Part shown: one piece after another, positions 1-64,000 of the stretch
Numbering within the stretch: the stretch's first letter is position 1
Layout of the letters: each line of letters begins with the position of its first letter
Source of the DNA: a virus
Lineage: Duplodnaviria; Heunggongvirae; Uroviricota; Caudoviricetes
Virus record (IMG/VR): IMGVR_UViG_3300008267_000033
Location: 1 to 64,000 of that record
Reading direction: 5' to 3' (one strand)
Length of the DNA: 64,000 nt
Made by a program: the position numbers and the translations under genes
Notes under the pieces: model-generated
Database searches by the model: none
Told to the model about the DNA's origin: nothing
Seen by the model: only the letters and a program-made list of their open reading frames with translations

Positions 1-703
1 GTGGTCAACAAATCTTGTGTATCAAGGTGGTGTTGCACTCAACTGCTTGGCCAATAGACGACTAGGAAATTACTTTGACGACATCTGGATCATGCCCAAC
101 CCTGGAGACGCCGGTAGCAGCCTCGGAGCCGCTGCTCTTGCTTATGGTCAAAGATTGCATTGGCACAATGCTTACCTAGGTCACAATATTCCTGGCGCTT
201 ATCCTGTTGACGATATTGTCCGCGGTTTACTTCACGATGGTATTGCGGGAGTGGCTAGTGGCCGTGCTGAATTTGGGCCCAGGGCACTGGGTAACCGGAG
301 CCTACTTGCTGACCCCCGCGTTGCAAAAATTAAGGATCAAGTAAATGCAATCAAACGCAGACAAAAATTCCGACCTTTTGCCCCTGTTGTTTTGGCTGAA
401 CTGGCTGGCAATTATTTTGATATGCCTAGTGGCTGGCATACTCATGACTACATGCAGTCAGTAGCTCGTTGCCGGTCTCCTGATGTTTATCCTGCTGTGT
501 GTCATGTTGATGGCACCAGCCGAGTACAAACTGTTGCGGCGGATGGGTCAGGAATAAGACAGTTGTTGGAAGCATGGCACGCCAAAACAGGTTGTGCCAT
601 GTTGTTGAATACCAGTTTGAACATACGTGGCGAGCCCATGGTCAATGATCGAGCAGATGCTGATCGATTTGAAATGCTGTATGGGGTAACGGTGTATTCA
701 TGA
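1..703 (+). CDS. carbamoyltransferase-family protein (NodU/CmcH-like), C-terminal part; 5' end lies upstream of the window
   Basis: ORF open to the window edge; GGVALNCLAN...PGDAGSSLGAA motif typical of the carbamoyltransferase C-terminal domain. Confidence 0.5.
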   Translation, partial: WSTNLVYQGGVALNCLANRRLGNYFDDIWIMPNPGDAGSSLGAAALAYGQRLHWHNAYLGHNIPGAYPVDDIVRGLLHDGIAGVASGRAEFGPRALGNRSLLADPRVAKIKDQVNAIKRRQKFRPFAPVVLAELAGNYFDMPSGWHTHDYMQSVARCRSPDVYPAVCHVDGTSRVQTVAADGSGIRQLLEAWHAKTGCAMLLNTSLNIRGEPMVNDRADADRFEMLYGVTVYS

Positions 704-1485
704 TCGAATCTACAAAAACTCGATATTGCAATGAATTTTGGTACCACAGCAATGATCTAATGATTGGTGCCAGTCTTGCACGGTACGGAGAGTACAGTCA
801 ATGCGAAATTGATTTTCTACTGAGTTTCTTAACCAATGATGCCGTGGTATATGATGTGGGGGCCAACATAGGATACCATACCACAGCATTTGCCACACGG
901 GTCAAACGTGTGTATGCATTTGAACCTCACCCAGGAAATTATGCATTGTTGGAAAAAAACACTGAGGAATTTGACAATGTGTTTTTAGGGCAGTATGCAG
1001 TGAGTGACCGCAGGACAACTTGTTACATTTCAGATTATGATCCTGATCAGATCAGCAATTTTGGTGCTGTCAGTGTTGTTGATGACACCACAGGAATTGC
1101 GGTCCGTGCCATTGATTTAGATACTGCTGGGTTGGACCTACCGGACTTCATCAAGATTGATGCAGAAGGACACGAATTACAAGTGCTACAAGGTTGCAAA
1201 CAAATCGTACAACAACATTGCCCTGTGATCTACTATGAAGCACATGAATCACGGCACCTTAGAGACATATACTTGTTGTTGAGTGAAGATAGATATAGGT
1301 TTTATTGGGCGCAAGTGAACAATTATAATCCTGCAAATTTTGCCAACAACGCAGACAATGTATTTGGAAGTAGTGGATTGATGAGTATTCTAGCCTGGCC
1401 TAGAACGCTGGGAGAATTGCCGATGACTCCTGTGACAGGCATGGATGACACTGCTGGTAGATTCTACGCCAACGGACATCCTTAA
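700..1485 (+). CDS. FkbM-family methyltransferase
   Basis: VYDVGANIGYHT motif (FkbM SAM-binding signature); start overlaps the upstream stop by 4 nt. Confidence 0.5.
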   Translation: MIESTKTRYCNEFWYHSNDLMIGASLARYGEYSQCEIDFLLSFLTNDAVVYDVGANIGYHTTAFATRVKRVYAFEPHPGNYALLEKNTEEFDNVFLGQYAVSDRRTTCYISDYDPDQISNFGAVSVVDDTTGIAVRAIDLDTAGLDLPDFIKIDAEGHELQVLQGCKQIVQQHCPVIYYEAHESRHLRDIYLLLSEDRYRFYWAQVNNYNPANFANNADNVFGSSGLMSILAWPRTLGELPMTPVTGMDDTAGRFYANGHP

Positions 1486-2510
1486 AGATAAGTTTCTAGT
1501 CCGCCACGTCTGCGGATGTCTTGTGTGCAACAACTGATACCGCCATCCCAGAAGTAACTGTGACGCAGTTCACTGATGATAGGGTCTATTCGATGCCGGC
1601 GGCAGTAGTCAAATACTTCTTTGTTGTATGCACTGAATATAACATGCGACTCATCCAGTACCAAACAGTTGACATCAAACACAGTTTCAGCAACAAAGCC
1701 AGTCCACTTGGTCAGATAAGTGTTCACAAAGTCTGAGAACTCTGCGGTAGGAGTTTGCCCTTGCACGTACCAGGCACCCGGTGATTGTTCATACTTGAAC
1801 TTGCCAACTTCCATGGCTGCCCAGATTGAACTATCCCAGATCTTGCAAACATCCCAACCTGGGAAGTCCGCAGCCAAATTCAAGTTTACATCATGCTTGC
1901 TTGACAACAACACACCTGGCTTGAGAATAGCAAACACAGCATCACCGTGCCCATCTGTAATGGCCTCGTGTACTCTATATTCAGCACCCAGCACATTGTC
2001 CACAATCCAACGAGTTTGATCTGGACGCAAGAAGTCTGAGTTATCAAAAAACACATCACGACCCACACGCACAATGCAACTTGCACTGGCGCCATTTAAA
2101 ATACAATCTGAATCCCATGAACTTTTATGCGGATTAACCACTGCATCGCCATATTGTTTGCAAATATTATCTAGCTCTGGCATGGCCAACACACGTAACA
2201 ATTTGTCGCCTAATGTAATCTGCCAATCTCTTGGGGTAAGTGGTGGCAAGGGTGCACCACCACCTTCAGTTTGATGCCAAATAAAACTGTCTTTGTCGGG
2301 CAAGTCTGGACGTTTGACCACAGCACCAAAACGTTCAATGGTCTTGACAAGATTGTCAAGATCTTCGTCAGTCTCTGCCAAGATTTGTTGCAGTTGATTG
2401 CGTACTTGTGCATTGTCTATAAAATCAAAGTAATCAGGTGTGTACGCACACCCCACAATGACTTCTTCAAGTGGTTGCCAGCTGGTATAGGAGTTAACGA
2501 TGTTGTTCAT
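1482..2510 (-). CDS. amidinotransferase-family protein (glycine/inosamine amidinotransferase-like), paralog 1
   Basis: N-terminal WQPLEEVIVG and C-terminal GGISCCTQDIRRRGGLETYL match the amidinotransferase WDPLEEVIVG ... GGFHCxTxDxRRRG signature, including the catalytic Cys. Confidence 0.55.
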   Translation of the reverse strand: MNNIVNSYTSWQPLEEVIVGCAYTPDYFDFIDNAQVRNQLQQILAETDEDLDNLVKTIERFGAVVKRPDLPDKDSFIWHQTEGGGAPLPPLTPRDWQITLGDKLLRVLAMPELDNICKQYGDAVVNPHKSSWDSDCILNGASASCIVRVGRDVFFDNSDFLRPDQTRWIVDNVLGAEYRVHEAITDGHGDAVFAILKPGVLLSSKHDVNLNLAADFPGWDVCKIWDSSIWAAMEVGKFKYEQSPGAWYVQGQTPTAEFSDFVNTYLTKWTGFVAETVFDVNCLVLDESHVIFSAYNKEVFDYCRRHRIDPIISELRHSYFWDGGISCCTQDIRRRGGLETYL

Positions 2511-3684
2511 TTATTTGCTCGATTAAAGTATTTAAACGTCCGGCCTTTGAGGACTGAAATAATTGTTGGTTGTATTCAATGTCAGCTCTGCACTGTTCAA
2601 ACAACTGTGGCAGATGTTGCTTGGCATCGTGTATGGCTTTTGTGAGAGTGATCCAACGCTGAGTGTGATTGTGTTCACAGTCGTAATCATTGTCTAAAAT
2701 GCCATCAAAAACTCGATAGCCAAGATCGCGTAATGCTTGCAAACTGCCTGCACCACCGGCTACAAAAAACATCTGTCCATGCTTGATGGGTTTAAAAGTT
2801 TTTTCAGTGATAAAACATCCATTGGACTGATCCACATCAAATTGGCTTTCCAACACAATATTGCAATAACTATTGACATGGTATTTGGGAATCAGCACAC
2901 TGTGATCGTTGCGTTGGTCAAAGTCCAATTCGTCGCTGATGTATGGTGCGCCGTCAAGAAATTTCTTGCGCTCATATCTCAATCGGGATATCATGTCAAC
3001 TTCAATGGGGCAATCGTCATCTGCGCCTGTGGCAGGTTCACAATAACTCCAGTATGAATTGTCTAACAATCCGCTTTGCCATAGATCAGCTATTGCAGTG
3101 GCCCGCCACCATTTGTGGATTCTACTCAAACAAGTAAAATCATGCTCTCTTGGTTGATTGTGTGCAGGCAATGGCGCCTGGTCAAGATTGCGTTGATAAT
3201 ACCATAATTCAAAGTCATGAAAAGTTACAAATCCAGGTTGTTTGGCAGCGGCTGAATTTGCACTGACAAACACATAGCAATCCATGGGCATGCTGTGTTG
3301 CTGGGCCAATGTGTCCAATCGATTTTTGATACGTGCAGGGTGGTCACCTTCGTGATAGTAAAACAACAATCGCAAATCACCCTGACGCACACGTTGTCGC
3401 ACATGGTCATTCAACAACTCAAAATAATCAATGTCAAAATCAAAAAAGCCAATGCCAATGGGGTAAAAGGTATTGGGAGGTAGCACATCATGTATGGAAA
3501 AAATGTTGATGGGCACTGAATGTTGTTCGCAGTATTCTTGCAGTCTCAATGGAGTGGTGTAAGGCCAGTGCTGTCCAAACTCACGCCAGGCCTGTGTGTA
3601 AGGTCTGGCCTGATGACGTGCCAGTGCAGGATATATTCTACCTTTGACCGTGGCATCTGCCACAAAATTAAGACTTAAATTCAT
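2494..3684 (-). CDS. GT10-like glycosyltransferase, paralog 1 (fucosyltransferase-type C-terminal motif)
   Basis: C-terminal LESQF..CFITEKTFKPIKHGQMFFVAGG...FDGILDNDYD resembles the GT10 FENS..DYITEKxW..AGxVPVVxG motif; five paralogs in the window. Confidence 0.4.
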   Translation of the reverse strand: MNLSLNFVADATVKGRIYPALARHQARPYTQAWREFGQHWPYTTPLRLQEYCEQHSVPINIFSIHDVLPPNTFYPIGIGFFDFDIDYFELLNDHVRQRVRQGDLRLLFYYHEGDHPARIKNRLDTLAQQHSMPMDCYVFVSANSAAAKQPGFVTFHDFELWYYQRNLDQAPLPAHNQPREHDFTCLSRIHKWWRATAIADLWQSGLLDNSYWSYCEPATGADDDCPIEVDMISRLRYERKKFLDGAPYISDELDFDQRNDHSVLIPKYHVNSYCNIVLESQFDVDQSNGCFITEKTFKPIKHGQMFFVAGGAGSLQALRDLGYRVFDGILDNDYDCEHNHTQRWITLTKAIHDAKQHLPQLFEQCRADIEYNQQLFQSSKAGRLNTLIEQINEQHR

Positions 3685-4831
3685 TCAACATATCCTGTAA
3701 TTCCTGCCATAGTATGGCTTCAAAGCCGCCATGATAAAAATGATTCCAATTGTGCTCAATAATTTCATGTGCAGAGTCAAATAGGTCTTGGCGATGTTCT
3801 TCCAACCCATCTAACATTTTTAGCACTTGTGCAATCTTTTCTATGCGCTTGGCATCATCTGGTTCATCATCATAGCTTTCGTCCCACAAGTGATCAAATG
3901 TTCGAAATCCATAACTGCGCAAATACCTCAAACTGCCTTGGGTGCCTACTATGATAAACGGCATGCCCATGGCAATGGGTTTGAAAGTTTTCTCAGTCAA
4001 GTGATGTCTGCGTCCTGTGGCCACAGTCTCAGTAACCAAGTATAACAAACTTTCAGCAGATTCATCAAACAAACTGAGCCAGCACGAATGCATGGGATGA
4101 CCAGTTTCACCTTCAAAGTTCCGGGGTAATGATTGTTGGGCAAACACTGTTTCAATGTCAGGGTACTTGTTTTTAAGAGGTTGTATGGCATCTAGTATAG
4201 CAATGTTTTCCGCAGGACACACAGAGGGACACGACACATGATTTTTAGACATGCCCATTTTAAATATCCAGTACAACATTTCCAATCTGTGCTTGCGTTC
4301 GCCTGCCACAATACGATTAGGTGCCAAGAACGTTCGTGTGATTGTTCGTTGAGCAGGTGGAGTAATCAAAAAAGTTCGATCATATCCACGGAACCAATCC
4401 AATGCTGCCCAGCCATGAAAGAAATAATAATAACTTTTCCAGTTGTATTTGTTGCACACAAACTCAACGGTGTCACTGTCTCGCTCGCTGGTAATAATGC
4501 TGCCAACCTGGTGATCAATTCTTAGCGGCTTGGTGTACCCAGCATCAAGGGCTATTTTGTTTAATTTGATTCGATTGGTACACAATTCATGAATATCTTT
4601 GTTTTTATCCACAACAGATTCAAAAGTGGGCAAGTGTATGTTCAAATGAATAGGCTCTTGATCCCATAATAGTGTATAATTGTGTTCGTGAGTAATATCA
4701 CTGCCATAATTAACTAGACTGTCAGGGTCAGTTCTGCCAAACGGCTCGCACCACCATAATCTTACTCTAGGATGATTTTTTTTAAGCCAAGGCCAAAATG
4801 TGTTGTTGTAAATTTCATCTATTCTAATCAT
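3668..4831 (-). CDS. GT10-like glycosyltransferase, paralog 2
   Basis: LTEKTFKPIAMGMPFIIVGTQGSLRYLRSYGFRTFDHLWDESYD motif shared with 2494..3684. Confidence 0.4.
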   Translation of the reverse strand: MIRIDEIYNNTFWPWLKKNHPRVRLWWCEPFGRTDPDSLVNYGSDITHEHNYTLLWDQEPIHLNIHLPTFESVVDKNKDIHELCTNRIKLNKIALDAGYTKPLRIDHQVGSIITSERDSDTVEFVCNKYNWKSYYYFFHGWAALDWFRGYDRTFLITPPAQRTITRTFLAPNRIVAGERKHRLEMLYWIFKMGMSKNHVSCPSVCPAENIAILDAIQPLKNKYPDIETVFAQQSLPRNFEGETGHPMHSCWLSLFDESAESLLYLVTETVATGRRHHLTEKTFKPIAMGMPFIIVGTQGSLRYLRSYGFRTFDHLWDESYDDEPDDAKRIEKIAQVLKMLDGLEEHRQDLFDSAHEIIEHNWNHFYHGGFEAILWQELQDMLNEFKS

Positions 4832-7457
4832 GTTTGACGTATTTTATTCAGGAAAGAAGCCAGGCCGTTTTGCGCATGAGCGTGAGGCTGATAGTATCGA
4901 GCATGCACAGAAGTTGAGTCGCACAAGGTATTTTTGGTGGATACACTACTTAGCGGACCTCAACACATGGGATTGGCTTTTTGAACCTGTTCCATGGCAA
5001 ACCGACCAACGGCATGCATGGCCCAATCAACATCAACCTGATTCAGGCGTGTACCTTGTGCCACGTGCAGGATACACAGACACAAACTATCACAGTGAGC
5101 TGACTATTCGTCACCAGGCTGATCAGTCGTGCTGGCATGTGCCCGATTACATAGATGCTGCCAGCATTGATACACAGTGGAGTCCTGACCCCATGGATCC
5201 GCCTTACGTGTACGAATTTCCAGTGGAATGGGGATGGGACAACATAGGGGGTCCGGAGTATCGAGTACCTGGCGCTGTTGAACGCAAGTTTGTGATGAAT
5301 TTTGTGGCACGTACTGTGCCCGATCACTCAGCATGGCATCAGCACTGCTCAGCAGACTTGCCACCGGAACTTGCCCGTTGGAGACCCAACCCTGCGGACC
5401 CACCCTATGACTATGTGTTCGGGAATCAGTGGCATTCAGCTGAAGTCATGCCCACAGTGGAATATCGTGTGCCAGGTGCTGTCAGCAAGAAGTACATGTC
5501 AGAACTCAAAGCCCAATTGCCTGCCCAACACACTGATCACTGGCACACTTTGATCGATTGTGACTGGGACTATAGTTGGATACCTGATCCAGGAGATCCT
5601 CCTTATGTGTATGTGTTTGGCAATCAGTGGTGGTCAGCAGAGAAATGGCCCACAGTGGAATATCATGTGCCGGGTGCTACAGAACGCAAGTACATGGATT
5701 ACCCACGTGCTTCATTGCGGACTGTGAACACAGGCTGGCGTGACCGGAGTGATCATGGTTATACATTTGACTGGACCTGGCAGCCTGACCCTGGGGATCA
5801 GCCTTACATCTATGTGTTTGGCAATCAATGGCATTCAGCACAAGTCATGCCCACCGTGGAATGGCGACATCCTGCAGCCACAAATGACTCCCCTGTAAAG
5901 TACATGGACTGGCCACGTGCTGTGTTATTGCCTGATCCAACACTATGGACCATACCCGACGGTGTGGATCATGCACAGATTGATTTTTCTTGGCGGCCTG
6001 ACCCTGGTGAACCACCTTACATGTATCAGTTTGCCACACAGCATCAAAAAACAGGTGGGCCTGTGTACACAGTACCGGGCGCCACAGAAACCAAGTATCT
6101 TGAAAACATACAGATCAAGATCGAAGCAGAAACTGTGCCCATTGTGGAAATAGATCACTTGGACGGTGCAGCAGGGCAGATTGCCAACACCATCAAACGC
6201 ATAAGATACTTTGACAACTATCGCGACACGCTAATTCGCTTGGCCAAGAGTCTGGTGGACCAACATGAATTTGTTTGGGTGTGCTCGAGCATTTGTGACT
6301 ACACTGATTTTGATTTCTCTTGGCATCCTGAACAGTGGCAGCAGACCATGCTGCATGTGTTTGCCAGTGATACCCAAAAGTTTGGCGACACGTTTTACAT
6401 GCATGTGCCTACATTTGCTGCTAGAGCTGAAAAGAAAGCATTGTTGGAATGGTACAGTGTGAACTTTGTCAAAATCACTGTGTCACGACGACCCATGCCG
6501 GTTATTGTACACAACAGTGACAGTCAAGTAGATGCAGTAAAAACAACGAACTGGGCAGGACCACTGGCCACATTTACCAACCATGACTATGTGCAGGGTA
6601 ATCTGGTGACTGTGCCACTATGGCGGCAAGACACCAAGACCATTGTGCCTGTTGGGAGTGGCGCAGGCACAGTAGTTGTTCCCAAGGTCGCTGTTCCCTA
6701 CATAAAGACACAGTTGTATGACTATGCTCACATAGACCGCACACAACGTATTTTGAAAGACCCGCCGTTGGACATTGTGTTCATCAGCAATGGTGAAATA
6801 AATGCTGAAATTTACTTTGAACATTTGGAATACACAGCCCACGACGCAAATCATAAGAATCTCATGCATCATGTGTCAGGCGTGAATGGTCGTGTGGCAG
6901 CATATCAAGCGGCTGCTAGACAGAGCACTACGCCTTGGTTTTTTGCTGTGTTTGCCAAACTAGAAGTCACTAGAGATTTTGACTGGTCCTGGCAACCTGA
7001 CCGTATGCAACAGCCCAAGCACTATATCTTTCATGCACACAATCCTGTTAATGGATTAGTGTACGGTCACCAGGCCATGATTGCTTACAACAAACGATTG
7101 GTGTTGGAGAACTCAGGTGCGGGACTGGACTTTACACTAGACCAAGCACATGAAGTTGTGCCTATTTGCTGTGGCACAGCCATGTATCATGAGTCAGACT
7201 GGATGTGCTGGCGCACTGCTTTCCGTGAAGCGATAAAACTAAAAGCCAGTTTACCTGATGTTGAAAGCGAGCACAGACTAAATCGATGGCTCACGGTTGA
7301 CTCAACAGAAGGTGGGTGGAGTCGCAAAGGTGCTGAAGATGGTGTGGAGTACTATGACTCAGTTGGTGGTGACTTTGCGGCGCTTAAGAAAAGTTATGAG
7401 TGGAACTGGTTGGCCACGTATGCGTTTGTCAAACGCAGTCTAACAACTGATCAATAA
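4830..7457 (+). CDS. large tandem-repeat protein (875 aa) with at least 7 copies of a ~65-aa unit, W-x-PDP-x-DPPY-x-Y-x-FGNQW-x-SAE-x-MPTVEY-x-VPGA
   Basis: Repeats read directly from the translation (DPPYVYEF, DPPYDYVFGNQWHSAEVMPTVEYRVPGA, DPPYVYVFGNQWWSAEKWPTVEYHVPGA, DQPYIYVFGNQWHSAQVMPTVEWRHPAA, EPPYMYQFATQ...); no known family recognised. Confidence 0.55.
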   Translation: MFDVFYSGKKPGRFAHEREADSIEHAQKLSRTRYFWWIHYLADLNTWDWLFEPVPWQTDQRHAWPNQHQPDSGVYLVPRAGYTDTNYHSELTIRHQADQSCWHVPDYIDAASIDTQWSPDPMDPPYVYEFPVEWGWDNIGGPEYRVPGAVERKFVMNFVARTVPDHSAWHQHCSADLPPELARWRPNPADPPYDYVFGNQWHSAEVMPTVEYRVPGAVSKKYMSELKAQLPAQHTDHWHTLIDCDWDYSWIPDPGDPPYVYVFGNQWWSAEKWPTVEYHVPGATERKYMDYPRASLRTVNTGWRDRSDHGYTFDWTWQPDPGDQPYIYVFGNQWHSAQVMPTVEWRHPAATNDSPVKYMDWPRAVLLPDPTLWTIPDGVDHAQIDFSWRPDPGEPPYMYQFATQHQKTGGPVYTVPGATETKYLENIQIKIEAETVPIVEIDHLDGAAGQIANTIKRIRYFDNYRDTLIRLAKSLVDQHEFVWVCSSICDYTDFDFSWHPEQWQQTMLHVFASDTQKFGDTFYMHVPTFAARAEKKALLEWYSVNFVKITVSRRPMPVIVHNSDSQVDAVKTTNWAGPLATFTNHDYVQGNLVTVPLWRQDTKTIVPVGSGAGTVVVPKVAVPYIKTQLYDYAHIDRTQRILKDPPLDIVFISNGEINAEIYFEHLEYTAHDANHKNLMHHVSGVNGRVAAYQAAARQSTTPWFFAVFAKLEVTRDFDWSWQPDRMQQPKHYIFHAHNPVNGLVYGHQAMIAYNKRLVLENSGAGLDFTLDQAHEVVPICCGTAMYHESDWMCWRTAFREAIKLKASLPDVESEHRLNRWLTVDSTEGGWSRKGAEDGVEYYDSVGGDFAALKKSYEWNWLATYAFVKRSLTTDQ

Positions 7458-8511
7458 CATACTCAATTTCCAAGTCTGTTAGTTCAGGATAGATAGGTAG
7501 ACTCAAACATCTACGTGCTAGGCTGCTGCCAGCACTCAGCAAGTCTGGGCTCTGGTAATGTTGATATGCTGGTAACTCATGCATGGGTGTTGCGTAGTGT
7601 ACCTTGGTTTCAACACCACGCAAGGCAAGATTACGTTGCAAGATATCACGATTGTCCACATGAATCACAAATTTGTGAAAACAGTGCTCATCAAAATTGC
7701 TGCTGTCAATCAAACAAGTGATATTAGGATTTTGTTTCAACATCTCTATCCAGTGCTGAGCAATGGTGCGTCTACGTTGTTGCCACTGGTCAATGTAGCG
7801 AGTTTTTACCAACATCTGCGCACAGTCCGTTTCGCTCATTCTACTGTTGGTGCCAACTTCTGCATGTTTGCTGTGTTTGCCATTGCTGATCCAATCCTGG
7901 GCAAAATCTCTCAAGCCAGCATTGGCAGTGATTACCGCCCCACCATTGCTATAGTTGGCTAGATTCTTTGTGGGATCAAAACTAATAGCACAATCGCCCA
8001 GCCGATTATTGTCATTGCTGAGCCAATGCTGTGCGCCATCTTCAATTATGAGATGAGTAAGCGGCCAAATACTGTTTCTCAATGCGTGAAGGGACTGCCC
8101 ATACAAACCTACACCGCATATGGCTTGAACATCTGTACCGTGTAACAGTTTGTCCATGTCCATCACACCATACCGATCAGTGTCCACAATGTGCAAGTTC
8201 CAGCCTGCTCGCACAAATGCATTCAGTGTAGCAGGATATGTTATTGTGGGCACAGCCACAGTGGGCGGTATAAAACCTGATCGTGATTGATACCATTCAG
8301 CAATGATTTCTAATGCTTGTGTACCCGAGTGACAGGTTATGGCATAAGGTTGGTGATTGCGTCGAGCCAGCCAATCTTCAAACTCATAAGTGTAGTTGCC
8401 GCTCATGAGAGATCCTGAACGCAACACTGTATCTGTTACATCTAAGATCTCGGTGCGAAGATTGTTATACTGTTTTCGGATTCCAGTAAACGGAATTGTC
8501 AAGCCACTCAT
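7429..8511 (-). CDS. DegT/DnrJ/EryC1/StrS-family PLP-dependent sugar aminotransferase
   Basis: N-terminal IPFTGIRKQY...AITCHSGTQALEI and ISFDPTKNLANYSNGGAVITAN, the DegT SFxPxKxL..GxGGxxxTN Lys region. Confidence 0.55.
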   Translation of the reverse strand: MSGLTIPFTGIRKQYNNLRTEILDVTDTVLRSGSLMSGNYTYEFEDWLARRNHQPYAITCHSGTQALEIIAEWYQSRSGFIPPTVAVPTITYPATLNAFVRAGWNLHIVDTDRYGVMDMDKLLHGTDVQAICGVGLYGQSLHALRNSIWPLTHLIIEDGAQHWLSNDNNRLGDCAISFDPTKNLANYSNGGAVITANAGLRDFAQDWISNGKHSKHAEVGTNSRMSETDCAQMLVKTRYIDQWQQRRRTIAQHWIEMLKQNPNITCLIDSSNFDEHCFHKFVIHVDNRDILQRNLALRGVETKVHYATPMHELPAYQHYQSPDLLSAGSSLARRCLSLPIYPELTDLEIEYVIDQLLDCV

Positions 8512-9436
8512 AATACTTCTTAAATCCTTGTTCTACATCCGTCTTGGGATCAAAACTCAAGATGGTTCGGGCACGATCAACATTCAGCGCACCGCGACTG
8601 GGAAAGTCTGCATCCCGGTCCTGTATCTCAATAGTACCCTTGCCCACAATCTTCACAATCATTTCTGCGGCTTCTAACAAACTTACTGAATGTGATTTAG
8701 TAATGTTGAATGTCATGTTGCGGCACATGATACGTGTGGCTGCGGAAACAATGCCATCAGCGGCATCATCCACATAGGTAAAGTCTAAGGTTTCGTTTGC
8801 TCCATTAACTCGGAGCACTCCGCCGCGCATTGCTGTGAGCATGAATTTGGCAACGACTCGGTCTTCAACATCAAGTGGCCCATAAACAGCACTGGGGCGA
8901 ATAATAACATACTCAAAACCACAACGGCGGCTATAATCTTTGACAAGGTCTTCTCCACATAGTTTCATTATTCCATACTGCCCTTGCGGGTGGCATGGAT
9001 CATCTTCCAACACATCATCTTCGAAGTTGCCGTACACCATGCTTGAACTGATGTACACAAACCGTTCAATTTTGTGTTTTTTGGCACTCTCAAGCAAGTT
9101 GATCAACCCCCGCATCATGACATCTGCACCCAGTGCAGGGTTGGCATTGACCACTTTCTGTCGGGGAAAACTGGCACAGTGAATGATAACTTTGGGCTTG
9201 TGCTCACCTATGAGCAAGTCCATGTCTGACTCATCAGTGATGTCGTAAAGGTAGATTGGTGTGTCTGGTGCAATCTTCTTTTCACGTTCTGCCATCAAGT
9301 AATCAATTTCTGCTTGTGGAATGATGCCATAAGTGGTTTTGGTATCCATGATCACAGTTTTCTCACCACGTGCTTGCAGTCGTGCCACTATATTGTGCCC
9401 AATGAGGCCTAGTCCACCTGTAACTAAAAATGTCAT
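8465..9436 (-). CDS. NAD-dependent sugar epimerase/dehydratase (extended SDR)
   Basis: N-terminal Rossmann motif FLVTGGLGLIGHNIV; about 320 aa; YxxxK region present. Confidence 0.65.
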   Translation of the reverse strand: MTFLVTGGLGLIGHNIVARLQARGEKTVIMDTKTTYGIIPQAEIDYLMAEREKKIAPDTPIYLYDITDESDMDLLIGEHKPKVIIHCASFPRQKVVNANPALGADVMMRGLINLLESAKKHKIERFVYISSSMVYGNFEDDVLEDDPCHPQGQYGIMKLCGEDLVKDYSRRCGFEYVIIRPSAVYGPLDVEDRVVAKFMLTAMRGGVLRVNGANETLDFTYVDDAADGIVSAATRIMCRNMTFNITKSHSVSLLEAAEMIVKIVGKGTIEIQDRDADFPSRGALNVDRARTILSFDPKTDVEQGFKKYYEWLDNSVYWNPKTV

Positions 9437-9759
9437 TTGAATTTCAATCTAAAAAATGTTTGATTTGGCTCGCTGAGTCGGGCCATGATTCGATATCGAT
9501 AGCCATAACTGCTGTGATCTATTTGACGCATCCAATAAGGCTTTTCCACAGCATGCTCCATCACAAACTTTCCTGCTTCACTGTCTTGCCATTCACTTAT
9601 GGGCTGCGCCGCATACAAGTCCGGATCTTCTACATCGCCCATGGAGAACTCATGTACGCAAATGTCACTAAAGCGCACTACGTGATCATCGATGATTTTG
9701 CATTCTGCACCCTGCCAGTGCATGGAAGTTTCATAAAGAAGGGTAGCTAGTGTTGACAT
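9433..9759 (-). CDS. hypothetical protein
   Basis: ORF track; colinear minus-strand block; no motif recognised. Confidence 0.3.
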   Translation of the reverse strand: MSTLATLLYETSMHWQGAECKIIDDHVVRFSDICVHEFSMGDVEDPDLYAAQPISEWQDSEAGKFVMEHAVEKPYWMRQIDHSSYGYRYRIMARLSEPNQTFFRLKFK

Positions 9760-9775
9760 GCAACATTGTAGCAGA

Positions 9776-10456
9776 TTACTCTGCTAAGGTCGATGCCATT
9801 GGGAAGATGGCAGCAATGGCTTTGGCGCAGGCCCGAGCAACGGCCTGGTGTTCTTTTTGTGTGCCGTTGTCTGATCGTAGTTCAATAAAGTGAATCCATG
9901 ATCTCAAGGTGCCATTCATGTACAGTCGGCTTGACATCATGCCTTCGGGCAGCACAGCACGAGCCTGTTCCTTGGCAATGCCATTTTTGATAGCCCAGTC
10001 GTAGGCTTCAATGGCTGCCATTTTTACACGTTGTTGAGCACGTTCCCACCCCATGGCCAAGTTACGTGCTTCGGGATTGTCCTGTACCAGCTCTATGCTG
10101 TTCTGTCTATTCGTGGTGTCTTGCAGTCGTGCTTCGCGTAGTACGAATTCAAGATCCTTTGTTGGGTCAGCATAGCGTTGCGAAAACTCTTGGAAGCTGA
10201 AACTTCTGTGACGGAGGATTTGCCGCGCAATATCTCTTGTTGTCGTAATTTCCATGCAAGCACTGACCATTTCAAGGGGGCTCCAGTGCTGGTGTCGAAC
10301 AAGATACCGGATAAGTTTCTCGCTAGTGTCTGTGTTGAATTGGTTGGAGGGATTGCTGACACGGGCGCAGTACGCAATGAGTTCTTGTGCATCTCCAATG
10401 CCTTGAGTTGCAAATTCCTGGGTAGGTTGACTATAGCTGAGTAATTTAGCATTCAT
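9776..10456 (-). CDS. thyX: FAD-dependent thymidylate synthase ThyX
   Basis: ThyX signature RHRSFSFQEFSQRY (RHRxxSxxxxSxR) in the 226-aa ORF. Confidence 0.8.
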   Translation of the reverse strand: MNAKLLSYSQPTQEFATQGIGDAQELIAYCARVSNPSNQFNTDTSEKLIRYLVRHQHWSPLEMVSACMEITTTRDIARQILRHRSFSFQEFSQRYADPTKDLEFVLREARLQDTTNRQNSIELVQDNPEARNLAMGWERAQQRVKMAAIEAYDWAIKNGIAKEQARAVLPEGMMSSRLYMNGTLRSWIHFIELRSDNGTQKEHQAVARACAKAIAAIFPMASTLAE

Positions 10457-10725
10457 TTGGTGAAATTAATTTTTTTAAGGATTGGATCATTGGGAAAATT
10501 ATTTTTCAAAGTTTCAAGTGCATCCACACGCCACTCTAACAATTTGAAATTCAATACCCACGGAAAAATTGCATGAACAACACTGCCCAAAGACAAAAAA
10601 AGTAACTTACCGGCTTCGAACATTGACAGTGCAAAATGCCAAATGTAATTTACCACTGGATTATTTTTTTGTCTGCCAGCGTATGCGGATGCCTGTTGCA
10701 AGTGCTGAGAATTGAACCAAGTCAT
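10453..10725 (-). CDS. hypothetical small protein
   Basis: ORF track; 4-nt overlap with thyX start. Confidence 0.3.
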   Translation of the reverse strand: MTWFNSQHLQQASAYAGRQKNNPVVNYIWHFALSMFEAGKLLFLSLGSVVHAIFPWVLNFKLLEWRVDALETLKNNFPNDPILKKINFTK

Positions 10726-11072
10726 AGATCTTTTAGTAATTTGTCAGTTTCGGGTTGCACAATAGTAGCAATAGCACCAACGTCAAGAATAAAATCAACG
10801 TCACGCACAGCTTCTCCAAGGTCGGCCAAGGTTCTTGACATCACAGTTTCAATTTCATCAAAGTCAAGACCTTGACGTCGTAGTAGGTCAAGATTGATGG
10901 TGCGTTGCCGCTTGCCATGCAACTTGACCACAACTTTTTTTATACACTCAAGTGGAACATCGGTGATGTCTACATCGTCAATGATGTGTTCCCAGCGTTC
11001 CAAGAACTCATTACTGAACTGCATCGGCCGCTGCCTTCTTGCGACTGCGTGTTTTGGCGGCAACGGGTTCAA
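10722..11072 (-). CDS. hypothetical protein
   Basis: ORF track; likely real start is a later in-frame Met (MQFSNEF). Confidence 0.3.
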   Translation of the reverse strand: MNPLPPKHAVARRQRPMQFSNEFLERWEHIIDDVDITDVPLECIKKVVVKLHGKRQRTINLDLLRRQGLDFDEIETVMSRTLADLGEAVRDVDFILDVGAIATIVQPETDKLLKDL

Positions 11073-11736
11073 CGGCAGTGGTTACAGGAACAGTTTTAGC
11101 AGACTTCATGTTCACAGCAGGAAACATTTTTTGTGCTTCTTTTTTCATTCTGGCGGCTTCGGCAACCAGGCCTTTGGCATCCGCTTCCATTTTCTTGGCC
11201 TGCGCCAGCATGTTGGCTGCCAGTGACTGGTCATCCAATGCACCTGATGCAGGAGCGACCAATGGTGCTACTAACGCTTCGGCTTCTGAAATGCGACCTT
11301 CTTTGAATGCCTTCTCTGCTTTGCGTTTGGTGGCAGGGTCAACAATGCCGGCATTGGCATCCAGTTCCTGCATGCGTTTGAGAGCCTCGGCGCCTGATTC
11401 CATTTCTTTTACAATGCGGTTTAGTTCGTCAAGTTTGACATTGCTTTGTGCAGTGGGTGTGACAATCACCTGATTGGTATTGATCTTCTTCAACATGCCT
11501 TCATTGTGCAAGGCTTGTAAAATAACTCTACCATCCGGCAACAAGTTGCGATGCAACACATCAGCCAAGTTAGGACTTTGTTGACCAGGAGCTGATTCCA
11601 AAATAGTCATGATGGTATTGTGAATATGCGATGGTAATGTTTCGGGATAAATCACCAGGCACATGTGTTCTTGGCCGGGTAGTTCTCTAAATATGATTGC
11701 AACCTTGCGGTCACCGTGTCGTCCTATGTGTTTCAT
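11011..11736 (-). CDS. hypothetical protein with Lys/Ala/Glu-rich C-terminal coiled-coil-like tail
   Basis: ORF track; KKMEADAKGLVAEAARMKKEAQK segment. Confidence 0.35.
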   Translation of the reverse strand: MKHIGRHGDRKVAIIFRELPGQEHMCLVIYPETLPSHIHNTIMTILESAPGQQSPNLADVLHRNLLPDGRVILQALHNEGMLKKINTNQVIVTPTAQSNVKLDELNRIVKEMESGAEALKRMQELDANAGIVDPATKRKAEKAFKEGRISEAEALVAPLVAPASGALDDQSLAANMLAQAKKMEADAKGLVAEAARMKKEAQKMFPAVNMKSAKTVPVTTAVEPVAAKTRSRKKAAADAVQ

Positions 11737-12128
11737 TGTGATTCTCCTTGTGTGGGTTCAGCTGACGGTTGTGCCTCAGCCTGTGCGGCCAATTGTGCTT
11801 GAGTAGCTGTTAAGAAAGCACCCAGTTTGTCATAGATGCCGCCAACAGTGCTCATTTCATTGGCACGAAAAGCGCCACGTGCAGTGGCAGCTTCGATTAA
11901 GTTTTTGAGTGATGCCATGTCGGCCAGGGTAAGTGATGCGTTTTCCATGTAAATATTTAAGGCAACGGAATGAGGGTGGAATATTTTATGGAGTATTTTG
12001 GAAAAACTCTTCGGCCCGACGTTTTGCTTCTGCTTCACTTGCAGCCCACACTGTGACCATGGCTGTTGAGCCTGCAATCTCAATGTCAAACGGCACCGCA
12101 CCCGAAAAGGCAAAATCTTCAGGAACAC
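11733..12128 (-). CDS. hypothetical protein
   Basis: ORF track. Confidence 0.3.
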   Translation of the reverse strand: MFLKILPFRVRCRLTLRLQAQQPWSQCGLQVKQKQNVGPKSFSKILHKIFHPHSVALNIYMENASLTLADMASLKNLIEAATARGAFRANEMSTVGGIYDKLGAFLTATQAQLAAQAEAQPSAEPTQGESQ

Positions 12129-12312
12129 TTACTTTGACTATGAACTGTTCCAGACGCTTGATCCTGTTGATGATATGTTCAATGGTGTTCATCACGCTTG
12201 TTCCAGTCTCTACGTGCTATACGTGCTTCTTCAATACAACGAGTGATCATGGGCCATGCATACGGCGCCACAAATCCAAACATGGCACCGTACACAAACC
12301 ATTCAAATTGAA

Positions 12313-12534
12313 TCACGCTATTCGTCCCAGTACACTGTAAAACAATCCGTTGAGCATGTGGGTGCAGTTCTGACCTTGTCGGTGCAGGAGATACATCTGT
12401 TCAACCAATTCTCGGGCATTGATATTGCCTTCAGGAGGCAATTCGCCGCGTGATTCTAGTTCTTCTAACAAATCGTTGGTGTCAAAATCTACTAGATCTA
12501 CATCAACTTCTACTTCGGTGTACACTGTTGGCAT
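12313..12534 (-). CDS. hypothetical small acidic protein
   Basis: ORF track. Confidence 0.25.
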   Translation of the reverse strand: MPTVYTEVEVDVDLVDFDTNDLLEELESRGELPPEGNINARELVEQMYLLHRQGQNCTHMLNGLFYSVLGRIA

Positions 12535-12780
12535 TTAAAACTCCTTCATGCGCTTAATATCTTCATGTTTGACAATTACCACATTCTTTACAACACCTTC
12601 GTACTTGACGGGCAAATCCAAGTGTATGCTGATCTTGGGCCCTTGCACCGGACTGATTAGTGTGTCATTACCCACAGTGCCTGCAAAGGGAATGCCGTTC
12701 CAGTGACCGAATACCCTGTCGCCTATTGAGTACTCTGGCTGGTATCCAGTGCGTTCAAAGTATTCGGTCTGATTGCCCAT
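12535..12780 (-). CDS. hypothetical small protein
   Basis: ORF track. Confidence 0.3.
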   Translation of the reverse strand: MGNQTEYFERTGYQPEYSIGDRVFGHWNGIPFAGTVGNDTLISPVQGPKISIHLDLPVKYEGVVKNVVIVKHEDIKRMKEF

Positions 12781-12942
12781 TATTGTTGTTGCACACAGAA
12801 CAAGTGAGCATTTAGTCCACGGTCTTTTAATATCTTAGAAAGGTCTCTACATTCTTGATATGTTTTGACTTCGGCCAATTGAGAGAACTTTATCTCAAAC
12901 GGTGCCACATCCATTGTAAGTGCAATAATCAGTGCCCACATA

Positions 12943-13737
12943 TTACTTGGGCATCATCAATGCGTTGAAGTTTGAAGGAACCACAATGGTCTGCACTTGA
13001 CCGTTCTTGATACCTTCACTAATATTCAACATGGCCTGTGCTTGCATGAACGCAATTGACGCACCGCTATTGTTGGCCAGTGCTGCCATTCTGCGTGACT
13101 CTGCTTCGGCAGTTTTTACTTCAACTTCTTTCTGCTTCAACTCATTCTTGCTACGAACCAAAGCATTGGCACTCTCAACCACTGTGTCACTGGGCAACAC
13201 ATTACGAATCATAACTTGATTGATGGTGATCGAGCCATCTAGTTTTTCTTCAGCAAGATTGCGAGTAATCTCTTCCCTGATGTAGTTTTCCATTTCAGTG
13301 CGATTGTCTGCCATGTCCAGGGCTTCGTGCTTGCGGGCTGATTTGTAGATGGCATTGCGAGCATTTTGCACAATGTAGTTGTACATCACATAAGTGTCGC
13401 CTTTGAACTCAGCGTGGAAACTTTTGTTCTTGGTTGCGTACAATTCACTCACCTGTTGTGGGTTGATGTTGTAAACTACCACAGCATCAAAGTCTTTCAT
13501 GGTTGAGTTGTCTTTGGCCACAGGAGTCATGTTCTCCAATGTGACATTAACGTCCTTGATGGGGAATGTAAGCACATCACCTATCATGGTTTGATTGAAT
13601 GATCCAGGCAACAATTCACCTGGCTGAATCTGTCGGTCAAAGCCCACACGCACACCCACAGTACCAGTTTCAATGCGAGTACAACCTGAGGCAAGAACAG
13701 CGGCTGCAAGAATAGAGAGAGTCAAAATACGTTTCAT
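12943..13737 (-). CDS. SPFH/band-7 (prohibitin/stomatin-like) lipoprotein
   Basis: Lipoprotein signal LAAAVLASGC followed by TGTVGVRVGFD band-7-like core. Confidence 0.5.
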   Translation of the reverse strand: MKRILTLSILAAAVLASGCTRIETGTVGVRVGFDRQIQPGELLPGSFNQTMIGDVLTFPIKDVNVTLENMTPVAKDNSTMKDFDAVVVYNINPQQVSELYATKNKSFHAEFKGDTYVMYNYIVQNARNAIYKSARKHEALDMADNRTEMENYIREEITRNLAEEKLDGSITINQVMIRNVLPSDTVVESANALVRSKNELKQKEVEVKTAEAESRRMAALANNSGASIAFMQAQAMLNISEGIKNGQVQTIVVPSNFNALMMPK

Positions 13738-13746
13738 GTTTTTCCT

Positions 13747-13923
13747 TTAAAATAAAACTACAAGAGTGATTAAAAATACAAGTGTTAGTATAGCACAGAT
13801 AGCACTATATGTCAATAGTTTGGTCACCGACCAAAGTTCTTTTTCGGTCATTTCTCTAATGGTTTTAATGCCAACAAAGAACAGCCCAAAAATAACTACA
13901 AAAGCCAATATGATTTTAAACAT
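13747..13923 (-). CDS. small hydrophobic membrane protein (58 aa; below the ORF-track size cutoff)
   Basis: ATG at 13921-13923 (minus) gives MFKIILAFVVIFGLFFVGIKTIREMTEKELWSVTKLLTYSAICAILTLVFLITLVVLF; stop 13747; lies directly upstream of the lipoprotein RBS AAGGAAAAA. Confidence 0.35.
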   Translation of the reverse strand: MFKIILAFVVIFGLFFVGIKTIREMTEKELWSVTKLLTYSAICAILTLVFLITLVVLF

Positions 13924-14314
13924 TTCGATTGTTCCATTTATGTATATTTTCTAATCGTTGCTCATCTGTGAGTTCATCACAACGGCTGCTGTGATCTGGC
14001 ATGCGTAAGAATTGATCTGTGCCCACTCGTGGGCCATAGGTCTTCCTAAACACACTCATGATAAAGCCTGTGCTAAAAGCCATGGTGATCAAGGCAATAT
14101 GTCCCAGCATGTTGTAGCCAATATAAAATAGTTCTCCAAAGAACAGGCCAAACGCCAAACACCAAAAACACGCCAACAAAATACTAGTTAGATATTTAAG
14201 ATAAGTTGGCGCATACCGCAGGCTGTTGAGATTGGGATTGAGTCCATCTCTAAAGGCCTTGTACAAGATGTAGATAAACTTCAATACTGAAAACATTACA
14301 ATTCCTTTGTCCAA
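13916..14314 (-). CDS. membrane protein (possible partner of the SPFH protein)
   Basis: ORF track; several hydrophobic segments. Confidence 0.35.
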   Translation of the reverse strand: MDKGIVMFSVLKFIYILYKAFRDGLNPNLNSLRYAPTYLKYLTSILLACFWCLAFGLFFGELFYIGYNMLGHIALITMAFSTGFIMSVFRKTYGPRVGTDQFLRMPDHSSRCDELTDEQRLENIHKWNNRNV

Positions 14315-14748
14315 TGTGCGATAAAACTATCACGGTCTTTGCTATCTCTAAACCAAAATGCAGTAGGATCCACATAGTATCTAAGACCAGGTGCCTCAAC
14401 CTTTACAGTTTGTCCCACAATACCCTTAACTCTTCGACCTGCAGGACCAAATGTCTTTTCAGCCCACTCAATCATACTGGCACCGTGTTGCATTCTTATG
14501 GGCAATAGTGGCCTCACAACATGATATAGTTCGTTGTACAGCGACCTTGTTTGACACAGTAGGTTGTGATCCGGTGTCATTGATAACTCCATATCATTGT
14601 GGCACTGTCTTGGGTGAATTTTTTTGACCATGCAACATAACCGCCATTGCTGTCGCTCCAAGGACAATGCTGTTGCCACAGTGCCTGGGCCTCTGCAGGA
14701 TCTGGGTGACCCTTCATCAATTGATCCACTTGAGGTCGTGTGCGCCAA
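14296..14748 (-). CDS. hypothetical protein
   Basis: ORF track. Confidence 0.3.
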   Translation of the reverse strand: MAHTTSSGSIDEGSPRSCRGPGTVATALSLERQQWRLCCMVKKIHPRQCHNDMELSMTPDHNLLCQTRSLYNELYHVVRPLLPIRMQHGASMIEWAEKTFGPAGRRVKGIVGQTVKVEAPGLRYYVDPTAFWFRDSKDRDSFIAHWTKEL

Positions 14749-14794
14749 CCATCTAGGCTCCAGTCATGTGCTTGCAGTGCAATTTCTAATTCGT

Positions 14795-15073
14795 TCATTC
14801 TTCAACTCCGAAATGATTTCTAAATCTAACGACTGCATCTACGATACCTTGATTATTGCCTAGAAGGTATTCTCTGATTAAAGGATCTGTTTCTGTGGCA
14901 AGATCCTCATCGGCAACAATCTCCTCCCAAGCTTCTTTCATACATTCTCGCACAATCAACTGGGCGAACACACTGGAGAGTCGTGTCATCTGTTCATGAC
15001 TCAACTGGGTCCATGTTTCAGGCACCGCTTGATCCAATGCCTTGTCAAGTAGTTTTTTGATATGTTCATTCAT
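14795..15073 (-). CDS. hypothetical protein
   Basis: ORF track. Confidence 0.3.
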   Translation of the reverse strand: MNEHIKKLLDKALDQAVPETWTQLSHEQMTRLSSVFAQLIVRECMKEAWEEIVADEDLATETDPLIREYLLGNNQGIVDAVVRFRNHFGVEE

Positions 15074-15084
15074 TCTGGCACTCC

Positions 15085-16389
15085 TCAGTCTTGTTTGCTC
15101 TCATCATAGTAGGCATGTGTGCCCCAGGGTGGCACAATGGTTGTTGTGCCATGCAAGATCCAAGTGGTGTCACAGTATTCGGCGTCACCCCAAGAACCAA
15201 ACGGGTAGCCGTCTGTGAACACGATGAGTCGGCGTGGTGTGATCTCTTGATCTTTCAAGTAGGTAAAGATACAATCAAAATCAGTGCCACCACCACCAGA
15301 CACTTCGTAGTCAATCATGCTGTCAAGATTGTCCGAGTCATATTGCGCAGGGTTATAGCACTGGGTATCAAACGTTGCCACATGTATCTTGTAACTTGGG
15401 AACGAGTCCATGATGCCTTGGATCTCACTCAAAAAGTCTCTCAGCATGTCCTGGCTGATGGAACCAGACGCATCCAACATCACAGCAACATCAATCATTT
15501 CATCGGGCTTTTGTCCCGGCATCACTGCATCCATGTGCCAACCTTTGCGGCTGGCCCGCATCCATGTGTAGTCGGCTTTGATAGTGCTTTCCAGATTCAT
15601 GCGCAAAATTTCACGCCAGTTCAACTGTGGCTCAGTAAGTTGTTGGATCAGTCGCTTGACACCTGCGGGCAAGTTGCCAGCACCGTCCACTGTGGCCGCT
15701 GCCGCCAGCATGGCTTCTTTGATCTCGTCCTTGATGGCTTGTTTGTCCTCTGCGCTCAGTTTAGGACGGCCCTTGCCTTCGCCTTCTTGATCTCCGTCGC
15801 CATCACCTTCACCGTCCAAGTGCTCGTCGATCATTTGATCCAGCAATGAACCAATGTCAATCTTTTCTGCTTTTTCGTACAACTGATCGTATACTTCTTC
15901 CGAACTCAAGCCGTCATACTTGCGATCATACAAGCAAGGTACACTAGTGATCTTCTCACCCACATTGTGTTTCACCAAGTCACCATTCACACAATAGTCA
16001 TTGGCAATGTTCCACAACTGCGGGTCTCTGTCTCCGCGACGTCCAAAGTGATCATACACACAATGCAACACCTCATGTCCAAACAAGAATTCAATTTCTT
16101 TGGGACGCAACATCTCAATAAAGCGGGTATTGTAGTAAAAATTTCTGCCGTCTGTTGCGGCTGTGGCACACCATTCATCAGCATTGATCAGTTTGAGCCG
16201 TGTTGCAAGGTTACCAAAGAAACTAGCCTTCAACAGCAAACCCACACGAGCCGAAACCAACTTTTCACGCACCACGCGATCCAGTTTTGCATCTGTGGCG
16301 CCGATCAAGTTGGCAAATTTCTTTGCGTCATCTTTGGTGGCAGTGGTGCCTGCTGTGGCATGTAGTACGTCAGGGTTGAAATAGTGCAT
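15085..16389 (-). CDS. VWA-domain protein with N-terminal zincin-like (HEVLH) metallopeptidase domain (CobT-like partner of the CobS-like ATPase)
   Basis: HEVLHCVYDHF HExxH motif; VMLDASGSISQDML VWA MIDAS motif; start moved to the second Met (16389) because the TATAAT box sits 2 nt from the first ATG and AAGGAA precedes the second. Confidence 0.6.
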   Translation of the reverse strand: MHYFNPDVLHATAGTTATKDDAKKFANLIGATDAKLDRVVREKLVSARVGLLLKASFFGNLATRLKLINADEWCATAATDGRNFYYNTRFIEMLRPKEIEFLFGHEVLHCVYDHFGRRGDRDPQLWNIANDYCVNGDLVKHNVGEKITSVPCLYDRKYDGLSSEEVYDQLYEKAEKIDIGSLLDQMIDEHLDGEGDGDGDQEGEGKGRPKLSAEDKQAIKDEIKEAMLAAAATVDGAGNLPAGVKRLIQQLTEPQLNWREILRMNLESTIKADYTWMRASRKGWHMDAVMPGQKPDEMIDVAVMLDASGSISQDMLRDFLSEIQGIMDSFPSYKIHVATFDTQCYNPAQYDSDNLDSMIDYEVSGGGGTDFDCIFTYLKDQEITPRRLIVFTDGYPFGSWGDAEYCDTTWILHGTTTIVPPWGTHAYYDESKQD

Positions 16390-16412
16390 GTGATTCCTTG
16401 TTTGTTTCATGT

Positions 16413-16441
16413 ATTATAGCAGAAGTTGAATTAATGGTCAA
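16413..16441 (-). promoter_or_regulatory. sigma70-type promoter (TTGACC, 17-nt spacer, TATAAT) for the VWA/CobT-like gene
   Basis: Minus strand: -35 TTGACC at 16436-16441, -10 TATAAT at 16413-18, then AAGGAA SD and the second ATG. Confidence 0.6.
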
Positions 16442-16442
16442 T

Positions 16443-16460
16443 GTAGTACTTGAGTATTAC
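16443..16460. promoter_or_regulatory. 18-bp imperfect palindrome GTAGTACTTGAGTATTAC abutting the -35 of the 16413-41 promoter
   Basis: Half-sites GTAGTAC / GTAATAC inverted around TTGA; copies also at 21046-63, 41748-65 and 34360-77. Confidence 0.4.
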
Positions 16461-16461
16461 A

Positions 16462-17010
16462 CTAGTCTGACGCCGAATGAATTTCTATCAAAGGAATATG
16501 GTCGGGATGCTGTATGACGTAATCAATTATTTTAGCAATACTATCTAGTGCTAACCATTTTTCATGTCCAGGTTTGCCATCATTTAGTCCGCCGGCAATT
16601 ATATGTGAAGTTTTAATTCCTTTTTTGTTGTTCAATTGCAGGCTCCGGTCTCGCAATGCTCGCTTTTGTATACTGTATCCACCATAAATGCTATCTATGC
16701 GACCATCATCAACTCCCATCCACTCAGCAGTGCTTCCGATGTTTATAATATGCCCTTTGATATTGTGCTTGGACCAAACATGCCATGTGGTTTCAAGCAA
16801 TGCTAATTGTCCACCATTGCATATAAAACTGCTGTTGATAAAAACATTGTAGTTTTTAATCTTGTTTTGAAAAAAGTCTTCACTGCCCGAATCCCAAAAT
16901 CTCAAATCGTATCCAGTTGCCCTGCTAGCAAATTCTGCCTGAGGAAATTTTCTTTTGATAGCCGAAGCCACAGTAGTATGATCGGGGTTTCCTGTGCAAA
17001 GTATATTCAT
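16462..17010 (-). CDS. hypothetical protein
   Basis: ORF track. Confidence 0.3.
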   Translation of the reverse strand: MNILCTGNPDHTTVASAIKRKFPQAEFASRATGYDLRFWDSGSEDFFQNKIKNYNVFINSSFICNGGQLALLETTWHVWSKHNIKGHIINIGSTAEWMGVDDGRIDSIYGGYSIQKRALRDRSLQLNNKKGIKTSHIIAGGLNDGKPGHEKWLALDSIAKIIDYVIQHPDHIPLIEIHSASD

Positions 17011-18149
17011 GATATAATTTTACTCCATTCGGGGGTTAACGCCTTGAAATCTGTACCTCGTATGTGATTCAATGCAGATATATTTTTCCAAAAATGATCA
17101 TGGGATTGGTCGCTTGTTTTCAAGGATTGCACCAACAGGAGTAATTGGTTGTAGTTTTGAAATTTGCGTTGTAGCGTGGCATGACCCGACTCTGACAGAT
17201 AATCAAGTTCAAAATCACCAACTGCTTTTTGAAAAATTAAATTAGTTGGGTCGCCATATCTGTTTGAAGAAAAATTTTCATTCCACCAATCCCATACTTC
17301 GTTTAAATAAAAAAAGTTAAGATAACTCCATGTACAATTTATATTGAACATATGGTTGTGTGGCATATTAGCATAGAACCAATCCAAGGTAGAGTTGACT
17401 TTGTTCCAGTCTGCTCCAGTGCGTTGGTAATCAAATCGAGCACCAACATCATCAATGCTGAAATACAGTTCAATCAACTGACATTTCTCCCATAATTGTA
17501 AAATTTCATCCGACACTGTTTGCGTAGCATTGGTATTATAAAATACTCTAACATCTGACAGTCCTTTTACTTGTTGAATTTTTTGCAAAAGTCTAACATG
17601 ATTCTCAGACAACAGTGGTTCGCCACCACCATGAAAATGCACATGCTTGATATTTTCCAAAAGAGCCTGGTCAGTTATTTCTAATTGTTCATTTTTTTTG
17701 TATTGAAACGGTGCAATATCATATGTGGGGTGTAATTTTTGATAATCAGGAATCCATTGTGAACTGTTTTGAGGTCCGCATATGACACATTTCAAATTGC
17801 ATAAATTTCCAACACTGTAGTCAATACCTGTTGGCCCAGACAACTCAATGTTGATGTCTTTATGGTATTCTTCGTATAGTTTTTTTGATCCTTGTCGTCG
17901 GCTTTCTATCCCAGCATCTTCGGCACTGTAGCAGGCCTGGCATCCTGGTATAAAGGCATCAGTTTCAACACATTTTTTTAGCTCTAAGTGTTCGGGGCTA
18001 TTCCACACATCAGTCAAATTGAACTCTGATGATGTTTTGATATATCCATTGTAAAAAGAACAAGGATTGTAACCCAGTTCACCGTTGTGAGACCATATGG
18101 CAAGATTTTTATAAATTTCGTAGCAAAAGTATTTTTTATTTTTCATCAC
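17007..18149 (-). CDS. radical SAM protein
   Basis: CNLKCVIC = CxxxCxxC radical SAM cluster motif; 380 aa. Confidence 0.55.
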   Translation of the reverse strand: MMKNKKYFCYEIYKNLAIWSHNGELGYNPCSFYNGYIKTSSEFNLTDVWNSPEHLELKKCVETDAFIPGCQACYSAEDAGIESRRQGSKKLYEEYHKDINIELSGPTGIDYSVGNLCNLKCVICGPQNSSQWIPDYQKLHPTYDIAPFQYKKNEQLEITDQALLENIKHVHFHGGGEPLLSENHVRLLQKIQQVKGLSDVRVFYNTNATQTVSDEILQLWEKCQLIELYFSIDDVGARFDYQRTGADWNKVNSTLDWFYANMPHNHMFNINCTWSYLNFFYLNEVWDWWNENFSSNRYGDPTNLIFQKAVGDFELDYLSESGHATLQRKFQNYNQLLLLVQSLKTSDQSHDHFWKNISALNHIRGTDFKALTPEWSKIIS

Positions 18150-18451
18150 AGGTATTTAAGTATGAACCATGACTGTGAGGTTTCATTGTAGAAGTCCAAA
18201 TGCACTTGATATTCATAGTGGAATCCTGTTGGCGCCGCGCCCCAATGATAACCATCCAACACACCAACAGTTGGACGATTGGGTTCAAGTCCCTGATGGT
18301 CACGTGCAGTAAATCCCAGTTCACGCCGCATGATGTGCCGCATGCGTATGGCAGTGCCAAAATCTTGAGCCAAGCGGTCCAGCACCATGGACCACTCATC
18401 AGGGTTGTGAAAGATGATAAGATTCCGCTTGGTTGTTACCCGATAAGACAT
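18146..18451 (-). CDS. hypothetical protein
   Basis: ORF track. Confidence 0.3.
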   Translation of the reverse strand: MSYRVTTKRNLIIFHNPDEWSMVLDRLAQDFGTAIRMRHIMRRELGFTARDHQGLEPNRPTVGVLDGYHWGAAPTGFHYEYQVHLDFYNETSQSWFILKYL

Positions 18452-18885
18452 TATGCAGTGCCTAAATGTGCCAGTTCAAAGAACATAAGTTCCTTGTCCG
18501 AAGCCACGTAGATTCTATAGTTGCGGTACTCGGTGCTGTAGGCCCACTGTAGATTTAGATCATCTGACTGATGGCTTGAAGGTACTGTATCATTCAGTTG
18601 TTCAGCAATCTCGTTCTGTGTCTTGACATCTGTACTCCAGCCATATGTGCGGTTGAACCAACGTCGGGCTCGATCAAACTCCAGCACACCACTGCTGTAA
18701 TCACCCTTGGGGAATTCAATGGTGTACCGATAGATCTTGCTCCAACTGTTGCGACCATTTAGTTTGACAATTTCGTATTTCATATTAAAAGGGTGGCACA
18801 GCCACAGCCCTGTAAGACTGCACCACCCACCCCCATCAGCTGGCTTGCAAAATGTACTTGCCGTAACGAGCATGGAACTCGTCAA
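18451..18885 (-). CDS. hypothetical protein
   Basis: ORF track. Confidence 0.3.
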   Translation of the reverse strand: MTSSMLVTASTFCKPADGGGWCSLTGLWLCHPFNMKYEIVKLNGRNSWSKIYRYTIEFPKGDYSSGVLEFDRARRWFNRTYGWSTDVKTQNEIAEQLNDTVPSSHQSDDLNLQWAYSTEYRNYRIYVASDKELMFFELAHLGTA

Positions 18886-19927
18886 ACACCTTGATCTTGG
18901 TAGGCTGCATCGGCAACATATAAGTTGTCAGTGCAATACGAGCACCCAACACCACCAGTTCAGTCTCAAAGTTCTTCATCATATATGCCAAAAAGTTATT
19001 GCTCATTTCATGGAACTCTTTGTCTGACACTTTCTTTTGCTCAATGGCGTCTTTGAGTTCGTAGCACATGCTGATGACCAAACTGTACATGGCCGACACT
19101 TCTTTCACATTCAAGTCTGTTACCTTGCCACTCAAGATGTCCGAGGGCTGGGGCATGCGTCCGGACACTTTGCGGTGTGCTTTGAATTTCACAGCAAGGC
19201 CCTCGCCCACAGTACCTGCAATCAGGTTCATTTCTGTGTCCTCGTCACATTCATCCGCCAACAGCTCACTCACAAAACTCCAAGAGCGCGGTGTTGCAAA
19301 TGCACGTGAACTGGACTTGGCATCAAAGTCGTACAAGTCCTGCTTGGCAAAACTCAAGTAACCCACCACGTCTTTGTGGATGTTGTGATTCACAGCCCAC
19401 TCTTGCCATGATGCAAAGTCTACACGCATTTCCTGGTGAACAAAACGATTTGCCAGCGGAGTCGGCATGCGGAAGGTAACACCTTTGTCTGATTCACGAT
19501 TACCTGCTGCCACCATCACCACATTGTCAGGCAGTTTATACTTGCCAATGCGTCGATTCAAAATCAACTGATATGCGGCACTCTGCACTGACGCTGGAGC
19601 TGAGTTCATCTCGTCCAAAAACAGCACCACCACAGGGTACTGGCTGGCAGTTTCTTCATCGGGCATTTCCACAGGGGGAGCCCAATCCATCTTGCCAATG
19701 TCTTTGTTGTAAAACGGAATACCACGAATGTCTGTGGGTTCCATCTGTCCCAGGCGCAAGTCAATCATCAAGCCACCAAGTTCTTCTGTGATGCCAGCCA
19801 CAACTTCGCTCTTGCCGATGCCGGGAGGACCCCACAAAAACATAGGACGCTTTTTCTTAAAAGCATGCATGATGGATTTACGAACTTGGGCACTGGTTAC
19901 TGTACGTGCATCTGATACTGCTGACAT
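18836..19927 (-). CDS. cobS: AAA+ ATPase, CobS/MoxR-like
   Basis: Walker A FLWGPPGIGKSEV; Walker B VVVLFLDEMN; about 360 aa; neighboured by the VWA/CobT-like gene as in phage cobS/cobT pairs. Confidence 0.65.
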   Translation of the reverse strand: MSAVSDARTVTSAQVRKSIMHAFKKKRPMFLWGPPGIGKSEVVAGITEELGGLMIDLRLGQMEPTDIRGIPFYNKDIGKMDWAPPVEMPDEETASQYPVVVLFLDEMNSAPASVQSAAYQLILNRRIGKYKLPDNVVMVAAGNRESDKGVTFRMPTPLANRFVHQEMRVDFASWQEWAVNHNIHKDVVGYLSFAKQDLYDFDAKSSSRAFATPRSWSFVSELLADECDEDTEMNLIAGTVGEGLAVKFKAHRKVSGRMPQPSDILSGKVTDLNVKEVSAMYSLVISMCYELKDAIEQKKVSDKEFHEMSNNFLAYMMKNFETELVVLGARIALTTYMLPMQPTKIKVFDEFHARYGKYILQAS

Positions 19928-20171
19928 GGGCTGTTTCCTTTCGGGGGTTGTAGTAAGTTAAGTCGTTATTGTAGTTGATTGTGAATTTGTTGTCAACATG
20001 CATAGTTGCAGTTTTGCAACAGGTCATCGCGCACAATTTCTGCAATCATCTCTTGTGCTTCGCCTATGCTGAAGCCGTATTCTTGCACAACAAAATCAAT
20101 AACTTGATCTTCAGTGCAGTTGAGGCTGATCATTTCTTGAATGTCAGTGTAAAGTCTGCTCATCTGTCCCA

Positions 20172-20363
20172 TTATAGGTTCTCCTCCATTAATTGGTCAT
20201 CAATTTCACTCAACATGTCGTGCAACAAGCCACTGATCTCATCAAAGTCCACGCACTCGGGTTCAAACAGTCTTCGAAACTCTGTTATCTTTTTAGTCAA
20301 TACTTCAACAGCGTCAACCAGTTCGTCGAATCTGGCTTCAGCCTGTTCTAACTTCTCGCTCAT
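20172..20363 (-). CDS. hypothetical small acidic protein
   Basis: ORF track. Confidence 0.3.
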   Translation of the reverse strand: MSEKLEQAEARFDELVDAVEVLTKKITEFRRLFEPECVDFDEISGLLHDMLSEIDDQLMEENL

Positions 20364-20635
20364 TATGCTGTCTCCCGATCTGTGATGTAAGTGAATAAAA
20401 CAAATTTGGCACGGTTCAGCAGTTGTCGCTGATCTTCTATGGTGTTGAAGTCGGGCTGTTCGTATGCCATCATTTCCTGTGCATCGCTCAGCATACTTGC
20501 CACAACCATTGCAGGTCCTGAAAAACGGAACGTGCTACCGGACTCCACTGCTTCACGCATCTGTGCTTCAGTGCAACCGTACATGCCCACTTCACGGATT
20601 TCTTTAGTTGTCAGTCCTTCAAACGCTTTTCTCAT
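20363..20635 (-). CDS. hypothetical early protein (90 aa)
   Basis: Start set to ATG 20633-20635, preceded by AGGAG and the consensus promoter at 20666-20694; the longer track ORF would begin upstream of the promoter. Confidence 0.4.
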   Translation of the reverse strand: MRKAFEGLTTKEIREVGMYGCTEAQMREAVESGSTFRFSGPAMVVASMLSDAQEMMAYEQPDFNTIEDQRQLLNRAKFVLFTYITDRETA

Positions 20636-20665
20636 CTCAGGCTCCTTTTTGCTTTGTATGCCACT

Positions 20666-20694
20666 ATTATAACAGTTTGGCAATTATTGGTCAA
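20666..20694 (-). promoter_or_regulatory. sigma70-type promoter cassette (TTGACC-17-TATAAT) with conserved 24-nt 5' UTR AGTGGCATACAAAGCAAAAAGGAG
   Basis: -35 at 20689-94, -10 at 20666-71, SD 20642-46, ATG 20633-35. Confidence 0.65.
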
Positions 20695-20702
20695 CCAAAA
20701 TG

Positions 20703-20954
20703 TCAACTGTATTGTGTGGTATCTTCCATCGCCACGGTCAAGCCCAGTTGTTCCAAGACTTCCCACTCAGGTTTTTCACGCCAGGTTTGAATGTATGCCT
20801 CTTTGACGTCGTGGGCCAATGCCCGGGCAAATTTCTTACTCTGCATGATCTTTTGCATCTTGCGGGCGTCAACGATTTCAACGCCTGGCAGATTTTCAAA
20901 CACTGCCTGCAGTTCTTTTTCCGAGAATTCAATGGTCACTGTGATCTTGTTCAT
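20703..20954 (-). CDS. hypothetical early protein
   Basis: ATG 20952-20954 preceded by AGGAG and the consensus promoter at 20985-21013. Confidence 0.4.
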   Translation of the reverse strand: MNKITVTIEFSEKELQAVFENLPGVEIVDARKMQKIMQSKKFARALAHDVKEAYIQTWREKPEWEVLEQLGLTVAMEDTTQYS

Positions 20955-20984
20955 TGCGAGCTCCTTTTTGCTTTGTATGCCATT

Positions 20985-21013
20985 ATTATAGCAAATTGGG
21001 AATTTCCGGTCAA
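20985..21013 (-). promoter_or_regulatory. sigma70-type promoter cassette (CTTGACC-17-TATAAT) with the same conserved 5' UTR
   Basis: -35 at 21008-13, -10 at 20985-90, UTR AATGGCATACAAAGCAAAAAGGAG, ATG 20952-54. Confidence 0.65.
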
Positions 21014-21014
21014 G

Positions 21015-21044
21015 AAAAACCCTGCATCGAGCAGGGTTTTAAAA
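21015..21044. terminator. bidirectional rho-independent terminator
   Basis: AAAAACCCTGC atcgag GCAGGGTTTTAAAA: 7-bp GC stem flanked by A- and T-runs, between the phosphoesterase stop and the next promoter. Confidence 0.6.
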
Positions 21045-21045
21045 G

Positions 21046-21063
21046 GTAGTACTTGAGTATTAC
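21046..21063. promoter_or_regulatory. 18-bp palindrome GTAGTACTTGAGTATTAC (copy 2), upstream of the terminator and promoter unit at 20985-21044
   Basis: Identical to the copy at 16443-60. Confidence 0.4.
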
Positions 21064-21065
21064 TG

Positions 21066-21680
21066 TTAATCCACATGGTGTTCGGTCTTGAAATTGCCGT
21101 TTTTGAATCCAATCTCTCCACCTTCTGCTTGGATGCGCCGGTACACATCATCCAACAATATGGGTGCAAAGTCAGTCTGTTCCACGCACACACAATGGTA
21201 TCGCGGATCGATCTCAGTGCCGTACAATACTTCACCGGTCTTGGCGTTGACACCACGGGCCCGTTTCACACGACTGGCGTGCAAGTGTCCGTGAATGTTG
21301 GTACCAAAGCGACCCAACGAGGCCTCATGCACAGGGATATGACTCAAGATCATTCCGTTCATCACATGGTATGCCCGCAACTCACGAAAGTATTCGCGAT
21401 ACTCCACATCCGGAAAGATATCATGGTTGCCGCGAATCAATACCTTGTCCCCGTTCAAGCGAGCCAAAGTTTTCAACGCACGGCGGTTGATAACCACGTC
21501 ACCCAAATGGTACACTTTGTCAGTGGGCCGGACTCGTGCGTTCCACTTTGCAACCATGTCCTCATCCATCTCCTCGGGAGTGTCGTAAGGACGCAACTTG
21601 GTCACGCCATCGTTGCGAGTGAACTTGCACACACCCATGTGTCCAAAATGTGTGTCACTTACCAAAAACGTTGCTGGCAT
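21066..21680 (-). CDS. calcineurin-like metallophosphoesterase
   Basis: N-terminal FLVSDTHFGH, the DxH(x)nGDxxDR-type metallophosphatase motif; own consensus promoter and SD. Confidence 0.65.
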   Translation of the reverse strand: MPATFLVSDTHFGHMGVCKFTRNDGVTKLRPYDTPEEMDEDMVAKWNARVRPTDKVYHLGDVVINRRALKTLARLNGDKVLIRGNHDIFPDVEYREYFRELRAYHVMNGMILSHIPVHEASLGRFGTNIHGHLHASRVKRARGVNAKTGEVLYGTEIDPRYHCVCVEQTDFAPILLDDVYRRIQAEGGEIGFKNGNFKTEHHVD

Positions 21681-21705
21681 ACGTCACTCCTTTCTTTAAA
21701 GTGTA

Positions 21706-21734
21706 ATTATAACAGATTGGGCATTTCTGGTCAA
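21706..21734 (-). promoter_or_regulatory. sigma70-type promoter (CTTGACC-17-TATAAT) for the metallophosphoesterase gene
   Basis: -35 at 21729-34, -10 at 21706-11, AGGAG SD, ATG 21678-80. Confidence 0.6.
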
Positions 21735-21737
21735 GCA

Positions 21738-22208
21738 CTACTTGGGTACTACTTCCAACCAAGTGTGATCGCCCATGTACTTAACCTGTGCCTGGTACTC
21801 GTAATCCTCAGGTGCACTGCTTGACCAGTCGTCAGGACCATGCGGTGTCAACAAGGTATGTTGCCGGCGCCGGTCCCAGGCCAACCAATACACATTGCCC
21901 ATCACAGGACTGAATTGGTACACTGCCGCATGCACTAGATCTGTAACGGCTAGTCTGCGTCGAATGTCATCTGCTTGCTTTTGCAACACACTCACCAGTT
22001 CCATGATTCGATCATACTCTTGCTGGGCATACATCCTGGCATGATTGATCATGAGATCTTTTTGCTGTGTGACTGGTACTAGATCAAATGCAGGACCCAG
22101 TGTACTGGTGGCGTAGGGTGTGACATTACGGTTGAAGAAGTGCACCAAGGTATTGCCGGTGCTGACATCAAAGCTATCGCGACCCTTGGCGCTATTGCTT
22201 TCATCCAC
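21738..22208 (-). CDS. hypothetical protein (GTG start per ORF track)
   Basis: ORF track. Confidence 0.3.
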   Translation of the reverse strand: MDESNSAKGRDSFDVSTGNTLVHFFNRNVTPYATSTLGPAFDLVPVTQQKDLMINHARMYAQQEYDRIMELVSVLQKQADDIRRRLAVTDLVHAAVYQFSPVMGNVYWLAWDRRRQHTLLTPHGPDDWSSSAPEDYEYQAQVKYMGDHTWLEVVPK

Positions 22209-22210
22209 TG

Positions 22211-22477
22211 TTACAGGGGCTGTTGTTTGTTGCGTCTGCGTGGCTGAACTTCAGTCTCACGATAGATGTAGTCTCGGCCAATTTTACCTGCTTCAATTTC
22301 CAACATAGCTGTGACGCCGGCACTGTGTGCAAATTTAAGTGTGATTTTAGGCATGTCACCGCGACTCAGTTCCCGCATGCGGCGTGCGCCAGCCAGGACC
22401 AAATCGTATCGGTTACCGATCATGGCCACTGCCTGTTCTGAGTTGAGTCCTGCTGTTCTGTCTGCTGGGTGCTTCAT
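22211..22477 (-). CDS. rpoZ: RNA polymerase omega-subunit (RpoZ)-like protein (89 aa)
   Basis: [36 protein letters not shown] aligns with E. coli RpoZ [35 protein letters not shown]; start set to ATG 22475-22477, preceded by GGAAGA. Confidence 0.5.
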   Translation of the reverse strand: [88 protein letters not shown]

Positions 22478-22764
22478 GGTTCTTCCTTGGTTGATAATCC
22501 GTTTGAATGCTTGGCTGTTTGTTGTTCCAAGTCTTGGAACAGGCGCTTTTCTTGTTGGGTCAGTCTGTCCTTGTGTGTCTTGCGTGGATTGCCACACATG
22601 AAACATCGTGGTTGACCACAGTCCATGGCATGACGCTTGGCAAACTTATGCGGCTGACCAATGTTTGAACCAGCGGCTCGGGCAATTTTAACTTGTCTAG
22701 ACACAGCCACATCAGTTTTGTGTCGGCGTCGGCTGTTGACAAATCGGGCTAGGTCGTTGCTCAT
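22474..22764 (-). CDS. small basic protein with CxxxxCxxC motif
   Basis: ORF track; CGQPRCFMCGNPRKTH; ATGA overlap with neighbouring genes. Confidence 0.3.
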   Translation of the reverse strand: MSNDLARFVNSRRRHKTDVAVSRQVKIARAAGSNIGQPHKFAKRHAMDCGQPRCFMCGNPRKTHKDRLTQQEKRLFQDLEQQTAKHSNGLSTKEEP

Positions 22765-22925
22765 CCGCCGCGTCCCACTGTGCGTTGCACAGGTCTACCT
22801 GCAATGGCGGGAGTGCCAGATCGCTTGGTTTTGCCTGATTTGATTTTGGCATCAGGATGAGCAGCCGCATGTTTTTTGGCCAATGCGTCTCGAAGTGTAT
22901 CAGTCAATTTTTTAGGTTTAGTCAT
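22761..22925 (-). CDS. small Lys/Arg-rich basic protein (54 aa)
   Basis: Start set to ATG 22923-22925 (MTKPKKLTD...), downstream of the sigma70-like promoter at 22951-22979; the track ORF starts at TTG inside the -35 box. Confidence 0.35.
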   Translation of the reverse strand: MTKPKKLTDTLRDALAKKHAAAHPDAKIKSGKTKRSGTPAIAGRPVQRTVGRGG

Positions 22926-22950
22926 ACTGTTATTTACGTCCTTGGTGTAC

Positions 22951-22979
22951 AGTATAACAAAGAATCCATTGAGTGTCAA
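22951..22979 (-). promoter_or_regulatory. sigma70-type promoter (TTGACA-17-TATACT) for the small basic protein / RpoZ-like operon
   Basis: -35 at 22974-79, -10 at 22951-56, immediately downstream of the terminator hairpin at 22987-23008. Confidence 0.5.
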
Positions 22980-22982
22980 GAG

Positions 22983-23008
22983 AAAAGGGCCGACGGCCCT
23001 TTTGGTTT
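22983..23008. terminator. rho-independent terminator (bidirectional)
   Basis: GAAAAGGGCC gac GGCCCTTTTGGTTT. Confidence 0.5.
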
Positions 23009-23219
23009 AATGCTTTTGCAAATTAGCGTGTCATAAAATACATGGTAATTTCAAAACCATAACGCATATCTTGCGCGGCTGGTGTAGTCCATTTCATAGT
23101 AATCTCCTTTGGTTAAACATACTGTTGTATGTATGACTATTATACTACACAATCCATCAAGAACATATCCTGATAATCATGATTTTGTGTAAGTGGAACT
23201 CACTAAGTATTTACACTAG

Positions 23220-23657
23220 TTACTGTGTTTCTTTATGTGCAGCCAAGGCCTTGACAAAGCGGTTGGCGTGACTACGTTCTGCTTTGGCCAGTGTTTCAAA
23301 CCAATCAGCAATTTCGTCGTGGCCTTCATCACGTGCAGTTTTGGCCATGCCTGGATACATGTCAGTGTATTCATGTGTTTCACCGTGGATAGCACTTTCC
23401 AATGCTTGGGTAACAGTCCGGGCAGTCATTCCTGTACCAGGATCACCTGAACCACCGTCGATCAGGTATTCCATGTGACCATGTGCATGTCCAGTTTCGC
23501 CTTCGGCAGTGCTACGGAACAAGGCAGCAACATCGTTGTCTCCGGCCACGTCAGCCATGTTTGCAAAGTACAAGTACCGTCGGTTGGCCTGTGATTCACC
23601 GGCAAATGCTTCTTTTAAATTCAATTCAGTTCGGGTTCCTTTTACGGATTGTGTCAT
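23220..23657 (-). CDS. rubrerythrin/ferritin-like diiron protein
   Basis: [23 protein letters not shown] matches the rubrerythrin N-terminal helix; GGAGG SD. Confidence 0.55.
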
Positions 23658-23760
23658 GGGTTCCTCCTATTAGTGACATCACTAGTATATAGTATATCTA
23701 TGGCGCTGGTCTATGGATTTTGCCATTGTATTTTTTAATGGCAGTGTTTGACATTATCTA

Positions 23761-23789
23761 TTGTGTTTTACCAAAATTTATTATATAAT
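23761..23789 (+). promoter_or_regulatory. sigma70-type promoter (TTGTGT-17-TATAAT) for the plus-strand aminotransferase gene; the ATG lies 2-5 nt after the -10 (leaderless)
   Basis: -35 at 23761-66, -10 at 23784-89, ATGATG at 23792-97. Confidence 0.45.
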
Positions 23790-23791
23790 GT

Positions 23792-24664
23792 ATGATGAAT
23801 AATTTTCCTGCATGGCGCAATGGCGCCTATTGCAATGTCGCTGATCTCTCATTGAGCATACTGGATTTGGGTGTGATACACTCTGATGCCACATACGATG
23901 TGCTGGCTGTGAAGCATGGACGAGCACTACAACTCAATCAACATATCAACAGATTAGAGCAAAGTTGCCGTGGTTGGCGACTGCCCATGCTGTACACCAG
24001 CGAAGAACTAAAAACTGTTGTGGCAGAGTTATACCACCGCAGTGAATTGGAAGCGGCGTTTGTTTGGTTTGCAGTCACAAGAGGTATTCCTGAATCAGGC
24101 ATGCCTAGAGATCTGACTCGTTGTGACACACAAGTCATGGCCTATGTCAAACCCTATTACGGATTTAATGTGACCAACACCGCCAGACTGTGTTTGAGCA
24201 CAACTCCGAGAGTTCCATCAACGTCTATCAATCAGAGCTACAAGAACTGGGCCTGGCAAGATCTAACACAAAGCCAATGGCAGGCTCAAGACCGTGGATA
24301 TGACAGTGCAGTGCTGTTGGATCACAATGGGCATTTGACCGAAGGACCTGGATTCAATGTCGGTGTGGTAATTGATTCAGTCATACACATACCACGACAA
24401 AATGTCCTGGGTGGTATTACCATGCAGCTTGTGCAACAGTTGTGTGATGCTCATGACATCAACTATAAATATTCTGACATTGATGCAGGCATGCTGGAAG
24501 CTGCCACAGACATGTTTGTTACCAGCACAGCCGGTGACATTGTGCCTGTTACTGAATTTGAATCTCAAAAGTTTTCAGTATCTGCTGAGCAATACACGCT
24601 GAAAAAACTCATACAAAAAGCCTGGACCTTGGATGGTTATTCCACACTATTACGTACCGTTTGA
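23792..24664 (+). CDS. class IV aminotransferase (BCAT / aminodeoxychorismate-lyase fold)
   Basis: DLGVIHSDATYDVLAVKHGRALQLNQHINRL region typical of the fold type IV PLP enzymes. Confidence 0.5.
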   Translation: MMNNFPAWRNGAYCNVADLSLSILDLGVIHSDATYDVLAVKHGRALQLNQHINRLEQSCRGWRLPMLYTSEELKTVVAELYHRSELEAAFVWFAVTRGIPESGMPRDLTRCDTQVMAYVKPYYGFNVTNTARLCLSTTPRVPSTSINQSYKNWAWQDLTQSQWQAQDRGYDSAVLLDHNGHLTEGPGFNVGVVIDSVIHIPRQNVLGGITMQLVQQLCDAHDINYKYSDIDAGMLEAATDMFVTSTAGDIVPVTEFESQKFSVSAEQYTLKKLIQKAWTLDGYSTLLRTV

Positions 24665-25538
24665 ATCAGGGAACATTTATGTTCACACAGTCACTGCACC
24701 TGGCAACGGCCGTGCTGTGGTAATCCTGCCTGGCCGTTCAATGAGTGGCAGAAACTTTTGGCATTTTGATCCAGGCACTGGCGTCACACATGCTGAACAA
24801 TTGGCTGCACAAGGTGTGGATGTGTACATGGTAGATGCCCTGGGATTTGGCAACAGCACAGGTATGTCGCGTTCAGACTACAATAGAATTTACTTTGCCA
24901 AACAAATTGCGGCTGTGATCGAAACCATGCCACACTACAATAACATTGCTGCCTTGGGTTTTTGCAATACCACGGTAGTGCCTTTAGTGTTAGCAGCACA
25001 AGGCTTGGTCAATCGAGCGGTGGTAATGAGCCCCACTGTGTTTGATACCACATGGTGTGAACAAAACCCTGGCATGATAAGACTGTGGCAACGCACTGCC
25101 ACAGAGTCAGGCTACTGGAGCACCAGTTTGGATGTGTTGATAGAACAACAACTTGCCAAGATCAGTGATAGAGAAATAGGCGAGCCACAGCGTGTTGCAC
25201 CATGGTATCAAAAAATGCAAACACTCACACAAGGCTATACTTCTTACAATTTAGATTCGTGGACAGCACCCAGAACATGGTGGTTAGACAGAATCACGTG
25301 GCCTTTGTTGCATGACAGTCACGGCTTTGACACAGATGCATTGGCTGGAGTGCCAATCTTGTTCACTCGTGGTGAATATGATGTGGATGTTCCACAAGAT
25401 TGGTTTGATCGTGCATGTGGATACTTTGGTAACGCTGATTTGCAAACATACACCATACCTGGCGTCACACACTTTGCACTGTGGGAACATGGTTATCAAG
25501 CCGCTGTGGATCGTGTGCAGGAGTTCTTGCTGTCATGA
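24633..25538 (+). CDS. alpha/beta-hydrolase-like protein (tentative)
   Basis: ORF track; VVILPG...GFGNSTG pattern. Confidence 0.3.
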   Translation: MVIPHYYVPFESGNIYVHTVTAPGNGRAVVILPGRSMSGRNFWHFDPGTGVTHAEQLAAQGVDVYMVDALGFGNSTGMSRSDYNRIYFAKQIAAVIETMPHYNNIAALGFCNTTVVPLVLAAQGLVNRAVVMSPTVFDTTWCEQNPGMIRLWQRTATESGYWSTSLDVLIEQQLAKISDREIGEPQRVAPWYQKMQTLTQGYTSYNLDSWTAPRTWWLDRITWPLLHDSHGFDTDALAGVPILFTRGEYDVDVPQDWFDRACGYFGNADLQTYTIPGVTHFALWEHGYQAAVDRVQEFLLS

Positions 25539-26770
25539 TTTACGTTCCAGATTCAGTAGGTGAGGTATTATACAGCCCACTAGGGCATTACACAGTGGGC
25601 GATAATTGGTTCTACAGCAACAGAGATGCACTAGAGGCCAGTCACCGTACCGGCCAACCTGTGGCTTGGCATTACTATGATGATGTTTGGGCTACTGCAC
25701 ATGCCGCTGGACACTGGCGCAATCAAAATCTACGCGAACTATATTATGCCAGAGCAAGACAAATACGTGAGCAGTATGACTATGTGGCGGTGTTGTTCAG
25801 TGGCGGCTGGGACAGTCGCAACATAATTGAAAGTTTTGCCGCACAAGGACTGCGCATAGATGATATCATTGTGTTGACCACACCAGAACTAGAAAACACA
25901 ACAGACTTCAACAATCAAGACCCCACAAACTGGTACGGTGAGATCATGTATCATGCAGTGCCCTATGCTGAACGTTATGCTGCCGCACATCCGGGCACAG
26001 GAGTGATCAAGATAGAGTGGCTGGATCGTGTGGTAAATGCTTATCGTAATCCTGAGCAAGTGTTCAAGGACAGTCGCCCCAAGCCTGGTGTGTTCTTTGG
26101 CCGTTGGCTCAGCGTAGCAACAAATGCTCAGCTAGAAAAACGAATAGGCAACCGTCGTGCCACATTACTAACTGGGCTAGATAAGCCTTGTGTGATGCGC
26201 ACTGGAGACTCTTACCGAGGATTTTTTCCCGAAGGCCTAATGCGTGTGTACACCTATTGCACAAAAAGCAACGGGTTCCCAGACAATGTGATATGGGAAC
26301 CATTTTATTGGACGCCCAACATGCCTGAACTGGCCATACGTGGTTGGTATGAACTGATAGATTTGTGTCGTCGAGATGCTGTGGTAGCACATGCTCATGA
26401 TTCCACATTGAGCATGGAACAACGTGCCACAGCCAAAATGAGTCGCTATGTACAAGATGCCATGCGCAGACATTTGTACCCAGGGTTTGATGCCGGTGCC
26501 TGGCAAGCAGACAAACAAAACGACTATGGTTTTTTTATGCAATTCGAGTTGCCAATATTGAATTTGCTGGCGCAAAAACAAGTACCGGTTAGAGAAGTGT
26601 TGGGTGAAGTTTTGGCAGAAACTGCTCAACGCATTGGTGAGAGTTCTGTTGCCATCGGCGACCGAACCAACAGCGGTCTGGTGCCTTGGGTTGACATGCC
26701 TGGTGGGCATACTGTGTTAGATTACAAAACCTTTACCAGTTGTGTGATCAATTTAGATGGCCGGCCCTGA
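25481..26770 (+). CDS. PP-loop ATP pyrophosphatase (SGGxDS), asparagine-synthetase / QueC-like
   Basis: VAVLFSGGWDSRNI PP-loop motif; 3' end overlaps tRNA-Arg(TCG) by about 13 nt; true start may be a later Met (MIYVPDS). Confidence 0.4.
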   Translation: MGTWLSSRCGSCAGVLAVMIYVPDSVGEVLYSPLGHYTVGDNWFYSNRDALEASHRTGQPVAWHYYDDVWATAHAAGHWRNQNLRELYYARARQIREQYDYVAVLFSGGWDSRNIIESFAAQGLRIDDIIVLTTPELENTTDFNNQDPTNWYGEIMYHAVPYAERYAAAHPGTGVIKIEWLDRVVNAYRNPEQVFKDSRPKPGVFFGRWLSVATNAQLEKRIGNRRATLLTGLDKPCVMRTGDSYRGFFPEGLMRVYTYCTKSNGFPDNVIWEPFYWTPNMPELAIRGWYELIDLCRRDAVVAHAHDSTLSMEQRATAKMSRYVQDAMRRHLYPGFDAGAWQADKQNDYGFFMQFELPILNLLAQKQVPVREVLGEVLAETAQRIGESSVAIGDRTNSGLVPWVDMPGGHTVLDYKTFTSCVINLDGRP

Positions 26771-26832
26771 CGGAATCGAACCGCCACCGCTTGTTTCGAA
26801 GACAAGCATGATATCCATTTCACCAAGGGCCG
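26758..26832 (-). tRNA. tRNA-Arg (anticodon TCG)
   Basis: Minus-strand cloverleaf: T-arm GGCGGTTCGATTCCGTC, anticodon loop CTTCGAA, acceptor CGGCCCT/AGGGCCG, encoded CCA. Confidence 0.7.
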
Positions 26833-26850
26833 GTGTTTGCTAAGTAACGT

Positions 26851-27552
26851 ATGACTGAACTATTATATACCCTGATTGCAACACATATCACCATTGTTGC
26901 TGTCACACTATTCCTGCACAGAAGCCAAGCACACAGAAGCGTACAGTTTCACCCTGTAGTGTCACACTTCTTTAGATTTTGGCTGTGGCTCACAACTGGC
27001 ATGGTCACAAAACAATGGGTAGCGGTACATCGCAAGCATCACAGATTCAGCGACGAGCCGGGTGATCCACACTCACCGCATGTGTATGGAATCAAACAAG
27101 TTTTCTTCAAAGGAGCAGTGCTATATCATGCGGCATCAAAAGATAAAGTCATGGTTGATACATATGGTGTTGGTACTCCTGCTGATTGGATTGAGCACAA
27201 CCTATACAGTGCTCACTCCAGACTTGGCATTGGCATTCTCTTTTTGTTCAACATCATCGTCTTTGGTTGGGTTGGCGCCATAATCTGGGGCATACAAATG
27301 CTATGGATCCCATTATGGGCCGCTGGTGTTGTGAATGGCATTGGACACTGGTGGGGGTATCGCAATGGTCAAACAAAAGATCAAAGCCAAAACATTGTGC
27401 CTTGGGGCATTGTGATCGGCGGCGAAGAACTACACAACAATCATCACCTTAATCCTGCCGGTGCTCGACTCAGCAGACACTGGTGGGAGTTTGATATTGG
27501 ATGGATGTACATCCGATTGCTCAGTGCCTTGCAGTTGGCCACTGTGAAATAA
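26851..27552 (+). CDS. membrane fatty-acid desaturase / hydroxylase-like protein (His-box)
   Basis: Three His boxes HRKHH, HWWGYRNGQ, HNNHH with hydrophobic segments between. Confidence 0.5.
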   Translation: MTELLYTLIATHITIVAVTLFLHRSQAHRSVQFHPVVSHFFRFWLWLTTGMVTKQWVAVHRKHHRFSDEPGDPHSPHVYGIKQVFFKGAVLYHAASKDKVMVDTYGVGTPADWIEHNLYSAHSRLGIGILFLFNIIVFGWVGAIIWGIQMLWIPLWAAGVVNGIGHWWGYRNGQTKDQSQNIVPWGIVIGGEELHNNHHLNPAGARLSRHWWEFDIGWMYIRLLSALQLATVK

Positions 27553-27553
27553 C

Positions 27554-27627
27554 TGGTGCTCTCACCGAGAATTGAACTCAGGATTCAGTCTTACCAAGAC
27601 TGTGTTATACCACTTAACTACAAGAGC
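27554..27627 (-). tRNA. tRNA-Thr (anticodon GGT)
   Basis: Anticodon stem CAGTC/GACTG with loop TTGGTAA; T-loop TTCAATT; encoded CCA. Confidence 0.6.
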
Positions 27628-27633
27628 AAAAGA

Positions 27634-27707
27634 TGGAGCAGGATACCAGAATCGAACTGGTGACTGGACGTTGGCAACGTTCTATTTTCCCCCTAAACTA
27701 ATCCTGC
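27634..27707 (-). tRNA. tRNA-Gly (anticodon GCC, tentative)
   Basis: T-arm ACCAGTTCGATTCTGGT; acceptor GCAGGAT/ATCCTGC; anticodon loop TTGCCAA with one A-C mismatch in the stem; CCA. Confidence 0.55.
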
Positions 27708-27713
27708 GATATT

Positions 27714-28196
27714 TTAGGCCGCCTGCAGACCTTTGAATCTGTCGGCAGCATAACTTGCGGCAAATGCATGTGGTTTCACAAAAGGAATCACGTTGCATGT
27801 GCCTTTGATGTAGCCTATGGCTTGGCTTAGGACACAACTTGAACCGTGCATTTCGTCAGGGTTGATGTCCAAGTGAACTTCGACATCACGTCCTTCCAAC
27901 ACTTCCGCCAGTTTCAAGTACAACTCTGATACTTTATAAACTTCAGTCATGAGTCGCATGGCAGGTTTGGACACCTTTTGATCCCACACACGTTCACGAT
28001 GCACTTCACCAAAGATCTTGCAACCGTTGTTGCCGTTGATGTGAACCACAACAGCCAACACATAGTCAGCATGCCATGCACCGTCGATGCGCAGGCGTTC
28101 TGAATCACAGCCAAGATAGATCTTGGTTTCCGGAGACTGAGCCCGGATAAATTCTGCCACTTGTTCTAGATCAAGTTTTTTCATATGCACTTTCAA
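27714..28196 (-). CDS. DUF458/YkuK-like RNase H-fold protein (tentative), embedded in the tRNA array
   Basis: Family recalled from memory only (YLGCDS..LAVVVHI..LDINPD..KPHAFAASYAADR); weak. Confidence 0.3.
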   Translation of the reverse strand: MKVHMKKLDLEQVAEFIRAQSPETKIYLGCDSERLRIDGAWHADYVLAVVVHINGNNGCKIFGEVHRERVWDQKVSKPAMRLMTEVYKVSELYLKLAEVLEGRDVEVHLDINPDEMHGSSCVLSQAIGYIKGTCNVIPFVKPHAFAASYAADRFKGLQAA

Positions 28197-28210
28197 GATT
28201 ATTTATTGTT

Positions 28211-28290
28211 GACTGGTACCCCCACTCTGATTCGAACAGAGAACATATACTCCCTTTTGAGGAGAGTGACTTTACCAATTTGTCCATGGG
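28211..28290 (-). tRNA. tRNA, 80 nt, anticodon probably CAA (Leu-like but without a long variable arm)
   Basis: Acceptor GCCCCCA/TGGGGGT; T-arm CTCTGTTCGAATCAGAG; anticodon stem CTCTC/GGGAG with loop CTCAAAA; CCA. Confidence 0.45.
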
Positions 28291-28295
28291 GGCAG

Positions 28296-28372
28296 GTGTG
28301 GTGGATGTTAGTGGGATCGAACCACTGACCCACAGCATGTCGAGCTGTTGCACTACCGCTGTGCTAAACATC
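28296..28372 (-). tRNA. tRNA-Val (anticodon GAC, tentative)
   Basis: GGATGTTTAGCACAGCGGTAGTGC D-arm; anticodon stem ACAGC/GCTGT with loop TCGACAT (C33); GGTTCGATCC; CCA. Confidence 0.55.
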
Positions 28373-28377
28373 CTGAA

Positions 28378-28454
28378 TTGGTGCCCCAGAGGAGACTCGA
28401 ACTCCTAAAATACGGCTTCTAAGACCGGCATGTATACCAATTCCATCACCGGGG
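28378..28454 (-). tRNA. tRNA, anticodon probably TAG (Leu-like, type-I length)
   Basis: Acceptor GCCCCGG/CTGGGGC; T-arm GGAGTTCGAGTCTCC; anticodon loop CTTAGAA; CCA. Confidence 0.45.
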
Positions 28455-28747
28455 CATTAAATACAATATGATTCCATACGAACTACGAGATACCACACAA
28501 GTACTGTATGCTAAGTTCAGCTGTCAGCCCTACGTGCCTGCTAGTTACTGGACCACCTCTAGAGAATTTGTGTTGAATCCACTTTACCAACACACTGTGA
28601 CACAGTATGTGGCGGATCCTGTGTTTGAAAAACCTCAGCATGAATTTGTGCTGGATACCACATTCTTGGTGCCTCCTCCAGGTTCCGACCCTGGTTCTCC
28701 GGATTTTCAATCCGATGCTATGACCACATCAGCTAAAGAGGCAAATT

Positions 28748-28822
28748 TGGTACCTTGTGACGGGATCGAACCGCCGACATTCGCCGTGTAAAGGCGCTAC
28801 TCTACCGCTGAGTTAACAAGGC
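28748..28822 (-). tRNA. tRNA-Val (anticodon TAC)
   Basis: GCCTTGTTAACTCAGCGGTAGAGT; anticodon loop TTTACAC; GGTTCGATCC; CCA. Confidence 0.6.
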
Positions 28823-29012
28823 TTAGGAAATTTGTTGCAATGCGTCTCGACGCATCAGCAGTTGGCGTGTTTCGTTGACTCTATGCACAGAGATGTACTC
28901 GATGCCTTCGAATATTCTTACATGTCTGATATCATCGCAAATGAGTATTTCTCTTGTGATCTTGTTTTCAAATGTAATTTTGTTCATAATCATCTCCTGT
29001 TACAGTACTTAT

Positions 29013-29104
29013 TTGGCGGAAGACGGAGGAGTCGAACCCCATCCCTGTTAAGAGAACCTGGTTTTCAAGGCCAGTCGCAGGACCAACCCCGCTGCATCAT
29101 CTTC
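29013..29104 (-). tRNA. tRNA-Ser (anticodon TGA), type II
   Basis: 92 nt with long variable arm; anticodon stem CTGGC with loop CTTGAAA; T-arm GGGGTTCGACTCC; GCCA end. Confidence 0.65.
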
Positions 29105-29113
29105 CTGTATTTT

Positions 29114-29191
29114 TTGGAGCAACGGGTGAGATTTGAACTCACGGTTTTTGGGATTTGCAATCCCATGCGTTGGGCCACTCCGCCACCGTTG
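29114..29191 (-). tRNA. tRNA-Cys (anticodon GCA)
   Basis: Acceptor GCAACGG/CCGTTGC; anticodon stem TGGGA/TCCCA with loop TTGCAAA; GTTCAAATC; TCCA end. Confidence 0.65.
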
Positions 29192-29197
29192 CATTGC

Positions 29198-29271
29198 ATG
29201 GTCTCCGATGCAAGAATCGAACTTGCGCTCCTTGGTCCCAAACCAAGAGTGATACCATTTCACCAATCGGA
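29198..29271 (-). tRNA. tRNA-Pro (anticodon TGG)
   Basis: Anticodon stem CTTGG/CCAAG with loop TTTGGGA; T-arm GCAAGTTCGATTCTTGC; CCA. Confidence 0.65.
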
Positions 29272-29330
29272 GTAAAAAATTAGACCACAAGTGTAAGGGA
29301 CTTACGCCGGCGGGCTTTGCCTAGCGGGTA

Positions 29331-29537
29331 TTACTTGCGATCCAAATGAGGTTCTCGAGTCTTGTCAACTTCAACATAACGTACAGACTGCATACTCTCT
29401 GGCAAGTTCCAGTTGAGATTTTTCCAGTATCGATGCAACAAGTTGTTGACCAACAGCACTAGACCTACCAGCACTATGATGCCACAGCTCAGTAAAATTA
29501 CACATACCAAAAAGGTTGCGGCACTCTCAATTGTCAT
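29331..29537 (-). CDS. small membrane protein
   Basis: ORF track; hydrophobic core VCVILLSCGIIVLVGLVLLV. Confidence 0.3.
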   Translation of the reverse strand: MTIESAATFLVCVILLSCGIIVLVGLVLLVNNLLHRYWKNLNWNLPESMQSVRYVEVDKTREPHLDRK

Positions 29538-29557
29538 TGTTGTTTCTTTCAGTTGAA

Positions 29558-29631
29558 TGGAGCGGCGTGCGAGAATCGAACTCGCGACACGAACTTGGAA
29601 GGATCGGGTAATACCATTTTACGAACGCCGC
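29558..29631 (-). tRNA. tRNA-Gly (anticodon TCC)
   Basis: Acceptor GCGGCGT/ACGCCGC; anticodon loop CTTCCAA; T-arm GCGAGTTCGATTCTCGC; CCA. Confidence 0.6.
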
Positions 29632-29677
29632 TTATACATTAATTATACAACAAGCCACCGGGTTTGTCTATGTTGTT

Positions 29678-29753
29678 TGGCAGGGGAGATGAGATTCGAA
29701 CTCATGATCACGATTTCAAAGACCGTTGCCTTAGGCCACTAGGCGACACCCCA
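29678..29753 (-). tRNA. tRNA-Gln (anticodon TTG)
   Basis: Architecture parallels E. coli tRNA-Gln (TGGGGTG..GCCTAGTGGCCTAAGGC..); anticodon stem ACGGT/ATCGT with loop CTTTGAA; unpaired 1:72 as in bacterial tRNA-Gln; CCA. Confidence 0.55.
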
Positions 29754-29761
29754 ACAGGAAC

Positions 29762-29835
29762 TGGTAGCCAGTACAAGAATTGAACTTGTGATAATCGCTT
29801 ATCAAGCGACCGTTATACCATTTAACTAACCGGCT
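29762..29835 (-). tRNA. tRNA-Ile (anticodon GAT)
   Basis: Anticodon stem GTCGC/GCGAT with loop TTGATAA; T-loop TTCAATT; CCA. Confidence 0.65.
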
Positions 29836-29841
29836 GAAATT

Positions 29842-29917
29842 TGGTGGTAATAGTTGGACTCGAACCAACGGTGGGTTGCGTATGAAGCAACTGCATTAGC
29901 CACTATGCTATATTACC
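29842..29917 (-). tRNA. tRNA-Met (anticodon CAT), elongator or Ile2 type
   Basis: Acceptor GGTAATA/TATTACC; anticodon stem GTTGC/GCAAC with loop TTCATAC; GGTTCGAGTCC; CCA. Confidence 0.65.
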
Positions 29918-29992
29918 ATATAGAAACACACTTGATATAGGAGATCACTCTCTCACGGATGAACCCGAGGTTGGTCAAATATGTTTTTATAT
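29918..29992. repeat. inter-tRNA spacer bounded by the leader/trailer inverted repeats ATATAGAAACACAC (29918-31) and ATATGTTTTTATAT (29979-92)
   Basis: The motifs abut the 5' end of tRNA-Met and the 3' CCA of tRNA-Lys and are mutually complementary. Confidence 0.55.
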
Positions 29993-30066
29993 GGTAGGAG
30001 CACAGGGAATCGAACCCTGATTAACTGGTTAAAAGCCAGCTACTTTGGCCGTTAAGTTATGCTCCC
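29992..30066 (-). tRNA. tRNA-Lys (anticodon TTT)
   Basis: Anticodon stem GCTGG/CCAGT with loop CTTTTAA; T-arm CAGGGTTCGATTCCCTG; CCA. Confidence 0.65.
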
Positions 30067-30071
30067 GTACA

Positions 30072-30147
30072 TGGTCCCTGCGGTCAGATTCGAACTGACG
30101 ACCAGCGGATTAAGAGTCCGTTGCGCTACCAACTGCGCCACACAGGG
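30072..30147 (-). tRNA. tRNA-Lys (anticodon CTT, tentative)
   Basis: D-arm GCGCAGTTGGTAGCGC; anticodon loop CTCTTAA; T-arm GTCAGTTCGAATCTGAC; CCA. Confidence 0.5.
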
Positions 30148-30251
30148 TCAGTCGTAATTTTTTGATTTTACGTGCCAACCCTAGACCAATACGGGATCTA
30201 GAGCGACACTACGGTTTACCTCGTTTCATGCCATCTCCTTGTTAAAAACGT

Positions 30252-30280
30252 ATTATACAATAAACGGAATCTATCGTCAA
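30252..30280 (-). promoter_or_regulatory. sigma70 consensus promoter (TTGACG-17-TATAAT) reading into the tRNA block 30147 to 29558
   Basis: -35 revcomp of cgtcaa at 30275-80, -10 revcomp of attata at 30252-57; about 100-nt leader before the tRNA at 30147. Confidence 0.6.
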
Positions 30281-30864
30281 CCTTTTGTTCGGCGTTGAAA
30301 GCCGAACCATGCCTTGATGGATTTGCTGATGGGCAAATCTTTATCAAACCCAATTGTCAAACTTATTCTGTGACCAGACAATTCAGGATTAGGATGTACG
30401 CTATGTACGCACGATGCATCAAATAACACTGGTGACACCAATTCAAATTCGGTAATTAGTTCACGTTCTTGATCCATTGGAAATCCTGTATATAATATAC
30501 CATTTGTATCACTAGTAAGTTTTCCAGCACCGTCAGGAACTTGCCAAAGTTTTGTCATTGAGCCTTGACAATTTCTAACTGGCCATAAGATTCTTACATA
30601 CGGGTCTACACCGTCGTTGTCTTTGTGCATGCTTACAATATCATTATCAGCGCAAACTATGGTGGCCAATCTTTCTGGAATCAAATGCCGACTGTTTAAA
30701 AATTCTGCTAGCAACGGACAATGACTCAGCATATGATGTATTGATTGATCATTGAAATAATTTTTACTCAACATTGCATCAGTGTGGTCAACAATATACT
30801 TGTAGACTTCTTCACTTATGTCCTGATGATTTTCTACATCTAAGAATTTGTATGCTAACTTCAT
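30277..30864 (-). CDS. cupin / 2OG-Fe(II)-oxygenase-like protein, paralog 1
   Basis: HKDNDG (HxD) and VHSVHP His motifs; shares PxxNCxxxxTxxW with 35702..36316; start moved to ATG 30862-30864 so the gene does not overlap the tRNA at 30878. Confidence 0.35.
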   Translation of the reverse strand: MKLAYKFLDVENHQDISEEVYKYIVDHTDAMLSKNYFNDQSIHHMLSHCPLLAEFLNSRHLIPERLATIVCADNDIVSMHKDNDGVDPYVRILWPVRNCQGSMTKLWQVPDGAGKLTSDTNGILYTGFPMDQERELITEFELVSPVLFDASCVHSVHPNPELSGHRISLTIGFDKDLPISKSIKAWFGFQRRTKG

Positions 30865-30877
30865 GCTATTACTTATT

Positions 30878-30951
30878 TGGTGCCCCACGACAGAATCGAA
30901 CTGCCATCACAGGATTACAAAACCAGTGTAATGCCATTATACTAGTAGGGC
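30878..30951 (-). tRNA. tRNA, anticodon uncertain (possibly TGT, Thr)
   Basis: Acceptor GCCCTAC/GTGGGGC with one G-U; T-arm GGCAGTTCGATTCTGTC; CCA; anticodon stem pairs poorly (loop TTTGTAA). Confidence 0.4.
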
Positions 30952-30958
30952 GGCGGTA

Positions 30959-31141
30959 TTAAGACTTTGCTATGATCTTTTGAATTGTTTTCTTATAGTC
31001 CAAGGCACGTTGAATCTTTGCACGATTTTTTGGTCTAGCAGTTTCCAACAGGGCTGTTAGCTGTGCCACATTCAGTGGACCAAGCCTGGGCCGGCCACTG
31101 TGATGTTTCATTGGATCGTTGTGTGTGTTATATGCTGACAT
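30959..31141 (-). CDS. hypothetical small basic protein
   Basis: ORF track. Confidence 0.25.
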   Translation of the reverse strand: MSAYNTHNDPMKHHSGRPRLGPLNVAQLTALLETARPKNRAKIQRALDYKKTIQKIIAKS

Positions 31142-31157
31142 AGTTTTCCTTTTTGTT

Positions 31158-31232
31158 TGGCTCCTCAGACTGGGATCGAACCAATGACCGAACGGTTAAC
31201 AGCCGTTTGCTCTACCTCTGAGCTACTGAGGA
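31158..31232 (-). tRNA. tRNA-Asn (anticodon GTT)
   Basis: TCCTCAGTAGCTCAGAGGTAGAGC closely parallels E. coli tRNA-Asn; anticodon stem AACGG/CCGTT with loop CTGTTAA; GGTTCGATCC; CCA. Confidence 0.7.
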
Positions 31233-31240
31233 ATATACTT

Positions 31241-31330
31241 TGGCGGAACGTTAGGGAGTCGAACCCTATGAGCAAGTTTCCTCACCCTACGCATTAGCAG
31301 TGCGTTGCCTTACCGTCCGGCCCACGTTCC
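31241..31330 (-). tRNA. tRNA-Ser (anticodon GCT), type II
   Basis: 90 nt; acceptor GGAACGT/ACGTTCC; D-arm GGGCCGGACGGTAAGGC; anticodon loop CTGCTAA; long variable arm; GGGTTCGACTCCC; CCA. Confidence 0.65.
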
Positions 31331-31352
31331 TTGCGAATACTTATACTGACAT

Positions 31353-31427
31353 TGGTGGAGGGTAAGGGAATCGAACCCTTAACTCATGCTTGCAAAGCAC
31401 ATGTGTTCCCGTTAGCACCAACCCCCC
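31353..31427 (-). tRNA. tRNA-Ala (anticodon TGC)
   Basis: Acceptor GGGGGGT/ACCCTCC with G3-U70 wobble (Ala identity element); anticodon loop TTTGCAA; AAGGGTTCGATTCCCTT; CCA. Confidence 0.65.
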
Positions 31428-31434
31428 AAATACA

Positions 31435-31508
31435 TGGCATCCCGGGAGGGACTCGAACCCCCACAAACGGTTTTGGAGACCGCTATGCTGCCATTACACC
31501 ACCGAGAC
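31435..31508 (-). tRNA. tRNA-Trp (anticodon CCA)
   Basis: Anticodon stem GCGGT/ACCGT with loop CTCCAAA; GGGGGTTCGAGTCCCTC; CCA. Confidence 0.65.
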
Positions 31509-31535
31509 AAATTAAACACACTGTTGCCAATGTGT

Positions 31536-31614
31536 GTATTAAAACAGATTGTATGCTTAGGGAATAATATTTCTGTCAAGCGACCAGCAACGGATACGCA
31601 ATCTGTTTTAATAC
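31536..31614. repeat. perfect 16-bp inverted repeat GTATTAAAACAGATTG / CAATCTGTTTTAATAC enclosing a 47-nt loop, upstream of tRNA-Trp
   Basis: Arms at 31536-51 and 31599-614. Confidence 0.5.
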
Positions 31615-31712
31615 GCTCGGATTTTTTTATGTACAAGAACACAAGCCATCCCCGAGGCCGCCCGTTTATTTTTTTGAGTGCTTGTAGGACCGCGTTTCCG
31701 TTTGCACTAAAT

Positions 31713-31745
31713 AAAAAAACCCCGGAGTGTTTAGTTCCGGGGTTC
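31713..31745. terminator. strong bidirectional rho-independent terminator
   Basis: AAAAAAACCCCGGA gtgtttagt TCCGGGGTTCTTGTT; on the minus strand the stem is followed by T7. Confidence 0.65.
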
Positions 31746-31977
31746 TTGTTAGATATACGAATATAGTCTATCAGAACCCCGGGTCTCCTGGAATACTGTT
31801 GAATGTGCCATTGGCCAACAGCCAGGTTGTTGCCTGGAAGGACATGGGTTTTGTCATTGAACAGAATTGTTGTTTCATCATAGTTCCTATTATAGTTTAT
31901 TTATTATTTGTTGTCAACCACAGAGCAAAATTATTTGCAGTGCTCTGCATTACAAAACTCATTCTATTGCTAGTATA

Positions 31978-32376
31978 TCAAACTTGCTGTATGAATGCAC
32001 TCCAAAGAACAGTGCCATCTTCACTGACAATTGGAACAGCCCAGACGTTCTCAAAATCACATGTGTTGATACTGGCTTGGGTATCAAAGTGAATAAGACT
32101 CCAAAACTTTCGCATGGAAAAATCAGCCTCTAAATTTTGAAATTTGTCAACAAAGGCCTGTGCAGCTTCTTCGCTGATGGAATAATAAATTGATACGTCA
32201 GGCCATGTGTCTGCGTTCACCACGCACAAATTCAATATCAAATTTTCATTTATGCACTCATTCCAGAAATTGACAATAGGATCGAAATGATCAACTACAT
32301 GTTCGCTTCCTTTTGAGCTTATGTTAAGGTCAGACGCCTCTTCCCTAGCAGTCATTATTATTGTAATTTCATACAT
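31978..32376 (-). CDS. hypothetical acidic protein
   Basis: Start set to ATG 32374-32376 (MYEITII...), preceded by AAGGAAA; the upstream part of the track ORF would overlap tRNA-fMet. Confidence 0.35.
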   Translation of the reverse strand: MYEITIIMTAREEASDLNISSKGSEHVVDHFDPIVNFWNECINENLILNLCVVNADTWPDVSIYYSISEEAAQAFVDKFQNLEADFSMRKFWSLIHFDTQASINTCDFENVWAVPIVSEDGTVLWSAFIQQV

Positions 32377-32390
32377 ATATTTCCTTTTAT

Positions 32391-32465
32391 TTGGTTGCAG
32401 AGGACGGATTCGCACCGCCGGTCCCCGGGTTATGAGCCCGATGAGATACTACTTCTCCACTCTGC
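32391..32465 (-). tRNA. initiator tRNA-fMet (anticodon CAT)
   Basis: CGCAGAGTGGAG...TCGGGCTCATAACCCGG...AACCA: C1xA72 mismatch, three G-C pairs closing the anticodon stem, close parallel to E. coli tRNAfMet; T-loop TGCGAAT. Confidence 0.7.
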
Positions 32466-32670
32466 GCTATGTTTATTTATATTGAATGAAGCACTGCCCG
32501 GTGTTTAAAGGTACGTATAGCAATATGCCGATACCATCCTTCCAGGAACATGACTTCGACTGTGACTAGCAGTCCACGCGGCTCTCGCCCGGTCAGCGGC
32601 TCTGGATCAATAAGTCCCTGGCAGTTGGGCCCATTGTCAATGAGTTTTTAACACGCTTCAATCAATATCG
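32466..32670 (-). ncRNA. 205-nt GC-rich non-coding segment between tRNA-His and tRNA-fMet; candidate small structured RNA
   Basis: CCAGG..CCTGG enclosing a GCGGCTCT direct repeat; no ORF. Confidence 0.25.
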
Positions 32671-32747
32671 TGGGGTGCATGATGGGATTCGAACCCACGC
32701 ATATCGGAATCACAATCCGAGGTCTTGACCGCTTGACGACACGCACC
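32671..32747 (-). tRNA. tRNA-His (anticodon GTG)
   Basis: Extra 5' G-1 opposite discriminator C73; anticodon stem TCGGA/TCCGA with loop TTGTGAT; GTGGGTTCGAATCCCAT; CCA. Confidence 0.7.
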
Positions 32748-32826
32748 ATATAGAAACACACTAGTCGGAAACGACTTAGAGACCTACTTGCCCACAGTCA
32801 CGAAGGCTTCTAATGTGTTTTTACAT
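32748..32826. repeat. inter-tRNA spacer bounded by ATATAGAAACACAC (32748-61) and AATGTGTTTTTACAT (32812-26); the spacer contains an AGTCG gaaa CGACT hairpin
   Basis: Abuts the tRNA-His 5' end and the tRNA-Arg(ACG) 3' end. Confidence 0.55.
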
Positions 32827-32902
32827 GGCGCGACCGGAGAGATTCGAACTCCCGACCCCTTGGTTCGTAGCCAAGTACTCTATCCAACTGAGCTACGGTC
32901 GC
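32826..32902 (-). tRNA. tRNA-Arg (anticodon ACG)
   Basis: GCGACCGTAGCTCAGTTGGATAGAGT; anticodon stem CTTGG/CCAAG with loop CTACGAA; GGGAGTTCGAATCTCTC; perfect 7-bp acceptor; CCA. Confidence 0.75.
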
Positions 32903-33518
32903 CGGTTGAATTTGAGAGCCTACGCCGCTTTTATCGTAGATTTATTCAGGACTTACCGGCCGCCTAGCCTGACCTCGAGCACGATGGATATCACTTGGGC
33001 TCCATCCAGCGTGGTCCCCGAGTGGACTACCGCAGTTGCCCGCGGCTGGGTCTCGAACCCACTTGCCTTCTGCTGTTTTGGTCCTTCGAAGAAACCTAGA
33101 CAGCGTGACTTCACTTGCTGACACTCTCAAAACTGGATTTGTTTAGTAGGCTACCCCTCATGTTCTCTTACTCTTGGGTAGCGTGACCATGTCGTATATC
33201 ACCGAAGAACAATCCGCAATATACTAGGCTCCCTCGCTAAAGGCATTACTAAACAAAAACTTGGCGGTCCTAGGGGGTAACGATCCCCACTCTTACGGCG
33301 TGACAAGCCGTCGTGCGTCCATGAACACTTTAGGACCAAAAATCTTGTTGTTACATTAAAAATGCGGCTTGCGCCTCCCACTGCTAACTACTGCTTCCCA
33401 ATTTATCGTCCATCGGCACCCGTGGTAGGGCTTGCGATGCGCATCGGCCTGACGTTCTGGCGTCAGTGATCCTTGGGATAGGACTGCTGGGCCTTGACCT
33501 GCCCAGCATCAGGTTGTT
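32903..33518 (-). ncRNA. about 0.6 kb GC-rich non-coding island inside the tRNA array; candidate structured RNA(s), class unknown
   Basis: No credible ORF; many GC hairpins (TGCTGGGC..GCCCAGCA, CTGACG..CGTCAG, GATGCGCATC) and a T-arm-like GTGGGTTCGAGACCCAG at 33043-62; same strand as the tRNAs. Confidence 0.3.
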
Positions 33519-33604
33519 TGGTGGAGACGGATGGATTCGAACCACCGCGCTTTTTACGGGCCAGATTTACAGTCTGGTGCAATCAACCACTCTGCCACGT
33601 CTCC
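33519..33604 (-). tRNA. tRNA-Tyr (anticodon GTA), type II
   Basis: 86 nt; acceptor GGAGACG/CGTCTCC; anticodon stem CCAGA/TCTGG with loop CTGTAAA; long variable arm; GGTTCGAATCC; CCA. Confidence 0.7.
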
Positions 33605-33614
33605 AAAACGTACT

Positions 33615-33716
33615 ATATAGAAACACACTATACAACAGGTTTAGGTCTGCTTCTGTATCCTGTCACGGCGTAGTATGAAGTTATCTCTAGACCTCAGCCG
33701 TAATGTGTTTTTATAT
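33615..33716. repeat. inter-tRNA spacer bounded by ATATAGAAACACAC (33615-28) and AATGTGTTTTTATAT (33702-16); the spacer contains a GGTCT..AGACC hairpin
   Basis: Abuts the tRNA-Tyr 5' end and the tRNA-Glu 3' end. Confidence 0.55.
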
Positions 33717-33790
33717 GGTACACGATACGAGAATCGAACTCGTCTTTCCGCCTTGAAAGGGCAGCGTCCTAACCGATAGACGAATCGTGC
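33716..33790 (-). tRNA. tRNA-Glu (anticodon TTC)
   Basis: D-arm GTCTATCGGTTAGGAC; anticodon stem CTGCC/GGCGG with loop CTTTCAA; T-arm ACGAGTTCGATTCTCGT; CCA. Confidence 0.6.
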
Positions 33791-33868
33791 ATGCTATACG
33801 AAAACACACTTCGGATACTGTACTAAACAGAAACTATCCAACACGGGCTATCCCGCTGAAGCATGTTT
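33791..33868. repeat. spacer bounded by GCTATACGAAAACACAC (33791-809) and the degenerate GCATGTTTACATATAG (33852-67)
   Basis: Follows the tRNA-Glu 5' end; the partner side is followed by a CCCTGT aactag ACAGGG hairpin instead of a tRNA. Confidence 0.4.
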
Positions 33869-33991
33869 ACATATAGTACCCTGTAACTAGACAGGGACTA
33901 CATGACAATCAAAATTTTAACGAACTTTTCAACTAGTCTCGATCGACTGTGCTGTTTTAAACTGTTTGGTCAACACCATAGAAAAACACAC

Positions 33992-34060
33992 TCTCAGGAA
34001 TCGAACCTGCTACCCTGTAGTACGGGGCTGTATCCAACGGACCATCGCGCATGGTCTGAG
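33992..34060 (-). pseudogene. tRNA-like remnant (T-arm only), flanked by the array's leader/trailer motifs in swapped order
   Basis: GCAGGTTCGATTCCTGA T-arm-like hairpin plus a GACCAT..ATGGTC hairpin; no intact D or anticodon arm; the 14-nt motifs at 33976-33991 and 34061-34074 can pair like an acceptor stem. Confidence 0.25.
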
Positions 34061-34168
34061 TGTGTTTATCTATGTTGTCGCGGAGGCCGAGTCTACAAAC
34101 TCGCTTCGAGTCCCTTGGTTCCAACCCTTTTTGCATCTCTGCGTGGGTTCTTACATTCGAGGACCGCC

Positions 34169-34196
34169 TTGCTTTCTAACTAGTCTCTAGTATAAC
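34169..34196 (+). promoter_or_regulatory. sigma70-like promoter, copy 1 of a 32-bp direct repeat (TTGCTT-16-TATAAC)
   Basis: TTGCTTTCTAACTAGTCTCTAGTATAACATCT at 34169-34200. Confidence 0.4.
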
Positions 34197-34267
34197 ATCT
34201 TGTGTTATTCTGGTCAACTTGTTTTGCAAAATCCCTTTGCTTTGTAGGGTCTTTGCAAACTTTGCTG

Positions 34268-34295
34268 TTGCTTTCTGACTAGTCTCTAATATAAC
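34268..34295 (+). promoter_or_regulatory. sigma70-like promoter, copy 2 of the direct repeat (TTGCTT-16-TATAAC)
   Basis: TTGCTTTCTGACTAGTCTCTAATATAACATCT at 34268-34299, 99 bp after copy 1. Confidence 0.4.
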
Positions 34296-34325
34296 ATCTC
34301 TGCCATTATTGGTCTAGCCGAAAAA

Positions 34326-34353
34326 GAAAAACCCGCCTAGATAGCGGGTTTTT
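34326..34353. terminator. bidirectional rho-independent terminator
   Basis: AAAAACCCGC ctagata GCGGGTTTTTG; ends the minus-strand small gene and the putative plus-strand sRNA. Confidence 0.6.
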
Positions 34354-34359
34354 GCTTGA

Positions 34360-34377
34360 GTAGTACTTTTGTATTAG
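34360..34377. promoter_or_regulatory. palindrome variant GTAGTACTTTTGTATTAG upstream of a TG-extended -10 (GTGTATAAT at 34416-24) inside a CCTCAC..GTGAGG hairpin
   Basis: Motif follows the terminator at 34326-53; possible plus-strand promoter, antisense to the small gene 34533..34724. Confidence 0.3.
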
Positions 34378-34532
34378 GTACCACTGCTCCCGCTGTTAGT
34401 ATAGGCCAGCGCCTCACGTGTATAATCATGTGAGGGTATCTCAAAGGACAGTTGGGTGTATTGCTTGTTCATAGTTTATTATATATGACAGTGAGTCGAA
34501 AGTCAATGATTTGTTAGATGTCTTTTGCCAAT

Positions 34533-34724
34533 TTATGTTCTTCCGGGTGGAGGTTTTGTAGTACCTAGTTGTCGCTCAAACGAACCAGGTCCTGCCAGTT
34601 CGGGTGGTAGTGGTGGCGGAACATAACGTTCCTTCACAGGCTTCTTGCCAAAAATTGATTCGTGTCTGGTGGCCAGTTCTTGTTGACTGACCACTGATGG
34701 ACGGGGTCTTGTGCCTTTGCTCAT
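34533..34724 (-). CDS. small Pro-rich basic protein (63 aa)
   Basis: GAGGAGA SD 5 nt upstream of the ATG. Confidence 0.35.
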   Translation of the reverse strand: MSKGTRPRPSVVSQQELATRHESIFGKKPVKERYVPPPLPPELAGPGSFERQLGTTKPPPGRT

Positions 34725-34780
34725 GGTGTCTCCTCAAATGTGTAGTATATATTAGTGTTGCCAGTGGGTCAACACTTTTA

Positions 34781-35365
34781 TCAAATCACTTGGGCAATAC
34801 GAGCCAAGATGATTTCAACCACTTGATTGCTGATCACAACTTCATAGTGGTTCAGCGGAAGTTCTACCAATTCAAAATCTGTGCGATATTGTTGGCTTTC
34901 TATTGTGACCACACCGTCATTGGGTTCTTGTATCCAGGGACTGGCTCCGCGTGTGGTCACAACCTGTGTCCAACATGGTGGTGCAGGCAACTTTTTGGCC
35001 GCAGCCATGGGATGACTTGCAGGACCAATGTCTTTCATCAGCCGGTTAAACGGCAGGAAGTAACGTGCATAATCTGCTTGTTTGCTGCCACCATAAGGTG
35101 TGCTCAAGCTCACACCGCCCACAGTGGTCGCACTGTAGTGGTTGGCCAGGTGCAGGGCATAGATACCGCCCAGGCTGTGACTGACGAAGAACAGTCGATC
35201 CTGATCATCCAGTTGGCCCTTCATTTCTGCCAGGTTGTGATCAAATCCTGCTTCGCTGTTGTATTCCAGGGCTAGGTCGGGCTCTTCTGTGTGATCCCGC
35301 ACAAACTGTCTGATGTGTGTGAAACTTTCTGCTGTGGCTGATGCCCCGTGTATGTAAACTATCAT
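34781..35365 (-). CDS. alpha/beta hydrolase (lipase/esterase-like)
   Basis: GxSxG nucleophile elbow VSHSLGG; 194 aa. Confidence 0.5.
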   Translation of the reverse strand: MIVYIHGASATAESFTHIRQFVRDHTEEPDLALEYNSEAGFDHNLAEMKGQLDDQDRLFFVSHSLGGIYALHLANHYSATTVGGVSLSTPYGGSKQADYARYFLPFNRLMKDIGPASHPMAAAKKLPAPPCWTQVVTTRGASPWIQEPNDGVVTIESQQYRTDFELVELPLNHYEVVISNQVVEIILARIAQVI

Positions 35366-35377
35366 TTGAATATTTAT

Positions 35378-35405
35378 TGTAGAGAAACCCGCCGAAGCGG
35401 GTTCT
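35378..35405. other. GC hairpin with GNRA-like loop (CCCGC cgaa GCGGG), possible terminator or attenuator upstream of the hydrolase gene
   Basis: AGAGAAACCCGCCGAAGCGGGTTCTGAGTTTCTGTT. Confidence 0.3.
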
Positions 35406-35701
35406 GAGTTTCTGTTACGAGGTATGTCTTACCCTAGGCAGTGTTTAGGCTGCCAAAGCGAACTGTTCGTCGTTTGCATTTACGGTTTTTGCTTGATTAA
35501 CGGTCATCGCCTACCGTGCTGTCCACTCTGTTACTTGTTGCCCTGTCGAAACTATGCACCCCCATCAAAAGAATTATTGACTAACATTCCCCCCATACTT
35601 CATTTCTGGTGCGGCTAATGCAAAAACTCTTTTGGTGGAGGTGGGGGGATTTGCACCCCCGTCCAGAACACTTTTCTCTCGGCTTCATACAACAATAACT
35701 A

Positions 35702-36316
35702 CTATTTAATCAAATGTGGCCATAAGTTGCCATATTCATCCAATGGTTCAGGTTTAAACCTGATGCTTGCGGCTACTCTCAATTGGGTGTGATGAGTTTC
35801 TGGGCGATGTAAAATATTGACATTGATCCAATGAGGAATATTAGAATCACATCGTCCAATTTCTACTGCTGTACGAGGATCCACAACTCTAGCTATTTCA
35901 ACAATAGAAGTACCAATAACATAGTCTGGTAAACTTTGATCTTTGATCTTGCCATCATACCACACAGTGTAGGTGTCTTCACAGTTGATCAGTGGAATGT
36001 TCAGTGCAATATCCACACCTACATCCACATGCGGAGGAAATTCACGAGTGCTTTCAACAGAGATAAACGTTATTACAAAAAAATTGTTGTATATACCCAG
36101 TCGTTGGAACTCTTGCATCAGAGTAGTACAAGTGTTGTGCATGAGTACTTTGTAGCTGATTTCCACAGCGGTGCTGGTATATGGAACCAGTGTGTCTTTC
36201 TTGGTTTGAATAAACAACTTCAATAATTCTTTTTGTATTGCAGGTAATAATTCTGGATTTAGGCTGGGCTCATGATACAGCCAATCAGGAGTGGTATTTC
36301 GATATTTGTAAACCAT
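35702..36316 (-). CDS. cupin / 2OG-oxygenase-like protein, paralog 2
   Basis: PPHVDVG (HxD) plus ETHH His motif; start set to ATG 36314-36316 (MVYKYRN), 7 nt after the stop of the upstream gene; the long N-terminal extension in the ORF track overlaps that gene. Confidence 0.35.
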   Translation of the reverse strand: MVYKYRNTTPDWLYHEPSLNPELLPAIQKELLKLFIQTKKDTLVPYTSTAVEISYKVLMHNTCTTLMQEFQRLGIYNNFFVITFISVESTREFPPHVDVGVDIALNIPLINCEDTYTVWYDGKIKDQSLPDYVIGTSIVEIARVVDPRTAVEIGRCDSNIPHWINVNILHRPETHHTQLRVAASIRFKPEPLDEYGNLWPHLIK

Positions 36317-36323
36317 ATGGTAT

Positions 36324-36818
36324 TTATACGCTGTTGGGCTCGTCGGCCACACGCCATGACAACAGTGCCAAATCTGCGGCAATTTCGTCGGTGACTGTGC
36401 CTTCACTGACGAAATTTCGTGAGCCGTCAGTGTCTCCGTTGCCCAGGCCATCACCAATGCCTGAACAGTACCAGTCCATGTAGTCGCCACCCTTGTCTTG
36501 CAGGTCAGCCACAATACCACCTGCACTACGCCAGGTGCATGACCAATAGACGTCTTTGAGTATGAGCCAAACATCTTGTTTTTGGAAACTGTTGTTGCAC
36601 AAGGCAGCATACAGGTTCTGTGCATAGGTGTCACTGCCACGCACTTTGCTCAAGAACCAGTCGGCCTGGCTCATGTCGTATTCCATGTTGTTGATCCGGT
36701 ACTCAGGAGTCTGCCTGCGTTCAGCTTCCAACTTGACCCACTTGCCACGGATGTCATCAAAGAAGTCATCATCAGTGCCTTCGCTTGCATGTTGTGGTTC
36801 TATTGTGATGTCGTTCAT
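36324..36818 (-). CDS. hypothetical acidic protein
   Basis: Start set to ATG 36816-36818 (MNDITIEP), preceded by AAAGGAA; avoids overlap with tRNA-Leu(TAA). Confidence 0.35.
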   Translation of the reverse strand: MNDITIEPQHASEGTDDDFFDDIRGKWVKLEAERRQTPEYRINNMEYDMSQADWFLSKVRGSDTYAQNLYAALCNNSFQKQDVWLILKDVYWSCTWRSAGGIVADLQDKGGDYMDWYCSGIGDGLGNGDTDGSRNFVSEGTVTDEIAADLALLSWRVADEPNSV

Positions 36819-36829
36819 GTCAGTTCCTT

Positions 36830-36913
36830 TGGTACGAGTAACCGGAGTCGAACCGGTACGCATTCAGCGGCGGATTTTAAGTCCGCTGGGTCTACCTATT
36901 CCCCCATACTCGC
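36830..36913 (-). tRNA. tRNA-Leu (anticodon TAA), type II
   Basis: 84 nt; anticodon stem GCGGA/TCCGC with loop CTTAAAA; long variable arm CGCTGAATGCG; ACCGGTTCGACTCCGGT; CCA. Confidence 0.65.
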
Positions 36914-36927
36914 ATGTTTGTATTTAC

Positions 36928-37002
36928 TGGTCCGGCGTACAGGAATCGAACCCATATTCGCGGAGTAGAAATCCGCTGTATTATCCATTATACTAACGCC
37001 AG
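36928..37002 (-). tRNA. tRNA-Arg (anticodon TCT)
   Basis: D-arm GTATAATGGATAATAC; anticodon stem GCGGA/TCCGC with loop TTTCTAC; CCA. Confidence 0.6.
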
Positions 37003-37005
37003 TGT

Positions 37006-37080
37006 TGGTGCCCACAGAGGGAATTGAACCCCCACTCAAGCGATTATGAGTCGCCTGCTTTACCATTAAGCTATGTGGGC
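37006..37080 (-). tRNA. tRNA-Met/Ile2 (anticodon CAT), third CAT tRNA in the array
   Basis: Acceptor GCCCACA/TGTGGGC; anticodon stem GGCGA/TCGCT with loop CTCATAA; GGGGGTTCAATTCCCTC; CCA. Confidence 0.65.
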
Positions 37081-37103
37081 TGATGTATATTGTAACAGGA
37101 ATT

Positions 37104-39158
37104 TTATTTATTGTCAAGCGACACTGTTGGTCTGGTCCAGACATCTGTGTGAACCCACTTGAAATCAAAATCTAATGATTGGCCTTGACCATGATGGTTG
37201 GCAGCTGGATTGTGATCATAAGTTTCGGCTTGTAAACTGATATCAAAATCTGCGTTCCATACCCCATCTGCATTAATTTCAAAATTGTAAACAGCACGGA
37301 ATTCAAATTTTGTTCCTGATGAACAATTATCAGGATATTTTGGATATCGTCTTGTGCCAAATTCTTTGAGATCTCGATCTGGATCAAACTCCACTCTAAA
37401 CCGGTAGGCACCCATGGCCAACCAGAACACCCGCAACAAAGGCCAAATTTCGTTGATCAAACTATTGGCCATGGGATTGATGTTCACTTTGATGATCTCG
37501 TAGTCAAAGTCTTTTTCCCAAGGAATTGAATCTGCCCAATTTGCAGGGTCTGACTCAATCTGATATTGATTTTTTAAGTCAGGTTCTTGACAGTGCGGTT
37601 GATAACGCCTTTTGGTGCCGTGCAATCTAAATTGTTCCAGCAGTATATTGGTAAGTTTGAATCTGACAAATCTGTGAAACACAGTGTTGCGCAGATCCTG
37701 TGTGGCCCATCCGTGAGTCCAGTCAATTCGTCTCACACCAAATCGTTCGCGTTCTAGATCCAAGGGTGTGTTGTGTCCCAGTCCGCAGGTGCCGGCACTT
37801 TGTGCGCCCATGCCTGAGTTACGCAGCCGCCACATCAAGGTTTGTGTTTGTGCCACGTCAGTCAATTCTTCGCCTGGAAATCCTGTGAACCAAGTAGCAA
37901 ACTGATTGCAAAAATCAATCTCAGCCATGTCGTTAAAATTTTGTTCGATCCATTCCACTCGACAATTTTTTTTCATCAAGTCCAGCACATTCTGTGATCC
38001 AGATTCCACACCAAAAGCAAACCCTGTGGCTCCTGATCGTTTTAACAGTGCCCAAAAGTCTCGGTCCATTTTACCATCAATTCGACTGTAGCCACTCCAA
38101 CTGATACATATTTGTCTTTCCATCAGTCCTTCAGCAAACCCTCTCAACTCACGAAGATTTCCATTCAGCAAACTGTCTATGAATGTGACACTTTGTATGT
38201 GTTGATTGCGATAGGCAATTTCAATTTCCTTCAACACACGAGATCCTTGACGGGCACGATATTTCCAAAACACTGTTTCATTGCAATACACACAGTTGGC
38301 AATGCACCCTCGGCTGAATTCGCTGGTTATGCCGTAAGATTCATATAACGAGATATCAAAATCACTGTAGTCAGCTGGGGGCATGCTGTCTAGATCTATA
38401 CGTGCATCTTTGCTTTGAGTTAAAAATTTTGGCAATTCTTCAGTGGGATTTTCTATGTTTTCCAGCACCTGCAACCACAACATTTCACCTTCGCCAGACA
38501 CATAATGATCAATTGCAGGGTTGTCGGCTCGGCTACCGCCAGGGCTAACGCCGCTGTTGTTGTTCATTTGTGTGATATTGGGACCGCCAATGATGATTTT
38601 TAAATCAGGTGATCGGCGTTTGAATTGTTCAATCATCCACATGACACATGCATCGTTGGTGTACCAACAACTGAATCCCAATACTGTGGGCTGCCAAGAC
38701 AAGATTTCATCTAAGTATGGCGTCAACATTGGCTCAAGCATGGGGTGCAATATCTTGCTGTAATGAGGATCTTGCCATTTCCAATCTTCATAACTGCTCC
38801 AATACGGCAGCAACTCCGGGCCTGCTTGTTTTTTACACACAGCATTGATATCCCATGTTTTGGTAGCAAACCCTGCATGCTTGCTCAGTGCTGCCATTCT
38901 AGCAATGCCATATGGTGGCGAAACAGTACTCCATTCGGGCATGACAATCAGTGCCACACGATTTGATCTAATTGTTTCGTAATGTATTACAACTTCAGTG
39001 AGATTTTTTTGTTTGCGACTTTCAGTTGGACTTTTTTGTGCGGCCACAAACATTTCAGAAAGTTTCACATGTGTGTCATTGCCGACCGCGACTGGAGACA
39101 CAGTTGGATACTGTGTTGTTTGAATGGGTATTATTTTTTTTGAATCGATAACTGACAT
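37104..39158 (-). CDS. B12-binding-domain radical SAM (class B) protein
   Basis: N-terminal Rossmann-like B12-binding region followed by FSRGCIANCVYC (CxxxCxxC); 684 aa. Confidence 0.6.
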   Translation of the reverse strand: MSVIDSKKIIPIQTTQYPTVSPVAVGNDTHVKLSEMFVAAQKSPTESRKQKNLTEVVIHYETIRSNRVALIVMPEWSTVSPPYGIARMAALSKHAGFATKTWDINAVCKKQAGPELLPYWSSYEDWKWQDPHYSKILHPMLEPMLTPYLDEILSWQPTVLGFSCWYTNDACVMWMIEQFKRRSPDLKIIIGGPNITQMNNNSGVSPGGSRADNPAIDHYVSGEGEMLWLQVLENIENPTEELPKFLTQSKDARIDLDSMPPADYSDFDISLYESYGITSEFSRGCIANCVYCNETVFWKYRARQGSRVLKEIEIAYRNQHIQSVTFIDSLLNGNLRELRGFAEGLMERQICISWSGYSRIDGKMDRDFWALLKRSGATGFAFGVESGSQNVLDLMKKNCRVEWIEQNFNDMAEIDFCNQFATWFTGFPGEELTDVAQTQTLMWRLRNSGMGAQSAGTCGLGHNTPLDLERERFGVRRIDWTHGWATQDLRNTVFHRFVRFKLTNILLEQFRLHGTKRRYQPHCQEPDLKNQYQIESDPANWADSIPWEKDFDYEIIKVNINPMANSLINEIWPLLRVFWLAMGAYRFRVEFDPDRDLKEFGTRRYPKYPDNCSSGTKFEFRAVYNFEINADGVWNADFDISLQAETYDHNPAANHHGQGQSLDFDFKWVHTDVWTRPTVSLDNK

Positions 39159-39358
39159 TGTCAGTTACTTATGCACAGTCAGTTTAGGAGTTTGTTGATA
39201 GCGTCTATGGCCATTTTTGCCAGATCTAAATCAATGCCCATTCTGTGTGCTATTTCTGCGGTGCTGAGATTGCGTTCCAACAGTTCGCGCACCTGGTTTA
39301 CGAGTTCTCGTTTCATGTACTATATATAACGTCTTAGCCCTGGCTAGATCAATTTTGC

Positions 39359-39625
39359 CTAACTGAACAACACCCATGTCCATGCTTTGACAAACAGCCA
39401 GATTGCGCCCAAGTACATCAACCCTATTGCAAGGCCAATCAGATCAAACGGTTCCGTCTTGGGGTTGTTAACGTGTCGCACCACAGCCGCACCCATGTGC
39501 AGGTCTTTTGCAATCAACACCATCAATGGCGCTACAACTTCGGGCACGGGTGCATGAAACTCTGCCATCATTTCGTCTGTAAAATCGGGCATGTCAAAGT
39601 CATCATCAACAGGTGTGGTGGCCAT
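39359..39625 (-). CDS. small membrane protein
   Basis: ORF track; hydrophobic C-terminus. Confidence 0.3.
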   Translation of the reverse strand: MATTPVDDDFDMPDFTDEMMAEFHAPVPEVVAPLMVLIAKDLHMGAAVVRHVNNPKTEPFDLIGLAIGLMYLGAIWLFVKAWTWVLFS

Positions 39626-39849
39626 TATTCTAGTCCCAGTGTGGCAGGTGAGTGATCTAAACTATCACGACCATCCTCGCTATAAAAAAACGCATCCGGA
39701 TCTGTGATTCTGATGCTCAAATCACTGTGCATCAAATCATAGTCCACAAAGTCATGATTGGCATCGTACACACGGAAATAATATTCTCCGTCGATACCGC
39801 GTATCAAACATCCTTCAACGCCTGTGGCACTTTTTGCAGTAGTCATCAT
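39625..39849 (-). CDS. hypothetical small protein
   Basis: ORF track; ATGA overlap. Confidence 0.3.
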   Translation of the reverse strand: MMTTAKSATGVEGCLIRGIDGEYYFRVYDANHDFVDYDLMHSDLSIRITDPDAFFYSEDGRDSLDHSPATLGLE

Positions 39850-40134
39850 TTACTCCCAGGTTCTGTGACGTTCAGCCACCCATTCACGGCCGTCATATTC
39901 CTCAACGTACCAATTGACATCATCGGGAACACTTACAATCTTCAATTCAGCATACTCACCGTTAGCGTCAGAGCTCATGAGTTCAACTATTGAAATCAAG
40001 TGCTCATCGTCTCTTGGAATGCGGCGGCTGTGAAAATCAAGATCTGTTATGCCGGCCAGTTCCCGGTATTTATTCTCGGCCGCGGCACTGAGCCCAAAAC
40101 CACCGTGGCAAGTGTTGATCACAACCTTGGTCAT
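39850..40134 (-). CDS. hypothetical small protein
   Basis: ORF track. Confidence 0.3.
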   Translation of the reverse strand: MTKVVINTCHGGFGLSAAAENKYRELAGITDLDFHSRRIPRDDEHLISIVELMSSDANGEYAELKIVSVPDDVNWYVEEYDGREWVAERHRTWE

Positions 40135-40622
40135 AGTTCATCCTCATACCAGTCAACAGCATCAGTTTCAATTACGACATGTCCAAACTGGAGTTGTCCG
40201 CCTTGTGAGCCAGTCACAAATGGCTCGGCAAACTCTTGAATAGCACCCAAGTCCAAGAATTGATCAAAATTGTCAACGTACTTTATATCGTCTAATCGAA
40301 TACAACCGATACTTCCTGCGTCTACACTGTATGCATGACCGTGTTGATCATGATAGGTGCCGTCACCGTAGGCAGTGCTGTAGATGGCAAACCTGCGTCC
40401 ATCGGGCAGTTCAAATTCGCCGTCAAGAATCCGTGGCTCTTTTATGATGATGTTGCAAATTTCACGCCACTCTTCATCGGCCATGACATAGCACAAATCA
40501 CCAATGTAGTATTTTCCGGCGGGCATCATGTTAGTATGTCTCCTTGATGATGTCAAACTGTTCAGCAGGCCATTGGGCCTTGAACTCGTCTGTTTTGACG
40601 TAGGCATTGTAGTCCGTGGCAT
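40131..40622 (-). CDS. hypothetical protein
   Basis: ORF track. Confidence 0.3.
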   Translation of the reverse strand: MPRTTMPTSKQTSSRPNGLLNSLTSSRRHTNMMPAGKYYIGDLCYVMADEEWREICNIIIKEPRILDGEFELPDGRRFAIYSTAYGDGTYHDQHGHAYSVDAGSIGCIRLDDIKYVDNFDQFLDLGAIQEFAEPFVTGSQGGQLQFGHVVIETDAVDWYEDEL

Positions 40623-40703
40623 TGAAAAACACCTTGCGAAACACTGCCGTGTGCTTGCCCTTTTCAGTGATTGTGAGATAAACTGATTTTGCTTTGCCTG
40701 CCA

Positions 40704-40916
40704 TTATGCTGTCTCCCGATCAAATTTACGTTCAACATCTGCCCACAGGGCAGGGTTCATCATGTCTGTATGGTATGCACAAATTTCTTCGGCATCCTCA
40801 AGCACCGAGCACCGGTCTACTGTGGTGCCAGCATACACACCTTCAACTGTTTCGGACCAACGAACCACGTCCCAACGTTCGGCTTTGTCATGCCATTCAA
40901 CTGTGAATCTCATCAT
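40704..40916 (-). CDS. hypothetical small acidic protein
   Basis: ORF track. Confidence 0.3.
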   Translation of the reverse strand: MMRFTVEWHDKAERWDVVRWSETVEGVYAGTTVDRCSVLEDAEEICAYHTDMMNPALWADVERKFDRETA

Positions 40917-41284
40917 GCAGCCTTTCTAAAATAACCGTAGGGCAAGCCCTGGGTGAAACAAAAATAGTCGGCGTCGCCATTGGCGTGTTCAGCATCCATG
41001 AGCCAGGCAATCACACGCTCACGGTCGGCGCCTGTGTGCATGAGACTAGTAACACGATCTTCAAACTTCACAACAGCGTCGGCTTCAGCTGTCTTGCGGT
41101 CAGCCTCTTCACGCTGGATCACAGCACCAAGGCTGGCAAACTCTATTTCAAAGTCTGCAAAGGTCCAGCTGGAGGTGTCAACACCACGGGGACGATGGCC
41201 GTAAGCGTCCTTGTACATGTCCCAATAGGTGCATTGGGCTTGCTCAAGATCTGTCATGTCTTCCCAAGATTTCAACTGTTCCAT
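40913..41284 (-). CDS. hypothetical early protein
   Basis: ATG 41282-41284 preceded by AGGAG and the consensus promoter at 41315-41343. Confidence 0.35.
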   Translation of the reverse strand: MEQLKSWEDMTDLEQAQCTYWDMYKDAYGHRPRGVDTSSWTFADFEIEFASLGAVIQREEADRKTAEADAVVKFEDRVTSLMHTGADRERVIAWLMDAEHANGDADYFCFTQGLPYGYFRKAA

Positions 41285-41314
41285 TGCTGACTCCTTTTTG
41301 CTTTGTATGCCACT

Positions 41315-41343
41315 ATTATAGCAGTTTGTGAATTATTGTGCAA
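41315..41343 (-). promoter_or_regulatory. sigma70-type promoter cassette (TTGCAC-17-TATAAT) with the conserved 5' UTR AGTGGCATACAAAGCAAAAAGGAG
   Basis: -35 at 41338-43, -10 at 41315-20, SD 41291-95, ATG 41282-84. Confidence 0.6.
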
Positions 41344-41665
41344 CCGATTTAACACGCACATCAGTGTTGAGTGAAGGTGTGTACTTTTGTATTAACTCGC
41401 GCTCTAACTTGTGTGCAACATCTTTGCCACGCACAATGTCCACGATTGCATAGTTTACAGCGGCTTCGCCTGCGGCACGAATTGCTTCGTACAGGTTCCA
41501 GCTCTTGTCTTCTGTGCGGGCGCGGTAGATGTGCTTGTTAACACGGCTACGAATAGACATGTTGATTGTGCGCTGAGTTTTAGCGGTAATACCAATGTAG
41601 TACTCCAATCCAATTTGGATTGTGTACACAATGTGGGTTCGATCAGTACGTTTCTTTCTTATCAT
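41333..41665 (-). CDS. GIY-YIG nuclease (standalone catalytic domain)
   Basis: IVYTIQ...YYIGIT GIY-YIG motif with downstream Arg/Glu/Asn; -10 box only 6 nt from the ATG (leaderless). Confidence 0.6.
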
Positions 41666-41671
41666 GTGTGT

Positions 41672-41700
41672 ATTATAGCATTTCGGGCATATTCGGTCAA
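41672..41700 (-). promoter_or_regulatory. sigma70-type promoter (TTGACC-17-TATAAT) giving a leaderless GIY-YIG mRNA
   Basis: -35 at 41695-700, -10 at 41672-77; only ACACAC between the -10 and the ATG at 41663-65. Confidence 0.55.
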
Positions 41701-41747
41701 CCGAACGGTTGTACTACAAAAGTACTACTTTTTGGGTTTCACACCCG

Positions 41748-41765
41748 GTAATACTTGAGTACTAT
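41748..41765. promoter_or_regulatory. palindrome variant GTAATACTTGAGTACTAT directly upstream of the plus-strand GT10-like gene (ATG 41776)
   Basis: Overlaps TATAAGTAT, reminiscent of a T4-type late promoter TATAAATA. Confidence 0.35.
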
Positions 41766-41775
41766 AAGTATTTGT

Positions 41776-42831
41776 ATGACTGACTTGTACCACAGCATAT
41801 ACGAAAACGAAATATTTGTCAAGAGCCGTTGTATTTGGCACGAAAACACCTTGCTGGACTTTTTCCGCAGTCAGCTTATGGCCTTGGGTTACAGCGCCGC
41901 AGACCATAGCAACAAGGTATGGCGGCGAGGTGATCAAACTGTGATTACTTGCCTAGTAGATGATTTTACCACCTGCAACACCAACCATGATCTCAAACTG
42001 CCTTACATGTTTGATCGCAACACTGTGGTCATAACCGACACCTGGTGTGGGGCGCCTACTCAATATCAAGTGGCAACATTGCCCAACAGTTTTTTTGGTA
42101 TCTATGCACATGATCCTGAACGCCTGGCCTGGCAACCCCAACGCAGGTTTAATTTTGCAGTGAATCGCCTGGATGCCAAACGCATGTTGATGCTGTTGGA
42201 ATTGCAGTTAAGGTCAGAAGATCATCCTAGTGACCAGGATTACATCAATTTCAACTGCTGGTCATGGGATGGTGACAATTCCAACACACCTGGACTACAA
42301 GCAAACTTTCAACGCCAGTACCACTTGTTGGAATCACAATACAATGACGTATATGAGCACACTTACAATAGACTGTGTGACACAATGCCTTATGTCAATC
42401 ATGAATTGTCACAGACACAGGTACATCGATCAGCCTGGATGAACATTGTGATGGAAACTTACAGCAGTGACAACACTGTGGCCTTGAGTGAAAAAACATT
42501 TAGGGCCTTGTGTTTGCCTGTGCCTTGGCAACTGTATTCAGGACGACACACTGTGGCCCGACTGGCCAGCCTGGGTTTTGACACCCTAGCAGACACAGTC
42601 ACACATGGTTACGATTCCATGATTGAAAATCGCACAGCAGCCTACGGAGACAAAATGGTAGACTTTTTGTTTGAAGCCACTGAAAATGTACAGCAATTTC
42701 AACAGCAAGATATCACTGATCGTTGTGTTCAGGCCGCTGAACATAACATCACACTGTTACAATCCATGCAACAGCAGTGGCCTTCAGACTTTGCTGCCTG
42801 GTGGCCTGGAGTGCTGAAAAAATTACAATGA
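41776..42831 (+). CDS. GT10-like glycosyltransferase, paralog 3
   Basis: LSEKTFRALCLPVPWQLYSGRHTVARLASLGFDTLADTVTHGYD motif; start moved from the TTG at 41755 to ATG 41776. Confidence 0.4.
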   Translation: MTDLYHSIYENEIFVKSRCIWHENTLLDFFRSQLMALGYSAADHSNKVWRRGDQTVITCLVDDFTTCNTNHDLKLPYMFDRNTVVITDTWCGAPTQYQVATLPNSFFGIYAHDPERLAWQPQRRFNFAVNRLDAKRMLMLLELQLRSEDHPSDQDYINFNCWSWDGDNSNTPGLQANFQRQYHLLESQYNDVYEHTYNRLCDTMPYVNHELSQTQVHRSAWMNIVMETYSSDNTVALSEKTFRALCLPVPWQLYSGRHTVARLASLGFDTLADTVTHGYDSMIENRTAAYGDKMVDFLFEATENVQQFQQQDITDRCVQAAEHNITLLQSMQQQWPSDFAAWWPGVLKKLQ

Positions 42832-43451
42832 ACATTGAACAAGCATTGACAGATAAATTTTGTATGTTTTACAAGATCAATGTTGACCCAATGCTACTAG
42901 CGCCTGGTCAATTGTTGTCAACGTCGTTGAATCATGTGAATCATTGTTTACGCACCCTGGGAGCCAACATTGCATCATGGCCCTGGGGAGATCAAGACGA
43001 AGCCACACGCCTGGTTAGAGTCAACTGGATCTATCAAAATCTACAGCAAGAACCCATACGAAAACCTATTCTAGTAGATCATTTGCACAGAGTCATCTGC
43101 GGAGATACTAGACTCATGGCCTTGTCTTTGTTAAAAGATCTCCCGGCTGTGAGTGTTGTAATGGTCTGCCCAGTGCACCTGCAGGATCAGTATAATCATT
43201 GGATACGCATACGCAACAATCAAGATCTTGTACACGCAGCGAATTTCCAGCCGGATGCACAGGTTCTGGTTGACATCAGCGGTGACAAAATCTGCTGGTT
43301 AGAAATTGGAGATCAAAGTACTGCTCACCATTTGCATGATCATGACACAAGAGTTGCAATGATGACCAACTACTTGAAGACTCAATCTGCAGAACTTGAG
43401 ATAACTACTCAGTGGTGCAGCGACTCGATTGATTGGTCCAGATTCATATGA
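42828..43451 (+). CDS. hypothetical protein
   Basis: In-frame Met MNIEQALTD inside ORF 42777..43451; overlaps flanking genes by a few nt. Confidence 0.3.
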   Translation: MNIEQALTDKFCMFYKINVDPMLLAPGQLLSTSLNHVNHCLRTLGANIASWPWGDQDEATRLVRVNWIYQNLQQEPIRKPILVDHLHRVICGDTRLMALSLLKDLPAVSVVMVCPVHLQDQYNHWIRIRNNQDLVHAANFQPDAQVLVDISGDKICWLEIGDQSTAHHLHDHDTRVAMMTNYLKTQSAELEITTQWCSDSIDWSRFI

Positions 43452-44410
43452 TCAGACATTATTCAGAATTTTTTCAAAACACACTGACAAAGTTAGGTTT
43501 TGACGTGCATGGTGTTTGGAATACATTTGATCCTCCTTACAATCACGACACTGGGTGGCCAATCAAATTACCTGACATTGAATTCCGCGCCAGCACTTTG
43601 TTGGTCATGCACTTTCAAGATTTTGTCACACACAAAGATGGCAAAATTTTAGAACTCGAACAGGTTGAACAAAAATATCAACAATATGCCAATCAAGTGG
43701 TGGTGATTTATTGGCCACACAACCTCAAACACTACTACACAGGCCCAATCAAATTGATCGAATTCAATGTACACGAATATCAGATCTTGCAAAATTTACA
43801 TGTTCGTTGGGACGAATGGCGACACATGGTATCCATGCCCAAAACCCTAGCCTGGCAATGTTTGAATGGCAGGATGTGTGCGCATAGATTTCAAGTCAAA
43901 GAGATTTTGCAACACTGGCCCAATGGCATACTCAGTTATCACGATGCTGTGCCTTTGAGCCAATGGGATTACAGCACATATCAGGGCACCGAGAACGAAG
44001 ACAATTTCATACGGTTGCTAGATGTGTATGGCAGTTGTGCAGTAAACATTGTGACAGAAACTCAATACAACACAGCACCAGGCATAATCACAGAAAAAAC
44101 TTTTATGGCCATGTTGGCCGAACAAATACCCATTGTGATTGGATATCCAGGCATTGTTCAAGATTGCATTGAATTGGGATTTGACATGTTCACGGACATT
44201 GTCGATGTATCTTATGATTACCTGTCCAATGATCAACGGATTCAACATGCCTTAGAAACAAATCGAGATATAATACTTGGCAAGATAGATCTTGCACCCT
44301 ATCGTGAACGTCTATGTGCGCAACGTGAATTCTTGTTGGATGATTATCCCACTGTAATGGAGTTGCGTTTTATTCGTGACTGCGAACAACTCAGTAACTC
44401 AAACTTGTGA
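43433..44410 (+). CDS. GT10-like glycosyltransferase, paralog 4
   Basis: ITEKTFMAMLAEQIPIVIGYPGIVQDCIELGFDMFTDIVDVSYD motif. Confidence 0.4.
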   Translation: MVQIHMIRHYSEFFQNTLTKLGFDVHGVWNTFDPPYNHDTGWPIKLPDIEFRASTLLVMHFQDFVTHKDGKILELEQVEQKYQQYANQVVVIYWPHNLKHYYTGPIKLIEFNVHEYQILQNLHVRWDEWRHMVSMPKTLAWQCLNGRMCAHRFQVKEILQHWPNGILSYHDAVPLSQWDYSTYQGTENEDNFIRLLDVYGSCAVNIVTETQYNTAPGIITEKTFMAMLAEQIPIVIGYPGIVQDCIELGFDMFTDIVDVSYDYLSNDQRIQHALETNRDIILGKIDLAPYRERLCAQREFLLDDYPTVMELRFIRDCEQLSNSNL

Positions 44411-44750
44411 TGAATCGTTGCATGTCTCCATGCAACACAGCCATCATTGCTTCTTTGCTGCCAAACATTATCAGTTTGTTCAGCTTGCGATTGTTGATCA
44501 TGTAGTAGGGACAAGTCATGCGACGATCCAATGCAATTAAGTTTTTGGGTGTCAACAGTTTTTCTGGAAGATCAAATGAATAACTGCTAAGTTCCAACAA
44601 GTTCTCAAACACATAAAAACCTTCATATGTGAGTCGCAATCCCCCATCATCTCTGATGTTCTGCCACCAGGTACGCATGGCATCATCCAAAGTGGGCGCA
44701 TCAGGATAACGTGTTATGAGTTCTTGAGTAAGGGCAAGTTTATTGAGCAT
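44391..44750 (-). CDS. hypothetical protein
   Basis: ORF track. Confidence 0.3.
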   Translation of the reverse strand: MLNKLALTQELITRYPDAPTLDDAMRTWWQNIRDDGGLRLTYEGFYVFENLLELSSYSFDLPEKLLTPKNLIALDRRMTCPYYMINNRKLNKLIMFGSKEAMMAVLHGDMQRFITSLSY

Positions 44751-45036
44751 TGGGATAAATTTTATCCCCTTGCGTTAACAGCACCACACTGAACTTGTCA
44801 GTTCGGAATTGTGTGTTAAGTTTGCGAGCTAGGTTGATAGCGTGTCCGGGGTTGGAGAAAGATACCTTTTTGTATTTGGGTCCAGGAAACTGCGTAAGCA
44901 AGTTGCTGGTCTTTAGATTGATAGGCTTGGTATCAAAGAACACTGCCCACACACCTTCCGAGGCCAGCACTTGTTCTGTCTTGTAGGTTTGTTTGTTTGT
45001 GTGCTCGATCAGCACTGTTGGCTTTGGTCTTGACAT
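44740..45036 (-). CDS. hypothetical protein
   Basis: ORF track. Confidence 0.3.
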   Translation of the reverse strand: MSRPKPTVLIEHTNKQTYKTEQVLASEGVWAVFFDTKPINLKTSNLLTQFPGPKYKKVSFSNPGHAINLARKLNTQFRTDKFSVVLLTQGDKIYPNAQ

Positions 45037-45066
45037 ATTAAACTCCGTGTTTATTTATGTCAATAT

Positions 45067-45279
45067 CTATGTACTTTTAAAACTACCCCCAGTGATCTGC
45101 ACTTCCACTACTTCTGCACCACGTGCTTGTTGTTCACGCAATTGTTCCAATATTAGCAACAATTTGGTTATGTCTGCGTGTAAGTCTTTGGCATCTCGCA
45201 TGGGCATCATGAAATCTTTTTGCCCACGTGCTTCGTGTGCTTTGACGTTGTCTACAAAACGATTTATGTGTATGCTCAT
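45067..45279 (-). CDS. hypothetical small protein
   Basis: ORF track. Confidence 0.3.
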   Translation of the reverse strand: MSIHINRFVDNVKAHEARGQKDFMMPMRDAKDLHADITKLLLILEQLREQQARGAEVVEVQITGGSFKST

Positions 45280-45698
45280 TTTTTCAAGAAGGGAACCAAA
45301 TTAGGTGCAGTCCAGCCCTGAGGCTTGAGCACTTTGCCATCCTCACGCTTGCGCACCTTGCCTGTATCTCGATCAATCTTGGCAAGGTTAGTGGCCATAA
45401 CTTCTTTCCATGCACTTTCTGCATCTGCACCCATCGAATGGATAGCACCTATTGTTACAACCAGAATGTCTATAAGCGCATCCAATTGTTCTACGCGGTC
45501 ATCCGATAATGTAGCTTCCAATAATTCTTGATGTTCTTCGTTAATTAAATTAATATACATTGCATACTGTAGTTCATTAGATGAGTCTACAGTTTGATCG
45601 CAAGCTCGCATGAACTTTTCCTGATCACGAAAGGGATTTGTCACGTGCTGCCTCCTGGGTATGAAATGGACCTTGATATTGATAGCGTTCCAACACAA
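45276..45698 (-). CDS. mazG: MazG-like nucleotide pyrophosphohydrolase
   Basis: LINEEHQELLEA and DALIDILVV helices (EExxE/D motifs of the all-alpha NTP-PPase fold). Confidence 0.55.
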   Translation of the reverse strand: MCWNAINIKVHFIPRRQHVTNPFRDQEKFMRACDQTVDSSNELQYAMYINLINEEHQELLEATLSDDRVEQLDALIDILVVTIGAIHSMGADAESAWKEVMATNLAKIDRDTGKVRKREDGKVLKPQGWTAPNLVPFLKK

Positions 45699-46074
45699 TC
45701 AGCTTGGGGTTGCGAAGCAGTTTCCATGCACGATGTTGTTTCACAGCATACCAACCTGCGGCATACCAAGACTTGGATTTGCTTTCTTTGGTAAACAATG
45801 GCAACCGGTGCTTGACGTCCCACATAGGATTGAATGCTCTACAACCTGTTTCAAATCCATGCACTTGATCTGGTGCTGGTTTAGTGGTTTTTTCTGGCGG
45901 CGCAAACTCAATGCCAACTTTTTTACGCACCATGGGAATGGTCTTGAACTTGCCCACTTGATCATTAATGCGCACAGTGTAGCCATCGGCTTCAGCTTCT
46001 AACGCACCAATCTTGCGATTGTCTTTTTTAAGTATCCAATACTTTTTATCAATTACTGGCTTGGCTTCGATCAT
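45625..46074 (-). CDS. hypothetical protein
   Basis: ORF track; overlaps the mazG start region, true start probably downstream. Confidence 0.3.
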   Translation of the reverse strand: MIEAKPVIDKKYWILKKDNRKIGALEAEADGYTVRINDQVGKFKTIPMVRKKVGIEFAPPEKTTKPAPDQVHGFETGCRAFNPMWDVKHRLPLFTKESKSKSWYAAGWYAVKQHRAWKLLRNPKLIVLERYQYQGPFHTQEAARDKSLS

Positions 46075-46092
46075 CTAAAACTCCTTTGTGTG

Positions 46093-47124
46093 TTATTCGT
46101 CATAAAACAATGTGGTATTAATTTTTTTGACAATTCGTTCATAGAGATCAATCTTATGAACTTCCTTGATTTCATCTTTGATTTGCTGTGGTAATTGTTT
46201 AATATGGTCCAATGTAACCGGCGGGGTCTGTGGCCAGTCAATCCCTTTGATATCGTTATACACAGTGGTGATCCTATATCCTTCGGCTTGATTGAGTTTA
46301 AATGCACTTCCTATTTTGCATTGGTTCTGGTAAGGCATTTTTAAATACTCGAGTCTTTGGTCAGGACTAGATTTTTCAGACCATGTTAGCAACTGTTGAA
46401 AATATTTAATTTCGCTGGAATCCAAATCTTCTAATACAGAATTACTTAACCGGGCATTAACAAAAAAATATTTTGGATATTTGTCTAGTTTGGTTGAGTC
46501 TGCTAGATTACATATTTTTGCCAATAGGCCAAATTCAGAGTCTGACTCAAGAAGATTCATCCAAAAATCATAATATTCGGGCTTAGTTAGCCAGGCTGAT
46601 GAATCACCTATCATAAGTATTTTCAACTGTCCCAGGGTCTCAAGCTGTTTGACTGCATCAGTTACTGTTGGCCATTTGCTGTTGCTGTAGTCATCTTGGC
46701 ATATTAAGCCGTTAGTTGACAGATTATTTAGATAAAATTTTAGATCTGACAATGTGATATCAAAGTTTTTACTACCGTCAATATGGCAGTAAGAAAATTT
46801 AGGCCAATTAAATTGGCCCAGTATTTTACTGTCAACAGTCTTGAGCACAGATTTAGCTGCTGGCCAATGCTCGGTAGATCCAAAATGTGCTAATTCTGCA
46901 GGATCAACATCAAACACATAAAAGTCTCGACTATGCTGTTGTGACAACTCAGTCATAGCATATGTGCTACCACCAACACCAATCTCGCTTATTGCACCAT
47001 CAAGATTTGATACTGCAAGATGTCCTAGATAATAAAACAACAATGTATCGCAGTATGACTTGAGACAACAAGAAATCGAATCTTGATTAGACAATTCTAA
47101 AAATTTACAATTATCTAGTATCAT
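46093..47124 (-). CDS. SAM-dependent methyltransferase-like protein (TylF/MycF type, tentative)
   Basis: EIGVGGSTYAM and CHIDGSKNFDITLSDL resemble the macrocin O-methyltransferase family hIDgDlYeS motif; weak. Confidence 0.3.
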   Translation of the reverse strand: MILDNCKFLELSNQDSISCCLKSYCDTLLFYYLGHLAVSNLDGAISEIGVGGSTYAMTELSQQHSRDFYVFDVDPAELAHFGSTEHWPAAKSVLKTVDSKILGQFNWPKFSYCHIDGSKNFDITLSDLKFYLNNLSTNGLICQDDYSNSKWPTVTDAVKQLETLGQLKILMIGDSSAWLTKPEYYDFWMNLLESDSEFGLLAKICNLADSTKLDKYPKYFFVNARLSNSVLEDLDSSEIKYFQQLLTWSEKSSPDQRLEYLKMPYQNQCKIGSAFKLNQAEGYRITTVYNDIKGIDWPQTPPVTLDHIKQLPQQIKDEIKEVHKIDLYERIVKKINTTLFYDE

Positions 47125-48154
47125 CTAGAACTCCTTTGTATGTCTGATTCATCCAGCGACCCATGGCATCTGCATGTTCGCTGAGCTTGTTGAGCTCGTA
47201 CCGGCCACAGAACCGTAAAAAATGCGCACCTACCATGCCTACATCTCTGTGACTGATCTGCTCACGTATGGCTTCATCTACTACAGCTTTGATTGCATCA
47301 GGCTGTGCCGTTAGATCGATCAGAGTGCAATTGCGTTCATAGTCGTCCAGCACCTTGCGTTCCGTTTGTTCATGATCCATCCAACGTTGCAACATGAGAT
47401 TGTTCCAGGCATAGCCACGCCGGCCACGATCTTCAAATGCTTCTGTTAGTCCCACTTGATTCTTGGTGCCTTTCACACGCACACCAGGGTAGGCCGAGAA
47501 CACATTGTCACCTGGATCGCCACGCATGCACTTCAAGAACAGCACCCACTGTTGATAATCAACAGGTGGCACAAAGTTGGCATCGGGTTTGCCCACCTTG
47601 ATCTTTGAGTTGCTCTCAATAGTAAATGCCAAGTTTTTGCCTTTTGCGTCTGTCACACCCGTGGTACTGAACAAGTGATCGTTGATGCCATTGTACAATT
47701 TCACATTGGGTGCAATCAACTGCACAAAGTCGGAATCTGAACTGACCACAACATGTTCATCCAGGGGGTGTAGTGCAATCCAACGTGCAATGATGTCATC
47801 TGCTTCTGCTGTGGCACAACGAACAACACTACAGTTGGTTTTTGTAGACAAGTATTTAGTCAGCTCATCATAGGTTTCCCAGAACAGTTTGTCCTCTTCT
47901 GCTTCTGACTCACTCATTTGCCCACGAGCCACAGCACGGTTGGCCTTGTAGGGTCGATAGTGATCCTTGCGCCAGCTTCGACCCTCTAATGCGAATACCA
48001 CATGATCAGCACCAAGATCACGTGCCACTTTGTTGGCACTCATCAAGGTAAGATGTAGTGCAAATCCCAATTTGGTCCAAGTATCTGCGGCACGATGCGC
48101 TTGATGCCGCGCACGGAAAAACATGTTGCTTGTGTCAATCAGTAGATAGCGCAT
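47111..48154 (-). CDS. rnh: 5'-3' exonuclease / RNase H (FEN family, T4 rnh-like)
   Basis: N-terminal LLIDTSNMFFRARH matches the LIDGSNLAFR flap-endonuclease PIN motif; 347 aa. Confidence 0.65.
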   Translation of the reverse strand: MRYLLIDTSNMFFRARHQAHRAADTWTKLGFALHLTLMSANKVARDLGADHVVFALEGRSWRKDHYRPYKANRAVARGQMSESEAEEDKLFWETYDELTKYLSTKTNCSVVRCATAEADDIIARWIALHPLDEHVVVSSDSDFVQLIAPNVKLYNGINDHLFSTTGVTDAKGKNLAFTIESNSKIKVGKPDANFVPPVDYQQWVLFLKCMRGDPGDNVFSAYPGVRVKGTKNQVGLTEAFEDRGRRGYAWNNLMLQRWMDHEQTERKVLDDYERNCTLIDLTAQPDAIKAVVDEAIREQISHRDVGMVGAHFLRFCGRYELNKLSEHADAMGRWMNQTYKGVLDDTR

Positions 48155-48857
48155 GTGTGGTTACCAAGTTGTGTTGTTTGATGTATTGTAACACATACTT
48201 GGCCCAAAAGCAATGTCCTTTGGCATCAAAGTGATAGGAATTTGGTGTAACCCACTCAAATCCGTTGTTTACAAGTACAGAATTGTAACTTAGATCTCGA
48301 CTGTACGGACCAAGATAACTTTTACCAAAATCTTTTTTATCTGAGATATCACTAAATGTACTCCATCCGTTGTAAAACAAATGTGTTACTTTTTTGTCTG
48401 ATAGTTCAACGTGCAGATTCCAGATTTTTTTATACCATTCTTGAGTCTTTGCCCAGTAATCGTGATTGGCCACATATTGCTTGTAGCGTAATTGTAAATC
48501 TTTTGGAATCCAGTCAGTTCCGCTGGCGTTAACCTGGTAATAGGTACCATTGTGCAACCACTCTTCTCGTTCCCAAGTAGTCCACTGTATCACAACAAAA
48601 ACGTCTGATAAGTCTGTTTGATTATCTAGCCATTGCTGTGTGGTCCTAAGTATCCGGTCATTGCTGGATGCAGATTCTGCATCACACACCAAGTTGGCAT
48701 CTATTTGTTCTGCAAGTCGGGTACACCAACTGGCTGCTAGGTTTACAGGATGTGGACGTCGATCAATACCTGCACCACCATTGTCCACAGCAAATGCATC
48801 AGGAACAACTGCTTCTGCAGCCGCGGTGTGGCTGCAGCCATTTGCATACAGTATCAT
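48135..48857 (-). CDS. SGNH/GDSL-like hydrolase paralog (GCSH variant of block I)
   Basis: N-terminal LYANGCSHT; C-terminal ..KGHC.. (block V-like); one of six paralogs. Confidence 0.35.
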   Translation of the reverse strand: MILYANGCSHTAAAEAVVPDAFAVDNGGAGIDRRPHPVNLAASWCTRLAEQIDANLVCDAESASSNDRILRTTQQWLDNQTDLSDVFVVIQWTTWEREEWLHNGTYYQVNASGTDWIPKDLQLRYKQYVANHDYWAKTQEWYKKIWNLHVELSDKKVTHLFYNGWSTFSDISDKKDFGKSYLGPYSRDLSYNSVLVNNGFEWVTPNSYHFDAKGHCFWAKYVLQYIKQHNLVTTHALSTD

Positions 48858-49345
48858 CGCGGGCTGGGACCACCTGTGTCGTCAGCACCCACTGGTTCCC
48901 ATGCTTCAAGTTTCTTTTTCAAGAGTTCGGCATTGACCACACGCTGTCGTAATTCACTGCTACTAAACGAATGATCGCGTCCATTAAAGTGTAATTCAAT
49001 ATCACGTTTGTGACAAATCTCGCGTCCAGTGAATTCACGACCTTCGTATTCCACACCTAGTATGCGCACGTCAATGGGCAGGATCAATAACAGGTCTTCT
49101 AGATCTTTTTCTGTGTTATAAACCCAGACTTCATCCACATACTTGCAGCCTATCAATTGCAGTTGTCGCTCCACAATGCTTTGCACTGGGCGATTCTTGT
49201 TGGGTCGGTCCAAGGTGGGATCATTTTGCAATGCGCAAATCAAGTAATCGCATTCTTCTTTTGCTTCACGCAACATGGCTATGTGGCCAGCATGTAACAA
49301 ATCAAATGTGCTGGCAGTAAAGCCAACTCGTCGTCCATCCATCAT
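48854..49345 (-). CDS. cytidylyltransferase-like nucleotidyltransferase
   Basis: GFTASTFDLLHAGHIAML = HxGH nucleotidyltransferase motif (glycerol-3-P cytidylyltransferase / RfaE domain II type). Confidence 0.55.
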   Translation of the reverse strand: MMDGRRVGFTASTFDLLHAGHIAMLREAKEECDYLICALQNDPTLDRPNKNRPVQSIVERQLQLIGCKYVDEVWVYNTEKDLEDLLLILPIDVRILGVEYEGREFTGREICHKRDIELHFNGRDHSFSSSELRQRVVNAELLKKKLEAWEPVGADDTGGPSPR

Positions 49346-49356
49346 AATCTATTTCC

Positions 49357-49779
49357 TTAACTGATCTCTGTGCGCCCATCGCCGATGTCTCTGGTTCGAA
49401 CATATTGTGCACCAGAGTTACGAATGGCTTGTTCTTGTTCCCATGTTTCCATCACAACGTGTCTGCACACATTTTGGAACCACCGATCCACCAGATCCGA
49501 GTCTGCGTCTGTGGGTTTCATCATGTAACCAGCCTTGACCAATCTAGCAATGAATATCTCATTCCAGTCCAGTTCAAATGCGCCTTGGTGCAAGTTGTTG
49601 GGATCAATGTCCATGGTTACAATGGCCACATAAGGCTCACCTTTTTCAGTGGCAAGTTCTTTGGCGGTTTTTTCTGGTGCTCGGGGCACACGCAGAACCT
49701 TTTCTTTTTCCTCTTTTGCAGGAGGTTTTGTTTTAAATCTATCAAAGAATCTCATTATTTGCCCCATCCATTGCCCCAA
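49357..49779 (-). CDS. hypothetical protein
   Basis: ORF track. Confidence 0.3.
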   Translation of the reverse strand: MGQWMGQIMRFFDRFKTKPPAKEEKEKVLRVPRAPEKTAKELATEKGEPYVAIVTMDIDPNNLHQGAFELDWNEIFIARLVKAGYMMKPTDADSDLVDRWFQNVCRHVVMETWEQEQAIRNSGAQYVRTRDIGDGRTEIS

Positions 49780-50600
49780 AGATCAACGTGCAATCTGGGA
49801 CTGTACCAGTAGCCACGCTTGAGTGCTTCGTCAGCAACATTGATCCTGTTGCCATCGTATACCGACACCACACCGCCCACTGGCATCACAAACACAGGAC
49901 CACCAAACTCACGCAGGCGATATTCATCCACAGCACGATCCAGTTCGTTAAAGTCCGCAACCTTTTCCACCACAAACTTGAGATATGTCACACCGTATGT
50001 TTCGTAGTCCCATACCACGTCAGGCTTGATAGCATCCTCCCATGACTCTCCTGATACTGATAGTTTGGGACTTACACTGAAGGTGATCTCACCAAACCAA
50101 TTGCGCAAATAGTCCTTGAACTCTCGCGTCAAGTCTTGAGTACCATTGGTTTCAAATGTGATGTGTCGCAGGCCACGTTCGTGCAACACATCCAACAACT
50201 CAGGATAGGCACGTTGCCAACCCAGCAGTGGCTCGCCACCTGTGATCACAAGATGCACAGGATTGCCATTGGGTTGCAGCCAGTTACCACGGGGCAACAA
50301 TGCTGTCATCTTGTCAACCAGTTGTTCCACTGTATATGTGGGACTCAAGTGCTTGAAGTCTGGATGCCATGACGCATAACTGTCACAGCCTGTGTTCACT
50401 AGTGGCAGTTCTTCAAATGTCTTGTACAACTCCACAGTCTTGGCCACTTCGTCTGCTTCCTTACTCTTTTCTCCTGGCTTGCAACCAAATCCTGAACAGG
50501 TAAAGTTGCAACCAAACATACGCAAGAACACGCTGGGCACACCAACATAGCGTCCTTCACCTTGTGCTGAATAAAATAATTCTGATACTTTTAATTTCAT
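49755..50600 (-). CDS. queE: QueE-like 7-carboxy-7-deazaguanine synthase (radical SAM; atypical CX3CX4C cluster motif)
   Basis: MKLKVSELFYSAQGEGRYVGVPSVFLRMFGCNFTCSGFGC matches the QueE N-terminus ..EIFxSIQGEG..G.P..F.R..GC. Confidence 0.5.
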   Translation of the reverse strand: MKLKVSELFYSAQGEGRYVGVPSVFLRMFGCNFTCSGFGCKPGEKSKEADEVAKTVELYKTFEELPLVNTGCDSYASWHPDFKHLSPTYTVEQLVDKMTALLPRGNWLQPNGNPVHLVITGGEPLLGWQRAYPELLDVLHERGLRHITFETNGTQDLTREFKDYLRNWFGEITFSVSPKLSVSGESWEDAIKPDVVWDYETYGVTYLKFVVEKVADFNELDRAVDEYRLREFGGPVFVMPVGGVVSVYDGNRINVADEALKRGYWYSPRLHVDLWGNGWGK

Positions 50601-51307
50601 AATCTTGTTACCTTTGCCATGCCCGACTTGCGGGGATCTTTATTTAGATTGATACTTTCTTCATGCATTTTAACACGGGTTTCTGTTTTTGTCACCCAAC
50701 CTGGTAATACTGCATCCAAATAGGCCAAATGCTCCTCAGGACTAGGATGCGGATCGCCATTTCGATTGGGCCATCCAGTTTTGGCAAACACAGTTTTGTC
50801 ATAGCCCGGCAAGATAGTGTCCAATACATCACTGTACAATCTCATGACATCTCTGTGCAAACTAATATCATCATTGGGCCAAGGACGAGCCATGAGTTCT
50901 ACCATGCTTATGAATCGCCAGGTCAACCCTGTACGAGTTTCTAACAACGTTTTGACTGCCTTGATATATGCAAGGTCTCGTATCAAATACCCTCGCTCGT
51001 CTATGTGTGTTTTGAGATATTCTTTGTTGAATACGTTGGTTGCAAAATGCGCATTGCCTGGAGTGTGCCACCGTCCGTCAACATACCGATCTTCGCGATC
51101 TAAACTTGTCCAACAAACTATCACAGTATCGGCAACACCGAACTGATGACGTTGATCCGCTTCCATTACTGAGTTAAAAATGTAATGATTGCCGCCACCG
51201 GCCTGTCCCCAATTTTCAAAGTGATCAAATTCTGGTGCCAAGCAATCGGCCCAGGTGCTCCAACGATAGTTGGTAAAACTACACCCAAATGTAAACAGCC
51301 TTGACAT
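50597..51307 (-). CDS. SGNH/GDSL-like hydrolase paralog (GCSF variant)
   Basis: LFTFGCSFT, NWGQAGGGN (block II-like), HPSPEEH (block V-like). Confidence 0.35.
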   Translation of the reverse strand: MSRLFTFGCSFTNYRWSTWADCLAPEFDHFENWGQAGGGNHYIFNSVMEADQRHQFGVADTVIVCWTSLDREDRYVDGRWHTPGNAHFATNVFNKEYLKTHIDERGYLIRDLAYIKAVKTLLETRTGLTWRFISMVELMARPWPNDDISLHRDVMRLYSDVLDTILPGYDKTVFAKTGWPNRNGDPHPSPEEHLAYLDAVLPGWVTKTETRVKMHEESINLNKDPRKSGMAKVTRL

Positions 51308-53313
51308 CAGGTCACTAGTTGTTTTTTCTTAATTGAAAAAGCACCTTGTGCTTTGGCAGCACCTGCACCTCGACGTGTGCCCTTGACATTTTCAACACCA
51401 ATGCGATCCACTGTGGCCTTGCCAAAGTTTCTACGTCGGGCAAAATAAAACAGTTCCAAGAAACGGTTCAAACTCATGGTCTTGTCTTCGGGAAAATCCA
51501 GCCTGTATGTTGTGGCAGTTTTTTCCAAGGGCTGATTGAAACTGAGATAATCCCAGATGTTGTAATCTACATCAAGATTCATGGGATATTGATTTCTATC
51601 ATTGTACTTGATGTAGTAATTTCTTTGCAGTTTCATCAAACTGGCCAACAAATCTTCGGGCAAGTTATAACGTTGTAAAAACTTTTCCAGCACGTCATAC
51701 AGTTCATCCACACGGTCTTCCTGGTGCATGTTCATACTTGTTCTGTGAATGATGTTCCAGCCATGTATTTCTACACCAATCTTGGGATGGTTGATTTTGC
51801 CAGTCATCATCCAGTTGGCAAAGTATTGGCGTGTTTCGGCTTCTTCTTTCTTCACCCATTCATTGGTCATAAAATACTCAAACAAATCTTCATAGTAATC
51901 ATTGTAACTGATGCCCATGTACTTGTTGATGAAACGTGCAACTAGTGTAGCAAAGCCATTGATGTGGAATGTGGTTTGAAACCAGGAGAAAATCTGTGCA
52001 TCCAACATAATGGGTGTGGGCATGTCCTTGGTGCCTGTTATGACATCAATACTTTCTTCAATGTGTTCCACACTGTAACTGCCGGCAAAGTAATCTGTCA
52101 CAGGCTGACTGGTGATCTTGAACAGCTTCTTTTGCAACAGGTTCATCTCAGCATTTTCCAACAACTGTGCCTGGAACACAGTGATGCCGGTGTGCTGATT
52201 CAAGTCATACAGGGCATAGAAGTTCTTTTTCCATGTTTCCAATGTCTCACCAGGCAAGCCCAAGATCAGTTCTGTGTAAGCAGGAATGTTGCGTTGATCA
52301 CACAATTCAAACACTTCGTTTAGCTTGTTCATTTCCATGTTCTTGCGACGAATGTTTTCCAGCACGTCATGGTCCAGACTTTGCACACTCAGTGTGAGGC
52401 CTTGATTGAAGCCACGTGCATCCAGCAGTTTCTTCACAATGTCTATGACTTCTTTCTTTTGATTCTTGGCCCAGGCCACACTGAATGTTCTGGGTGAGCC
52501 ATATTTTTCTTGCATTTCAATAATCTTGTCTGCAATCATGCCATCACGTTCGGGGAACATGCCAAAGTTAGCATCAGTGATTGAGATCCAGTCAAAGTTT
52601 CGCTTGGCCATCCATTCCAGTTCTTCAAACACACGTTCAAGTTCAAACTTCTTGACCTTGTTGTAGGTCAGACTGCCCCAGTCACAAAATGTACAAGCAT
52701 AAGGGCAACCACGATTGGTTTCCAATGTGCCTTGCCATGTGACTTCGGGATGCTGAGCTATCATTTGGTCAAAGATACCTGACAAATAAGGACTGGCTAC
52801 TTCTTCCAAACTTTCAATGCGTTCAGCATCTTGTGTTTTTACTGCTTCGCCGTCTCTGTTGATCAATAGACCTGGCACTGTTTCCCAGTCTTGAGTTTCA
52901 AAATGTTCCAACACACGTTTGAAAGTTATCTCACCTTCATAACAAATCACAAGATCTATAAACGGTTCTTTGACAAACAATTCGGGATCAGTTATGGCCA
53001 CTTCTGGTCCACCAAATATGGTCAACACTGAGGGATTGATTTCTTTGATACGTCGAGCCAGGGCGTAGTTGTAACGATGATTCCACACATACGTACTGAA
53101 GGTTACAATTTCGTTCTTGGCCAAGCGTTGTGCCAATGGCTCCACAGCATCTCTACGCCAAATCCAATCTGTAACTTCAAATTGTTCACGTATGCAAGGA
53201 TCTGCCAGGCTGTAACTCCATACCACACCTGCTGAATATGGCAGGTAATATGCGTTGAATTCTTTTGGCCCTTGTTGAAAGTTGGGCTGAACAAAGGCTA
53301 GTTTATATGTCAT
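51307..53313 (-). CDS. B12-binding-domain radical SAM (class B) protein
   Basis: TNRGCPYACTFC (CxxxCxxC) after an N-terminal B12-binding-like Rossmann region; 668 aa. Confidence 0.6.
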   Translation of the reverse strand: MTYKLAFVQPNFQQGPKEFNAYYLPYSAGVVWSYSLADPCIREQFEVTDWIWRRDAVEPLAQRLAKNEIVTFSTYVWNHRYNYALARRIKEINPSVLTIFGGPEVAITDPELFVKEPFIDLVICYEGEITFKRVLEHFETQDWETVPGLLINRDGEAVKTQDAERIESLEEVASPYLSGIFDQMIAQHPEVTWQGTLETNRGCPYACTFCDWGSLTYNKVKKFELERVFEELEWMAKRNFDWISITDANFGMFPERDGMIADKIIEMQEKYGSPRTFSVAWAKNQKKEVIDIVKKLLDARGFNQGLTLSVQSLDHDVLENIRRKNMEMNKLNEVFELCDQRNIPAYTELILGLPGETLETWKKNFYALYDLNQHTGITVFQAQLLENAEMNLLQKKLFKITSQPVTDYFAGSYSVEHIEESIDVITGTKDMPTPIMLDAQIFSWFQTTFHINGFATLVARFINKYMGISYNDYYEDLFEYFMTNEWVKKEEAETRQYFANWMMTGKINHPKIGVEIHGWNIIHRTSMNMHQEDRVDELYDVLEKFLQRYNLPEDLLASLMKLQRNYYIKYNDRNQYPMNLDVDYNIWDYLSFNQPLEKTATTYRLDFPEDKTMSLNRFLELFYFARRRNFGKATVDRIGVENVKGTRRGAGAAKAQGAFSIKKKQLVT

Positions 53314-53325
53314 CCTGTATTTACG

Positions 53326-54159
53326 TCATTTGGCAAAGTGCCGGTGTGGATTGTCAAATTGCACCATTTGCTTGTTGACATCATTCTGGGCTAATTTTTC
53401 CCAAGGATCTTGTGTGCCTTTGAATATGTTTGTAAAGAATTCAGTACTAATTCCTTGGTTGTGCATGTGCGTGGCCAACTTGACACAGTCCTGATGTCGT
53501 AGTTCAATCTGAGTCTTGCTGTGGAAATCTGCTTCGTCAAATGGACGTCCTTCTAGTGATGCACGTTCTTTGAATGTGGCATCGTTGTTGTTGCCCGTGA
53601 TGTCAGCACGGTCATGCAACACCCAAACAGGTATGCGTTCCCAAATGTCCAACATGTAGGCCTGTTGACTGAGCCAGCCATCTTGCACACTGTGCGGACT
53701 GATATAGCCCAACAACTCATACCACTTGCGTGGCAGTATGGGAAAGATGCTGTAGGGATGATCCAAGTGAGTGTGGAATGCCAGCAGTTTGAATTCCCCT
53801 TCACGGTTCATAATCTCTGTGTCCCAACTTTTGGTCTCCATCACAGCATCATCGTTCCAGATCATCAGCCAACTAGCATCTGTATGTTCGGCCAGTTTGT
53901 TGTTGTACACATTGAGTCTATGGTAGCCCTGGCGTTCAAACTGCATGGCAGTATAACTGAGTTCTTGCTGGTCCAGCCATGGCTGTAGTTCAGTACGGAA
54001 GTATTCAGTGCCTGCTGCATCGTCATTGTCAAACGCAAACATCAATTGTAGTCGGTCAGGACGATCAGCAAGACTGATCAGGCTGCGAACACTGCGACCT
54101 AAACTTTCAGTGCGGCCTCGTGTGGCCAACAGCATTGCAATATCGTACTCAGGTGTCAT
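53326..54159 (-). CDS. hypothetical protein
   Basis: ORF track; no motif recognised. Confidence 0.3.
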   Translation of the reverse strand: MTPEYDIAMLLATRGRTESLGRSVRSLISLADRPDRLQLMFAFDNDDAAGTEYFRTELQPWLDQQELSYTAMQFERQGYHRLNVYNNKLAEHTDASWLMIWNDDAVMETKSWDTEIMNREGEFKLLAFHTHLDHPYSIFPILPRKWYELLGYISPHSVQDGWLSQQAYMLDIWERIPVWVLHDRADITGNNNDATFKERASLEGRPFDEADFHSKTQIELRHQDCVKLATHMHNQGISTEFFTNIFKGTQDPWEKLAQNDVNKQMVQFDNPHRHFAK

Positions 54160-54689
54160 GCAAACAAATCCTCATTCCATTCTCTATGGCCTTCTCTAAA
54201 AGCCATATTTGATTGTGTTTCTCTCACTTCTACTCGGTAGCACCACAAGCGTTGTGCCTCACCAGGCCCCCACATGTCGGGAATGTACACACCGTTCACG
54301 TACCGGTACAACTGATCAGCAAGACCTTCGCAGCCTAGTTTGGGTAATATAGTTAGCTTGGCAATGTTTCTGCGTTGCATTTCCCGGTAGAACTCCAATT
54401 CAGGATCGTCTTCTGCCACCAACAAGGTGTGATCAAATTGACTTTCCAACACTGCCTTGAGCTCTTTGAGTCCACCATAGTCAGCGGCCCAGTTGCGTGT
54501 GTCCAACTGATCTGTTCCAAAGTAGAACTTCATGGAGAAACTGTAACCATGTATCAAATTGCAATGGCTGTCTGCCCGCCACTGACGATATGCACATGGA
54601 AATGCATCGTGGTATTCTTTGGTACTGGTATATTTGTATTGTCTTGCGGACATCCAACGGTGTCCCACTTCATTTTGATCTTGTGTCAT
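54156..54689 (-). CDS. queD: 6-carboxytetrahydropterin synthase QueD / PTPS-like
   Basis: SHCNLIHGYSF = Cx3HGH(Y) PTPS/QueD motif; own promoter (TTTACA-17-TATAAT) and GGAGAA SD. Confidence 0.55.
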   Translation of the reverse strand: MTQDQNEVGHRWMSARQYKYTSTKEYHDAFPCAYRQWRADSHCNLIHGYSFSMKFYFGTDQLDTRNWAADYGGLKELKAVLESQFDHTLLVAEDDPELEFYREMQRRNIAKLTILPKLGCEGLADQLYRYVNGVYIPDMWGPGEAQRLWCYRVEVRETQSNMAFREGHREWNEDLFA

Positions 54690-54707
54690 GCTTTTTCTCC
54701 TATGTTA

Positions 54708-54736
54708 ATTATAGCATAGGCGGCAGAGTTTGTAAA
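54708..54736 (-). promoter_or_regulatory. sigma70-type promoter (TTTACA-17-TATAAT) for queD
   Basis: -35 at 54731-36, -10 at 54708-13, GGAGAA SD, ATG 54687-89. Confidence 0.55.
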
Positions 54737-54770
54737 GCGGGAATGACGCCAAGACCGCTTAAAGGAATAC

Positions 54771-55220
54771 TTATGCTGGCAGTTGATATCCTGTGGCTTT
54801 GTAGTTGGCCTGTCCTGCAATAACTCCGCGCACACCACCCACAGGGTCAGCGCAGTCGCCGTTGCGTCTGGGAATCAAATGCACATGTGGATACATCACA
54901 GTTTGGCCAGCGGCTTGCCCCATGTTGATGCCTATGTTGAATGCATCACATTCTCCATCTCGGACCATTCTACGACCATGCCGCATGGCTGATTCAAAGC
55001 AGTCTGTTATCACGTCATCTGTATTGTATTGCGGCACAAACAACAAGTGTCCCGACGCCACAGGATATCGATCTTGGAACACAGAGACATGATAGTCGCT
55101 ATATTCTCCAACCTTGAGGTCCCAAGGTGCAACTCCTGCGACCTGTGCTTGTTCTAATGTTTCATACTTCATTGATAATCTTTCTCTTTTCACCACGACG
55201 TCGAATATCCAGTGTAACAC
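54771..55220 (-). CDS. HIT-family (histidine triad) protein
   Basis: HVHLIP HxHxHxx triad near the C-terminus; real start may be the internal MKYETLEQ. Confidence 0.5.
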   Translation of the reverse strand: MLHWIFDVVVKRERLSMKYETLEQAQVAGVAPWDLKVGEYSDYHVSVFQDRYPVASGHLLFVPQYNTDDVITDCFESAMRHGRRMVRDGECDAFNIGINMGQAAGQTVMYPHVHLIPRRNGDCADPVGGVRGVIAGQANYKATGYQLPA

Positions 55221-56220
55221 AATGCGGACCTGCTGCCCAAAAAGTTTTATGTCTCAATGATGCTTCATGACACGTAATACCCAAGGATGCCATGTGCTCA
55301 AACAGCACAGAATGATGATTATTAAAAATCACATTGTGTGGGTCAACCACCAAGACATTGGTACTGAATGAGACTATTTGCTCATAGCCTTTTGATTCAT
55401 CTAATAGATGCTCCAAGTTTTCAATTTTTTTTTGTTTTTTTTCTGGTGGGAAATACAATTTGATTTCGTGTATGGTTTTGTTTTGCAGTGCTCTGGGCAC
55501 AAATGAACGATCCACACAAAATACAGTGTCATCGTCGGTCATGAAAAAACCATGATCAATATGCCCCCAATTTTGTAGTGCATCACTGTCTGTAGACACA
55601 ATGGTATTGTTAGGAAGATTTCGTTGCATCCATGCTAGGCCTAGTTGACTGCCCGGACCTTGAGTGTTGGTAATCAAATGCTCACCACATTTGAACATGG
55701 TGGCGGTGTGCCAAAGTAGATGTCTGGCATATAATTTGTGATAAACTATACGACCTAAATCTTTGTAGTTATCCATCCATTTTTTTGAGTCAGTCATGGG
55801 CCATAGATTGGGCATGGGTTGACTGATCCAATTGGACCCGTTTTCAAACAGCGTTCTAAAAATATCGTAATAGCTTCTGCCATCAAAAAATCTGTCAGTC
55901 ATGCTGGTATATGTTTGATACACTGTGTCGCCATACACCAAGTACTGATCCCTAGGCACAATCGGGGCCATGGGAATATCAACTGAGAATGAAGATAAAT
56001 TCACTGGCTGTTGATACTGATACACCCGGGGACGATGCACTACCACACCTAACTCTTGCAATAGTGCGGCTAGATTGTCAAGATCTTGTTTGGTTTCTTC
56101 CAACACATGGTTGAAAGCTGACTGAAGTTCTACTGGTATGGCCCAATCAAGATCGCCCGGTGCATAGCAGTCGCCCACTATGACTTCTTCCAGTGGATCC
56201 CAATCAGTCCATACTGCCAT
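55162..56220 (-). CDS. amidinotransferase-family protein, paralog 2
   Basis: WDPLEEVIVG N-terminus and AAGPHCVTLDIRRRG C-terminus (catalytic Cys). Confidence 0.55.
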   Translation of the reverse strand: MAVWTDWDPLEEVIVGDCYAPGDLDWAIPVELQSAFNHVLEETKQDLDNLAALLQELGVVVHRPRVYQYQQPVNLSSFSVDIPMAPIVPRDQYLVYGDTVYQTYTSMTDRFFDGRSYYDIFRTLFENGSNWISQPMPNLWPMTDSKKWMDNYKDLGRIVYHKLYARHLLWHTATMFKCGEHLITNTQGPGSQLGLAWMQRNLPNNTIVSTDSDALQNWGHIDHGFFMTDDDTVFCVDRSFVPRALQNKTIHEIKLYFPPEKKQKKIENLEHLLDESKGYEQIVSFSTNVLVVDPHNVIFNNHHSVLFEHMASLGITCHEASLRHKTFWAAGPHCVTLDIRRRGEKRKIINEV

Positions 56221-56222
56221 GA

Positions 56223-56921
56223 TTATTCTTTTCTACCGCCAAACAACTGCAACAAATTCAAGAACAAGTTGATAAAGTCCATGTACAATGTCAGCGCACC
56301 ACGTACTTCTACAGCCGCACTGGTCTCTACTGAAATTTCTTCGCGAATCTTTTGTGTGTCGTAGGCAGTGAGTCCCAGGAAGATTATGATAGCCAATGCA
56401 CTGATTACCATCTGCATCACAGTTGACCCAATGAAGATGTTCACAATGCTGGCAATGATGATGGCAATCAAGCCCACAAACATAAACCGGCCCACACTGT
56501 CAAGACTGCGTTTGGTAAAGTAGCCATAGCCACTCATTACCCCAAACAAGATGGCTGCACTCATAAACGCTGACACAATACTGCCCATGGTAAACACCGC
56601 AAAGATCATTGAAAAACTCAAGCCCATGAGTGCCGCAAATCCATGTAAACACAACTGTGCCACAGGTTTTGTGGGGTTATTGGCCAGTACCATGCTGATA
56701 CCAAATATTGCTGCCAAGGGTGCAAAAATCACAATCCATTTCAGCACGCCTGTAAAAAAGAATTGCAACAGTTCTGGAGTGGTACCAATCCAATAACTGA
56801 CCAGCATGCTGACCAGCACAGCCACACTCATGTGTCCATATACACGGCCCATGGCCGAATTAATTTCTTCTGCTGCGCGATATTTTGTTTCATCATTGTC
56901 GTTGTAGTTTGTGCCAAACAT
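56223..56921 (-). CDS. Bax-inhibitor-1 / YccA-family membrane protein
   Basis: 232 aa, 7 predicted TM segments, Lys-rich C-terminal tail typical of BI-1/TMBIM. Confidence 0.5.
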   Translation of the reverse strand: MFGTNYNDNDETKYRAAEEINSAMGRVYGHMSVAVLVSMLVSYWIGTTPELLQFFFTGVLKWIVIFAPLAAIFGISMVLANNPTKPVAQLCLHGFAALMGLSFSMIFAVFTMGSIVSAFMSAAILFGVMSGYGYFTKRSLDSVGRFMFVGLIAIIIASIVNIFIGSTVMQMVISALAIIIFLGLTAYDTQKIREEISVETSAAVEVRGALTLYMDFINLFLNLLQLFGGRKE

Positions 56922-56930
56922 GATATCTCC

Positions 56931-57125
56931 TTAAGACTCAATTTCCATTGTGTTCCACTCTTTGACTACATCCAGCATTTCTGCTTCCGTAGCACAAAGA
57001 ACTTTGGCGGTTTTCCAATCGTTTTCTTTGTCTCGTCCGCCTACTTCCACCATAAAACCATTATCGTAACGATTTACAGTGATGGATTCGTTTACTTTGT
57101 CCAGTTTGCTTAATTTCTTAGCCAT
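56931..57125 (-). CDS. hypothetical small protein
   Basis: ORF track. Confidence 0.3.
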   Translation of the reverse strand: MAKKLSKLDKVNESITVNRYDNGFMVEVGGRDKENDWKTAKVLCATEAEMLDVVKEWNTMEIES

Positions 57126-57272
57126 GCTCTTTCTCCTTAAGTTAATTCTAACACTCTATATTTGCTTGCAGGATAGTTCTCCTGCAACCATTCCAACAGC
57201 CCTGGTTCCCAAGGCAGTTTGATTTCGCCTGTGATATTGGTGATATACATTATTTGTCCTCGTTTAATTTGG

Positions 57273-57965
57273 TTAAAATACCTCTATCCATTCAGGGTAT
57301 AGATAATTTTTAAGTACCCTATTTCCTTTTACACTTGGGTGAGTGTCGCGTTGCTTGAAATAAGTTGGATGTTGAATATAAAAATTATTTTTCGATAGAA
57401 CAAAGTCAGATAGCACTAGCCATTCATCTAACAAGTCTGATCTATGTTCTTTAATGAAAATTCCAATTTCTTCCCAATTGTGGTCCTGATTGAATATAGA
57501 TTCAACATGCTTTTCACTAAGTAAACTGCACCAACTTGGTACAGCGCAAACTAAATTATCTAACCCACTTACAACACTGGGGTCTAAGTCGCACAATCCA
57601 CCAATTAAATTAATTTTAATTTTAAAATTGCCAGCCAACCGGTCAGCTCTTTGTAAATTATCATTCAAAATATTATTAGCTGCTTCCTTAATGGTAGTCC
57701 ATGTTTTTATATTAGTGATATCTATATTTCTTAATGGGTTAGTCAAAATCCAATAAAATGTATCAGTGTAATCAGGGGTATATCTATTTAGGAATTTTTC
57801 ATATGTGTCCAATGCTTGTGACAACGTGCTATTGCAACGGGATAAATTTGCTGATCCCAGCTCATTATCATGATGTAAAGATGCTATAGTAACAAAATTA
57901 GCACCAGTCACTCCCCCGTCTGTCCAGCTTCCTATGCCCCAACTATCACCAGCAATAACAATCAT
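57273..57965 (-). CDS. SGNH/GDSL-like hydrolase paralog
   Basis: N-terminal VIAGDSWGIG (block I GDS). Confidence 0.35.
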   Translation of the reverse strand: MIVIAGDSWGIGSWTDGGVTGANFVTIASLHHDNELGSANLSRCNSTLSQALDTYEKFLNRYTPDYTDTFYWILTNPLRNIDITNIKTWTTIKEAANNILNDNLQRADRLAGNFKIKINLIGGLCDLDPSVVSGLDNLVCAVPSWCSLLSEKHVESIFNQDHNWEEIGIFIKEHRSDLLDEWLVLSDFVLSKNNFYIQHPTYFKQRDTHPSVKGNRVLKNYLYPEWIEVF

Positions 57966-58705
57966 CTTGATGCAAACTCCTGTTGTAGTTTGATATTGTC
58001 CATGAACTCTTTTTTTACACCGTCGTCCGTTTTGAAAGCACCACGCAACACAGTGGTCTGTGTAAGGCTGCTATGTGCCATGATACCACGATTCTCACAG
58101 CATCCGTGTGTGGCCTGTATGTACACGCCCACATCCTTTGATGCAGTTGCGGCCATGATTTCGTTGGCTATGTCTATACACAGTTCTTCCTGTAGTGTAC
58201 CACGCCTAGCGCACCACTGAGCAATGCGAGTATACTTAGATAAACCAATGAGCTTGTTGGCAGCGATGATTCCAATATAGGCGACCCCACTAACTGGTTG
58301 ATGATGATGACTGCACATACTGCGAAGTTCACTGCGTACAACCAGCATGCCTTCATAACGGTCTTGCGAATCATTTGGAAATGCTGTTGCGTCTGGTGGG
58401 GGTTCATATCTTCCTGCCATTATTTCGTTGTAGTACATCTTGGCCAAGCGTCTTGCTGTGCCCTTTGAGTTGGGATCATTCTCGCGATCAATCAGCAATG
58501 CATCCAACACACCTTCAAAAGCCACTGTAGCTTCGTCAATGAGTTTTTCTTTCACAGCGTCACTCATGTAATCGCTGATGTTGTCGCCAGCCCAGAAGCG
58601 TTGACCTCGTGCCTGCATTTGTTCTCTAAGCACTTGTGATAAATTTTTGCTGGTACTCACTGTTTGTTCTTCATCATTGCTGACATATACTTTATCGTAA
58701 CCCAT
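57962..58705 (-). CDS. folE: GTP cyclohydrolase I
   Basis: CSHHHQPV (CEHHLxP-type zinc motif) and downstream HGC region; 247 aa. Confidence 0.65.
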   Translation of the reverse strand: MGYDKVYVSNDEEQTVSTSKNLSQVLREQMQARGQRFWAGDNISDYMSDAVKEKLIDEATVAFEGVLDALLIDRENDPNSKGTARRLAKMYYNEIMAGRYEPPPDATAFPNDSQDRYEGMLVVRSELRSMCSHHHQPVSGVAYIGIIAANKLIGLSKYTRIAQWCARRGTLQEELCIDIANEIMAATASKDVGVYIQATHGCCENRGIMAHSSLTQTTVLRGAFKTDDGVKKEFMDNIKLQQEFASR

Positions 58706-58748
58706 TTATTTCTCCAATGTGTGATTGTACACTATTTAGACTGTACGG

Positions 58749-59426
58749 TCAAGTGTTTTTAATAAAGTCTAGAATTATTTGGGCAATTTTCTCATGTCCG
58801 GCCTGATTGGGATGGCTGATGTTTGGATAGACATAAGGATTTTGGTCTTGATATAGACCACGATCAATGTCCATGTCAAAGCCAAGATCATCTTTCAAAC
58901 TGCGTTGACCTTGCCCGTATATCGTTGTAAGATCTACTTCAGGCCAAAAGTCAAAGTTTTGCCATCCGGCAATGTAATAATCTTTTATGCGGTATTTTTT
59001 ACATATGGCCTGACAGGTTAACACTGTAGTATTGATTCGCAGTGCAGTGTCAGGGGCACTGTCAAAATACCTGTAGTGCATGTCATTACAACGTGTGGCC
59101 AAATCTCTGTCGTGGCCTGGGGGGACCACAGCACCAGTTGGTGTCCAAAACCACCAACGATTGTCTACCCAGGTCATGTGACGATGTTGGCTGGTAAGAA
59201 AAAATACCGCTGTGTGTTCATAACCGTTGTCACGAAACAGTCGAGTTTGATCTAAAAACGTTTTGAGTTGCACAATCAAGTGTGTCAAACTAGATCCAGG
59301 TGCAGCATTGTTGTATACTCTTTCTGCTGGCAACATCTCAGCCAACAGTGTGCCATAGTTCTTTTCACCAGGCTCTAGCTCTGACCCCTGTGGCCAACTG
59401 TCACCAAACACACCCAATATGGTCAT
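58749..59426 (-). CDS. SGNH/GDSL-like hydrolase paralog
   Basis: VFGDSWPQG (block I), NAAPGSS (block II), HPNQAGHEKI (block V). Confidence 0.35.
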   Translation of the reverse strand: MTILGVFGDSWPQGSELEPGEKNYGTLLAEMLPAERVYNNAAPGSSLTHLIVQLKTFLDQTRLFRDNGYEHTAVFFLTSQHRHMTWVDNRWWFWTPTGAVVPPGHDRDLATRCNDMHYRYFDSAPDTALRINTTVLTCQAICKKYRIKDYYIAGWQNFDFWPEVDLTTIYGQGQRSLKDDLGFDMDIDRGLYQDQNPYVYPNISHPNQAGHEKIAQIILDFIKNT

Positions 59427-60163
59427 AGCAAATTGTTTTGATTGATCCAGGGCATGATCACTTGATCCACAAATTTTTCGTGCTGATCGGGCCTGGGATG
59501 AAAGTTGTTGACACCGTCAATTGGGCAAGTTTCTTTGACCCATTCATGTTGATTCTTGACGGGCAACCATTTGGTCCAGTCTATCTGTTCCCAAAGCCAC
59601 GCACAGTTGGTGTTGTTTTTGTAGTAGTCATTGAAAGTGTTGGCAGCGGCTGTGGTCATAAAGTACTTGACATTGTGTAACTTCAAGAAATTCTGCAGAT
59701 TGATAATGTGTTCCAGCGTGTAAATCTGTGCTGCTACTTCGTTATGATAATGTCTGTACCAAGGTGCATTGTGTGGGTGAGTCCAATGCGGGTTACAAAT
59801 AACCCAGCCACCGGGTGCGTTGTCGGCTACTCTAGTGGGATTTTCGATCCAACCATCCATGTTTGTAGTGAACTCAATAGGTTGCTCAAAATAGAAATCA
59901 AATCTATCTCGACCAGTCCACATGATACCCACTGACAAATCTTCAGCAGCGTGTGTTTTCAACAACTGACTCACACGATATTGAACTCTTCTGCTGATCA
60001 ATCCGTTGCCTTGCGATCCCATGGCCTCACTGTGATGTTGTACTCCATCTAGACGTTCTCTAAGAAAGATGGGCCATGTGCGGTTCTCAGGATTGTGATT
60101 GACGTCCCAGTTTATGCACTCACTGAAACTGCATCCTGCTGTTACCAAAACTTTATTGTTCAT
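59423..60163 (-). CDS. SGNH/GDSL-like hydrolase paralog (GCSF variant)
   Basis: VLVTAGCSFSE, AMGSQGNG, HPRPDQHEK. Confidence 0.35.
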   Translation of the reverse strand: MNNKVLVTAGCSFSECINWDVNHNPENRTWPIFLRERLDGVQHHSEAMGSQGNGLISRRVQYRVSQLLKTHAAEDLSVGIMWTGRDRFDFYFEQPIEFTTNMDGWIENPTRVADNAPGGWVICNPHWTHPHNAPWYRHYHNEVAAQIYTLEHIINLQNFLKLHNVKYFMTTAAANTFNDYYKNNTNCAWLWEQIDWTKWLPVKNQHEWVKETCPIDGVNNFHPRPDQHEKFVDQVIMPWINQNNLL

Positions 60164-61154
60164 TGAAATCCTTGATTGTGTGTTGAAATTGCAGTTTCAC
60201 TGTTGATGCATGCTGCAACAACATATTGAAATTATTGTTGAGTCTATCGTGTATATTATCTCTCAATTGCTGGCACTGTGATAAATCCATGCTGTGATTT
60301 AATCTTTGTGTCTGATCAAATATCTGCGCAAATCTTTGCTGTTCATCAACCACTTGATCATAACTGTGATTCACAATGTCATCAAACATATCAAATCCCA
60401 GTTTGCGTACTTCGGCAACTAGGCCGGGAACTGCAAACCAAATGGGAATCTGTCGTAGTCCGAATGCCTTGAAAGTTTTTTCAGTTATAAAAATACTGCG
60501 CCATATACCAGGATCAGTTTGACTGCTACTTTCTACCACTAGGTTAAACAAACAACTGTGGAACACAGGGTTGGTTTGCACATGCTCAATGTTGTTGGTA
60601 GCACGATCTATGATGCCATCTATTGTGATGGGAATATCACAGTCAGGAAACAGGTGTCGATAGTTGCCTAAAACTTCGGGATGGCACATTGAACCAAAAC
60701 TGAATCTGGCATCAATGTTGTTGTCTATCAACCATCTGGCAATTGAGGCTCTACTGGGGCTGGGTCTACGCATCAGGCATAAAAATTTGTGATCTAGCAC
60801 AGAGTTGTACAGCACAGATTGTAACAATGGCAACCATTGCCCCAGTACTACCAACCAATTTGGCATGCTCACAGCCTGGTAAGGCAATGCAGTCACATCA
60901 ACACTAGTGTTGAAAACTACCAATAAATCTTTCACTGGCAGTTGTGTTAAAAATTCAATTAGATCATGTGCCGAATTGTTGCACTGTCCTTCGCATCTAA
61001 AATCAACCACCAACTTGTTGGCCTGCAGGTCTGTCAAAGTCAACCCACTGTCCTGCAGATCTTGATTGAGTTGTAATTCAACATCAGTGTCTCGATTGAT
61101 GTGCAACGCACCGTATTGCAAGGTGTTGGGATATATTCTAAAAATGCAGTTCAT
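60153..61154 (-). CDS. GT10-like glycosyltransferase, paralog 5
   Basis: FITEKTFKAFGLRQIPIWFAVPGLVAEVRKLGFDMFDDIVNHSYD motif. Confidence 0.4.
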   Translation of the reverse strand: MNCIFRIYPNTLQYGALHINRDTDVELQLNQDLQDSGLTLTDLQANKLVVDFRCEGQCNNSAHDLIEFLTQLPVKDLLVVFNTSVDVTALPYQAVSMPNWLVVLGQWLPLLQSVLYNSVLDHKFLCLMRRPSPSRASIARWLIDNNIDARFSFGSMCHPEVLGNYRHLFPDCDIPITIDGIIDRATNNIEHVQTNPVFHSCLFNLVVESSSQTDPGIWRSIFITEKTFKAFGLRQIPIWFAVPGLVAEVRKLGFDMFDDIVNHSYDQVVDEQQRFAQIFDQTQRLNHSMDLSQCQQLRDNIHDRLNNNFNMLLQHASTVKLQFQHTIKDFNEQ

Positions 61155-61741
61155 GACTGTATAATGATTTGTCTACAGTCAGGATATGGCACATGCCGTG
61201 GGGATTGGCTTTGATATTGATCCAACAGTTGTTGGCCACGAACTGCTTCTTCTATTGTGGGCCGATAATGGTAACCAACTCGAAAAGTTTGTTGTGAAAT
61301 CCAGGGAGAAACTGTCAAATCTCTGCCATCATAACGCATAGCCAACAAGGCACGATAAGCCTCAGCATCATTCAACAGTATGGCACCACCACGCCCTATG
61401 GGCAAGGGTTTGTCATGCCCGAAACTCAAGCACTGCATTTGCCCTGGGCGGTACATGCCGCTCTCTAATCGTCTGGCACTGTCCCATATACGTGTTTTCT
61501 GAAATGAATACTCGCCCACCCAACGCTGCCACGCATGATCCAAGTACTGATATTCAATCGCCAGTTTGTGCATGAGCATGGGTATGCTCAAATAGGTATA
61601 TGGAGTGAATTCGCAAGATTCAACACCGTCATACCGCATACACAGTTCAATGGCATGGGTACAACAGTCAGTCATCACAGCATATGGTGCGCCAGTGAAC
61701 TGGGCCAAGGCTGTTTCGAACGCAACAATCTTATCGAACAT
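61151..61741 (-). CDS. compact DegT-like PLP aminotransferase (196 aa, about half the normal length)
   Basis: FETALAQFTGAPYAVMTDCCTHAIEL (DegT N-terminal) and LSFGHDKPLPIGRGGAILLND (Lys/GGxxxTND region) present; C-terminal domain absent. Confidence 0.4.
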   Translation of the reverse strand: MFDKIVAFETALAQFTGAPYAVMTDCCTHAIELCMRYDGVESCEFTPYTYLSIPMLMHKLAIEYQYLDHAWQRWVGEYSFQKTRIWDSARRLESGMYRPGQMQCLSFGHDKPLPIGRGGAILLNDAEAYRALLAMRYDGRDLTVSPWISQQTFRVGYHYRPTIEEAVRGQQLLDQYQSQSPRHVPYPDCRQIIIQS

Positions 61742-61745
61742 ATTT

Positions 61746-62411
61746 TTAATCTGTTAAGAAATTATAAATTTTATCAGCTACAATTTGATGGCCTTCTTCA
61801 AGGAAGTGTAATCGAGGCCCAGTTGGTGTCCCAACCGTCCATTCTTGCATAGATTCTGTTGGCCACCCTAAGAATGTTCTAGTATCAATTTTGTCAATGA
61901 GGTCTTTATTTTTTTCATCAAACCTAATAGGTGATTTGTGATTAATAAACGTATCAAGCATTACGTATTTTTTGTTATAATATTTTAAGTAACTTTGAGT
62001 CAAAATTATTTGTACAAGATATTGTTGTCGATACAAGTACTCATCAACATGATGGCGGTTGATATAATCAATCAATGTGCTTCGAAATTTAGTAGATTGA
62101 TCTGGGATTCGATATTGATTTTTACTTGCACCAGGTATAGTTTCCCAAACACTATATTCGTCGGCAATTTCTATGCGATCAAATCCGCTCCAGGCAATAA
62201 CAGCTAAATCGTAATTGTCCACTGGTTCTTCCACCAATGACCGTACCATTTTAATGTTGCCACTACCAACTACACCTCGATTGATAATGCCATAATTTAA
62301 TTTGTCGGCCAATAGATTGCCCCAACATTTAGTGCGATCCGCTAACTCGTCACCGTATGTAAAACTATCACCTATTACCAGTAAATTTTTTATCATTTTT
62401 AATCTATCCAA
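61746..62411 (-). CDS. SGNH/GDSL-like hydrolase paralog
   Basis: LLVIGDSFTYGDE (block I), NRGVVGSGN (block II), EEGHQ (block V). Confidence 0.35.
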   Translation of the reverse strand: MDRLKMIKNLLVIGDSFTYGDELADRTKCWGNLLADKLNYGIINRGVVGSGNIKMVRSLVEEPVDNYDLAVIAWSGFDRIEIADEYSVWETIPGASKNQYRIPDQSTKFRSTLIDYINRHHVDEYLYRQQYLVQIILTQSYLKYYNKKYVMLDTFINHKSPIRFDEKNKDLIDKIDTRTFLGWPTESMQEWTVGTPTGPRLHFLEEGHQIVADKIYNFLTD

Positions 62412-63112
62412 TTAAGTTGCACAACTTCAAGGTCTAAATTGTTACATGGCTTTTCAGTTGATGTAAAAATAAGCATTGATGGGTCGTTCATTACTGTACC
62501 TGTGACATGGTGCCTCCATCCAAAAAAGTTAGTTGGCACATAATCATCAAACCTGGCAGTATTTAATAAATTATCAACTATAAATTTTTGATCACCTATA
62601 CTTGGCTGTTGCGGAGTCGGGGTACTACATTGTTTTATAATATTATCCTGGTCACTGATATACTTGTTATATAACAAACTGTAATCACCATCCCAGTAAA
62701 TAACTGAACTATTCAACACATACTTATAATATTGTTGGCCAGTAACAGCATCAATTTCTATTGTATAAGGTTCGTTGGGCATCAACAATAAGTCTGGTGG
62801 CAAAATTTTTACTACCTCTGTCAAGTTCTTGCATATAACAACATCCAAGTCAATATACAAGCAAGGTCCGGCAAACAATCCTGGACGAAACATGTCTAAT
62901 TTGTTCCACCAGCCCCAAGAATCTGTGGTCAGTGGAATAATACGGTAGTTGCATTGCTGTTGATTTAAATCATTACTCAAGCATACAAATTCAAATGGGA
63001 GATGAAGATTACGAGTAATTGCGCTGTGCAGTCGATCTACCCACATTTTAGAATATACAGGACGTTTCCAATTAGCTGGATCAATTGTGCATACACAAAT
63101 TACCGTTAACAT
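62399..63112 (-). CDS. hypothetical protein
   Basis: ORF track. Confidence 0.3.
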   Translation of the reverse strand: MLTVICVCTIDPANWKRPVYSKMWVDRLHSAITRNLHLPFEFVCLSNDLNQQQCNYRIIPLTTDSWGWWNKLDMFRPGLFAGPCLYIDLDVVICKNLTEVVKILPPDLLLMPNEPYTIEIDAVTGQQYYKYVLNSSVIYWDGDYSLLYNKYISDQDNIIKQCSTPTPQQPSIGDQKFIVDNLLNTARFDDYVPTNFFGWRHHVTGTVMNDPSMLIFTSTEKPCNNLDLEVVQLNWID

Positions 63113-63474
63113 TATGCGCTCAAATGATCATGTTTGATCTCGTGCAAATATGATTGACCTAATTTATCAGCCATTGTATTTTTTAGACGTATACGTTTGT
63201 TGTTCCAATCTCGTATCAGAATGGCTCTGCGGCCAATTTCTTCAAGTGGCAATTGGTGCTCCGTGCCAGATTTTAATTCTTTTTCCAATGCCCAAATTTC
63301 ATCATGTATTTGATACAGCATCTTTAATTCTTCTTGTACCAAATTGAGATCGTAATTGATTAATTGATGTTGATAAAATATTAACTCTTCTTGATTTTTC
63401 GAAGTTTTTTCAAATTTCAGTTTGGCAATGCAATACCTGTCAACTAGTTCAATAATAGGAAAAATCGGAGTCAT
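63112..63474 (-). CDS. hypothetical protein
   Basis: ORF track. Confidence 0.3.
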   Translation of the reverse strand: MTPIFPIIELVDRYCIAKLKFEKTSKNQEELIFYQHQLINYDLNLVQEELKMLYQIHDEIWALEKELKSGTEHQLPLEEIGRRAILIRDWNNKRIRLKNTMADKLGQSYLHEIKHDHLSA

Positions 63475-63989
63475 ACAAATAATGTTTCCATGGTCATAGG
63501 ATTGTCTAGTGCATTTTGTATTTGAATATTATTTATATTAGGCCTGCAAGGTTGACAAAACTCAACACGAGTTTTATTATAAATTTCATAATGTCGTTGA
63601 TTCAACCAAGAATCTCTAAAATCACCCTGATCCCAATTTGCTAGTTCAAATTGTGAGTTTCCTTTGCCTTCACAACAAGTGTATATTTTTCCATCAGCAC
63701 AAAACACAGGAAACTGAAACATTTGGTGGCATTTTTTATAATTGCGTGGCAATGTTTTATTTGTGTTAATATGATATAGCACCTGGTGTTGATTACTTAG
63801 CTCAGCTATTAATGCAATGATTTCTTCTGTGATCAAGTGTGCCTGATTGTTGACAATAACCGGCCGGAAATAAATTTTCCGGCCGCCCACACGTTTAACC
63901 AACACAAACAGATCATTCATAGCATCAATATTGTCGTTGAATGGATTAAGCAAGCACTTAAAATCTACGTTTACTCCAACATCAATCAA
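63471..63989 (-). CDS. hypothetical Cys-rich protein
   Basis: ORF track; runs to within 11 nt of the window end. Confidence 0.3.
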   Translation of the reverse strand: MIDVGVNVDFKCLLNPFNDNIDAMNDLFVLVKRVGGRKIYFRPVIVNNQAHLITEEIIALIAELSNQHQVLYHINTNKTLPRNYKKCHQMFQFPVFCADGKIYTCCEGKGNSQFELANWDQGDFRDSWLNQRHYEIYNKTRVEFCQPCRPNINNIQIQNALDNPMTMETLFV

Positions 63990-64000
63990 ATTACGTGCAT

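Follow-up and report, generated by a model that had tools for sequence, protein, structure and literature searches.

Two open reading frames of a freshwater jumbo phage, ORF1 and ORF2, encode amidinotransferase-like proteins that may serve as tailoring enzymes of the AGAT/StrB1/HsvA/SxtG type, each performing a step in its own auxiliary biosynthetic island devoted to a phage glycan or small molecule; from the sequences and structural models, we put the probability of this reading at about 45%. The whole stretch of DNA analysed, here called the window, is 64,000 nucleotides long and is part of a phage whose relatives measure 225–364 kb and whose gene complement includes 30 tRNAs and a tmRNA. 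The window phage is without a close cultured relative. A nucleotide search with both window ends against 50,697 phage records gave no match, and the best protein relatives of its flap endonuclease, in Xanthomonas phage XaC1 and Pseudomonas phage PA5oct, stand at 45–46%.

Table 1. The two amidinotransferase-like ORFs and the genes of their neighbourhoods in the window
Feature	Position	Strand	Basis or remark
C-terminal part of NodU/CmcH-type carbamoyltransferase	92..703	+	Pfam scan; 77/80 related loci
FkbM-family methyltransferase, convergent with ORF1	700..1485	+	Pfam scan
ORF1, amidinotransferase-like protein, 342 aa	1482..2510	-	sequence, profile, fold, residue alignment
u396, 396 aa, 'ITEKTFK' motif, paralog of u387 and u333	2494..3684	-	
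u387, 387 aa, first gene of u387-u396-ORF1 operon, paralog of u396	3668..4831	-	
u875, 875 aa	4830..7457	+	syntenic with ORF1 in 67/80 related loci
DegT/DnrJ/EryC1/StrS-type sugar aminotransferase	7429..8511	-	PF01041, E 1e-49
NAD-dependent sugar epimerase/dehydratase	8465..9436	-	PF01370, E 1e-41
RfaE-domain-II/TagD-like nucleotidyltransferase	48854..49345	-	
QueE-like radical-SAM protein	49755..50600	-	below equivalog cut-offs
Cobalamin-dependent radical-SAM enzyme, TokK/CysS-like	51307..53313	-	
Glycosyltransferase-like protein, 277 aa	53326..54159	-	phrog_14945, E 9e-12
PTPS/QueD-like protein	54156..54689	-	below NCBIfam equivalog cut-off
HIT-family protein	54771..55172	-	start overlaps ORF2 stop
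ORF2, amidinotransferase-like protein, 352 aa	55162..56220	-	sequence, profile, fold, residue alignment
Bax inhibitor-1 family membrane protein, directly upstream of ORF2	56223..56921	-	
GTP cyclohydrolase I (FolE)	57962..58705	-	
u333, paralog of u396 and u387, in the ORF2 island	60153..61154	-	
Short DegT-like protein, 196 aa	61151..61741	-	

The preliminary description of this DNA had pointed to two ORFs sharing an N-terminal W(D/Q)PLEEVIVG motif; both were confirmed, on the minus strand, with the motif at residues 11–20 of ORF1 (WQPLEEVIVG) and 7–16 of ORF2 (WDPLEEVIVG). The C-terminal Cys with (D/T)(I/L)DIRRRG is present as well (...GGISCCTQDIRRRG in ORF1, ...AGPHCVTLDIRRRG in ORF2), but ORF1 has Q at the (I/L) position, a trivial departure. 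The two proteins resemble each other in their terminal regions only, with one match of 33% over 100 aa (E 1e-16) and another of 38% over 66 aa (E 3e-11).

Amidinotransferases of the AGAT type move the guanidino-forming group from arginine to an amine. Membership of both putative enzymes in the AGAT/StrB1/HsvA/SxtG family of the pentein superfamily, as first proposed, is supported by profile and fold matches far beyond chance, with no competing superfamily. The phmmer searches against the PDB retrieved AGAT, StrB1, HsvA, and SxtG (E 1e-12 for ORF1 and 7.5e-21 for ORF2), and family profiles matched PDB amidinotransferases at E 2e-18 and 7e-40, respectively. The AF2 models of the two ORFs have pLDDT values of 85.6 and 80.0, and in Foldseek searches of the PDB their matches were HsvA, AGAT, SxtG, and StrB1, at E 1.1e-22 and TM 0.70–0.76 to solved amidinotransferases for ORF2 and E 6.5e-19 and TM 0.64–0.67 for ORF1; the next fold classes, the penteins DDAH, ADI, and NnhA, reached only ~1e-9. 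Pfam PF02274 matched ORF2 only, below the gathering score (15.5 vs 22.8 bits), NCBIfam gave no match for either ORF, and the sole PHROGs match, phrog_25854, is annotated as 'unknown function'. In a rough tree, the ORF1 and ORF2 families group together in one almost purely viral, metagenomic branch.

Compared with AGAT/GATM (PDB 1jdw), the phage proteins keep the equivalents of Cys407, His303, Asp305, and Asp170 (Cys327, His188, Asp190, and Asp95 in ORF1; Cys334, His220, Asp222, and Asp91 in ORF2) but not those of Asp254, Met302, and Arg322. The nucleophilic Cys, the catalytic His, and the guanidinium-binding Asp pair (AGAT D170 and D305) are invariant within both families, and the four positions are kept in 48/48 family members and 128–129 of 131 related representatives. 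Met302 is replaced by Gly in both phage families. The carboxylate-binding Arg322 is without a clear equivalent, so that arginine as the donor is not assured. In the ORF1 family, the module that follows the PRD motif is also incomplete, and residues 225–262 form a family-specific insertion.

The Cys/His/Asp triad, whose absence the preliminary description would have taken as counter-evidence, is only partly retained, its Cys and His being present but its Asp (AGAT D254) replaced by His171 in ORF2 and Ser142 in ORF1. The replacement is His in 36/36 ORF2-family members and Ser in 12/12 ORF1-family members, and Asn139, three residues upstream of Ser142, is an alternative stand-in in ORF1. Asp occupies this position in 79/80 bacterial homologues, and every characterised enzyme of the family keeps it, so its loss could have altered or abolished catalysis. 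Across the 131 related representatives, the column holds D 49, H 16, N 16, S 12, and E 8, and since it varies in this way while the Cys, His, and Asp residues are fixed, we read the replacement as a probable softening of the triad rather than the mark of a dead enzyme. A dead pseudo-enzyme was ruled out as the main reading by the strictly conserved catalytic residues. A change of the enzymes into hydrolases (deiminase or dihydrolase), a change to some other reaction on guanidino compounds, or a loss of catalysis through loss of the triad Asp, is rather unlikely. It would account for the replaced D254 in both families and for Ser326 of ORF1, which takes the place of the His that precedes the Cys (AGAT H406) in 80/80 bacterial homologues, and the pentein fold hosts both transferases and hydrolases. 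However, Foldseek E-values favour solved transferases over any hydrolytic pentein by ~13 orders of magnitude for ORF2 and ~10 for ORF1, a dead enzyme is hard to reconcile with the strict conservation of Cys, His, and both Asp residues, and ORF1 is the most conserved gene of its own island.

In the amidinotransferase mechanism that we propose, a donor, most likely L-arginine, would be bound by the two conserved Asp residues and attacked at its guanidino carbon by the active-site Cys (C327 or C334), the conserved His serving as acid/base. An S-amidino-cysteine intermediate would form and be passed to a primary amine to give a guanidine, and the role of the triad Asp may be taken by another hydrogen-bonding residue, His in ORF2 and Ser or Asn in ORF1. 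If the enzymes are active, large phages would make their own guanidino-bearing metabolites or glycans, using an almost purely viral amidinotransferase branch that works without the textbook triad Asp.

The island of ORF1 is sugar-type. The stop of u396 overlaps the start of ORF1, and the two therefore share an operon. The carbamoyltransferase was called from the first in-frame ATG within the window, and since the gene encodes 496 aa in relatives, its start probably lies beyond the window edge. Synteny with ORF1 was found in 77/80 related loci for the carbamoyltransferase, 78/80 for u396, 77/80 for u387, 57/80 for the DegT gene, and 58/80 for the epimerase; all of these loci come from a single lineage (81–98% identity), so functional coupling is not proven. 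The median identity of ORF1 is 85%, against 59–77% for its neighbours, and ORF1 is also more conserved than the thymidylate synthase ThyX of the same genomes. An amino-sugar acceptor, as suggested in the preliminary description, is plausible for the putative ORF1 enzyme, because its neighbours include an epimerase/dehydratase, a DegT aminotransferase, a carbamoyltransferase, and a methyltransferase; ORF1 would most likely guanidinylate an amino sugar or a glycan-borne amine. We take u396 and u387 to be possible glycosyltransferases, from a motif; u396, u387, u875, and u333 had no match in the PDB sequence search or Pfam at E up to 10.

The best Foldseek match of ORF1 (E 6.5e-19) is StrB1, the scyllo-inosamine-4-phosphate amidinotransferase of Streptomyces griseus (PDB 1bwd), and the succession of a StrS/DegT-type aminotransferase and an amidinotransferase in the ORF1 neighbourhood resembles aminoglycoside pathways. 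StrB1 and the phage proteins share ~20% identity, however, the triad Asp is absent from the phage proteins, and no cyclitol synthase, inositol dehydrogenase, or kinase was found in the Pfam scans, which took in most window ORFs of 100 aa or more. A bolder interpretation, quite improbable in our estimate, is that the two enzymes are guanidinylating steps toward an aminoglycoside-like or guanidino-glycoside product, or toward a guanidinylated glycan on the virion or DNA. It is drawn from the StrS/DegT aminotransferase, dehydratase/epimerase, carbamoyltransferase, TokK-like C-methylase, radical-SAM enzymes, glycosyltransferase-like proteins, nucleotidyltransferase, and two StrB-like amidinotransferases, a gene set that mirrors aminoglycoside clusters. 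Such a product, if made, could serve host take-over or the chemical exclusion of competing phages. The creatine pathway (a GATM and GAMT pair) was rejected, as the residues specific for glycine are not conserved and the scanned window showed no GAMT-like gene adjoining either ORF.

Within its own island, no gene is less conserved than ORF2, and the Bax inhibitor-1 gene is variably present among relatives. The cobalamin-dependent (B12) radical-SAM enzyme shows matches to TokK (3.7e-79) and CysS (2.5e-48); its gene adjoins ORF2 homologues in 16/33 lineage groups and is the sole ORF2 neighbour recurring in both the window lineage and distant lineages. Other radical-SAM enzymes are also among the recurrent partners across lineages, and a class-III aminotransferase lies beside ORF2 homologues in 15/33 lineage groups. 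Hydroxylases, a halogenase, and an AdoMet decarboxylase were found in distant-lineage contexts, and these genes point to amino-acid or polyamine chemistry more than to sugar chemistry. None of the class-III aminotransferase, 142-aa protein, HMPTM-type radical-SAM gene, and halogenase of the distant contexts was found in the window, and the 142-aa protein, encoded upstream in distant ORF2 lineages, had no PDB sequence or Pfam match at E up to 10. As a tailoring enzyme, ORF2 may work with the TokK-like B12 radical-SAM C-methylase on an amine-bearing small molecule or sugar; in other lineages, the class-III aminotransferase would supply the amine for the ORF2 homologue.

Similar gene associations occur in other phages. 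In Campylobacter phages CP220 and CPt10, a 'putative glycine amidinotransferase' sits amid radical-SAM and glycosyltransferase-like genes, in modules of five radical-SAM genes and an amidinotransferase, and the radical-SAM module was described as interchangeable (Timms et al., 2010, PMC2853527). The rapid divergence of ORF2 is a parallel case. The CP220 protein gp086, 24.5% identical to ORF2, has the canonical Asp (VDAA) and falls outside the branch of ORF1 and ORF2. Synechococcus phage S-SCSM2R (PMC12801897), a T4-like cyanophage rather than a jumbo phage of the PA5oct/XaC1 type, with gene functions known from annotation, likewise encodes two amidinotransferase homologues. One, ORF266, is 28% identical to ORF1, groups with it, and has no Asp at the 254 position, and the other, ORF309, of the canonical Asp-bearing type, lies amid glycosyltransferases, a radical-SAM gene, and a 195-aa DegT-like gene of the same size class as that of the window. 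Together with L175, in which an ORF2-like gene lies among four radical-SAM genes, these independent phages repeat the radical-SAM/amidinotransferase theme. The pairing, on record for Campylobacter phages since 2010, is not known to have been explained, and it gives a gene set for co-expression.

HsvA, the polyamine amidinotransferase of the plant pathogen Erwinia amylovora (PDB 5wpi), has the same fold as the phage proteins (24% identity and TM 0.76 to ORF2) and shares the Cys, the His, the Asp pair, the WDPLEEVIVG N-terminus, and the C-terminal xLDxxRxG motif; its triad segment is FDAA, with the canonical Asp, versus WHTA in ORF2 and S-A-S in ORF1. Since no solved structure matches the ORF2 family better than HsvA (profile E 6.7e-40 and Foldseek E 1.1e-22), ORF2 and possibly ORF1 might instead be polyamine or diamine amidinotransferases, whose guanidino-polyamines could, for example, neutralise packaged DNA or alter host physiology. 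The class-III aminotransferases, a family that includes diamine-forming enzymes, beside ORF2 homologues in distant lineages point in the same direction, as do the AdoMet decarboxylase in one distant ORF2 context and SpeD ~5 kb from ORF309 in S-SCSM2R. We nevertheless regard this alternative as unlikely: HsvA outscores StrB1 and AGAT by a narrow margin, no polyamine genes were found near either ORF in the window, and the sugar-type context of ORF1 speaks against it. The recurrent co-location with many radical-SAM/SPASM enzymes and Asp/Arg-hydroxylase-like cupins would also suit the modification of amines in a peptide or protein (side chains of Lys or Orn), such as virion proteins or a RiPP-like peptide. 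This idea is distinctly improbable, since no precursor peptide was identified and we know of no characterised enzyme of the amidinotransferase family that acts on proteins. In addition, the authors of the virion study themselves noted that detection may be a carry-over of abundant proteins.

The preliminary description further raised a deazapurine acceptor, supplied by co-resident preQ0 pathway genes. FolE, QueD-like PTPS, and QueE-like genes are indeed present, but Pfam scans of most window ORFs of 100 aa or more showed no QueC, QueF, or TGT/DpdA, and the genes seen would therefore not make the amine-bearing deazapurine preQ1. ORF2 sits between FolE and the QueD-like and QueE-like genes, an order kept in ~20 related loci. 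However, Que-like genes occur near ORF2 only in the window's own lineage (~20/80 loci, 7/33 lineage groups), among homologues of at least 56% identity, and more distant homologues are without nearby Que genes. All four Q-family tRNAs are also encoded in the window, and they offer a separate reason for the presence of the Que genes. CP220 was considered as a second amidinotransferase-deazaguanine link and rejected, because the gene following its amidinotransferase is a generic radical-SAM protein, not QueE. The FolE, QueD-like, and QueE-like genes are thus lineage-specific neighbours of ORF2 rather than partners, and amidination of a 7-deazapurine intermediate by ORF2 is extremely doubtful.

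Amidinotransferases had been called rare in phages, which holds for deposited genomes (homologues in 7/50,697 phage records, and 3 BFVD structures) but not for metagenomes. The two ORFs have 591 and 2128 metagenome homologue clusters at 90% identity and 107 and 185 IMG/VR loci. Among 185,579 species-representative genomes, family-specific patterns found no ORF2-family genes, and a more general one retrieved at least 546 bacterial amidinotransferases of the ordinary kind, with at most 30% identity. Such phage genes are currently annotated as 'glycine amidinotransferase' or 'hypothetical'. The abundance of the viral branch in freshwater and marine viromes, along with the conservation of ORF1 above that of ThyX, indicates a real, selected function that annotation has missed.

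The two amidinotransferase-like open reading frames, ORF1 (342 aa) and ORF2 (352 aa), were recovered with the boundaries assigned to them in the preliminary description. ORF1 carries SWQPLEEVIVG in its N-terminal part and DGGISCCTQDIRRRGGLETYL in its C-terminal part; the corresponding ORF2 segments are DWDPLEEVIVG and AAGPHCVTLDIRRRGEKRKIINEV. The likeness between the two is confined to these ends (33% over 100 residues and 38% over 66 residues), and the overall identity is 23–24%. Phmmer searches against all PDB chains returned amidinotransferases only (human AGAT, StrB1, HsvA, and SxtG), with best E-values of 1e-12 for ORF1 and 7.5e-21 for ORF2, which improved to 2.2e-18 and 6.7e-40 when profiles of 27 and 36 homologues were used. 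The AlphaFold2 models (mean pLDDT of 80.0 for ORF1 and 85.6 for ORF2) matched the same four enzymes in Foldseek at E-values of 6.5e-19 and 1.1e-22, respectively (TM 0.64–0.76), while the hydrolytic penteins (DDAH, arginine deiminase, agmatine deiminase, and NnhA) reached only about 1e-9. Of the two proteins, only ORF2 matched Pfam PF02274, below threshold; neither had a match in NCBIfam, and the PHROGs match is a family annotated as unknown function. Many homologues are labelled "glycine amidinotransferase" by JGI pipelines. The sequence, profile, and fold matches support the amidinotransferase assignment proposed earlier, but one defining feature, the Asp of the catalytic triad, is replaced in both proteins.

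The active site was compared in an alignment of the ORF1 and ORF2 families, 80 bacterial homologues, four other phage homologues, and human AGAT, whose sequence was checked at residues 170, 254, 303, 305, 322, 355, and 407 and against PDB alignment fragments. The equivalents of Cys407, His303, Asp305, and Asp170 are kept in all aligned sequences. Asp254 has been named as the third triad residue of AGAT (PMC3684758). This column holds Asp in 79 of the 80 bacterial proteins, His in the whole ORF2 family (36/36; His171, motif LWHTATMFKCG), and Ser in the whole ORF1 family (12/12; Ser142, motif NGASASCIVRVG). Under another reading of the loop, Asn139 of ORF1 could stand in for Asp254. In addition, Gly occupies the Met302 position in both families, the His preceding the nucleophile is replaced by Ser in ORF1 only, and the aligned phage families have no clear equivalent of Arg322.

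When 1.84 billion representatives were searched exhaustively, 639 relatives were retrieved at E ≤ 1e-3, just 14 of them at E ≤ 1e-30. Each of the four conserved residues (Cys, His, and both Asp) is present in 128–129 of the 131 full-length best matches, in which the 254 column varies (D 49, H 16, N 16, S 12, E 8, others 30), indicating a sizeable uncharacterised radiation with another hydrogen-bonding residue in place of Asp254. This is read as a probable modified triad rather than as lost function. In a neighbor-joining tree (BLOSUM distances, 351 columns), which is rough and open to long-branch attraction, the ORF1 family clustered with ORF266 of phage S-SCSM2R and a protein of marine virus AG-345-D19, and the ORF2 family with a single MAG protein. 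Together they formed one clade of 19, outside which fell the other 79 bacterial proteins, AGAT, CP220 gp086, and S-SCSM2R ORF309. The term "paralogs" used in the preliminary description is thus fair if it is taken to mean two ancient members of a single viral branch. No ORF2-type gene was found in 185,579 species-representative genomes using family-specific patterns. The nearest cellular protein to ORF2 is that of the clade (30% identity; Pseudobdellovibrionaceae MAG contig JAYVPG010000050.1, 7986–9056). Among cellular-genome homologues, it alone has His at position 254. Its gene has four radical-SAM genes and an Asp/Arg-hydroxylase-like gene as neighbors. The literature searched on these enzymes describes neither the altered triad nor a virus-restricted branch.

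ORF1 is the last gene of an operon, u387-u396-ORF1, in which stop and start codons overlap. The products of u387 and u396 are paralogous to each other and to that of u333, a gene of the ORF2 island. All three share an "ITEKTFK" motif, which we take to resemble a fucosyltransferase (GT10) motif; the three proteins had no sequence match in Pfam, NCBIfam, PHROGs, or PDB, and the GT10 likeness found no support in Pfam or PDB. In relatives, the island genes are followed by at least five radical-SAM/SPASM genes. The arrangement is kept in 57–78 of 80 related loci, all of one lineage with ORF1 81–98% identical. No other gene of the island is as conserved as ORF1 (median identity 85%; neighbors 59–77%, ThyX 77%). 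An amino sugar, as proposed earlier, is a plausible acceptor for ORF1.

Features of the window and the settings of the two amidinotransferase-like genes
Feature	Position	Strand	Setting
ORF1	1482..2510	-	
u396	2494-3684	-	ORF1 operon
u387	3668-4831	-	ORF1 operon
875-aa protein			around ORF1 operon
DegT/StrS-type aminotransferase	7429-8511		around ORF1 operon
NAD-dependent sugar epimerase/dehydratase	8465-9436		around ORF1 operon
ThyX			around ORF1 operon
FkbM methyltransferase			convergent with ORF1
NodU/CmcH-type carbamoyltransferase			convergent with ORF1
SPFH/Band-7 protein	12943-13737		auxiliary gene
MoxR-type AAA ATPase	15085-16410		
Radical-SAM protein	17007-18146		
DUF2201 metallopeptidase/VWA partner	18836-19927		
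Rubrerythrin	23220-23657		auxiliary gene
Class-IV aminotransferase, alpha/beta hydrolase, 411-aa protein	23792-26770	+	operon
30 tRNAs and tmRNA	26758-37080	-	
Fatty-acid desaturase	26851-27552		auxiliary gene
Second B12-binding radical-SAM protein, 684 aa	37104-39158		
MazG-like pyrophosphohydrolase	45276-45611		auxiliary gene
Six SGNH/DUF6071-like genes	48135-48857, 50597-51307, 57273-57965, 58749-59426, 59423-60163, 61746-62396		across ORF2 island
ORF2	55162..56220	-	
Bax-inhibitor-1 family membrane protein	56223-56921		directly upstream of ORF2
HIT protein			flanks ORF2; start overlaps ORF2 stop
QueD-like PTPS			after HIT gene
Glycosyltransferase-like protein			after QueD-like gene
B12 radical-SAM enzyme, 668 aa			after glycosyltransferase-like gene
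SGNH-like protein			after 668-aa B12 radical-SAM gene
QueE-like radical-SAM protein			after SGNH-like gene
RfaE-domain-II-like nucleotidyltransferase			after QueE-like gene
FolE, short DegT-like protein			upstream of ORF2
u333	60153-61154		upstream of ORF2

The B12 radical-SAM enzyme of the ORF2 island matches the C-methyltransferases TokK (3.7e-79) and CysS (2.5e-48). Synteny was compared across 80 IMG/VR loci with ORF2 homologues of 41–87% identity, forming 33 lineage groups at 80%. Homologues of this enzyme neighbor ORF2 in 16 groups, the window's own lineage included; a 142-aa protein does so in 20, a class-III aminotransferase in 15, and a radical-SAM enzyme with an HMPTM zinc ribbon in 10. 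In lineages other than the window's, ORF2 homologues are repeatedly accompanied by Asp/Arg-hydroxylase-like cupins and a Trp-halogenase-like protein. The HIT, Que, and glycosyltransferase set is restricted to the neighborhoods of homologues at least 56% identical to ORF2 (about 20 loci, seven groups), and the Bax-inhibitor-1 gene is present in just five of 20 close relatives. Among loci of the window's lineage, conservation within the block is lowest for ORF2 (median identity 62%; neighbors 75–97%), the opposite of the pattern for ORF1 in its island (loci L014–L173); ORF2 is fast-evolving or exchanged. Neither this opposite conservation nor the pairing with a TokK-like methylase is described in the literature searched on these enzymes. 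At three related loci (L015–L017), the QueD-like gene, which follows the ORF2 homologue at a distance of about 1.2 kb, is a 39%-identical allele between flanks more than 90% identical, suggesting gene-sized exchange within the island. At another locus (L009), whose setting is quite unlike the window (DNA ligase, RNR, ClpX, and HSP70), a Bax-inhibitor-1 gene (12894–13568) and an ORF2 homologue with 54% identity lie about 1.8 kb apart.

In the most likely mechanism, the conserved Cys would carry the amidino group covalently and pass it to an amine predicted to be made within each island. The more speculative proposal of a deazapurine acceptor from co-resident preQ0 genes is not supported. FolE, QueD-like, and QueE-like genes are present, but Pfam scans covering most window ORFs of at least 100 aa detected no QueC, QueF, or TGT/DpdA, so that the genes seen would lead no further than 7-carboxy-7-deazaguanine, a compound with no new amine for an amidinotransferase to act on. 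A PP-loop motif (VLFSGGWDS) occurs in the 411-aa protein, which is unrelated and has no family match. The Que-like link is also lineage-limited, and the queuosine-precursor genes would have their own rationale, since all four queuosine-family tRNAs are encoded (Asn GTT, Asp GTC, His GTG, and Tyr GTA). In papers on phage 7-deazaguanine, "amidinotransferase" refers only to ArcS, an unrelated enzyme.

In each of the phages CP220 and CPt10, five radical-SAM genes and a putative glycine amidinotransferase make up a module described as interchangeable and given no function (Timms et al., 2010; PMC2853527). The radical-SAM gene adjoining the CP220 amidinotransferase was tested as a QueE and is not one. 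S-SCSM2R has two annotated amidinotransferases, of which ORF266 was detected in the virion proteome (PMC12801897, 2025). ORF266 belongs to the ORF1 group, and ORF309 lies amid glycosyltransferases, a 195-aa DegT-like protein, and a radical-SAM gene.

In searches with its two ends, the window had no nucleotide match among deposited phages. Freshwater metagenomes hold identical or near-identical proteins, related contigs (for example IMGVR_UViG_3300023174_000045 and 3300031787_007614) span 225–364 kb, and the flap endonuclease shares 45–46% identity with those of jumbo phages XaC1 and PA5oct. Both amidinotransferase types also occur on a single 225-kb IMG/VR contig (L022, L155), where, as in the window, about 56 kb separates them. 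The tmRNA encodes the tag ANDEQFALAA. Among the six SGNH/DUF6071-like genes, three have a DUF6071 match, one only a weak GDSL match, and two were assigned solely from a GDSW/GCSF-type N-terminal motif. A further radical-SAM protein of the window has paralogs clustered near ORF1 in relatives.

Follow-up and report, generated by a model that had tools for sequence, protein, structure and literature searches.

Predicted sigma70-like promoters on the minus strand of the window

The window, a stretch of 64,000 nucleotides corresponding to positions 1 to 64,000 of the Caudoviricetes record IMGVR_UViG_3300008267_000033, harbors about 17 predicted promoter sites that precede minus-strand genes or tRNA operons, falling in intergenic gaps ahead of same-strand genes or tRNAs. 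A preliminary description of this DNA had listed nine such sites on the minus strand, all of which were recovered, and had proposed a motif search, which confirmed the enrichment and revealed that its extent had been understated. TTGACN-N17-TATAAT matched eight times in the window, each time on the minus strand, compared to 0.07 ± 0.29 matches expected from shuffled sequences. A weight matrix trained on related contigs only, with the window left out, yielded 14 minus-strand sites at a cut-off of 12 bits and none on the plus strand or in ten shuffles, and the top ten sites of an independent 12-match scan (at least 11/12; span 13-33 kb) were likewise restricted to the minus strand.

Five of the nine listed sites read TTGACC-N17-TATAAT as had been claimed. 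These are P16413 (16413..16441), ahead of a DUF2201/VWA gene that starts at ATG 16389 (SD aaggaa) rather than at ATG 16410, and whose leader has homologues in relatives L012, L043 and L100; P20666 (20666..20694; TGt before the -10 box; 51.4 bits with the relatives-only matrix); P20985 (20985..21013; TGc; 48.5 bits); P21706 (21706..21734), ahead of a metallophosphoesterase gene (21066..21680); and P41672 (41672..41700; 44.8 bits), ahead of a GIY-YIG-like gene (41333..41665). The remaining four deviate in their hexamers. P22951 (22951..22979) is TTGACA-N17-(TGt)TATACT, and thus lacks TATAAT, with a terminator hairpin, gggccgtcggccc, just upstream (22987-22999); P41315 (41315..41343; 38.2 bits) is TTGCAC-N17-(TGc)TATAAT, its -35 box overlapping the end of the GIY-YIG-like ORF, and is conserved in L004, L033, L046, L056 and L075; P54708 (54708..54736), ahead of a QueD-like gene (54156..54689), is TTTACA-N17-(TGc)TATAAT; and P30252 (30252..30280) is TTGACG-N17-TATAAT. 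The latter, listed as preceding a gene, lies upstream of tRNA-Lys genes and would serve these and not a protein gene, as would the newly found P37089 (37089..37117; TTGACA-N17-(TGt)TACAAT), located 8 nt 5′ of tRNA-Met (37006..37080).

The list was also incomplete. Besides P37089, good minus-strand sites were found at 13787..13815 (TTGACA-N17-(TGc)TATACT), ahead of gene 12943..13737; at 19968..19996 (TTGACA-N17-TACAAT), ahead of a MoxR-like ATPase gene (18836..19927) and with an orthologous promoter in L118; at 31889..31917 (TTGACA-N17-TATAAT, 12/12), with an ATG 7 nt past the -10 box; at 34189..34217 (TTGACC-N17-(TGt)TATACT), ahead of a ~215-nt non-coding stretch and with a weaker tandem copy at 34288-34316; at 34478..34506 (TTGACT-N17-TATAAT), where an ATG 5 nt past the -10 box opens a candidate leaderless 33-aa ORF with a terminator on its 3′ side; at 34744..34772 (TTGACC-N17-TATACT), ahead of a 63-aa ORF (34533..34724); and at 58724..58752 (TTGACC-N17-(TGt... 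gTG)TACAAT), ahead of a GTP cyclohydrolase gene (57962..58705).

The single plus-strand promoter of the preliminary description did not hold up as a member of this family. Located at 23761..23789 ahead of a class IV aminotransferase gene, it has a poor -35 box (TTGTGT-N17-TATAAT), no TGn and a family-matrix score below 12 bits, and is without comparative support. The leaderless mRNA proposed for the same gene is doubtful, the first ATG being just 2 nt past the -10 box, such that only the second, at 23795, would fit. A block comprising this region (23764-27590) is absent from relative L032.

Beyond the window, the motifs are kept in more than 200 related IMG/VR loci on contigs of up to 364 kb, and the promoter pattern alone matches over 120 viral stretches further to the loci that bear the leader described below. 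Even the promoter spacer is stereotyped across the clade (TTGACC-aaTAATtcCC-aaaaTGc).

An identical leader ahead of unrelated small genes

P20666, P20985 and P41315 had been described as sharing both an extended -10 and a leader. The identity of the leader was borne out, as the 22-mer TGGCATACAAAGCAAAAAGGAG occurs exactly three times in the window, on the minus strand, with 0.00 occurrences expected. The first copy (20642..20663; predicted start at A 20659; SD AAGGAG) precedes a 90-aa gene (20363..20635; ATG 20635), the second (20961..20982; predicted start 20978) an 83-aa gene (20703..20954; ATG 20954), and the third (41291..41312; predicted start 41308) a 123-aa gene (40913..41284; ATG 41284); the three genes fall into three separate BLASTP families. 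The extended -10 was shared in part only, with TGn in all three cassettes but GCTATAAT in only two of them, P20666 having GTTATAAT.

TGGCATACAAAGCAAAAAGGAG was found 97 times across 84 IMG/VR viral loci and was absent from the 185,579 bacterial genomes searched. The exact leader lies ahead of 13 gene families and, when up to three mismatches are allowed, the leader stands upstream of genes for small proteins (39-123 aa, none with a known function) from 17 unrelated families in related viral contigs, consistent with the portable promoter, UTR and SD module proposed earlier. When exact-leader cassettes were compared between gene families, 35% of the spacer positions and 48% of the six nucleotides after the SD differed, as opposed to 0/22 leader positions. 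Other discrete leader alleles are also reused ahead of unrelated genes, and all alleles have the same A-rich design, with AAAGGAG 5-7 nt ahead of the ATG; clade-wide, leaders have a median length of 24 nt, consist of 48% A and fold more weakly than shuffled sequences. A comparison of orthologous leaders gave no sign of genome-wide homogenization: in general they diverge about as fast as coding sequence, and variant leaders occur for one and the same gene, with two to four changes in those of L100 and L184.

The TGGCA...GCA of the leader was also considered as a sigma54 promoter, the consensus of which (TGGCAC-N5-TTGC) has GG and GC doublets at a fixed spacing. This candidate was rejected because the two doublets of TGGCATACAAAGCA are spaced 2 nt too closely.

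Stem-loops and dyads upstream of the promoters

Directly upstream of the -35 box of P20985 lies a GC-rich hairpin followed by a T-run (aaaaccctgctcgatgcagggtttttc; 21014..21040, minus strand), which reads as the stem-loop part of the cassette. Similar hairpins with T-runs precede P22951, P13787, P30252 and P31889. Family-wide, the 45 nt upstream of promoters fold better than their shuffled counterparts (-8.1 vs -5.8 kcal/mol), 45% of them reaching -8 kcal/mol or less vs 21% of shuffles.

Many cassettes have, in place of a hairpin, an AT-rich dyad of the form GTAnTAC-N4-GTAnTAC, which may abut the -35 box with no T-run. On the minus strand of the window, GTAATACTCAAGTACTAC is located upstream of P20985 (21046..21063) and against the -35 box of P16413 (16443..16460), and GTAGTACTTTTGTAGTAC upstream of P41672 (41711..41728), with a second related palindrome, TAGTACTCAAGTATTAC, farther upstream (~41741-41757). 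The dyad accompanies 67% of the cassettes with the canonical leader vs 12% of other cassettes. Its half-sites are spaced at a fixed 11 bp, and its end lies either 0 bp (47 cases) or 10-11 bp (38 cases) from the -35 box, the two distances differing by one helical turn. The half-sites keep their sequence and not their complementarity, and most dyads carry a central A/G or G/G mismatch that makes for poor hairpins. The dyads may not correspond to the terminator-type stem-loop of true promoter-early stem-loop (PeSL) cassettes.

Predicted transcription starts and leaderless mRNAs

Across the clade, positions 6 to 9 past the -10 box form a conserved YATA (Y 0.80, A 0.67-0.72, T 0.73-0.77, R 0.85), and ATG codons show a sharp peak with their A at position 7. 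Taken as indirect evidence, this pattern predicts a transcription start at the A of CATA/YATA; bacterial sigma70 promoters start about 7 nt past the -10 box, with a pyrimidine at -1 and a purine at +1.

The ATG of the GIY-YIG-like gene has its A (41665) at the seventh nucleotide after the -10 box of P41672. The same holds for 23 non-redundant homologues, whose ATG follows the -10 box by 5-7 nt and falls on the predicted +1, such that the leaderless mRNA that had been proposed for this gene is well supported as a prediction. Besides this gene, 11 or more other families have an ATG at the predicted start, which brings the total to 55 non-redundant cases (~13% of promoters), the arrangement being strictly conserved for the one small nuclease-like gene. 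Phage mRNAs in which the ATG coincides with the transcription start are known; the transcripts predicted here resemble them in this respect, and differ from them in that the arrangement is a recurrent design of the clade.

The window protein itself matches the GIY-YIG profile PF01541 at E = 0.057 (14.2 bits), below the curated cut-off of 22.6. In its family, 13 of 14 members match at E ≤ 1 (best 7.9e-6), three match SegE_GIY-YIG, and the invariant residues fit the GIY-YIG motifs (IVY...YIGIT, R, H, ER..I, N). A profile search against solved structures returned spurious matches only.

Gene gain and loss at the cassettes

In relative L031, an extra gene encoding a 357-aa protein lies between two promoter copies, where the window has the single promoter P21706. 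P21706 is a hybrid that combines the left flank of one L031 copy with the right flank of the other, and the junction reads as a clear crossover inside the promoter.

At 16461, 37117, 41729 and the leader of P41315, further indels relative to related contigs coincide with the edge of a cassette. A block of 1.7 kb with two genes (16462-18144), which L100 lacks, stops exactly at the dyad abutting P16413, and a gene for a 684-aa radical-SAM protein, missing from both L004 and L046, stops right at the -35 box of P37089. Downstream of the promoter of the GIY-YIG-like gene, nine different genes were found in different contigs. Overall, gene content varies at 16.4-18.1, 20.0-21.1, 21.7, 37.1-39.2 and 41.3-44.4 kb (vs L100, L118, L043, L031, L004/L046, L154 and L033). 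Gene shuffling, which the preliminary description had raised with respect to cassettes of this kind in T4-like phages, finds partial support in the single crossover within a promoter and in the edge-flush indels; a preference for cassettes was not statistically established. Only about seven of some 14 distinct indels between the window and relatives touch a cassette (the insertions at 46094-47119 and 20176-20360 do not), which is no significant excess given that roughly one in five to one in four gene junctions has a cassette.

Nearest cultured relatives

The protein matches do not show the phage itself to be T4-like. The window holds no structural or replication core genes; the best cultured matches of two of its proteins are PA5oct-like jumbo phages (52% and 41-46% aa identity), with T4-like phages lower in the list. 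PA5oct itself has no more than a distant link to T4-like phages in gene-sharing networks. It relies on the RNA polymerase of its host, and 32 promoters in its intergenic regions carry the motifs TTGAC and TATAATA (Lood et al. 2020, PMC7318152).

Interpretation

In the reading that we favor, at a probability of roughly 0.6, the cassettes are the standard early-type expression units of a large group of uncultured big phages and, at the same time, sites of homologous exchange. A cassette would consist of a stem-loop or GTAnTAC-N4-GTAnTAC dyad, a TTGACC-N17-TGnTATAAT promoter and a ~24-nt, A-rich, unstructured leader with AAAGGAG. The main sigma factor of the host would read the near-consensus promoter and host RNA polymerase would fire all cassettes on infection; the leader would then support efficient translation of small, presumably host-takeover, proteins, one allele being kept identical ahead of many unrelated ones, while the putative GIY-YIG nuclease would instead be made from a leaderless mRNA. 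Because they are 50-100-bp direct repeats heading small transcription units, the cassettes would act as exchange sites, at which genes would be inserted, deleted or swapped by homologous exchange, as is the case for PeSLs.

It is conceivable, at perhaps one chance in four, that these are ordinary strong promoters and nothing else, with leaders kept by purifying selection for translation initiation and indels simply marking the boundaries of transcription units. That roughly every second indel lies away from cassettes, with no significant excess at them, that leaders generally co-diverge with their genes and that every leader allele follows one design would all fit such a scenario. The crossover inside P21706 and the two flanking copies in L031, however, bear the signature of recombination and not of a boundary effect, and expression optimization alone seldom fixes 22 consecutive bases between flanks as diverged as those found here.

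A further proposal, compatible with the reading that we favor and itself tentative, with about the same modest odds, is that the leader, and possibly the phased dyad, are recognition sites of a trans-acting phage or host factor that would co-regulate the small early proteins. The dyad could be bound by a repressor or an activator, and the leader by an RNA-binding protein, a nuclease or a small RNA. The 22-nt island of identity between diverged flanks in 13 gene families and the reuse of discrete alleles point in this direction, as do the 11-bp spacing of the dyad half-sites and their one-turn phasing to the -35 box, which would be expected of a protein site, and their retention of sequence over complementarity. 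The start-associated sequences (SAS) of mycobacteriophages offer a precedent, and RegA/RegB of T4 an analogy. Yet no candidate factor was found, the leader has no antisense match within the window and no Rfam family, and the close relatives L100 and L184 tolerate changes within it. If the proposal is correct, 17 or more families of small early proteins in a very large clade of uncultured freshwater phages would be co-regulated through leader and dyad, and the identity of the leader would be kept by interaction with the factor and not by recombination alone. That the phage would encode its own sigma factor or RNA polymerase of sigma70-like specificity to read the promoters in place of the host holoenzyme, finally, appears most improbable. 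The stereotyped spacer of the clade does exceed what sigma70 requires, but the hexamers, 17-nt spacing, TGn and start predicted 7 nt downstream are all canonical for sigma70, the same promoters precede tRNA operons, neither a sigma factor nor an RNA polymerase was seen among the window proteins scanned, and PA5oct, the nearest cultured relative, relies on the host polymerase with the same motifs.

A PeSL-type architecture would thus exist outside the T4-type phages, in an uncultured lineage that is very widespread (over 200 IMG/VR loci), which suggests that large lytic phages generally use such cassettes to organize and exchange host-takeover genes. The promoter, predicted +1, leader alleles and dyad provide a motif set for annotating transcription units in metagenomic genomes, and yield a set of small proteins that are probably the first to be produced during infection as well as a conserved class of predicted leaderless transcripts. 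The compact, putatively strong promoter/leader module is also a candidate part for synthetic biology.

Comparison with known systems

The TTGACC...TATAATA of the window matches the TTGAC/TATAATA of PA5oct; a shared leader, an upstream dyad or a role in gene shuffling are not described for PA5oct in the available part of its report, the two phages being compared by description only.

The leader also recalls the SAS and ESAS of Cluster K mycobacteriophages, in which the 13-bp GGGATAGGAGCCC lies 3-7 nt before start codons and about half of the sites follow an inverted repeat with halves that would not pair as an RNA hairpin (Pope et al. 2011, PMC3203893). Both are SD-containing blocks close to the ATG, conserved beyond the needs of rRNA pairing, that precede genes of various families outside the structural part of the genome; SAS, too, are absent from the host genome. 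Identity of the two was rejected, as the SAS sequence is not matched and the logic alone is similar: SAS are shorter, are not linked to promoters and are carried by temperate siphoviruses of Actinobacteria.

To our knowledge, cassettes of promoter and stem-loop that serve both the expression and the shuffling of small accessory genes have been documented so far only in T4-type phages. In these, the exchange of genes at PeSLs was shown experimentally, with crossovers mapping between the -10 box and the ATG (Arbiol et al. 2010, PMC2839356; Comeau et al. 2014, PMC4122927). The cassettes of the window differ from PeSLs in that their phage is not T4-type by the available evidence, its cultured matches being PA5oct-like; in that the upstream element is often a conserved AT-rich dyad with central mismatch and helical phasing and not a GC-rich terminator; in the exact 22-nt block found in 84 loci and ahead of 13 or more gene families; and in that an excess of breakpoints is not statistically established. 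Their anatomy is otherwise largely of the PeSL type, as had been suggested: an AT-rich stretch, dyad or stem-loop is followed by a sigma70-like -35/N17/-10 promoter, and a small gene comes next with its SD and ATG; numerous copies lie in direct orientation within variable regions rich in small ORFans, and insertions, deletions and replacements between relatives occur at or inside them. The zone in which PeSLs cross over, from the -10 box to the ATG, is also where the 22-23-nt identity lies here. We therefore read these elements as PeSL-like cassettes in a lineage other than the T4-type phages.

A strand-biased family of promoters

Exact matches to TTGACN-N17-TATAAT occurred eight times in the 64-kb window, all eight on the minus strand, against 0.07 ± 0.29 in dinucleotide-preserving shuffles, which bears out the repeated motif noted in the preliminary description. 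With one mismatch tolerated, the minus strand held 22 of the 24 sites found, and an independent consensus scan of the 13-33 kb region returned ten sites with at least 11 of 12 matches, on the minus strand only. A family weight matrix trained exclusively on promoters of related contigs, the window being left out, retrieved 14 minus-strand sites at a cut-off of 12 bits and none on the plus strand or in ten shuffles. About 17 sites lay in intergenic gaps, immediately 5' of minus-strand genes or tRNA operons. A chance origin of the promoter and leader repeats was ruled out by the shuffles, and the cassette promoters very likely function as such.

The earlier observation was thus real and its interpretation largely right, with several details to be amended (promoters are hereafter named P plus their lower coordinate). 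The three cassettes with identical leaders had been credited with an identical extended -10, which does not apply to P20666, as this promoter carries GTTATAAT instead of GCTATAAT. P22951 and P41315 remain promoters, the former with TATACT rather than TATAAT as its -10 and the latter with TTGCAC as its -35. The site at 30252 was retained but precedes tRNA genes rather than a protein gene; tRNA genes are also served by a promoter at 37089, one of eight to nine good sites previously overlooked (13787, 19968, 31889, 34189, 34288, 34478, 34744, 37089 and 58724). The plus-strand promoter proposed at 23761 is weak, with a poor -35 (TTGTGT), no TGn and a score below the cut-off of the family matrix.

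Anatomy of the cassettes

Upon alignment on the -10, positions 6-9 downstream showed Y at 0.80, A at 0.67-0.72, T at 0.73-0.77 and R at 0.85, a pattern that persisted without the canonical leaders. This fits transcription starting at the A located 7 nt past the -10, with predicted minus-strand starts at 20659, 20978 and 41308 in the three identical cassettes. Counted from the predicted start, leaders had a median length of 24 nt, consisted of 48% A, folded more weakly than shuffles, and closed with AAAGGAG(CC), set 5-7 nt before the ATG. There are several distinct alleles of the leader, among them TGGCATACAAAGCAAAAAGGAG, cttGTATAGAAACTAAAAAGGAG, tacaCATAGACAGCAAAAAGGAG and tgaaCATATTGTAACAAAAGGAG, each of which stood before unrelated genes.

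The 45 nt 5' of the -35 reached -8 kcal/mol or lower in 45% of cases vs 21% of shuffles, and GC-rich terminator hairpins were found upstream of some cassettes (e.g., 21014-21040 and 22987-22999). A dyad, GTAnTAC-N4-GTAnTAC, accompanied 52 of 78 cassettes with the canonical leader TGGCATACAAAGCAAAAAGGAG as opposed to 42 of 342 others, and is present in the window at 16443-16460, 21046-21063 and 41711-41728. In 47 cases it abutted the -35 directly (0 nt), and in 38 it stopped 10-11 nt short of it, one helical turn away. Since the central bases of its halves are mostly non-complementary (A/G, G/G), this sequence-conserved dyad would form a poor hairpin and is more reminiscent of a protein site or an UP-like element. 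A further match at 41586-41603, where the YYIGIT codons of the GIY-YIG-like ORF read GTACTACATTGGTATTAC, probably reflects a coincidence of TAC codons. Separately, the -35 and spacer of P41315 (41315-41343) are palindromic in related contigs (database loci, mostly IMG/VR viral contigs, carry L-numbers), reading TTGCCCAATAATGGGCAA in L004 and L056 and TTGCTCAATAATGAGCAA in L033; the two forms differ by two mutually compensating changes, of which one is synonymous and affects the final Ala codon of the GIY-YIG ORF. In the window, TTGCAC...TCACAA breaks the palindrome.

One leader before many small genes

The 22-mer was found in three exact minus-strand copies in the window (20642-20663, 20961-20982 and 41291-41312) where none was expected, confirming that three genes share an identical leader; their products (90, 83 and 123 aa) fell into three different BLASTP families, so that the description of these small genes as unrelated also stands. 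Exact copies were recovered from 84 IMG/VR loci (97 instances, on contigs of up to 364 kb), and the promoter-only pattern TTGACCNNNAATN8TGCTATAATA from more than 120 further viral stretches among the matches listed. Altogether, 536 promoter instances were assembled from 199 loci and the window; a start codon was assignable in 481, the products of which formed 115 BLASTP families. The canonical leader preceded 13 families in exact form and 17 with up to three mismatches, all of them made up of small proteins (39-123 aa) with no function assigned. Judging from this distribution, the cassette is a family trait of related uncultured phages.

Several explanations of what the leader might be were discarded. 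No exact match to the 22-mer was found in 185,579 bacterial and archaeal species (one genome each), leaving the idea of a mimic of a host leader without a counterpart there. Rfam at gathering scores returned tRNAs and the tmRNA only, and no known RNA family for the leader; no antisense partner was found in the window at up to three mismatches; and a sigma54 promoter within the leader (TGGCA...GCA) would have a spacing 2 nt too short.

Why the leaders are identical

The identical leaders do not stem from recent copying of whole cassettes: in the window, the three promoters differ at 3-7 of 17 spacer positions and the leaders at 0 of 22. Likewise, exact-leader cassettes compared across gene families had diverged by 35% in the spacer, 48% in the 6 nt after the SD and 56% in the 20 nt 5' of the -35, which makes the leader an identity island between diverged flanks. 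Concerted evolution of leaders throughout a genome was rejected as a general rule: leaders of different genes within a locus differed at 10.1 of 22 positions vs 11.3 between loci, and orthologous leaders in general diverged about as fast as coding sequence. Two to four changes are tolerated in close relatives (e.g., TCACATAC... in L100 and L184), and L019 and L159 carry the same gene behind a near-identical promoter with different leader alleles. The identity may be due to sequence constraint specific to the allele, to repeated exchange of short tracts between cassettes, or to both.

Gene gain, loss and exchange at cassettes

Individual junctions support the cassettes as putative recombination substrates. 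L031 carries one promoter copy on either side of an extra 357-aa gene. At this point the window has P21706 alone, a hybrid with its left flank from the upstream copy and its -10 and leader from the downstream one, which puts the crossover inside the promoter. A two-gene block (16462-18144) missing from L100 is bounded exactly at the P16413 dyad. The P41672 dyad forms the edge of a three-gene plus-strand island (41729-44390) that is missing from L033, L184, L154, L104, L115 and L185 and has other content in its place in L046 and L075. A 684-aa radical-SAM gene missing from L004 and L046 has its end right at the -35 of P37089, a promoter of tRNA genes; L154 harbors an extra 81-aa gene directly behind the P41315 cassette, and the promoter following the GIY-YIG gene is succeeded by nine different genes across contigs.

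Other events proceeded without a cassette. A 343-aa gene (46093-47124, minus strand) that matched nothing in Pfam or PHROG is missing from over 20 related loci, in each of which position 46094 joins straight to 47111-47130; this insertion (46094-47119), specific to the window, sits at junctions where genes overlap. A 63-aa gene (20172-20363, minus strand; insertion 20176-20360) missing from L100, the closest relative, was inserted precisely from ATG to ATG and brings along the SD used by the next gene; its 3' end contains ATGACCaattaat...TATAAT, a degenerate string resembling a promoter. Several further indels were also cassette-free. By our own count, about 7 of 14 indel events touched a cassette; as roughly a fifth to a quarter of gene junctions carry one, the excess is not significant, and the statistics do not add to the support from single junctions. 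In the first clustering of upstream flanks, cluster 0, chained via overlapping small genes, was left out. Both plus-strand islands of this otherwise minus-strand region, 41729-44390 and 23764-27590, are indels relative to related contigs; the latter, comprising an aminotransferase gene, three more genes and two tRNAs, is missing from L032.

Predicted leaderless transcripts and a candidate structured RNA

Among 356 non-redundant non-canonical promoters, 53 placed the A of an ATG at position 7 after the -10, where ATG codons peaked sharply, and 55 non-redundant cases from at least 12 families were predicted to be leaderless. The largest such family (23 cases) is that of the window gene 41333..41665, in agreement with the leaderless GIY-YIG mRNA proposed earlier. 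The protein itself matched PF01541 below threshold (E = 0.057); 13 of 14 relatives matched this model (best 7.9e-6) with invariant residues fitting its motifs, making a GIY-YIG protein plausible, and a profile of the family against solved structures yielded a spurious designer-PPR match only. In about 20 relatives, the gene keeps its backbone position beside the homologue of the window's 44.7-46.1 kb stretch, although its neighbors vary; it is resident, and the notion of a hopping homing element was dropped. A leaderless aminotransferase mRNA is doubtful, as the first ATG (23792) lies only 2 nt after the -10 of a weak promoter and only the second (23795) suits such a start; moreover, this promoter is without comparative support since its block is missing from L032. 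A 44-aa ORF (MKRELVNQVRELLERNL..., 39280-39330, minus strand), also found in L004 and L046, begins 7 nt downstream of TTATAT, a hexamer that reads TTGTAT in relatives; no TTGACC -35 is recognizable, and this may represent a second promoter type or a further leaderless transcript.

P34189 is followed by about 215 nt devoid of a convincing ORF and ending in a U-run (33975-34217 with the promoter, minus strand). The 3' half of this stretch is predicted to fold into a tRNA-like cloverleaf (T-arm GGTTCGATTCC, MFE z = -3.3); ARAGORN did not call it, and Rfam gave only sub-threshold noise at 33.8-34.6 kb. Its first 20 transcribed bases, agagactagtYagaaagcaa, recur behind a weaker promoter some 100 nt upstream (about 34288-34316). 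The stretch could encode a novel structured RNA, or else a tRNA that has degenerated.

Nearest relatives and host

Megablast of 20-24 kb found no near match to the window among 50,697 cultured phage records. The window encodes 30 tRNAs, a tmRNA, several B12/radical-SAM proteins (three radical-SAM proteins at 17007-18146, 37104-39158 and 51307-53313, two with a B12-binding domain), sugar-modifying enzymes, and a MoxR-type ATPase paired with a DUF2201/VWA protein. For this ATPase, the best match was the counterpart in the Pseudomonas jumbo phage PA5oct and relatives (52% identity), followed by Sinorhizobium phage Phosso and Agrobacterium phage Atu_ph07; a 342-aa AAA protein recurrent beside cassettes in related contigs also matched PA5oct best (41-46%; T4-like about 36%). 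These matches assign the window to a large uncultured phage, with PA5oct-like phages as its closest relatives in culture. PA5oct relies on host RNA polymerase and has 32 promoters with TTGAC and TATAATA motifs (PMC7318152). QueE-like (49755-50600), QueD-like (54156-54689) and GTP-cyclohydrolase (57962-58705) genes suggest 7-deazaguanine DNA modification, and two genes of this pathway have their own family-type promoters (54708 and 58724).

The tmRNA (35381-35746, minus strand; tag peptide ANDEQFALAA) gave a full-length match to the Rfam model for Betaproteobacteria tmRNA (138.6 bits) and also matched that for permuted tmRNA (142.7 bits), which points to a betaproteobacterial host. Host identification by promoter pattern was given up, the matches being mostly scattered Firmicutes sites and a few freshwater MAGs. 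One of the latter, Haliscomenobacter sp. MAG EUL_031, had eight clade-pattern matches on seven contigs (L208, L216, L221, L230, L235, L245 and L248), probably phage contigs of this clade mis-binned into a bacterial genome.

Comparison with known systems

PeSL, the promoter-early stem-loop cassettes of T4-type phages, combine an upstream AT-rich stretch or stem-loop, a sigma70-like promoter with N17, and an SD and ATG; they cluster in hyperplastic regions by ORFans and show crossovers between -10 and ATG (PMC4122927, PMC2839356). These features have counterparts in the window cassettes, firmly so for the promoter, the SD and ATG and the setting by ORFans, and less so for the stem-loop, in place of which many cassettes carry the dyad, and for crossovers, of which one lies inside a promoter. 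The likeness drawn earlier holds in this respect, although the phage lineage is probably not T4-type. The cassettes further differ in their conserved, helically phased AT-rich dyad and in an exact 22-nt leader common to many families and genomes. A second analogue is provided by the start-associated sequences of mycobacteriophages, SD-containing blocks of unknown function that are conserved beyond rRNA pairing before different gene families, often with an upstream inverted repeat that is not RNA-hairpin-like (PMC3203893). The window cassettes are best regarded as PeSL-like cassettes, with a putative role in early expression and recombination, of a new, very widespread uncultured lineage.

Follow-up and report, generated by a model that had tools for sequence, protein, structure and literature searches.

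An 18-bp dyad beside early promoters in jumbo-phage DNA: a predicted operator

An 18-bp dyad recurring in the window (the whole stretch of phage DNA analysed, ~64 kb) was found to have a defined anatomy, to occur in statistical excess, to be linked to promoters, to be conserved in hundreds of related phage contigs and to be free of RNA-structure constraint. With moderate confidence, it is predicted to be a sequence-specific double-stranded DNA site of a protein (an operator), forming an outer, optional module of an early-gene cassette. Proteins of the window matched PA5oct, Atu_ph07 and Rak2-like jumbo phages at 35–46% identity, and related contigs reached 200–370 kb; judged by this only distant similarity to the proteins of named jumbo phages, the source of the window is a novel jumbo phage.

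Copies of the dyad in the window

The window was searched with the pattern GTARTAC-N4-GTAYTAC (GTARTACNNNNGTAYTAC), allowing up to two mismatches; eight matches were obtained, compared with 0.19 ± 0.42 expected from 100 dinucleotide shuffles, none of which reached eight. Six of the eight were intergenic (16443, 21046, 21735, 34360, 41711 and 41748). All four copies named in the preliminary description (16443, 21046, 41748 and the variant at 34360) were recovered; its looser copy at 21741 also exists, with the position corrected to 21735–21752. The good match at 41711–41728 was absent from that description. All consensus sigma-70 promoters of the window are on the minus strand.

Copy 1 (16443–16460, minus strand) reads GTAGTACTTGAGTATTAC on the plus strand and GTAATACTCAAGTACTAC on the minus (transcribed-sense) strand; it lies 1 nt past the stop of gene 16462–17010 and 1 nt ahead of the −35 of a consensus early promoter (16413–16441, minus strand; TTGACC-17-TATAAT with a TG-extended −10), which drives the DUF2201/VWA gene 15085–16410. 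Copy 2 (21046–21063, minus strand; GTAGTACTTGAGTATTAC, identical to copy 1) is located 2 nt past the stop of the metallophosphoesterase gene 21066–21680, and a GC-rich intrinsic terminator (21015–21040, minus strand; A5-CCCTGC...GCAGGG-T4, −15.1 kcal/mol) stands between it and the next consensus early promoter (20985–21013, minus strand; TTGACC-17-TATAAT), which drives an 83-aa gene (20703–20954). The degenerate copy 3 (21735–21752, minus strand; GCACTACTTGGGTACTAC, minus strand GTAGTACCCAAGTAGTGC) overlaps the stop codon of gene 21738–22208 and directly adjoins, at a distance of 0, the −35 of the consensus early promoter for the metallophosphoesterase gene (21706–21734, minus strand). Copy 4 (34360–34377, minus strand; GTAGTACTTTTGTATTAG, minus strand CTAATACAAAAGTACTAC) overlaps with its start the stop codon of an ORF of ~33 codons, read from the sequence, and is followed on the minus strand by a terminator (34327–34353) and then a weak promoter (34316–34288). 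Copy 5 (41711–41728, minus strand; GTAGTACTTTTGTAGTAC on that strand) lies 10 bp upstream of the −35 of the consensus early promoter (41672–41700, minus strand) for a 110-aa GIY-YIG-like gene (41333–41665), and its variant was found in most orthologous loci. Copy 6 (41748–41765, plus strand; GTAATACTTGAGTACTAT) is placed 10 nt ahead of the ATG (41776) of a divergent 351-aa gene and, at the spacer and −10, overlaps a weak candidate promoter of the plus strand (TTCACA-16-TACTAT, 41738–41765).

Upstream of the −35 boxes, the motif was found abutting, 10 bp off or beyond an intrinsic terminator. A location directly upstream of a −35 box or gene start had been described for every copy; this is correct if the minus-strand promoters are read from right to left, but not at 21046 and 34360, where an intrinsic terminator separates motif and promoter. 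The match at 41586–41603 was rejected as a member of the system: the string is made by codons for E-YYIGIT in the GIY-YIG gene, and it was regarded as a coincidence because homologues do not preserve its DNA sequence. The match at 48372, with two mismatches and within a gene, was attributed to chance. A covariance-model search of the whole window (Rfam 15, gathering thresholds) matched only tRNAs and the tmRNA, and no Rfam family was found at any motif copy.

Promoter association, distribution and conservation

Gene junctions were sampled without regard to the motif by picking loci via a neighbouring protein. The motif was present at 19 of 56 junctions with a promoter and at 0 of 68 without (Fisher p = 3.7e-8) and, again motif-blind, upstream of 44 of 253 strict promoters (17%); the sites are not phylogenetically independent, so that p-values are optimistic. 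The tie to promoters on which the preliminary description had staked its proposal was thereby upheld. Distances from motif to −35 piled up at 0–1 and 9–11 bp. In a Rayleigh test of the motif–promoter distance a peak at 10.5–10.7 bp (p ~2e-7) was obtained with the abutting class included; without this class the peak had p ~1e-3 and was rivalled by a 7.75-bp period, so helical phasing is not robust. At about one third of the sites a terminator hairpin separates the motif from the promoter, so that the motif, lying beyond the hairpin, becomes part of the 3′ end of the mRNA of the upstream gene. This location is odd for a promoter regulator and counts against the operator reading.

The exact 18-mer was found at 102 IMG/VR loci with a common layout (gene end, motif, optional terminator, TTGACC-N17-TATAAT). 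In cellular genomes it is rare: a 4-fold degenerate version gave 34 matches in 596 Gb of them, fewer than the ~70 expected by chance on a rough estimate, and several of the 34 were misbinned phage contigs; a perfect copy was located in the divergent promoter region of two Burkholderiales/Limnohabitans MAGs. For three unrelated upstream genes in relatives, homology to the window begins exactly at the outer edge of the motif, which therefore travels with the downstream promoter module; breakpoints in motif-selected loci are partly an artefact of locus selection. The flanks of a conserved gene were highly mosaic, and the stop codon of the upstream gene can fall inside the motif. In a motif-blind sample of GIY-YIG orthologues, 43 of 58 distinct upstream contexts contained the motif, and at least six of these motif-bearing contexts, read from the listing, were unrelated.

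The refined consensus is aaaaa-GTARTACT-nn-AGTAYTAC-ttttt. The half-site GTAnTAC is a small palindrome by itself, and the symmetry runs inward to GTARTACT-nn-AGTAYTAC, so that the element is a true dyad whose two half-sites are centred on positions 4 and 15, a spacing of 11 bp. Arm bases (G1 T2 A3 T5 A6 C7 T8 and A11 G12 T13 A14 T16 A17 C18) are 83–100% fixed and the central dinucleotide is free (CA 12, TT 9, TG 7, AA 7, others). Positions 4 and 15 are R and Y and form a Watson–Crick pair in 23 of 49 sites, compared with 17.7 expected from base frequencies; one-sided arm changes occur without compensation. The commonest form folds at −0.5 kcal/mol as sense RNA and at −4.4 kcal/mol as antisense, compared with −12 to −15 kcal/mol for adjacent real terminators. 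Base identity is conserved, not base pairing, and there is no selection for pairing. Because arm identity is fixed while pairing is not, and because the sense RNA barely folds, the element is taken to be a double-stranded DNA site for a dimeric protein; as far as can be judged from its conservation, the pattern fits such a binder better than a hairpin. The flanks (A ~50% on the 5′ side, T ~60% on the 3′ side) resemble a bidirectional terminator, which counts against the operator reading. Orientation relative to transcription was biased, both for the asymmetric form (A..C 14 versus G..T 2) and for the exact 18-mer (22 versus 2, counted from the locus listing); so strong a bias is not predicted by a perfectly symmetric dimer site and counts against the operator reading.

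The operator reading and its alternatives

We infer protein binding, a dimeric state of the binder, its putative encoding by the phage rather than the host and the probable sign of regulation. The proposed cassette would run from the stop of the upstream gene through the motif, an optional intrinsic terminator, TTGACC-N17-(TG)nTATAAT and a conserved leader to the gene. Each GTARTACT half-site would be occupied by one subunit of a dimeric regulator, both on one helix face since the centres are 11 bp apart, and from this position the regulator would influence the host sigma-70 RNA polymerase at the neighbouring promoter; at copy 6 direct occlusion would be possible because this copy overlaps the candidate −10. 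The site would more likely serve to restrain or time expression (by early shut-off or by insulating against read-through) than to activate it, as motif-bearing promoters are already near-perfect consensus.

The dimeric regulator suggested in the preliminary description is partly supported, by the true dyad, the non-coding junctions, the promoter link and the conservation typical of double-stranded DNA sites, but a search for the binding protein found none. No recognisable DNA-binding Pfam domain (including HTH) was detected in any of the 84 small ORFs of the window (E ≤ 0.01), in the best 25 of the 45 Pfam families recorded across the 131 ORFs of the window or in the genes that most often follow motif-bearing promoters. 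ORF 22761–22925, which had been put forward as a possible binder, encodes a basic, low-complexity peptide of 54 aa, for which no family match had an E below 0.05. This absence of a found binder counts against the operator reading. Neither a TrpR-like or GntR-like protein nor a repressor gene or lysogeny module was seen in the window.

Two wider readings are conceivable and together have a small probability: the dyad may be recognised by a phage-borne system with two functions, the regulation and the reshuffling of early cassettes, or it may be a copied operator of a host betaproteobacterial regulator. In the former, the dyad might for example be targeted by the mobile free-standing GIY-YIG endonuclease or by a regulator recruiting that endonuclease, and one 18-bp word would then be operator, homing site and boundary of modules at once in a large uncultured jumbo-phage clade. 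The latter, which refers to the perfect copy in the two Burkholderiales/Limnohabitans MAGs, would tie early gene expression to host physiology.

Slightly less probable, and unlikely overall, is a reading in which the motif is a recombination signal, or the boundary of a mosaic, and does not itself regulate: the 18-mer, repeated unchanged at numerous junctions, would provide microhomology or be recognised by a nuclease or recombinase of the phage, for example the small free-standing GIY-YIG protein. Cassettes would then be shuffled as proposed for the promoter-early stem-loop (PeSL) cassettes of T4-type phages, for whose recombination there is published precedent (PMC2839356, PMC4122927). Homology does break at the motif edge, although partly through the selection of loci by motif, the flanks of the conserved gene are extremely mosaic up to motif copies holding the upstream stop codon, and the 110-aa GIY-YIG gene (PHROG homing-endonuclease families, E ~1e-5) adjoins copies 5 and 6, its orthologues carrying the motif in the 43 of 58 contexts, at least six of them unrelated. 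However, gene conversion alone would homogenise the whole cassette, whereas terminators and linkers differ, and the dyad positions stay fixed while non-contact positions vary; a 110-aa protein consisting only of a catalytic domain is unlikely to read 14 bp alone, and most motif copies have no neighbouring GIY-YIG gene.

A weak bidirectional intrinsic terminator or attenuator, in which a 7-bp AU-rich hairpin between an A-run and a T-run would be the AT-rich counterpart of the stem-loop in T4-type PeSL cassettes, is also doubtful. The motif is always at gene ends, its flanks have the A-rich (~50%) and T-rich (~60%) composition expected, folding energies of −4.4 to −6.7 kcal/mol are obtained for the antisense and perfect variants, and in the class 8–11 bp from the promoter a T-run directly follows the motif with no other terminator. 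Yet the commonest form carries an A·C mismatch in the sense RNA (−0.5 kcal/mol), in sense orientation 41 of 89 sites do not reach −1 kcal/mol, and the Watson–Crick pair at positions 4/15 is present in only about half of the sites, not in excess of chance. What is fixed is the sequence of the stem, and the loop varies, the reverse of what a hairpin needs; the abutting class is without a T-run, which occurs in only ~60% of sites overall; and in the 30–35 bp class a strong terminator 4–9 nt further on makes the hairpin redundant. A stable GC-containing hairpin with a U-run, as in Rho-independent terminators, was not found at the motif.

No better placed is an elongation signal working in one orientation, either as a protein roadblock against read-through from the upstream gene, similar to the stoperators of mycobacteriophages, or as a loading site for antitermination or RNA processing, at which a factor would be put onto RNA polymerase or RNA just before the terminator. 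It would agree with the orientation bias of the asymmetric form and with the location after a stop codon, usually 5′ of a terminator, where the motif is transcribed, and stoperators show that many intergenic repressor sites can affect elongation (PMC9283540). These are, however, asymmetric and monomer-bound (PMC9283540), a palindrome is not expected for recognition of single-stranded RNA or the non-template strand, the motif travels with the downstream promoter rather than the upstream gene, and none of the 68 promoter-less junctions carries it. The T4-type late promoter (TATAAATA-like) that the preliminary description had offered as an alternative for 41757–41765, overlapping the palindrome, is highly improbable: copy 6 reads ...GTACTATAAGTA 8 nt ahead of the ATG and its junction is conserved in ~10 orthologous loci, but this conservation is inseparable from orthology of the downstream gene, the scan flags the weak sigma-70-like TTCACA-16-TACTAT there instead, TATAAGTA is present in copy 6 only among the copies and three times in 64 kb, and TATAAATA occurs four times in the window versus 1.6 expected, which is not significant.

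Comparison with known systems

As a predicted operator, the 18-bp word looks like an ordinary kind of element, yet a previously undescribed one. The dimeric HTH operators of lambda, P22 and 434 cI-Cro are 17–18 bp dyads with half-sites of ~7–8 bp spaced by one helical turn around a centre that is variable and not contacted, and overlap core promoter elements. The motif is likewise an 18-bp dyad with a variable centre, but in the window five of its six copies are found upstream of a −35 or past a terminator, not over the core promoter. Phage P1 has a C1 system with many operators dispersed over the genome, which are asymmetric. Presumably, the E. coli trp operator and the GT-N3-AC boxes of the GntR family also resemble the motif, an 18-bp dyad built from GTA/TAC triplets. 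In the trp operator, which we take to be GTACTAGTTAACTAGTAC, 12 of the 14 constrained motif positions coincide; on the same assumption, the CTAG core read by TrpR is replaced by RTAC in the motif, and the resemblance is treated as a lead, not as membership.

Stoperators of cluster A mycobacteriophages (L5 gp71 type) are asymmetric sites of 13–14 bp that a temperate phage's immunity repressor binds as a monomer, and they need no promoter to act (PMC9283540). They share with the motif the many copies of one short intergenic site near gene ends and an orientation preference; in contrast, the motif is a dyad, is found at promoter-bearing junctions only (0 of 68 others) and has a partial orientation bias, so that it is neither asymmetric, promoter-independent nor confined to a single orientation.

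Judged from the distant protein similarity (35–46%) to other jumbo phages, the window phage is no close relative of T4. PeSL cassettes of T4-type phages combine a GC-rich stem-loop, an AT-rich region and a promoter (Arbiol et al. 2010, PMC2839356; Comeau et al. 2014, PMC4122927). A fixed-sequence 18-bp dyad is missing from their description (PMC2839356, PMC4122927); in the window phage it is added as an optional module (at 17% of strict promoters) in which sequence rather than pairing is conserved. In both, a compact intergenic terminator stem-loop is combined with a consensus sigma-70 early promoter and a Shine–Dalgarno sequence, and many repeats are found among small early genes, at boundaries of swapped modules and with conserved leaders. 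The arrangement of an early promoter with an upstream stem-loop terminator was seen at 21015–21040 with 20985–21013, at 34327–34353 with the weak promoter and in most related loci, and, as in PeSL cassettes that mark the boundary of an exchanged module, three unrelated upstream genes join the same motif–promoter module.

Motif copies and their placement in the window

The four copies of the 18-bp dyad GTARTAC-N4-GTAYTAC named in the preliminary description were checked in the sequence and lie where it had placed them (16443, 21046, 34360 and 41748); the looser copy that it put at 21741 exists and actually occupies 21735-21752. When GTARTACNNNNGTAYTAC was searched with up to 2 mismatches, 8 sites were obtained in the window, the expectation from dinucleotide-preserving shuffles being 0.19, and none of the shuffles matched that count. 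Six of the 8 are intergenic (16443, 21046, 21735, 34360, 41711 and 41748, here copies 1-6), the copy at 41711 having been overlooked before. At 41586 the match falls within the coding sequence of a small GIY-YIG-like gene, where E-YYIGIT codons spell it, and it was discarded as a coincidence because homologues with other codons lose it; the site at 48372 is a two-mismatch match within a gene. The 28-bp form of the site is aaaaaGTAATACTCAAGTACTACttttt.

Strict matches to TTGACN-N16-18-TANAAT numbered 11 in the window, all 11 on the minus strand, and an independent consensus scan concurred. Promoters are designated below by their -35-side ends. Read on the minus strand, three copies precede a -35 box closely: copy 1 with a gap of 1 nt at promoter 16441, copy 3 directly against the box of promoter 21734, and copy 5 at a distance of 10 bp from that of promoter 41700. 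After copies 2 and 4 a terminator intervenes; a strong one (-15.1 kcal/mol) separates copy 2 from promoter 21013, and one at 34353-34327 separates copy 4 from a weak promoter. Copy 6 has the opposite orientation: a divergent 351-aa gene has its ATG 10 nt further on, and the motif coincides in part with a weak promoter candidate on the plus strand, over the spacer and -10. The earlier statement that the copies precede -35 boxes or gene starts holds once strand and intervening terminators are added.

Tandem doublets of the motif were frequent among the loci retrieved for comparison (L-numbers), 7-10 bp apart with a period of about 25-28 bp (L333, L114, L139, L012, L026, L060, L405), and the window pair 41711/41748 has 19 bp between copies; the doublets suggest cooperative or multi-dimer binding at some junctions. 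A second short palindrome, GTTGCA-(A/T-rich 4-6)-(T)RCAAC, recurs in relatives between gene ends and early promoters (L038, L048, L275, L276, L277, L280, L293), with the main motif sometimes adjoining; the window holds one minus-strand copy at about 20005-20020, upstream of promoter 19996, and the fixed-spacer form GTTGYA-N6-RCAAC was not enriched in the window. The gene family at 18146-18451 (minus strand) has the C-terminus ...SWF(Q/I)LKYL(N); in its relatives (L007, L074, L119, L125-L127) the final codons CTCAAGTACTTGAAT resemble the motif core and the true motif often follows directly, a likeness that could be coincidence or the evolutionary source of the motif. Promoters 21013 and 20694 are each followed by a near-identical leader, GGCATACAAAGCAAAAAGGAG (20955-20984 and 20636-20665), which also precedes gene 40913-41284 (upstream of 41284), and related leaders recur in dozens of IMG/VR loci. 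Entire promoter-plus-leader cassettes are duplicated within and between genomes.

Association with early promoters and occurrence in relatives

The link to promoters was tested without selecting on the motif, in orthologous loci retrieved with three window genes that adjoin motif copies, 80 per gene. Around the metallophosphoesterase gene, 124 distinct upstream and downstream junctions comprised 56 with a sigma-70-like promoter and 68 without; the motif was present at 19 of the 56 and at none of the 68 (Fisher p = 3.7e-8; this and all other p-values are optimistic, the sites being kin by descent), which bears out the proposed motif-promoter association. At the DUF2201 gene the promoter was kept in almost all loci and the motif only in a subset; the motif is therefore an optional add-on. 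Over the DUF2201 and metallophosphoesterase loci it was present at 44 of 253 distinct strict promoters (17%). A TG extended -10 was found in 91% of motif-bearing promoters versus 51% of the others, and TTGACC in 84% versus 45%; the motif-bearing promoters are the best-consensus subclass. Distances from motif to -35 clustered at 0-1, 9-11, 21, 30-35 and 39-47 bp, of which the 30-35 bp class may simply be the usual terminator length. A Rayleigh test of the distances peaked at 10.5 bp, a peak that depends on the abutting class, without which 7.75 bp rivals it, and helical phasing of motif and promoter is suggestive but not robust.

The exact 18-mer was found at 102 IMG/VR loci on contigs of up to 374 kb, in a stereotyped order of gene end, A-run, motif (GTAATACTCAAGTACTAC on the sense strand), linker and TTGACC-N17-TATAAT, the linker being nothing, a T-run, or an A-run, GC-rich terminator and T-run. 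With positions 4, 9, 10 and 15 freed, at least 120 loci were obtained, including many variants in the same context and also chance matches in unrelated phages. The four-fold degenerate motif gave 34 matches in 596 Gb of bacterial and archaeal genomes versus about 70 by chance (a rough estimate), and several of the 34 were clearly phage contigs binned into MAGs. Given so few cellular matches and such stereotyped phage loci, the motif is a trait of a large uncultured phage clade and not a host repeat; a host repeat or host regulon was rejected on the lack of enrichment of the exact motif in the 596 Gb. Eight Heimdallarchaeota MAG contigs (L183, L187, L189, L196, L203, L209, L211, L214) contain GTAATACTTGAGTATTAC in a shared, conserved, non-coding-looking context (...ggtgtattcattacgtattacat...gtgaaaaa...), an element that appears unrelated to the phage motif.

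Operator reading, rivals and candidate binders

Motif anatomy was taken from 89 de-replicated promoter-linked sites and, separately, from 49 sites unbiased at the free positions. The consensus was aaaaa-GTARTACT-nn-AGTAYTAC-ttttt, with fourteen arm positions 83-100% fixed, a free central dinucleotide (CA 12, TT 9, TG 7, AA 7, others), A or G at position 4 and mostly C or T at position 15. Positions 4 and 15 were Watson-Crick paired in 23 of 49 sites versus 17.7 expected from base frequencies, and arm changes on one side were not compensated on the other. Fixed bases, free pairing and a free centre are what would be expected if a protein dimer read two major grooves spaced by 11 bp; a hairpin, whether of RNA or DNA, would require the reverse. 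The two halves were asymmetric: the promoter-distal half was mostly GTAATAC, the proximal half was more variable, the A..C form outnumbered the G..T form by 14 to 2 in promoter orientation, and the exact 18-mer had one orientation at 22 of 24 de-replicated sites (by our count).

We lean, by a modest margin over even chances, towards the motif being a double-stranded DNA operator at which a dimeric regulator would bind and act on the neighbouring sigma-70-type early promoter. Since the motif-bearing promoters are near-perfect to consensus and one copy overlaps a candidate -10, we infer that control would be negative or temporal rather than by activation. The operator model fits poorly with the frequent position of the motif beyond a terminator, its terminator-like A/T-run flanks and its orientation bias, which keep three rivals alive.

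Upstream of one and the same DUF2201 promoter the gene differs between the window, L103 and L104/L107/L108, the three genes being unrelated, and in a motif-blind comparison, which alone was retained because HSP end-points in motif-selected loci are circular and were discarded, homology at the DUF2201 loci starts exactly at the outer edge of the motif. The metallophosphoesterase gene is conserved with extremely mosaic flanks, and the motif contains its stop codon in several relatives (ATG-TAA-TAC...). From this homology edge and these mosaic flanks it follows that the motif moves together with the promoter module downstream of it and flags where recombination has its boundary. Copies 5 and 6 adjoin a 110-aa GIY-YIG-like gene (41333-41665, minus strand) that consists of the catalytic domain only and matches PHROG homing-endonuclease families at E ~ 1e-5. 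Among its orthologues, which are 84-98% identical (motif-blind sample, L405-L484), the motif was present in 43 of 58 distinct upstream contexts; gene and promoter stood in at least six unrelated upstream contexts by our reading, so the cassette looks mobile and behaves as one with a free-standing endonuclease would. Close relatives conserve the entire GIY-YIG promoter module, and an ungapped conservation profile of it was therefore uninformative.

Of the three rivals, a recombination or homing signal is unlikely, though it ranks a shade ahead of the other two. A weak attenuator hairpin is improbable. The A/T-run flanks are terminator-like; the folding energy of the commonest form is -0.5 kcal/mol for the sense transcript and -4.4 for the antisense, with adjoining real terminators at -12 to -15, and no motif site matched a known RNA family. 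The reading as an RNA hairpin or terminator was rejected on these folding energies and the absent pairing constraint. A site that would act on elongation, as a roadblock or for loading, and so resemble mycobacteriophage stoperators (PMC9283540), is likewise given little weight. The T4-like late promoter offered earlier as an alternative is not supported: TATAAGTA occurs in copy 6 only and neither TATAAGTA nor TATAAATA is enriched.

For a binder of the proposed operator, Pfam searches gave no DNA-binding domain in 84 small ORFs of the window or among the best 25 of 45 families matched by all 131 candidate ORFs, and no informative match for the ten gene families met most often downstream of promoters with the motif; a PHROGs search of motif neighbours returned no binder. 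The best match was a marginal HTH_38 (E = 0.013) in a 58-aa protein of related loci. ORF 22761-22925, proposed earlier as a candidate, is a basic (pI 11.5), low-complexity protein of 54 aa with no family match below E = 0.05. Two leads to a binder are left, the GIY-YIG-like gene beside copies 5 and 6 and a cellular site. The latter, the perfect palindrome GTAATACTTGAGTATTAC, was found in a Burkholderiales MAG (L201 7285-7302) and a Limnohabitans MAG (L212 2288-2305), 12 nt upstream of the ATG of an alpha/beta-hydrolase gene; this gene is unrelated to phage genes, and a TolC/ABC/HlyD type I secretion operon runs divergently from it. The two are one orthologous locus, within chance expectation by rough estimate. 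These organisms are plausible relatives of the phage host, and there the site could serve a protein of the same kind as a host operator.

The phage, its probable host and comparison with known cassettes

The window derives from a novel jumbo phage. Megablast of 8 kb of it against 50,697 phage records gave no nucleotide match, and with no sequenced close relative no annotation could be transferred. The DUF2201/VWA protein (15085-16410), the one protein searched, was 35-46% identical to proteins of PA5oct, Atu_ph07, Rak2-like and other giant phages. An array of 30 tRNA genes and one tmRNA (tag ANDEQFALAA) occupies the minus strand at 26758-37080; RF01850, the betaproteobacterial model, fits the tmRNA at 138.6 bits, which suggests a betaproteobacterial host. 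The environment was probably freshwater, as judged from MAG names alone (Limnohabitans, Aquiluna, Haliscomenobacter). ORF 22211-22606 (minus strand, probably with an internal ATG start) matches the RNA polymerase Rpb6/omega domain PF01192 (E = 3.4e-8), and its segment ...AVAMIGNRYDLVLAGARRMRE... resembles bacterial RpoZ; an omega-like subunit encoded in the early region could bear on how the phage handles host RNA polymerase. In aggregate Pfam output the window also encodes GTP cyclohydrolase I, 6-pyruvoyl-tetrahydropterin synthase and three radical-SAM proteins, a set reminiscent of phage 7-deazaguanine (queuosine/archaeosine-type) DNA modification, together with many sugar-nucleotide and aminotransferase genes, ThyX, rubrerythrin and a Bax1-I family protein.

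A full-text literature search for the motif sequence returned no relevant paper, and one for jumbo-phage early-promoter palindromes no relevant description; to our knowledge, gene regulation in uncultured jumbo phages is almost unknown. The motif is an exact, easily searched DNA word on about one-sixth of the strong early promoters of a clade present in hundreds of metagenomic contigs; it can serve as direct bait for the first regulator of this clade and, in annotation, flags early-gene cassettes and mosaic breakpoints. If the binder is host-encoded or linked to the GIY-YIG nuclease, the element would join regulation to host sensing or to modular genome shuffling.

The motif belongs to a familiar type, the repeated operator-like dyad in phage regulatory cassettes, and its notable trait is exact conservation throughout a large uncultured clade. 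In T4-type phages, the promoter-early stem-loop (PeSL) cassette, a stem-loop terminator with a consensus early promoter, is a mobile regulatory unit (PMC2839356, PMC4122927). The composite cassette described here is like it in moving as a module and bounding recombination, and differs in the fixed-sequence dyad, which is extra and lies outside the PeSL description; it offers a natural case in which to ask whether cassettes of the PeSL type can accommodate a further control module with sequence specificity.
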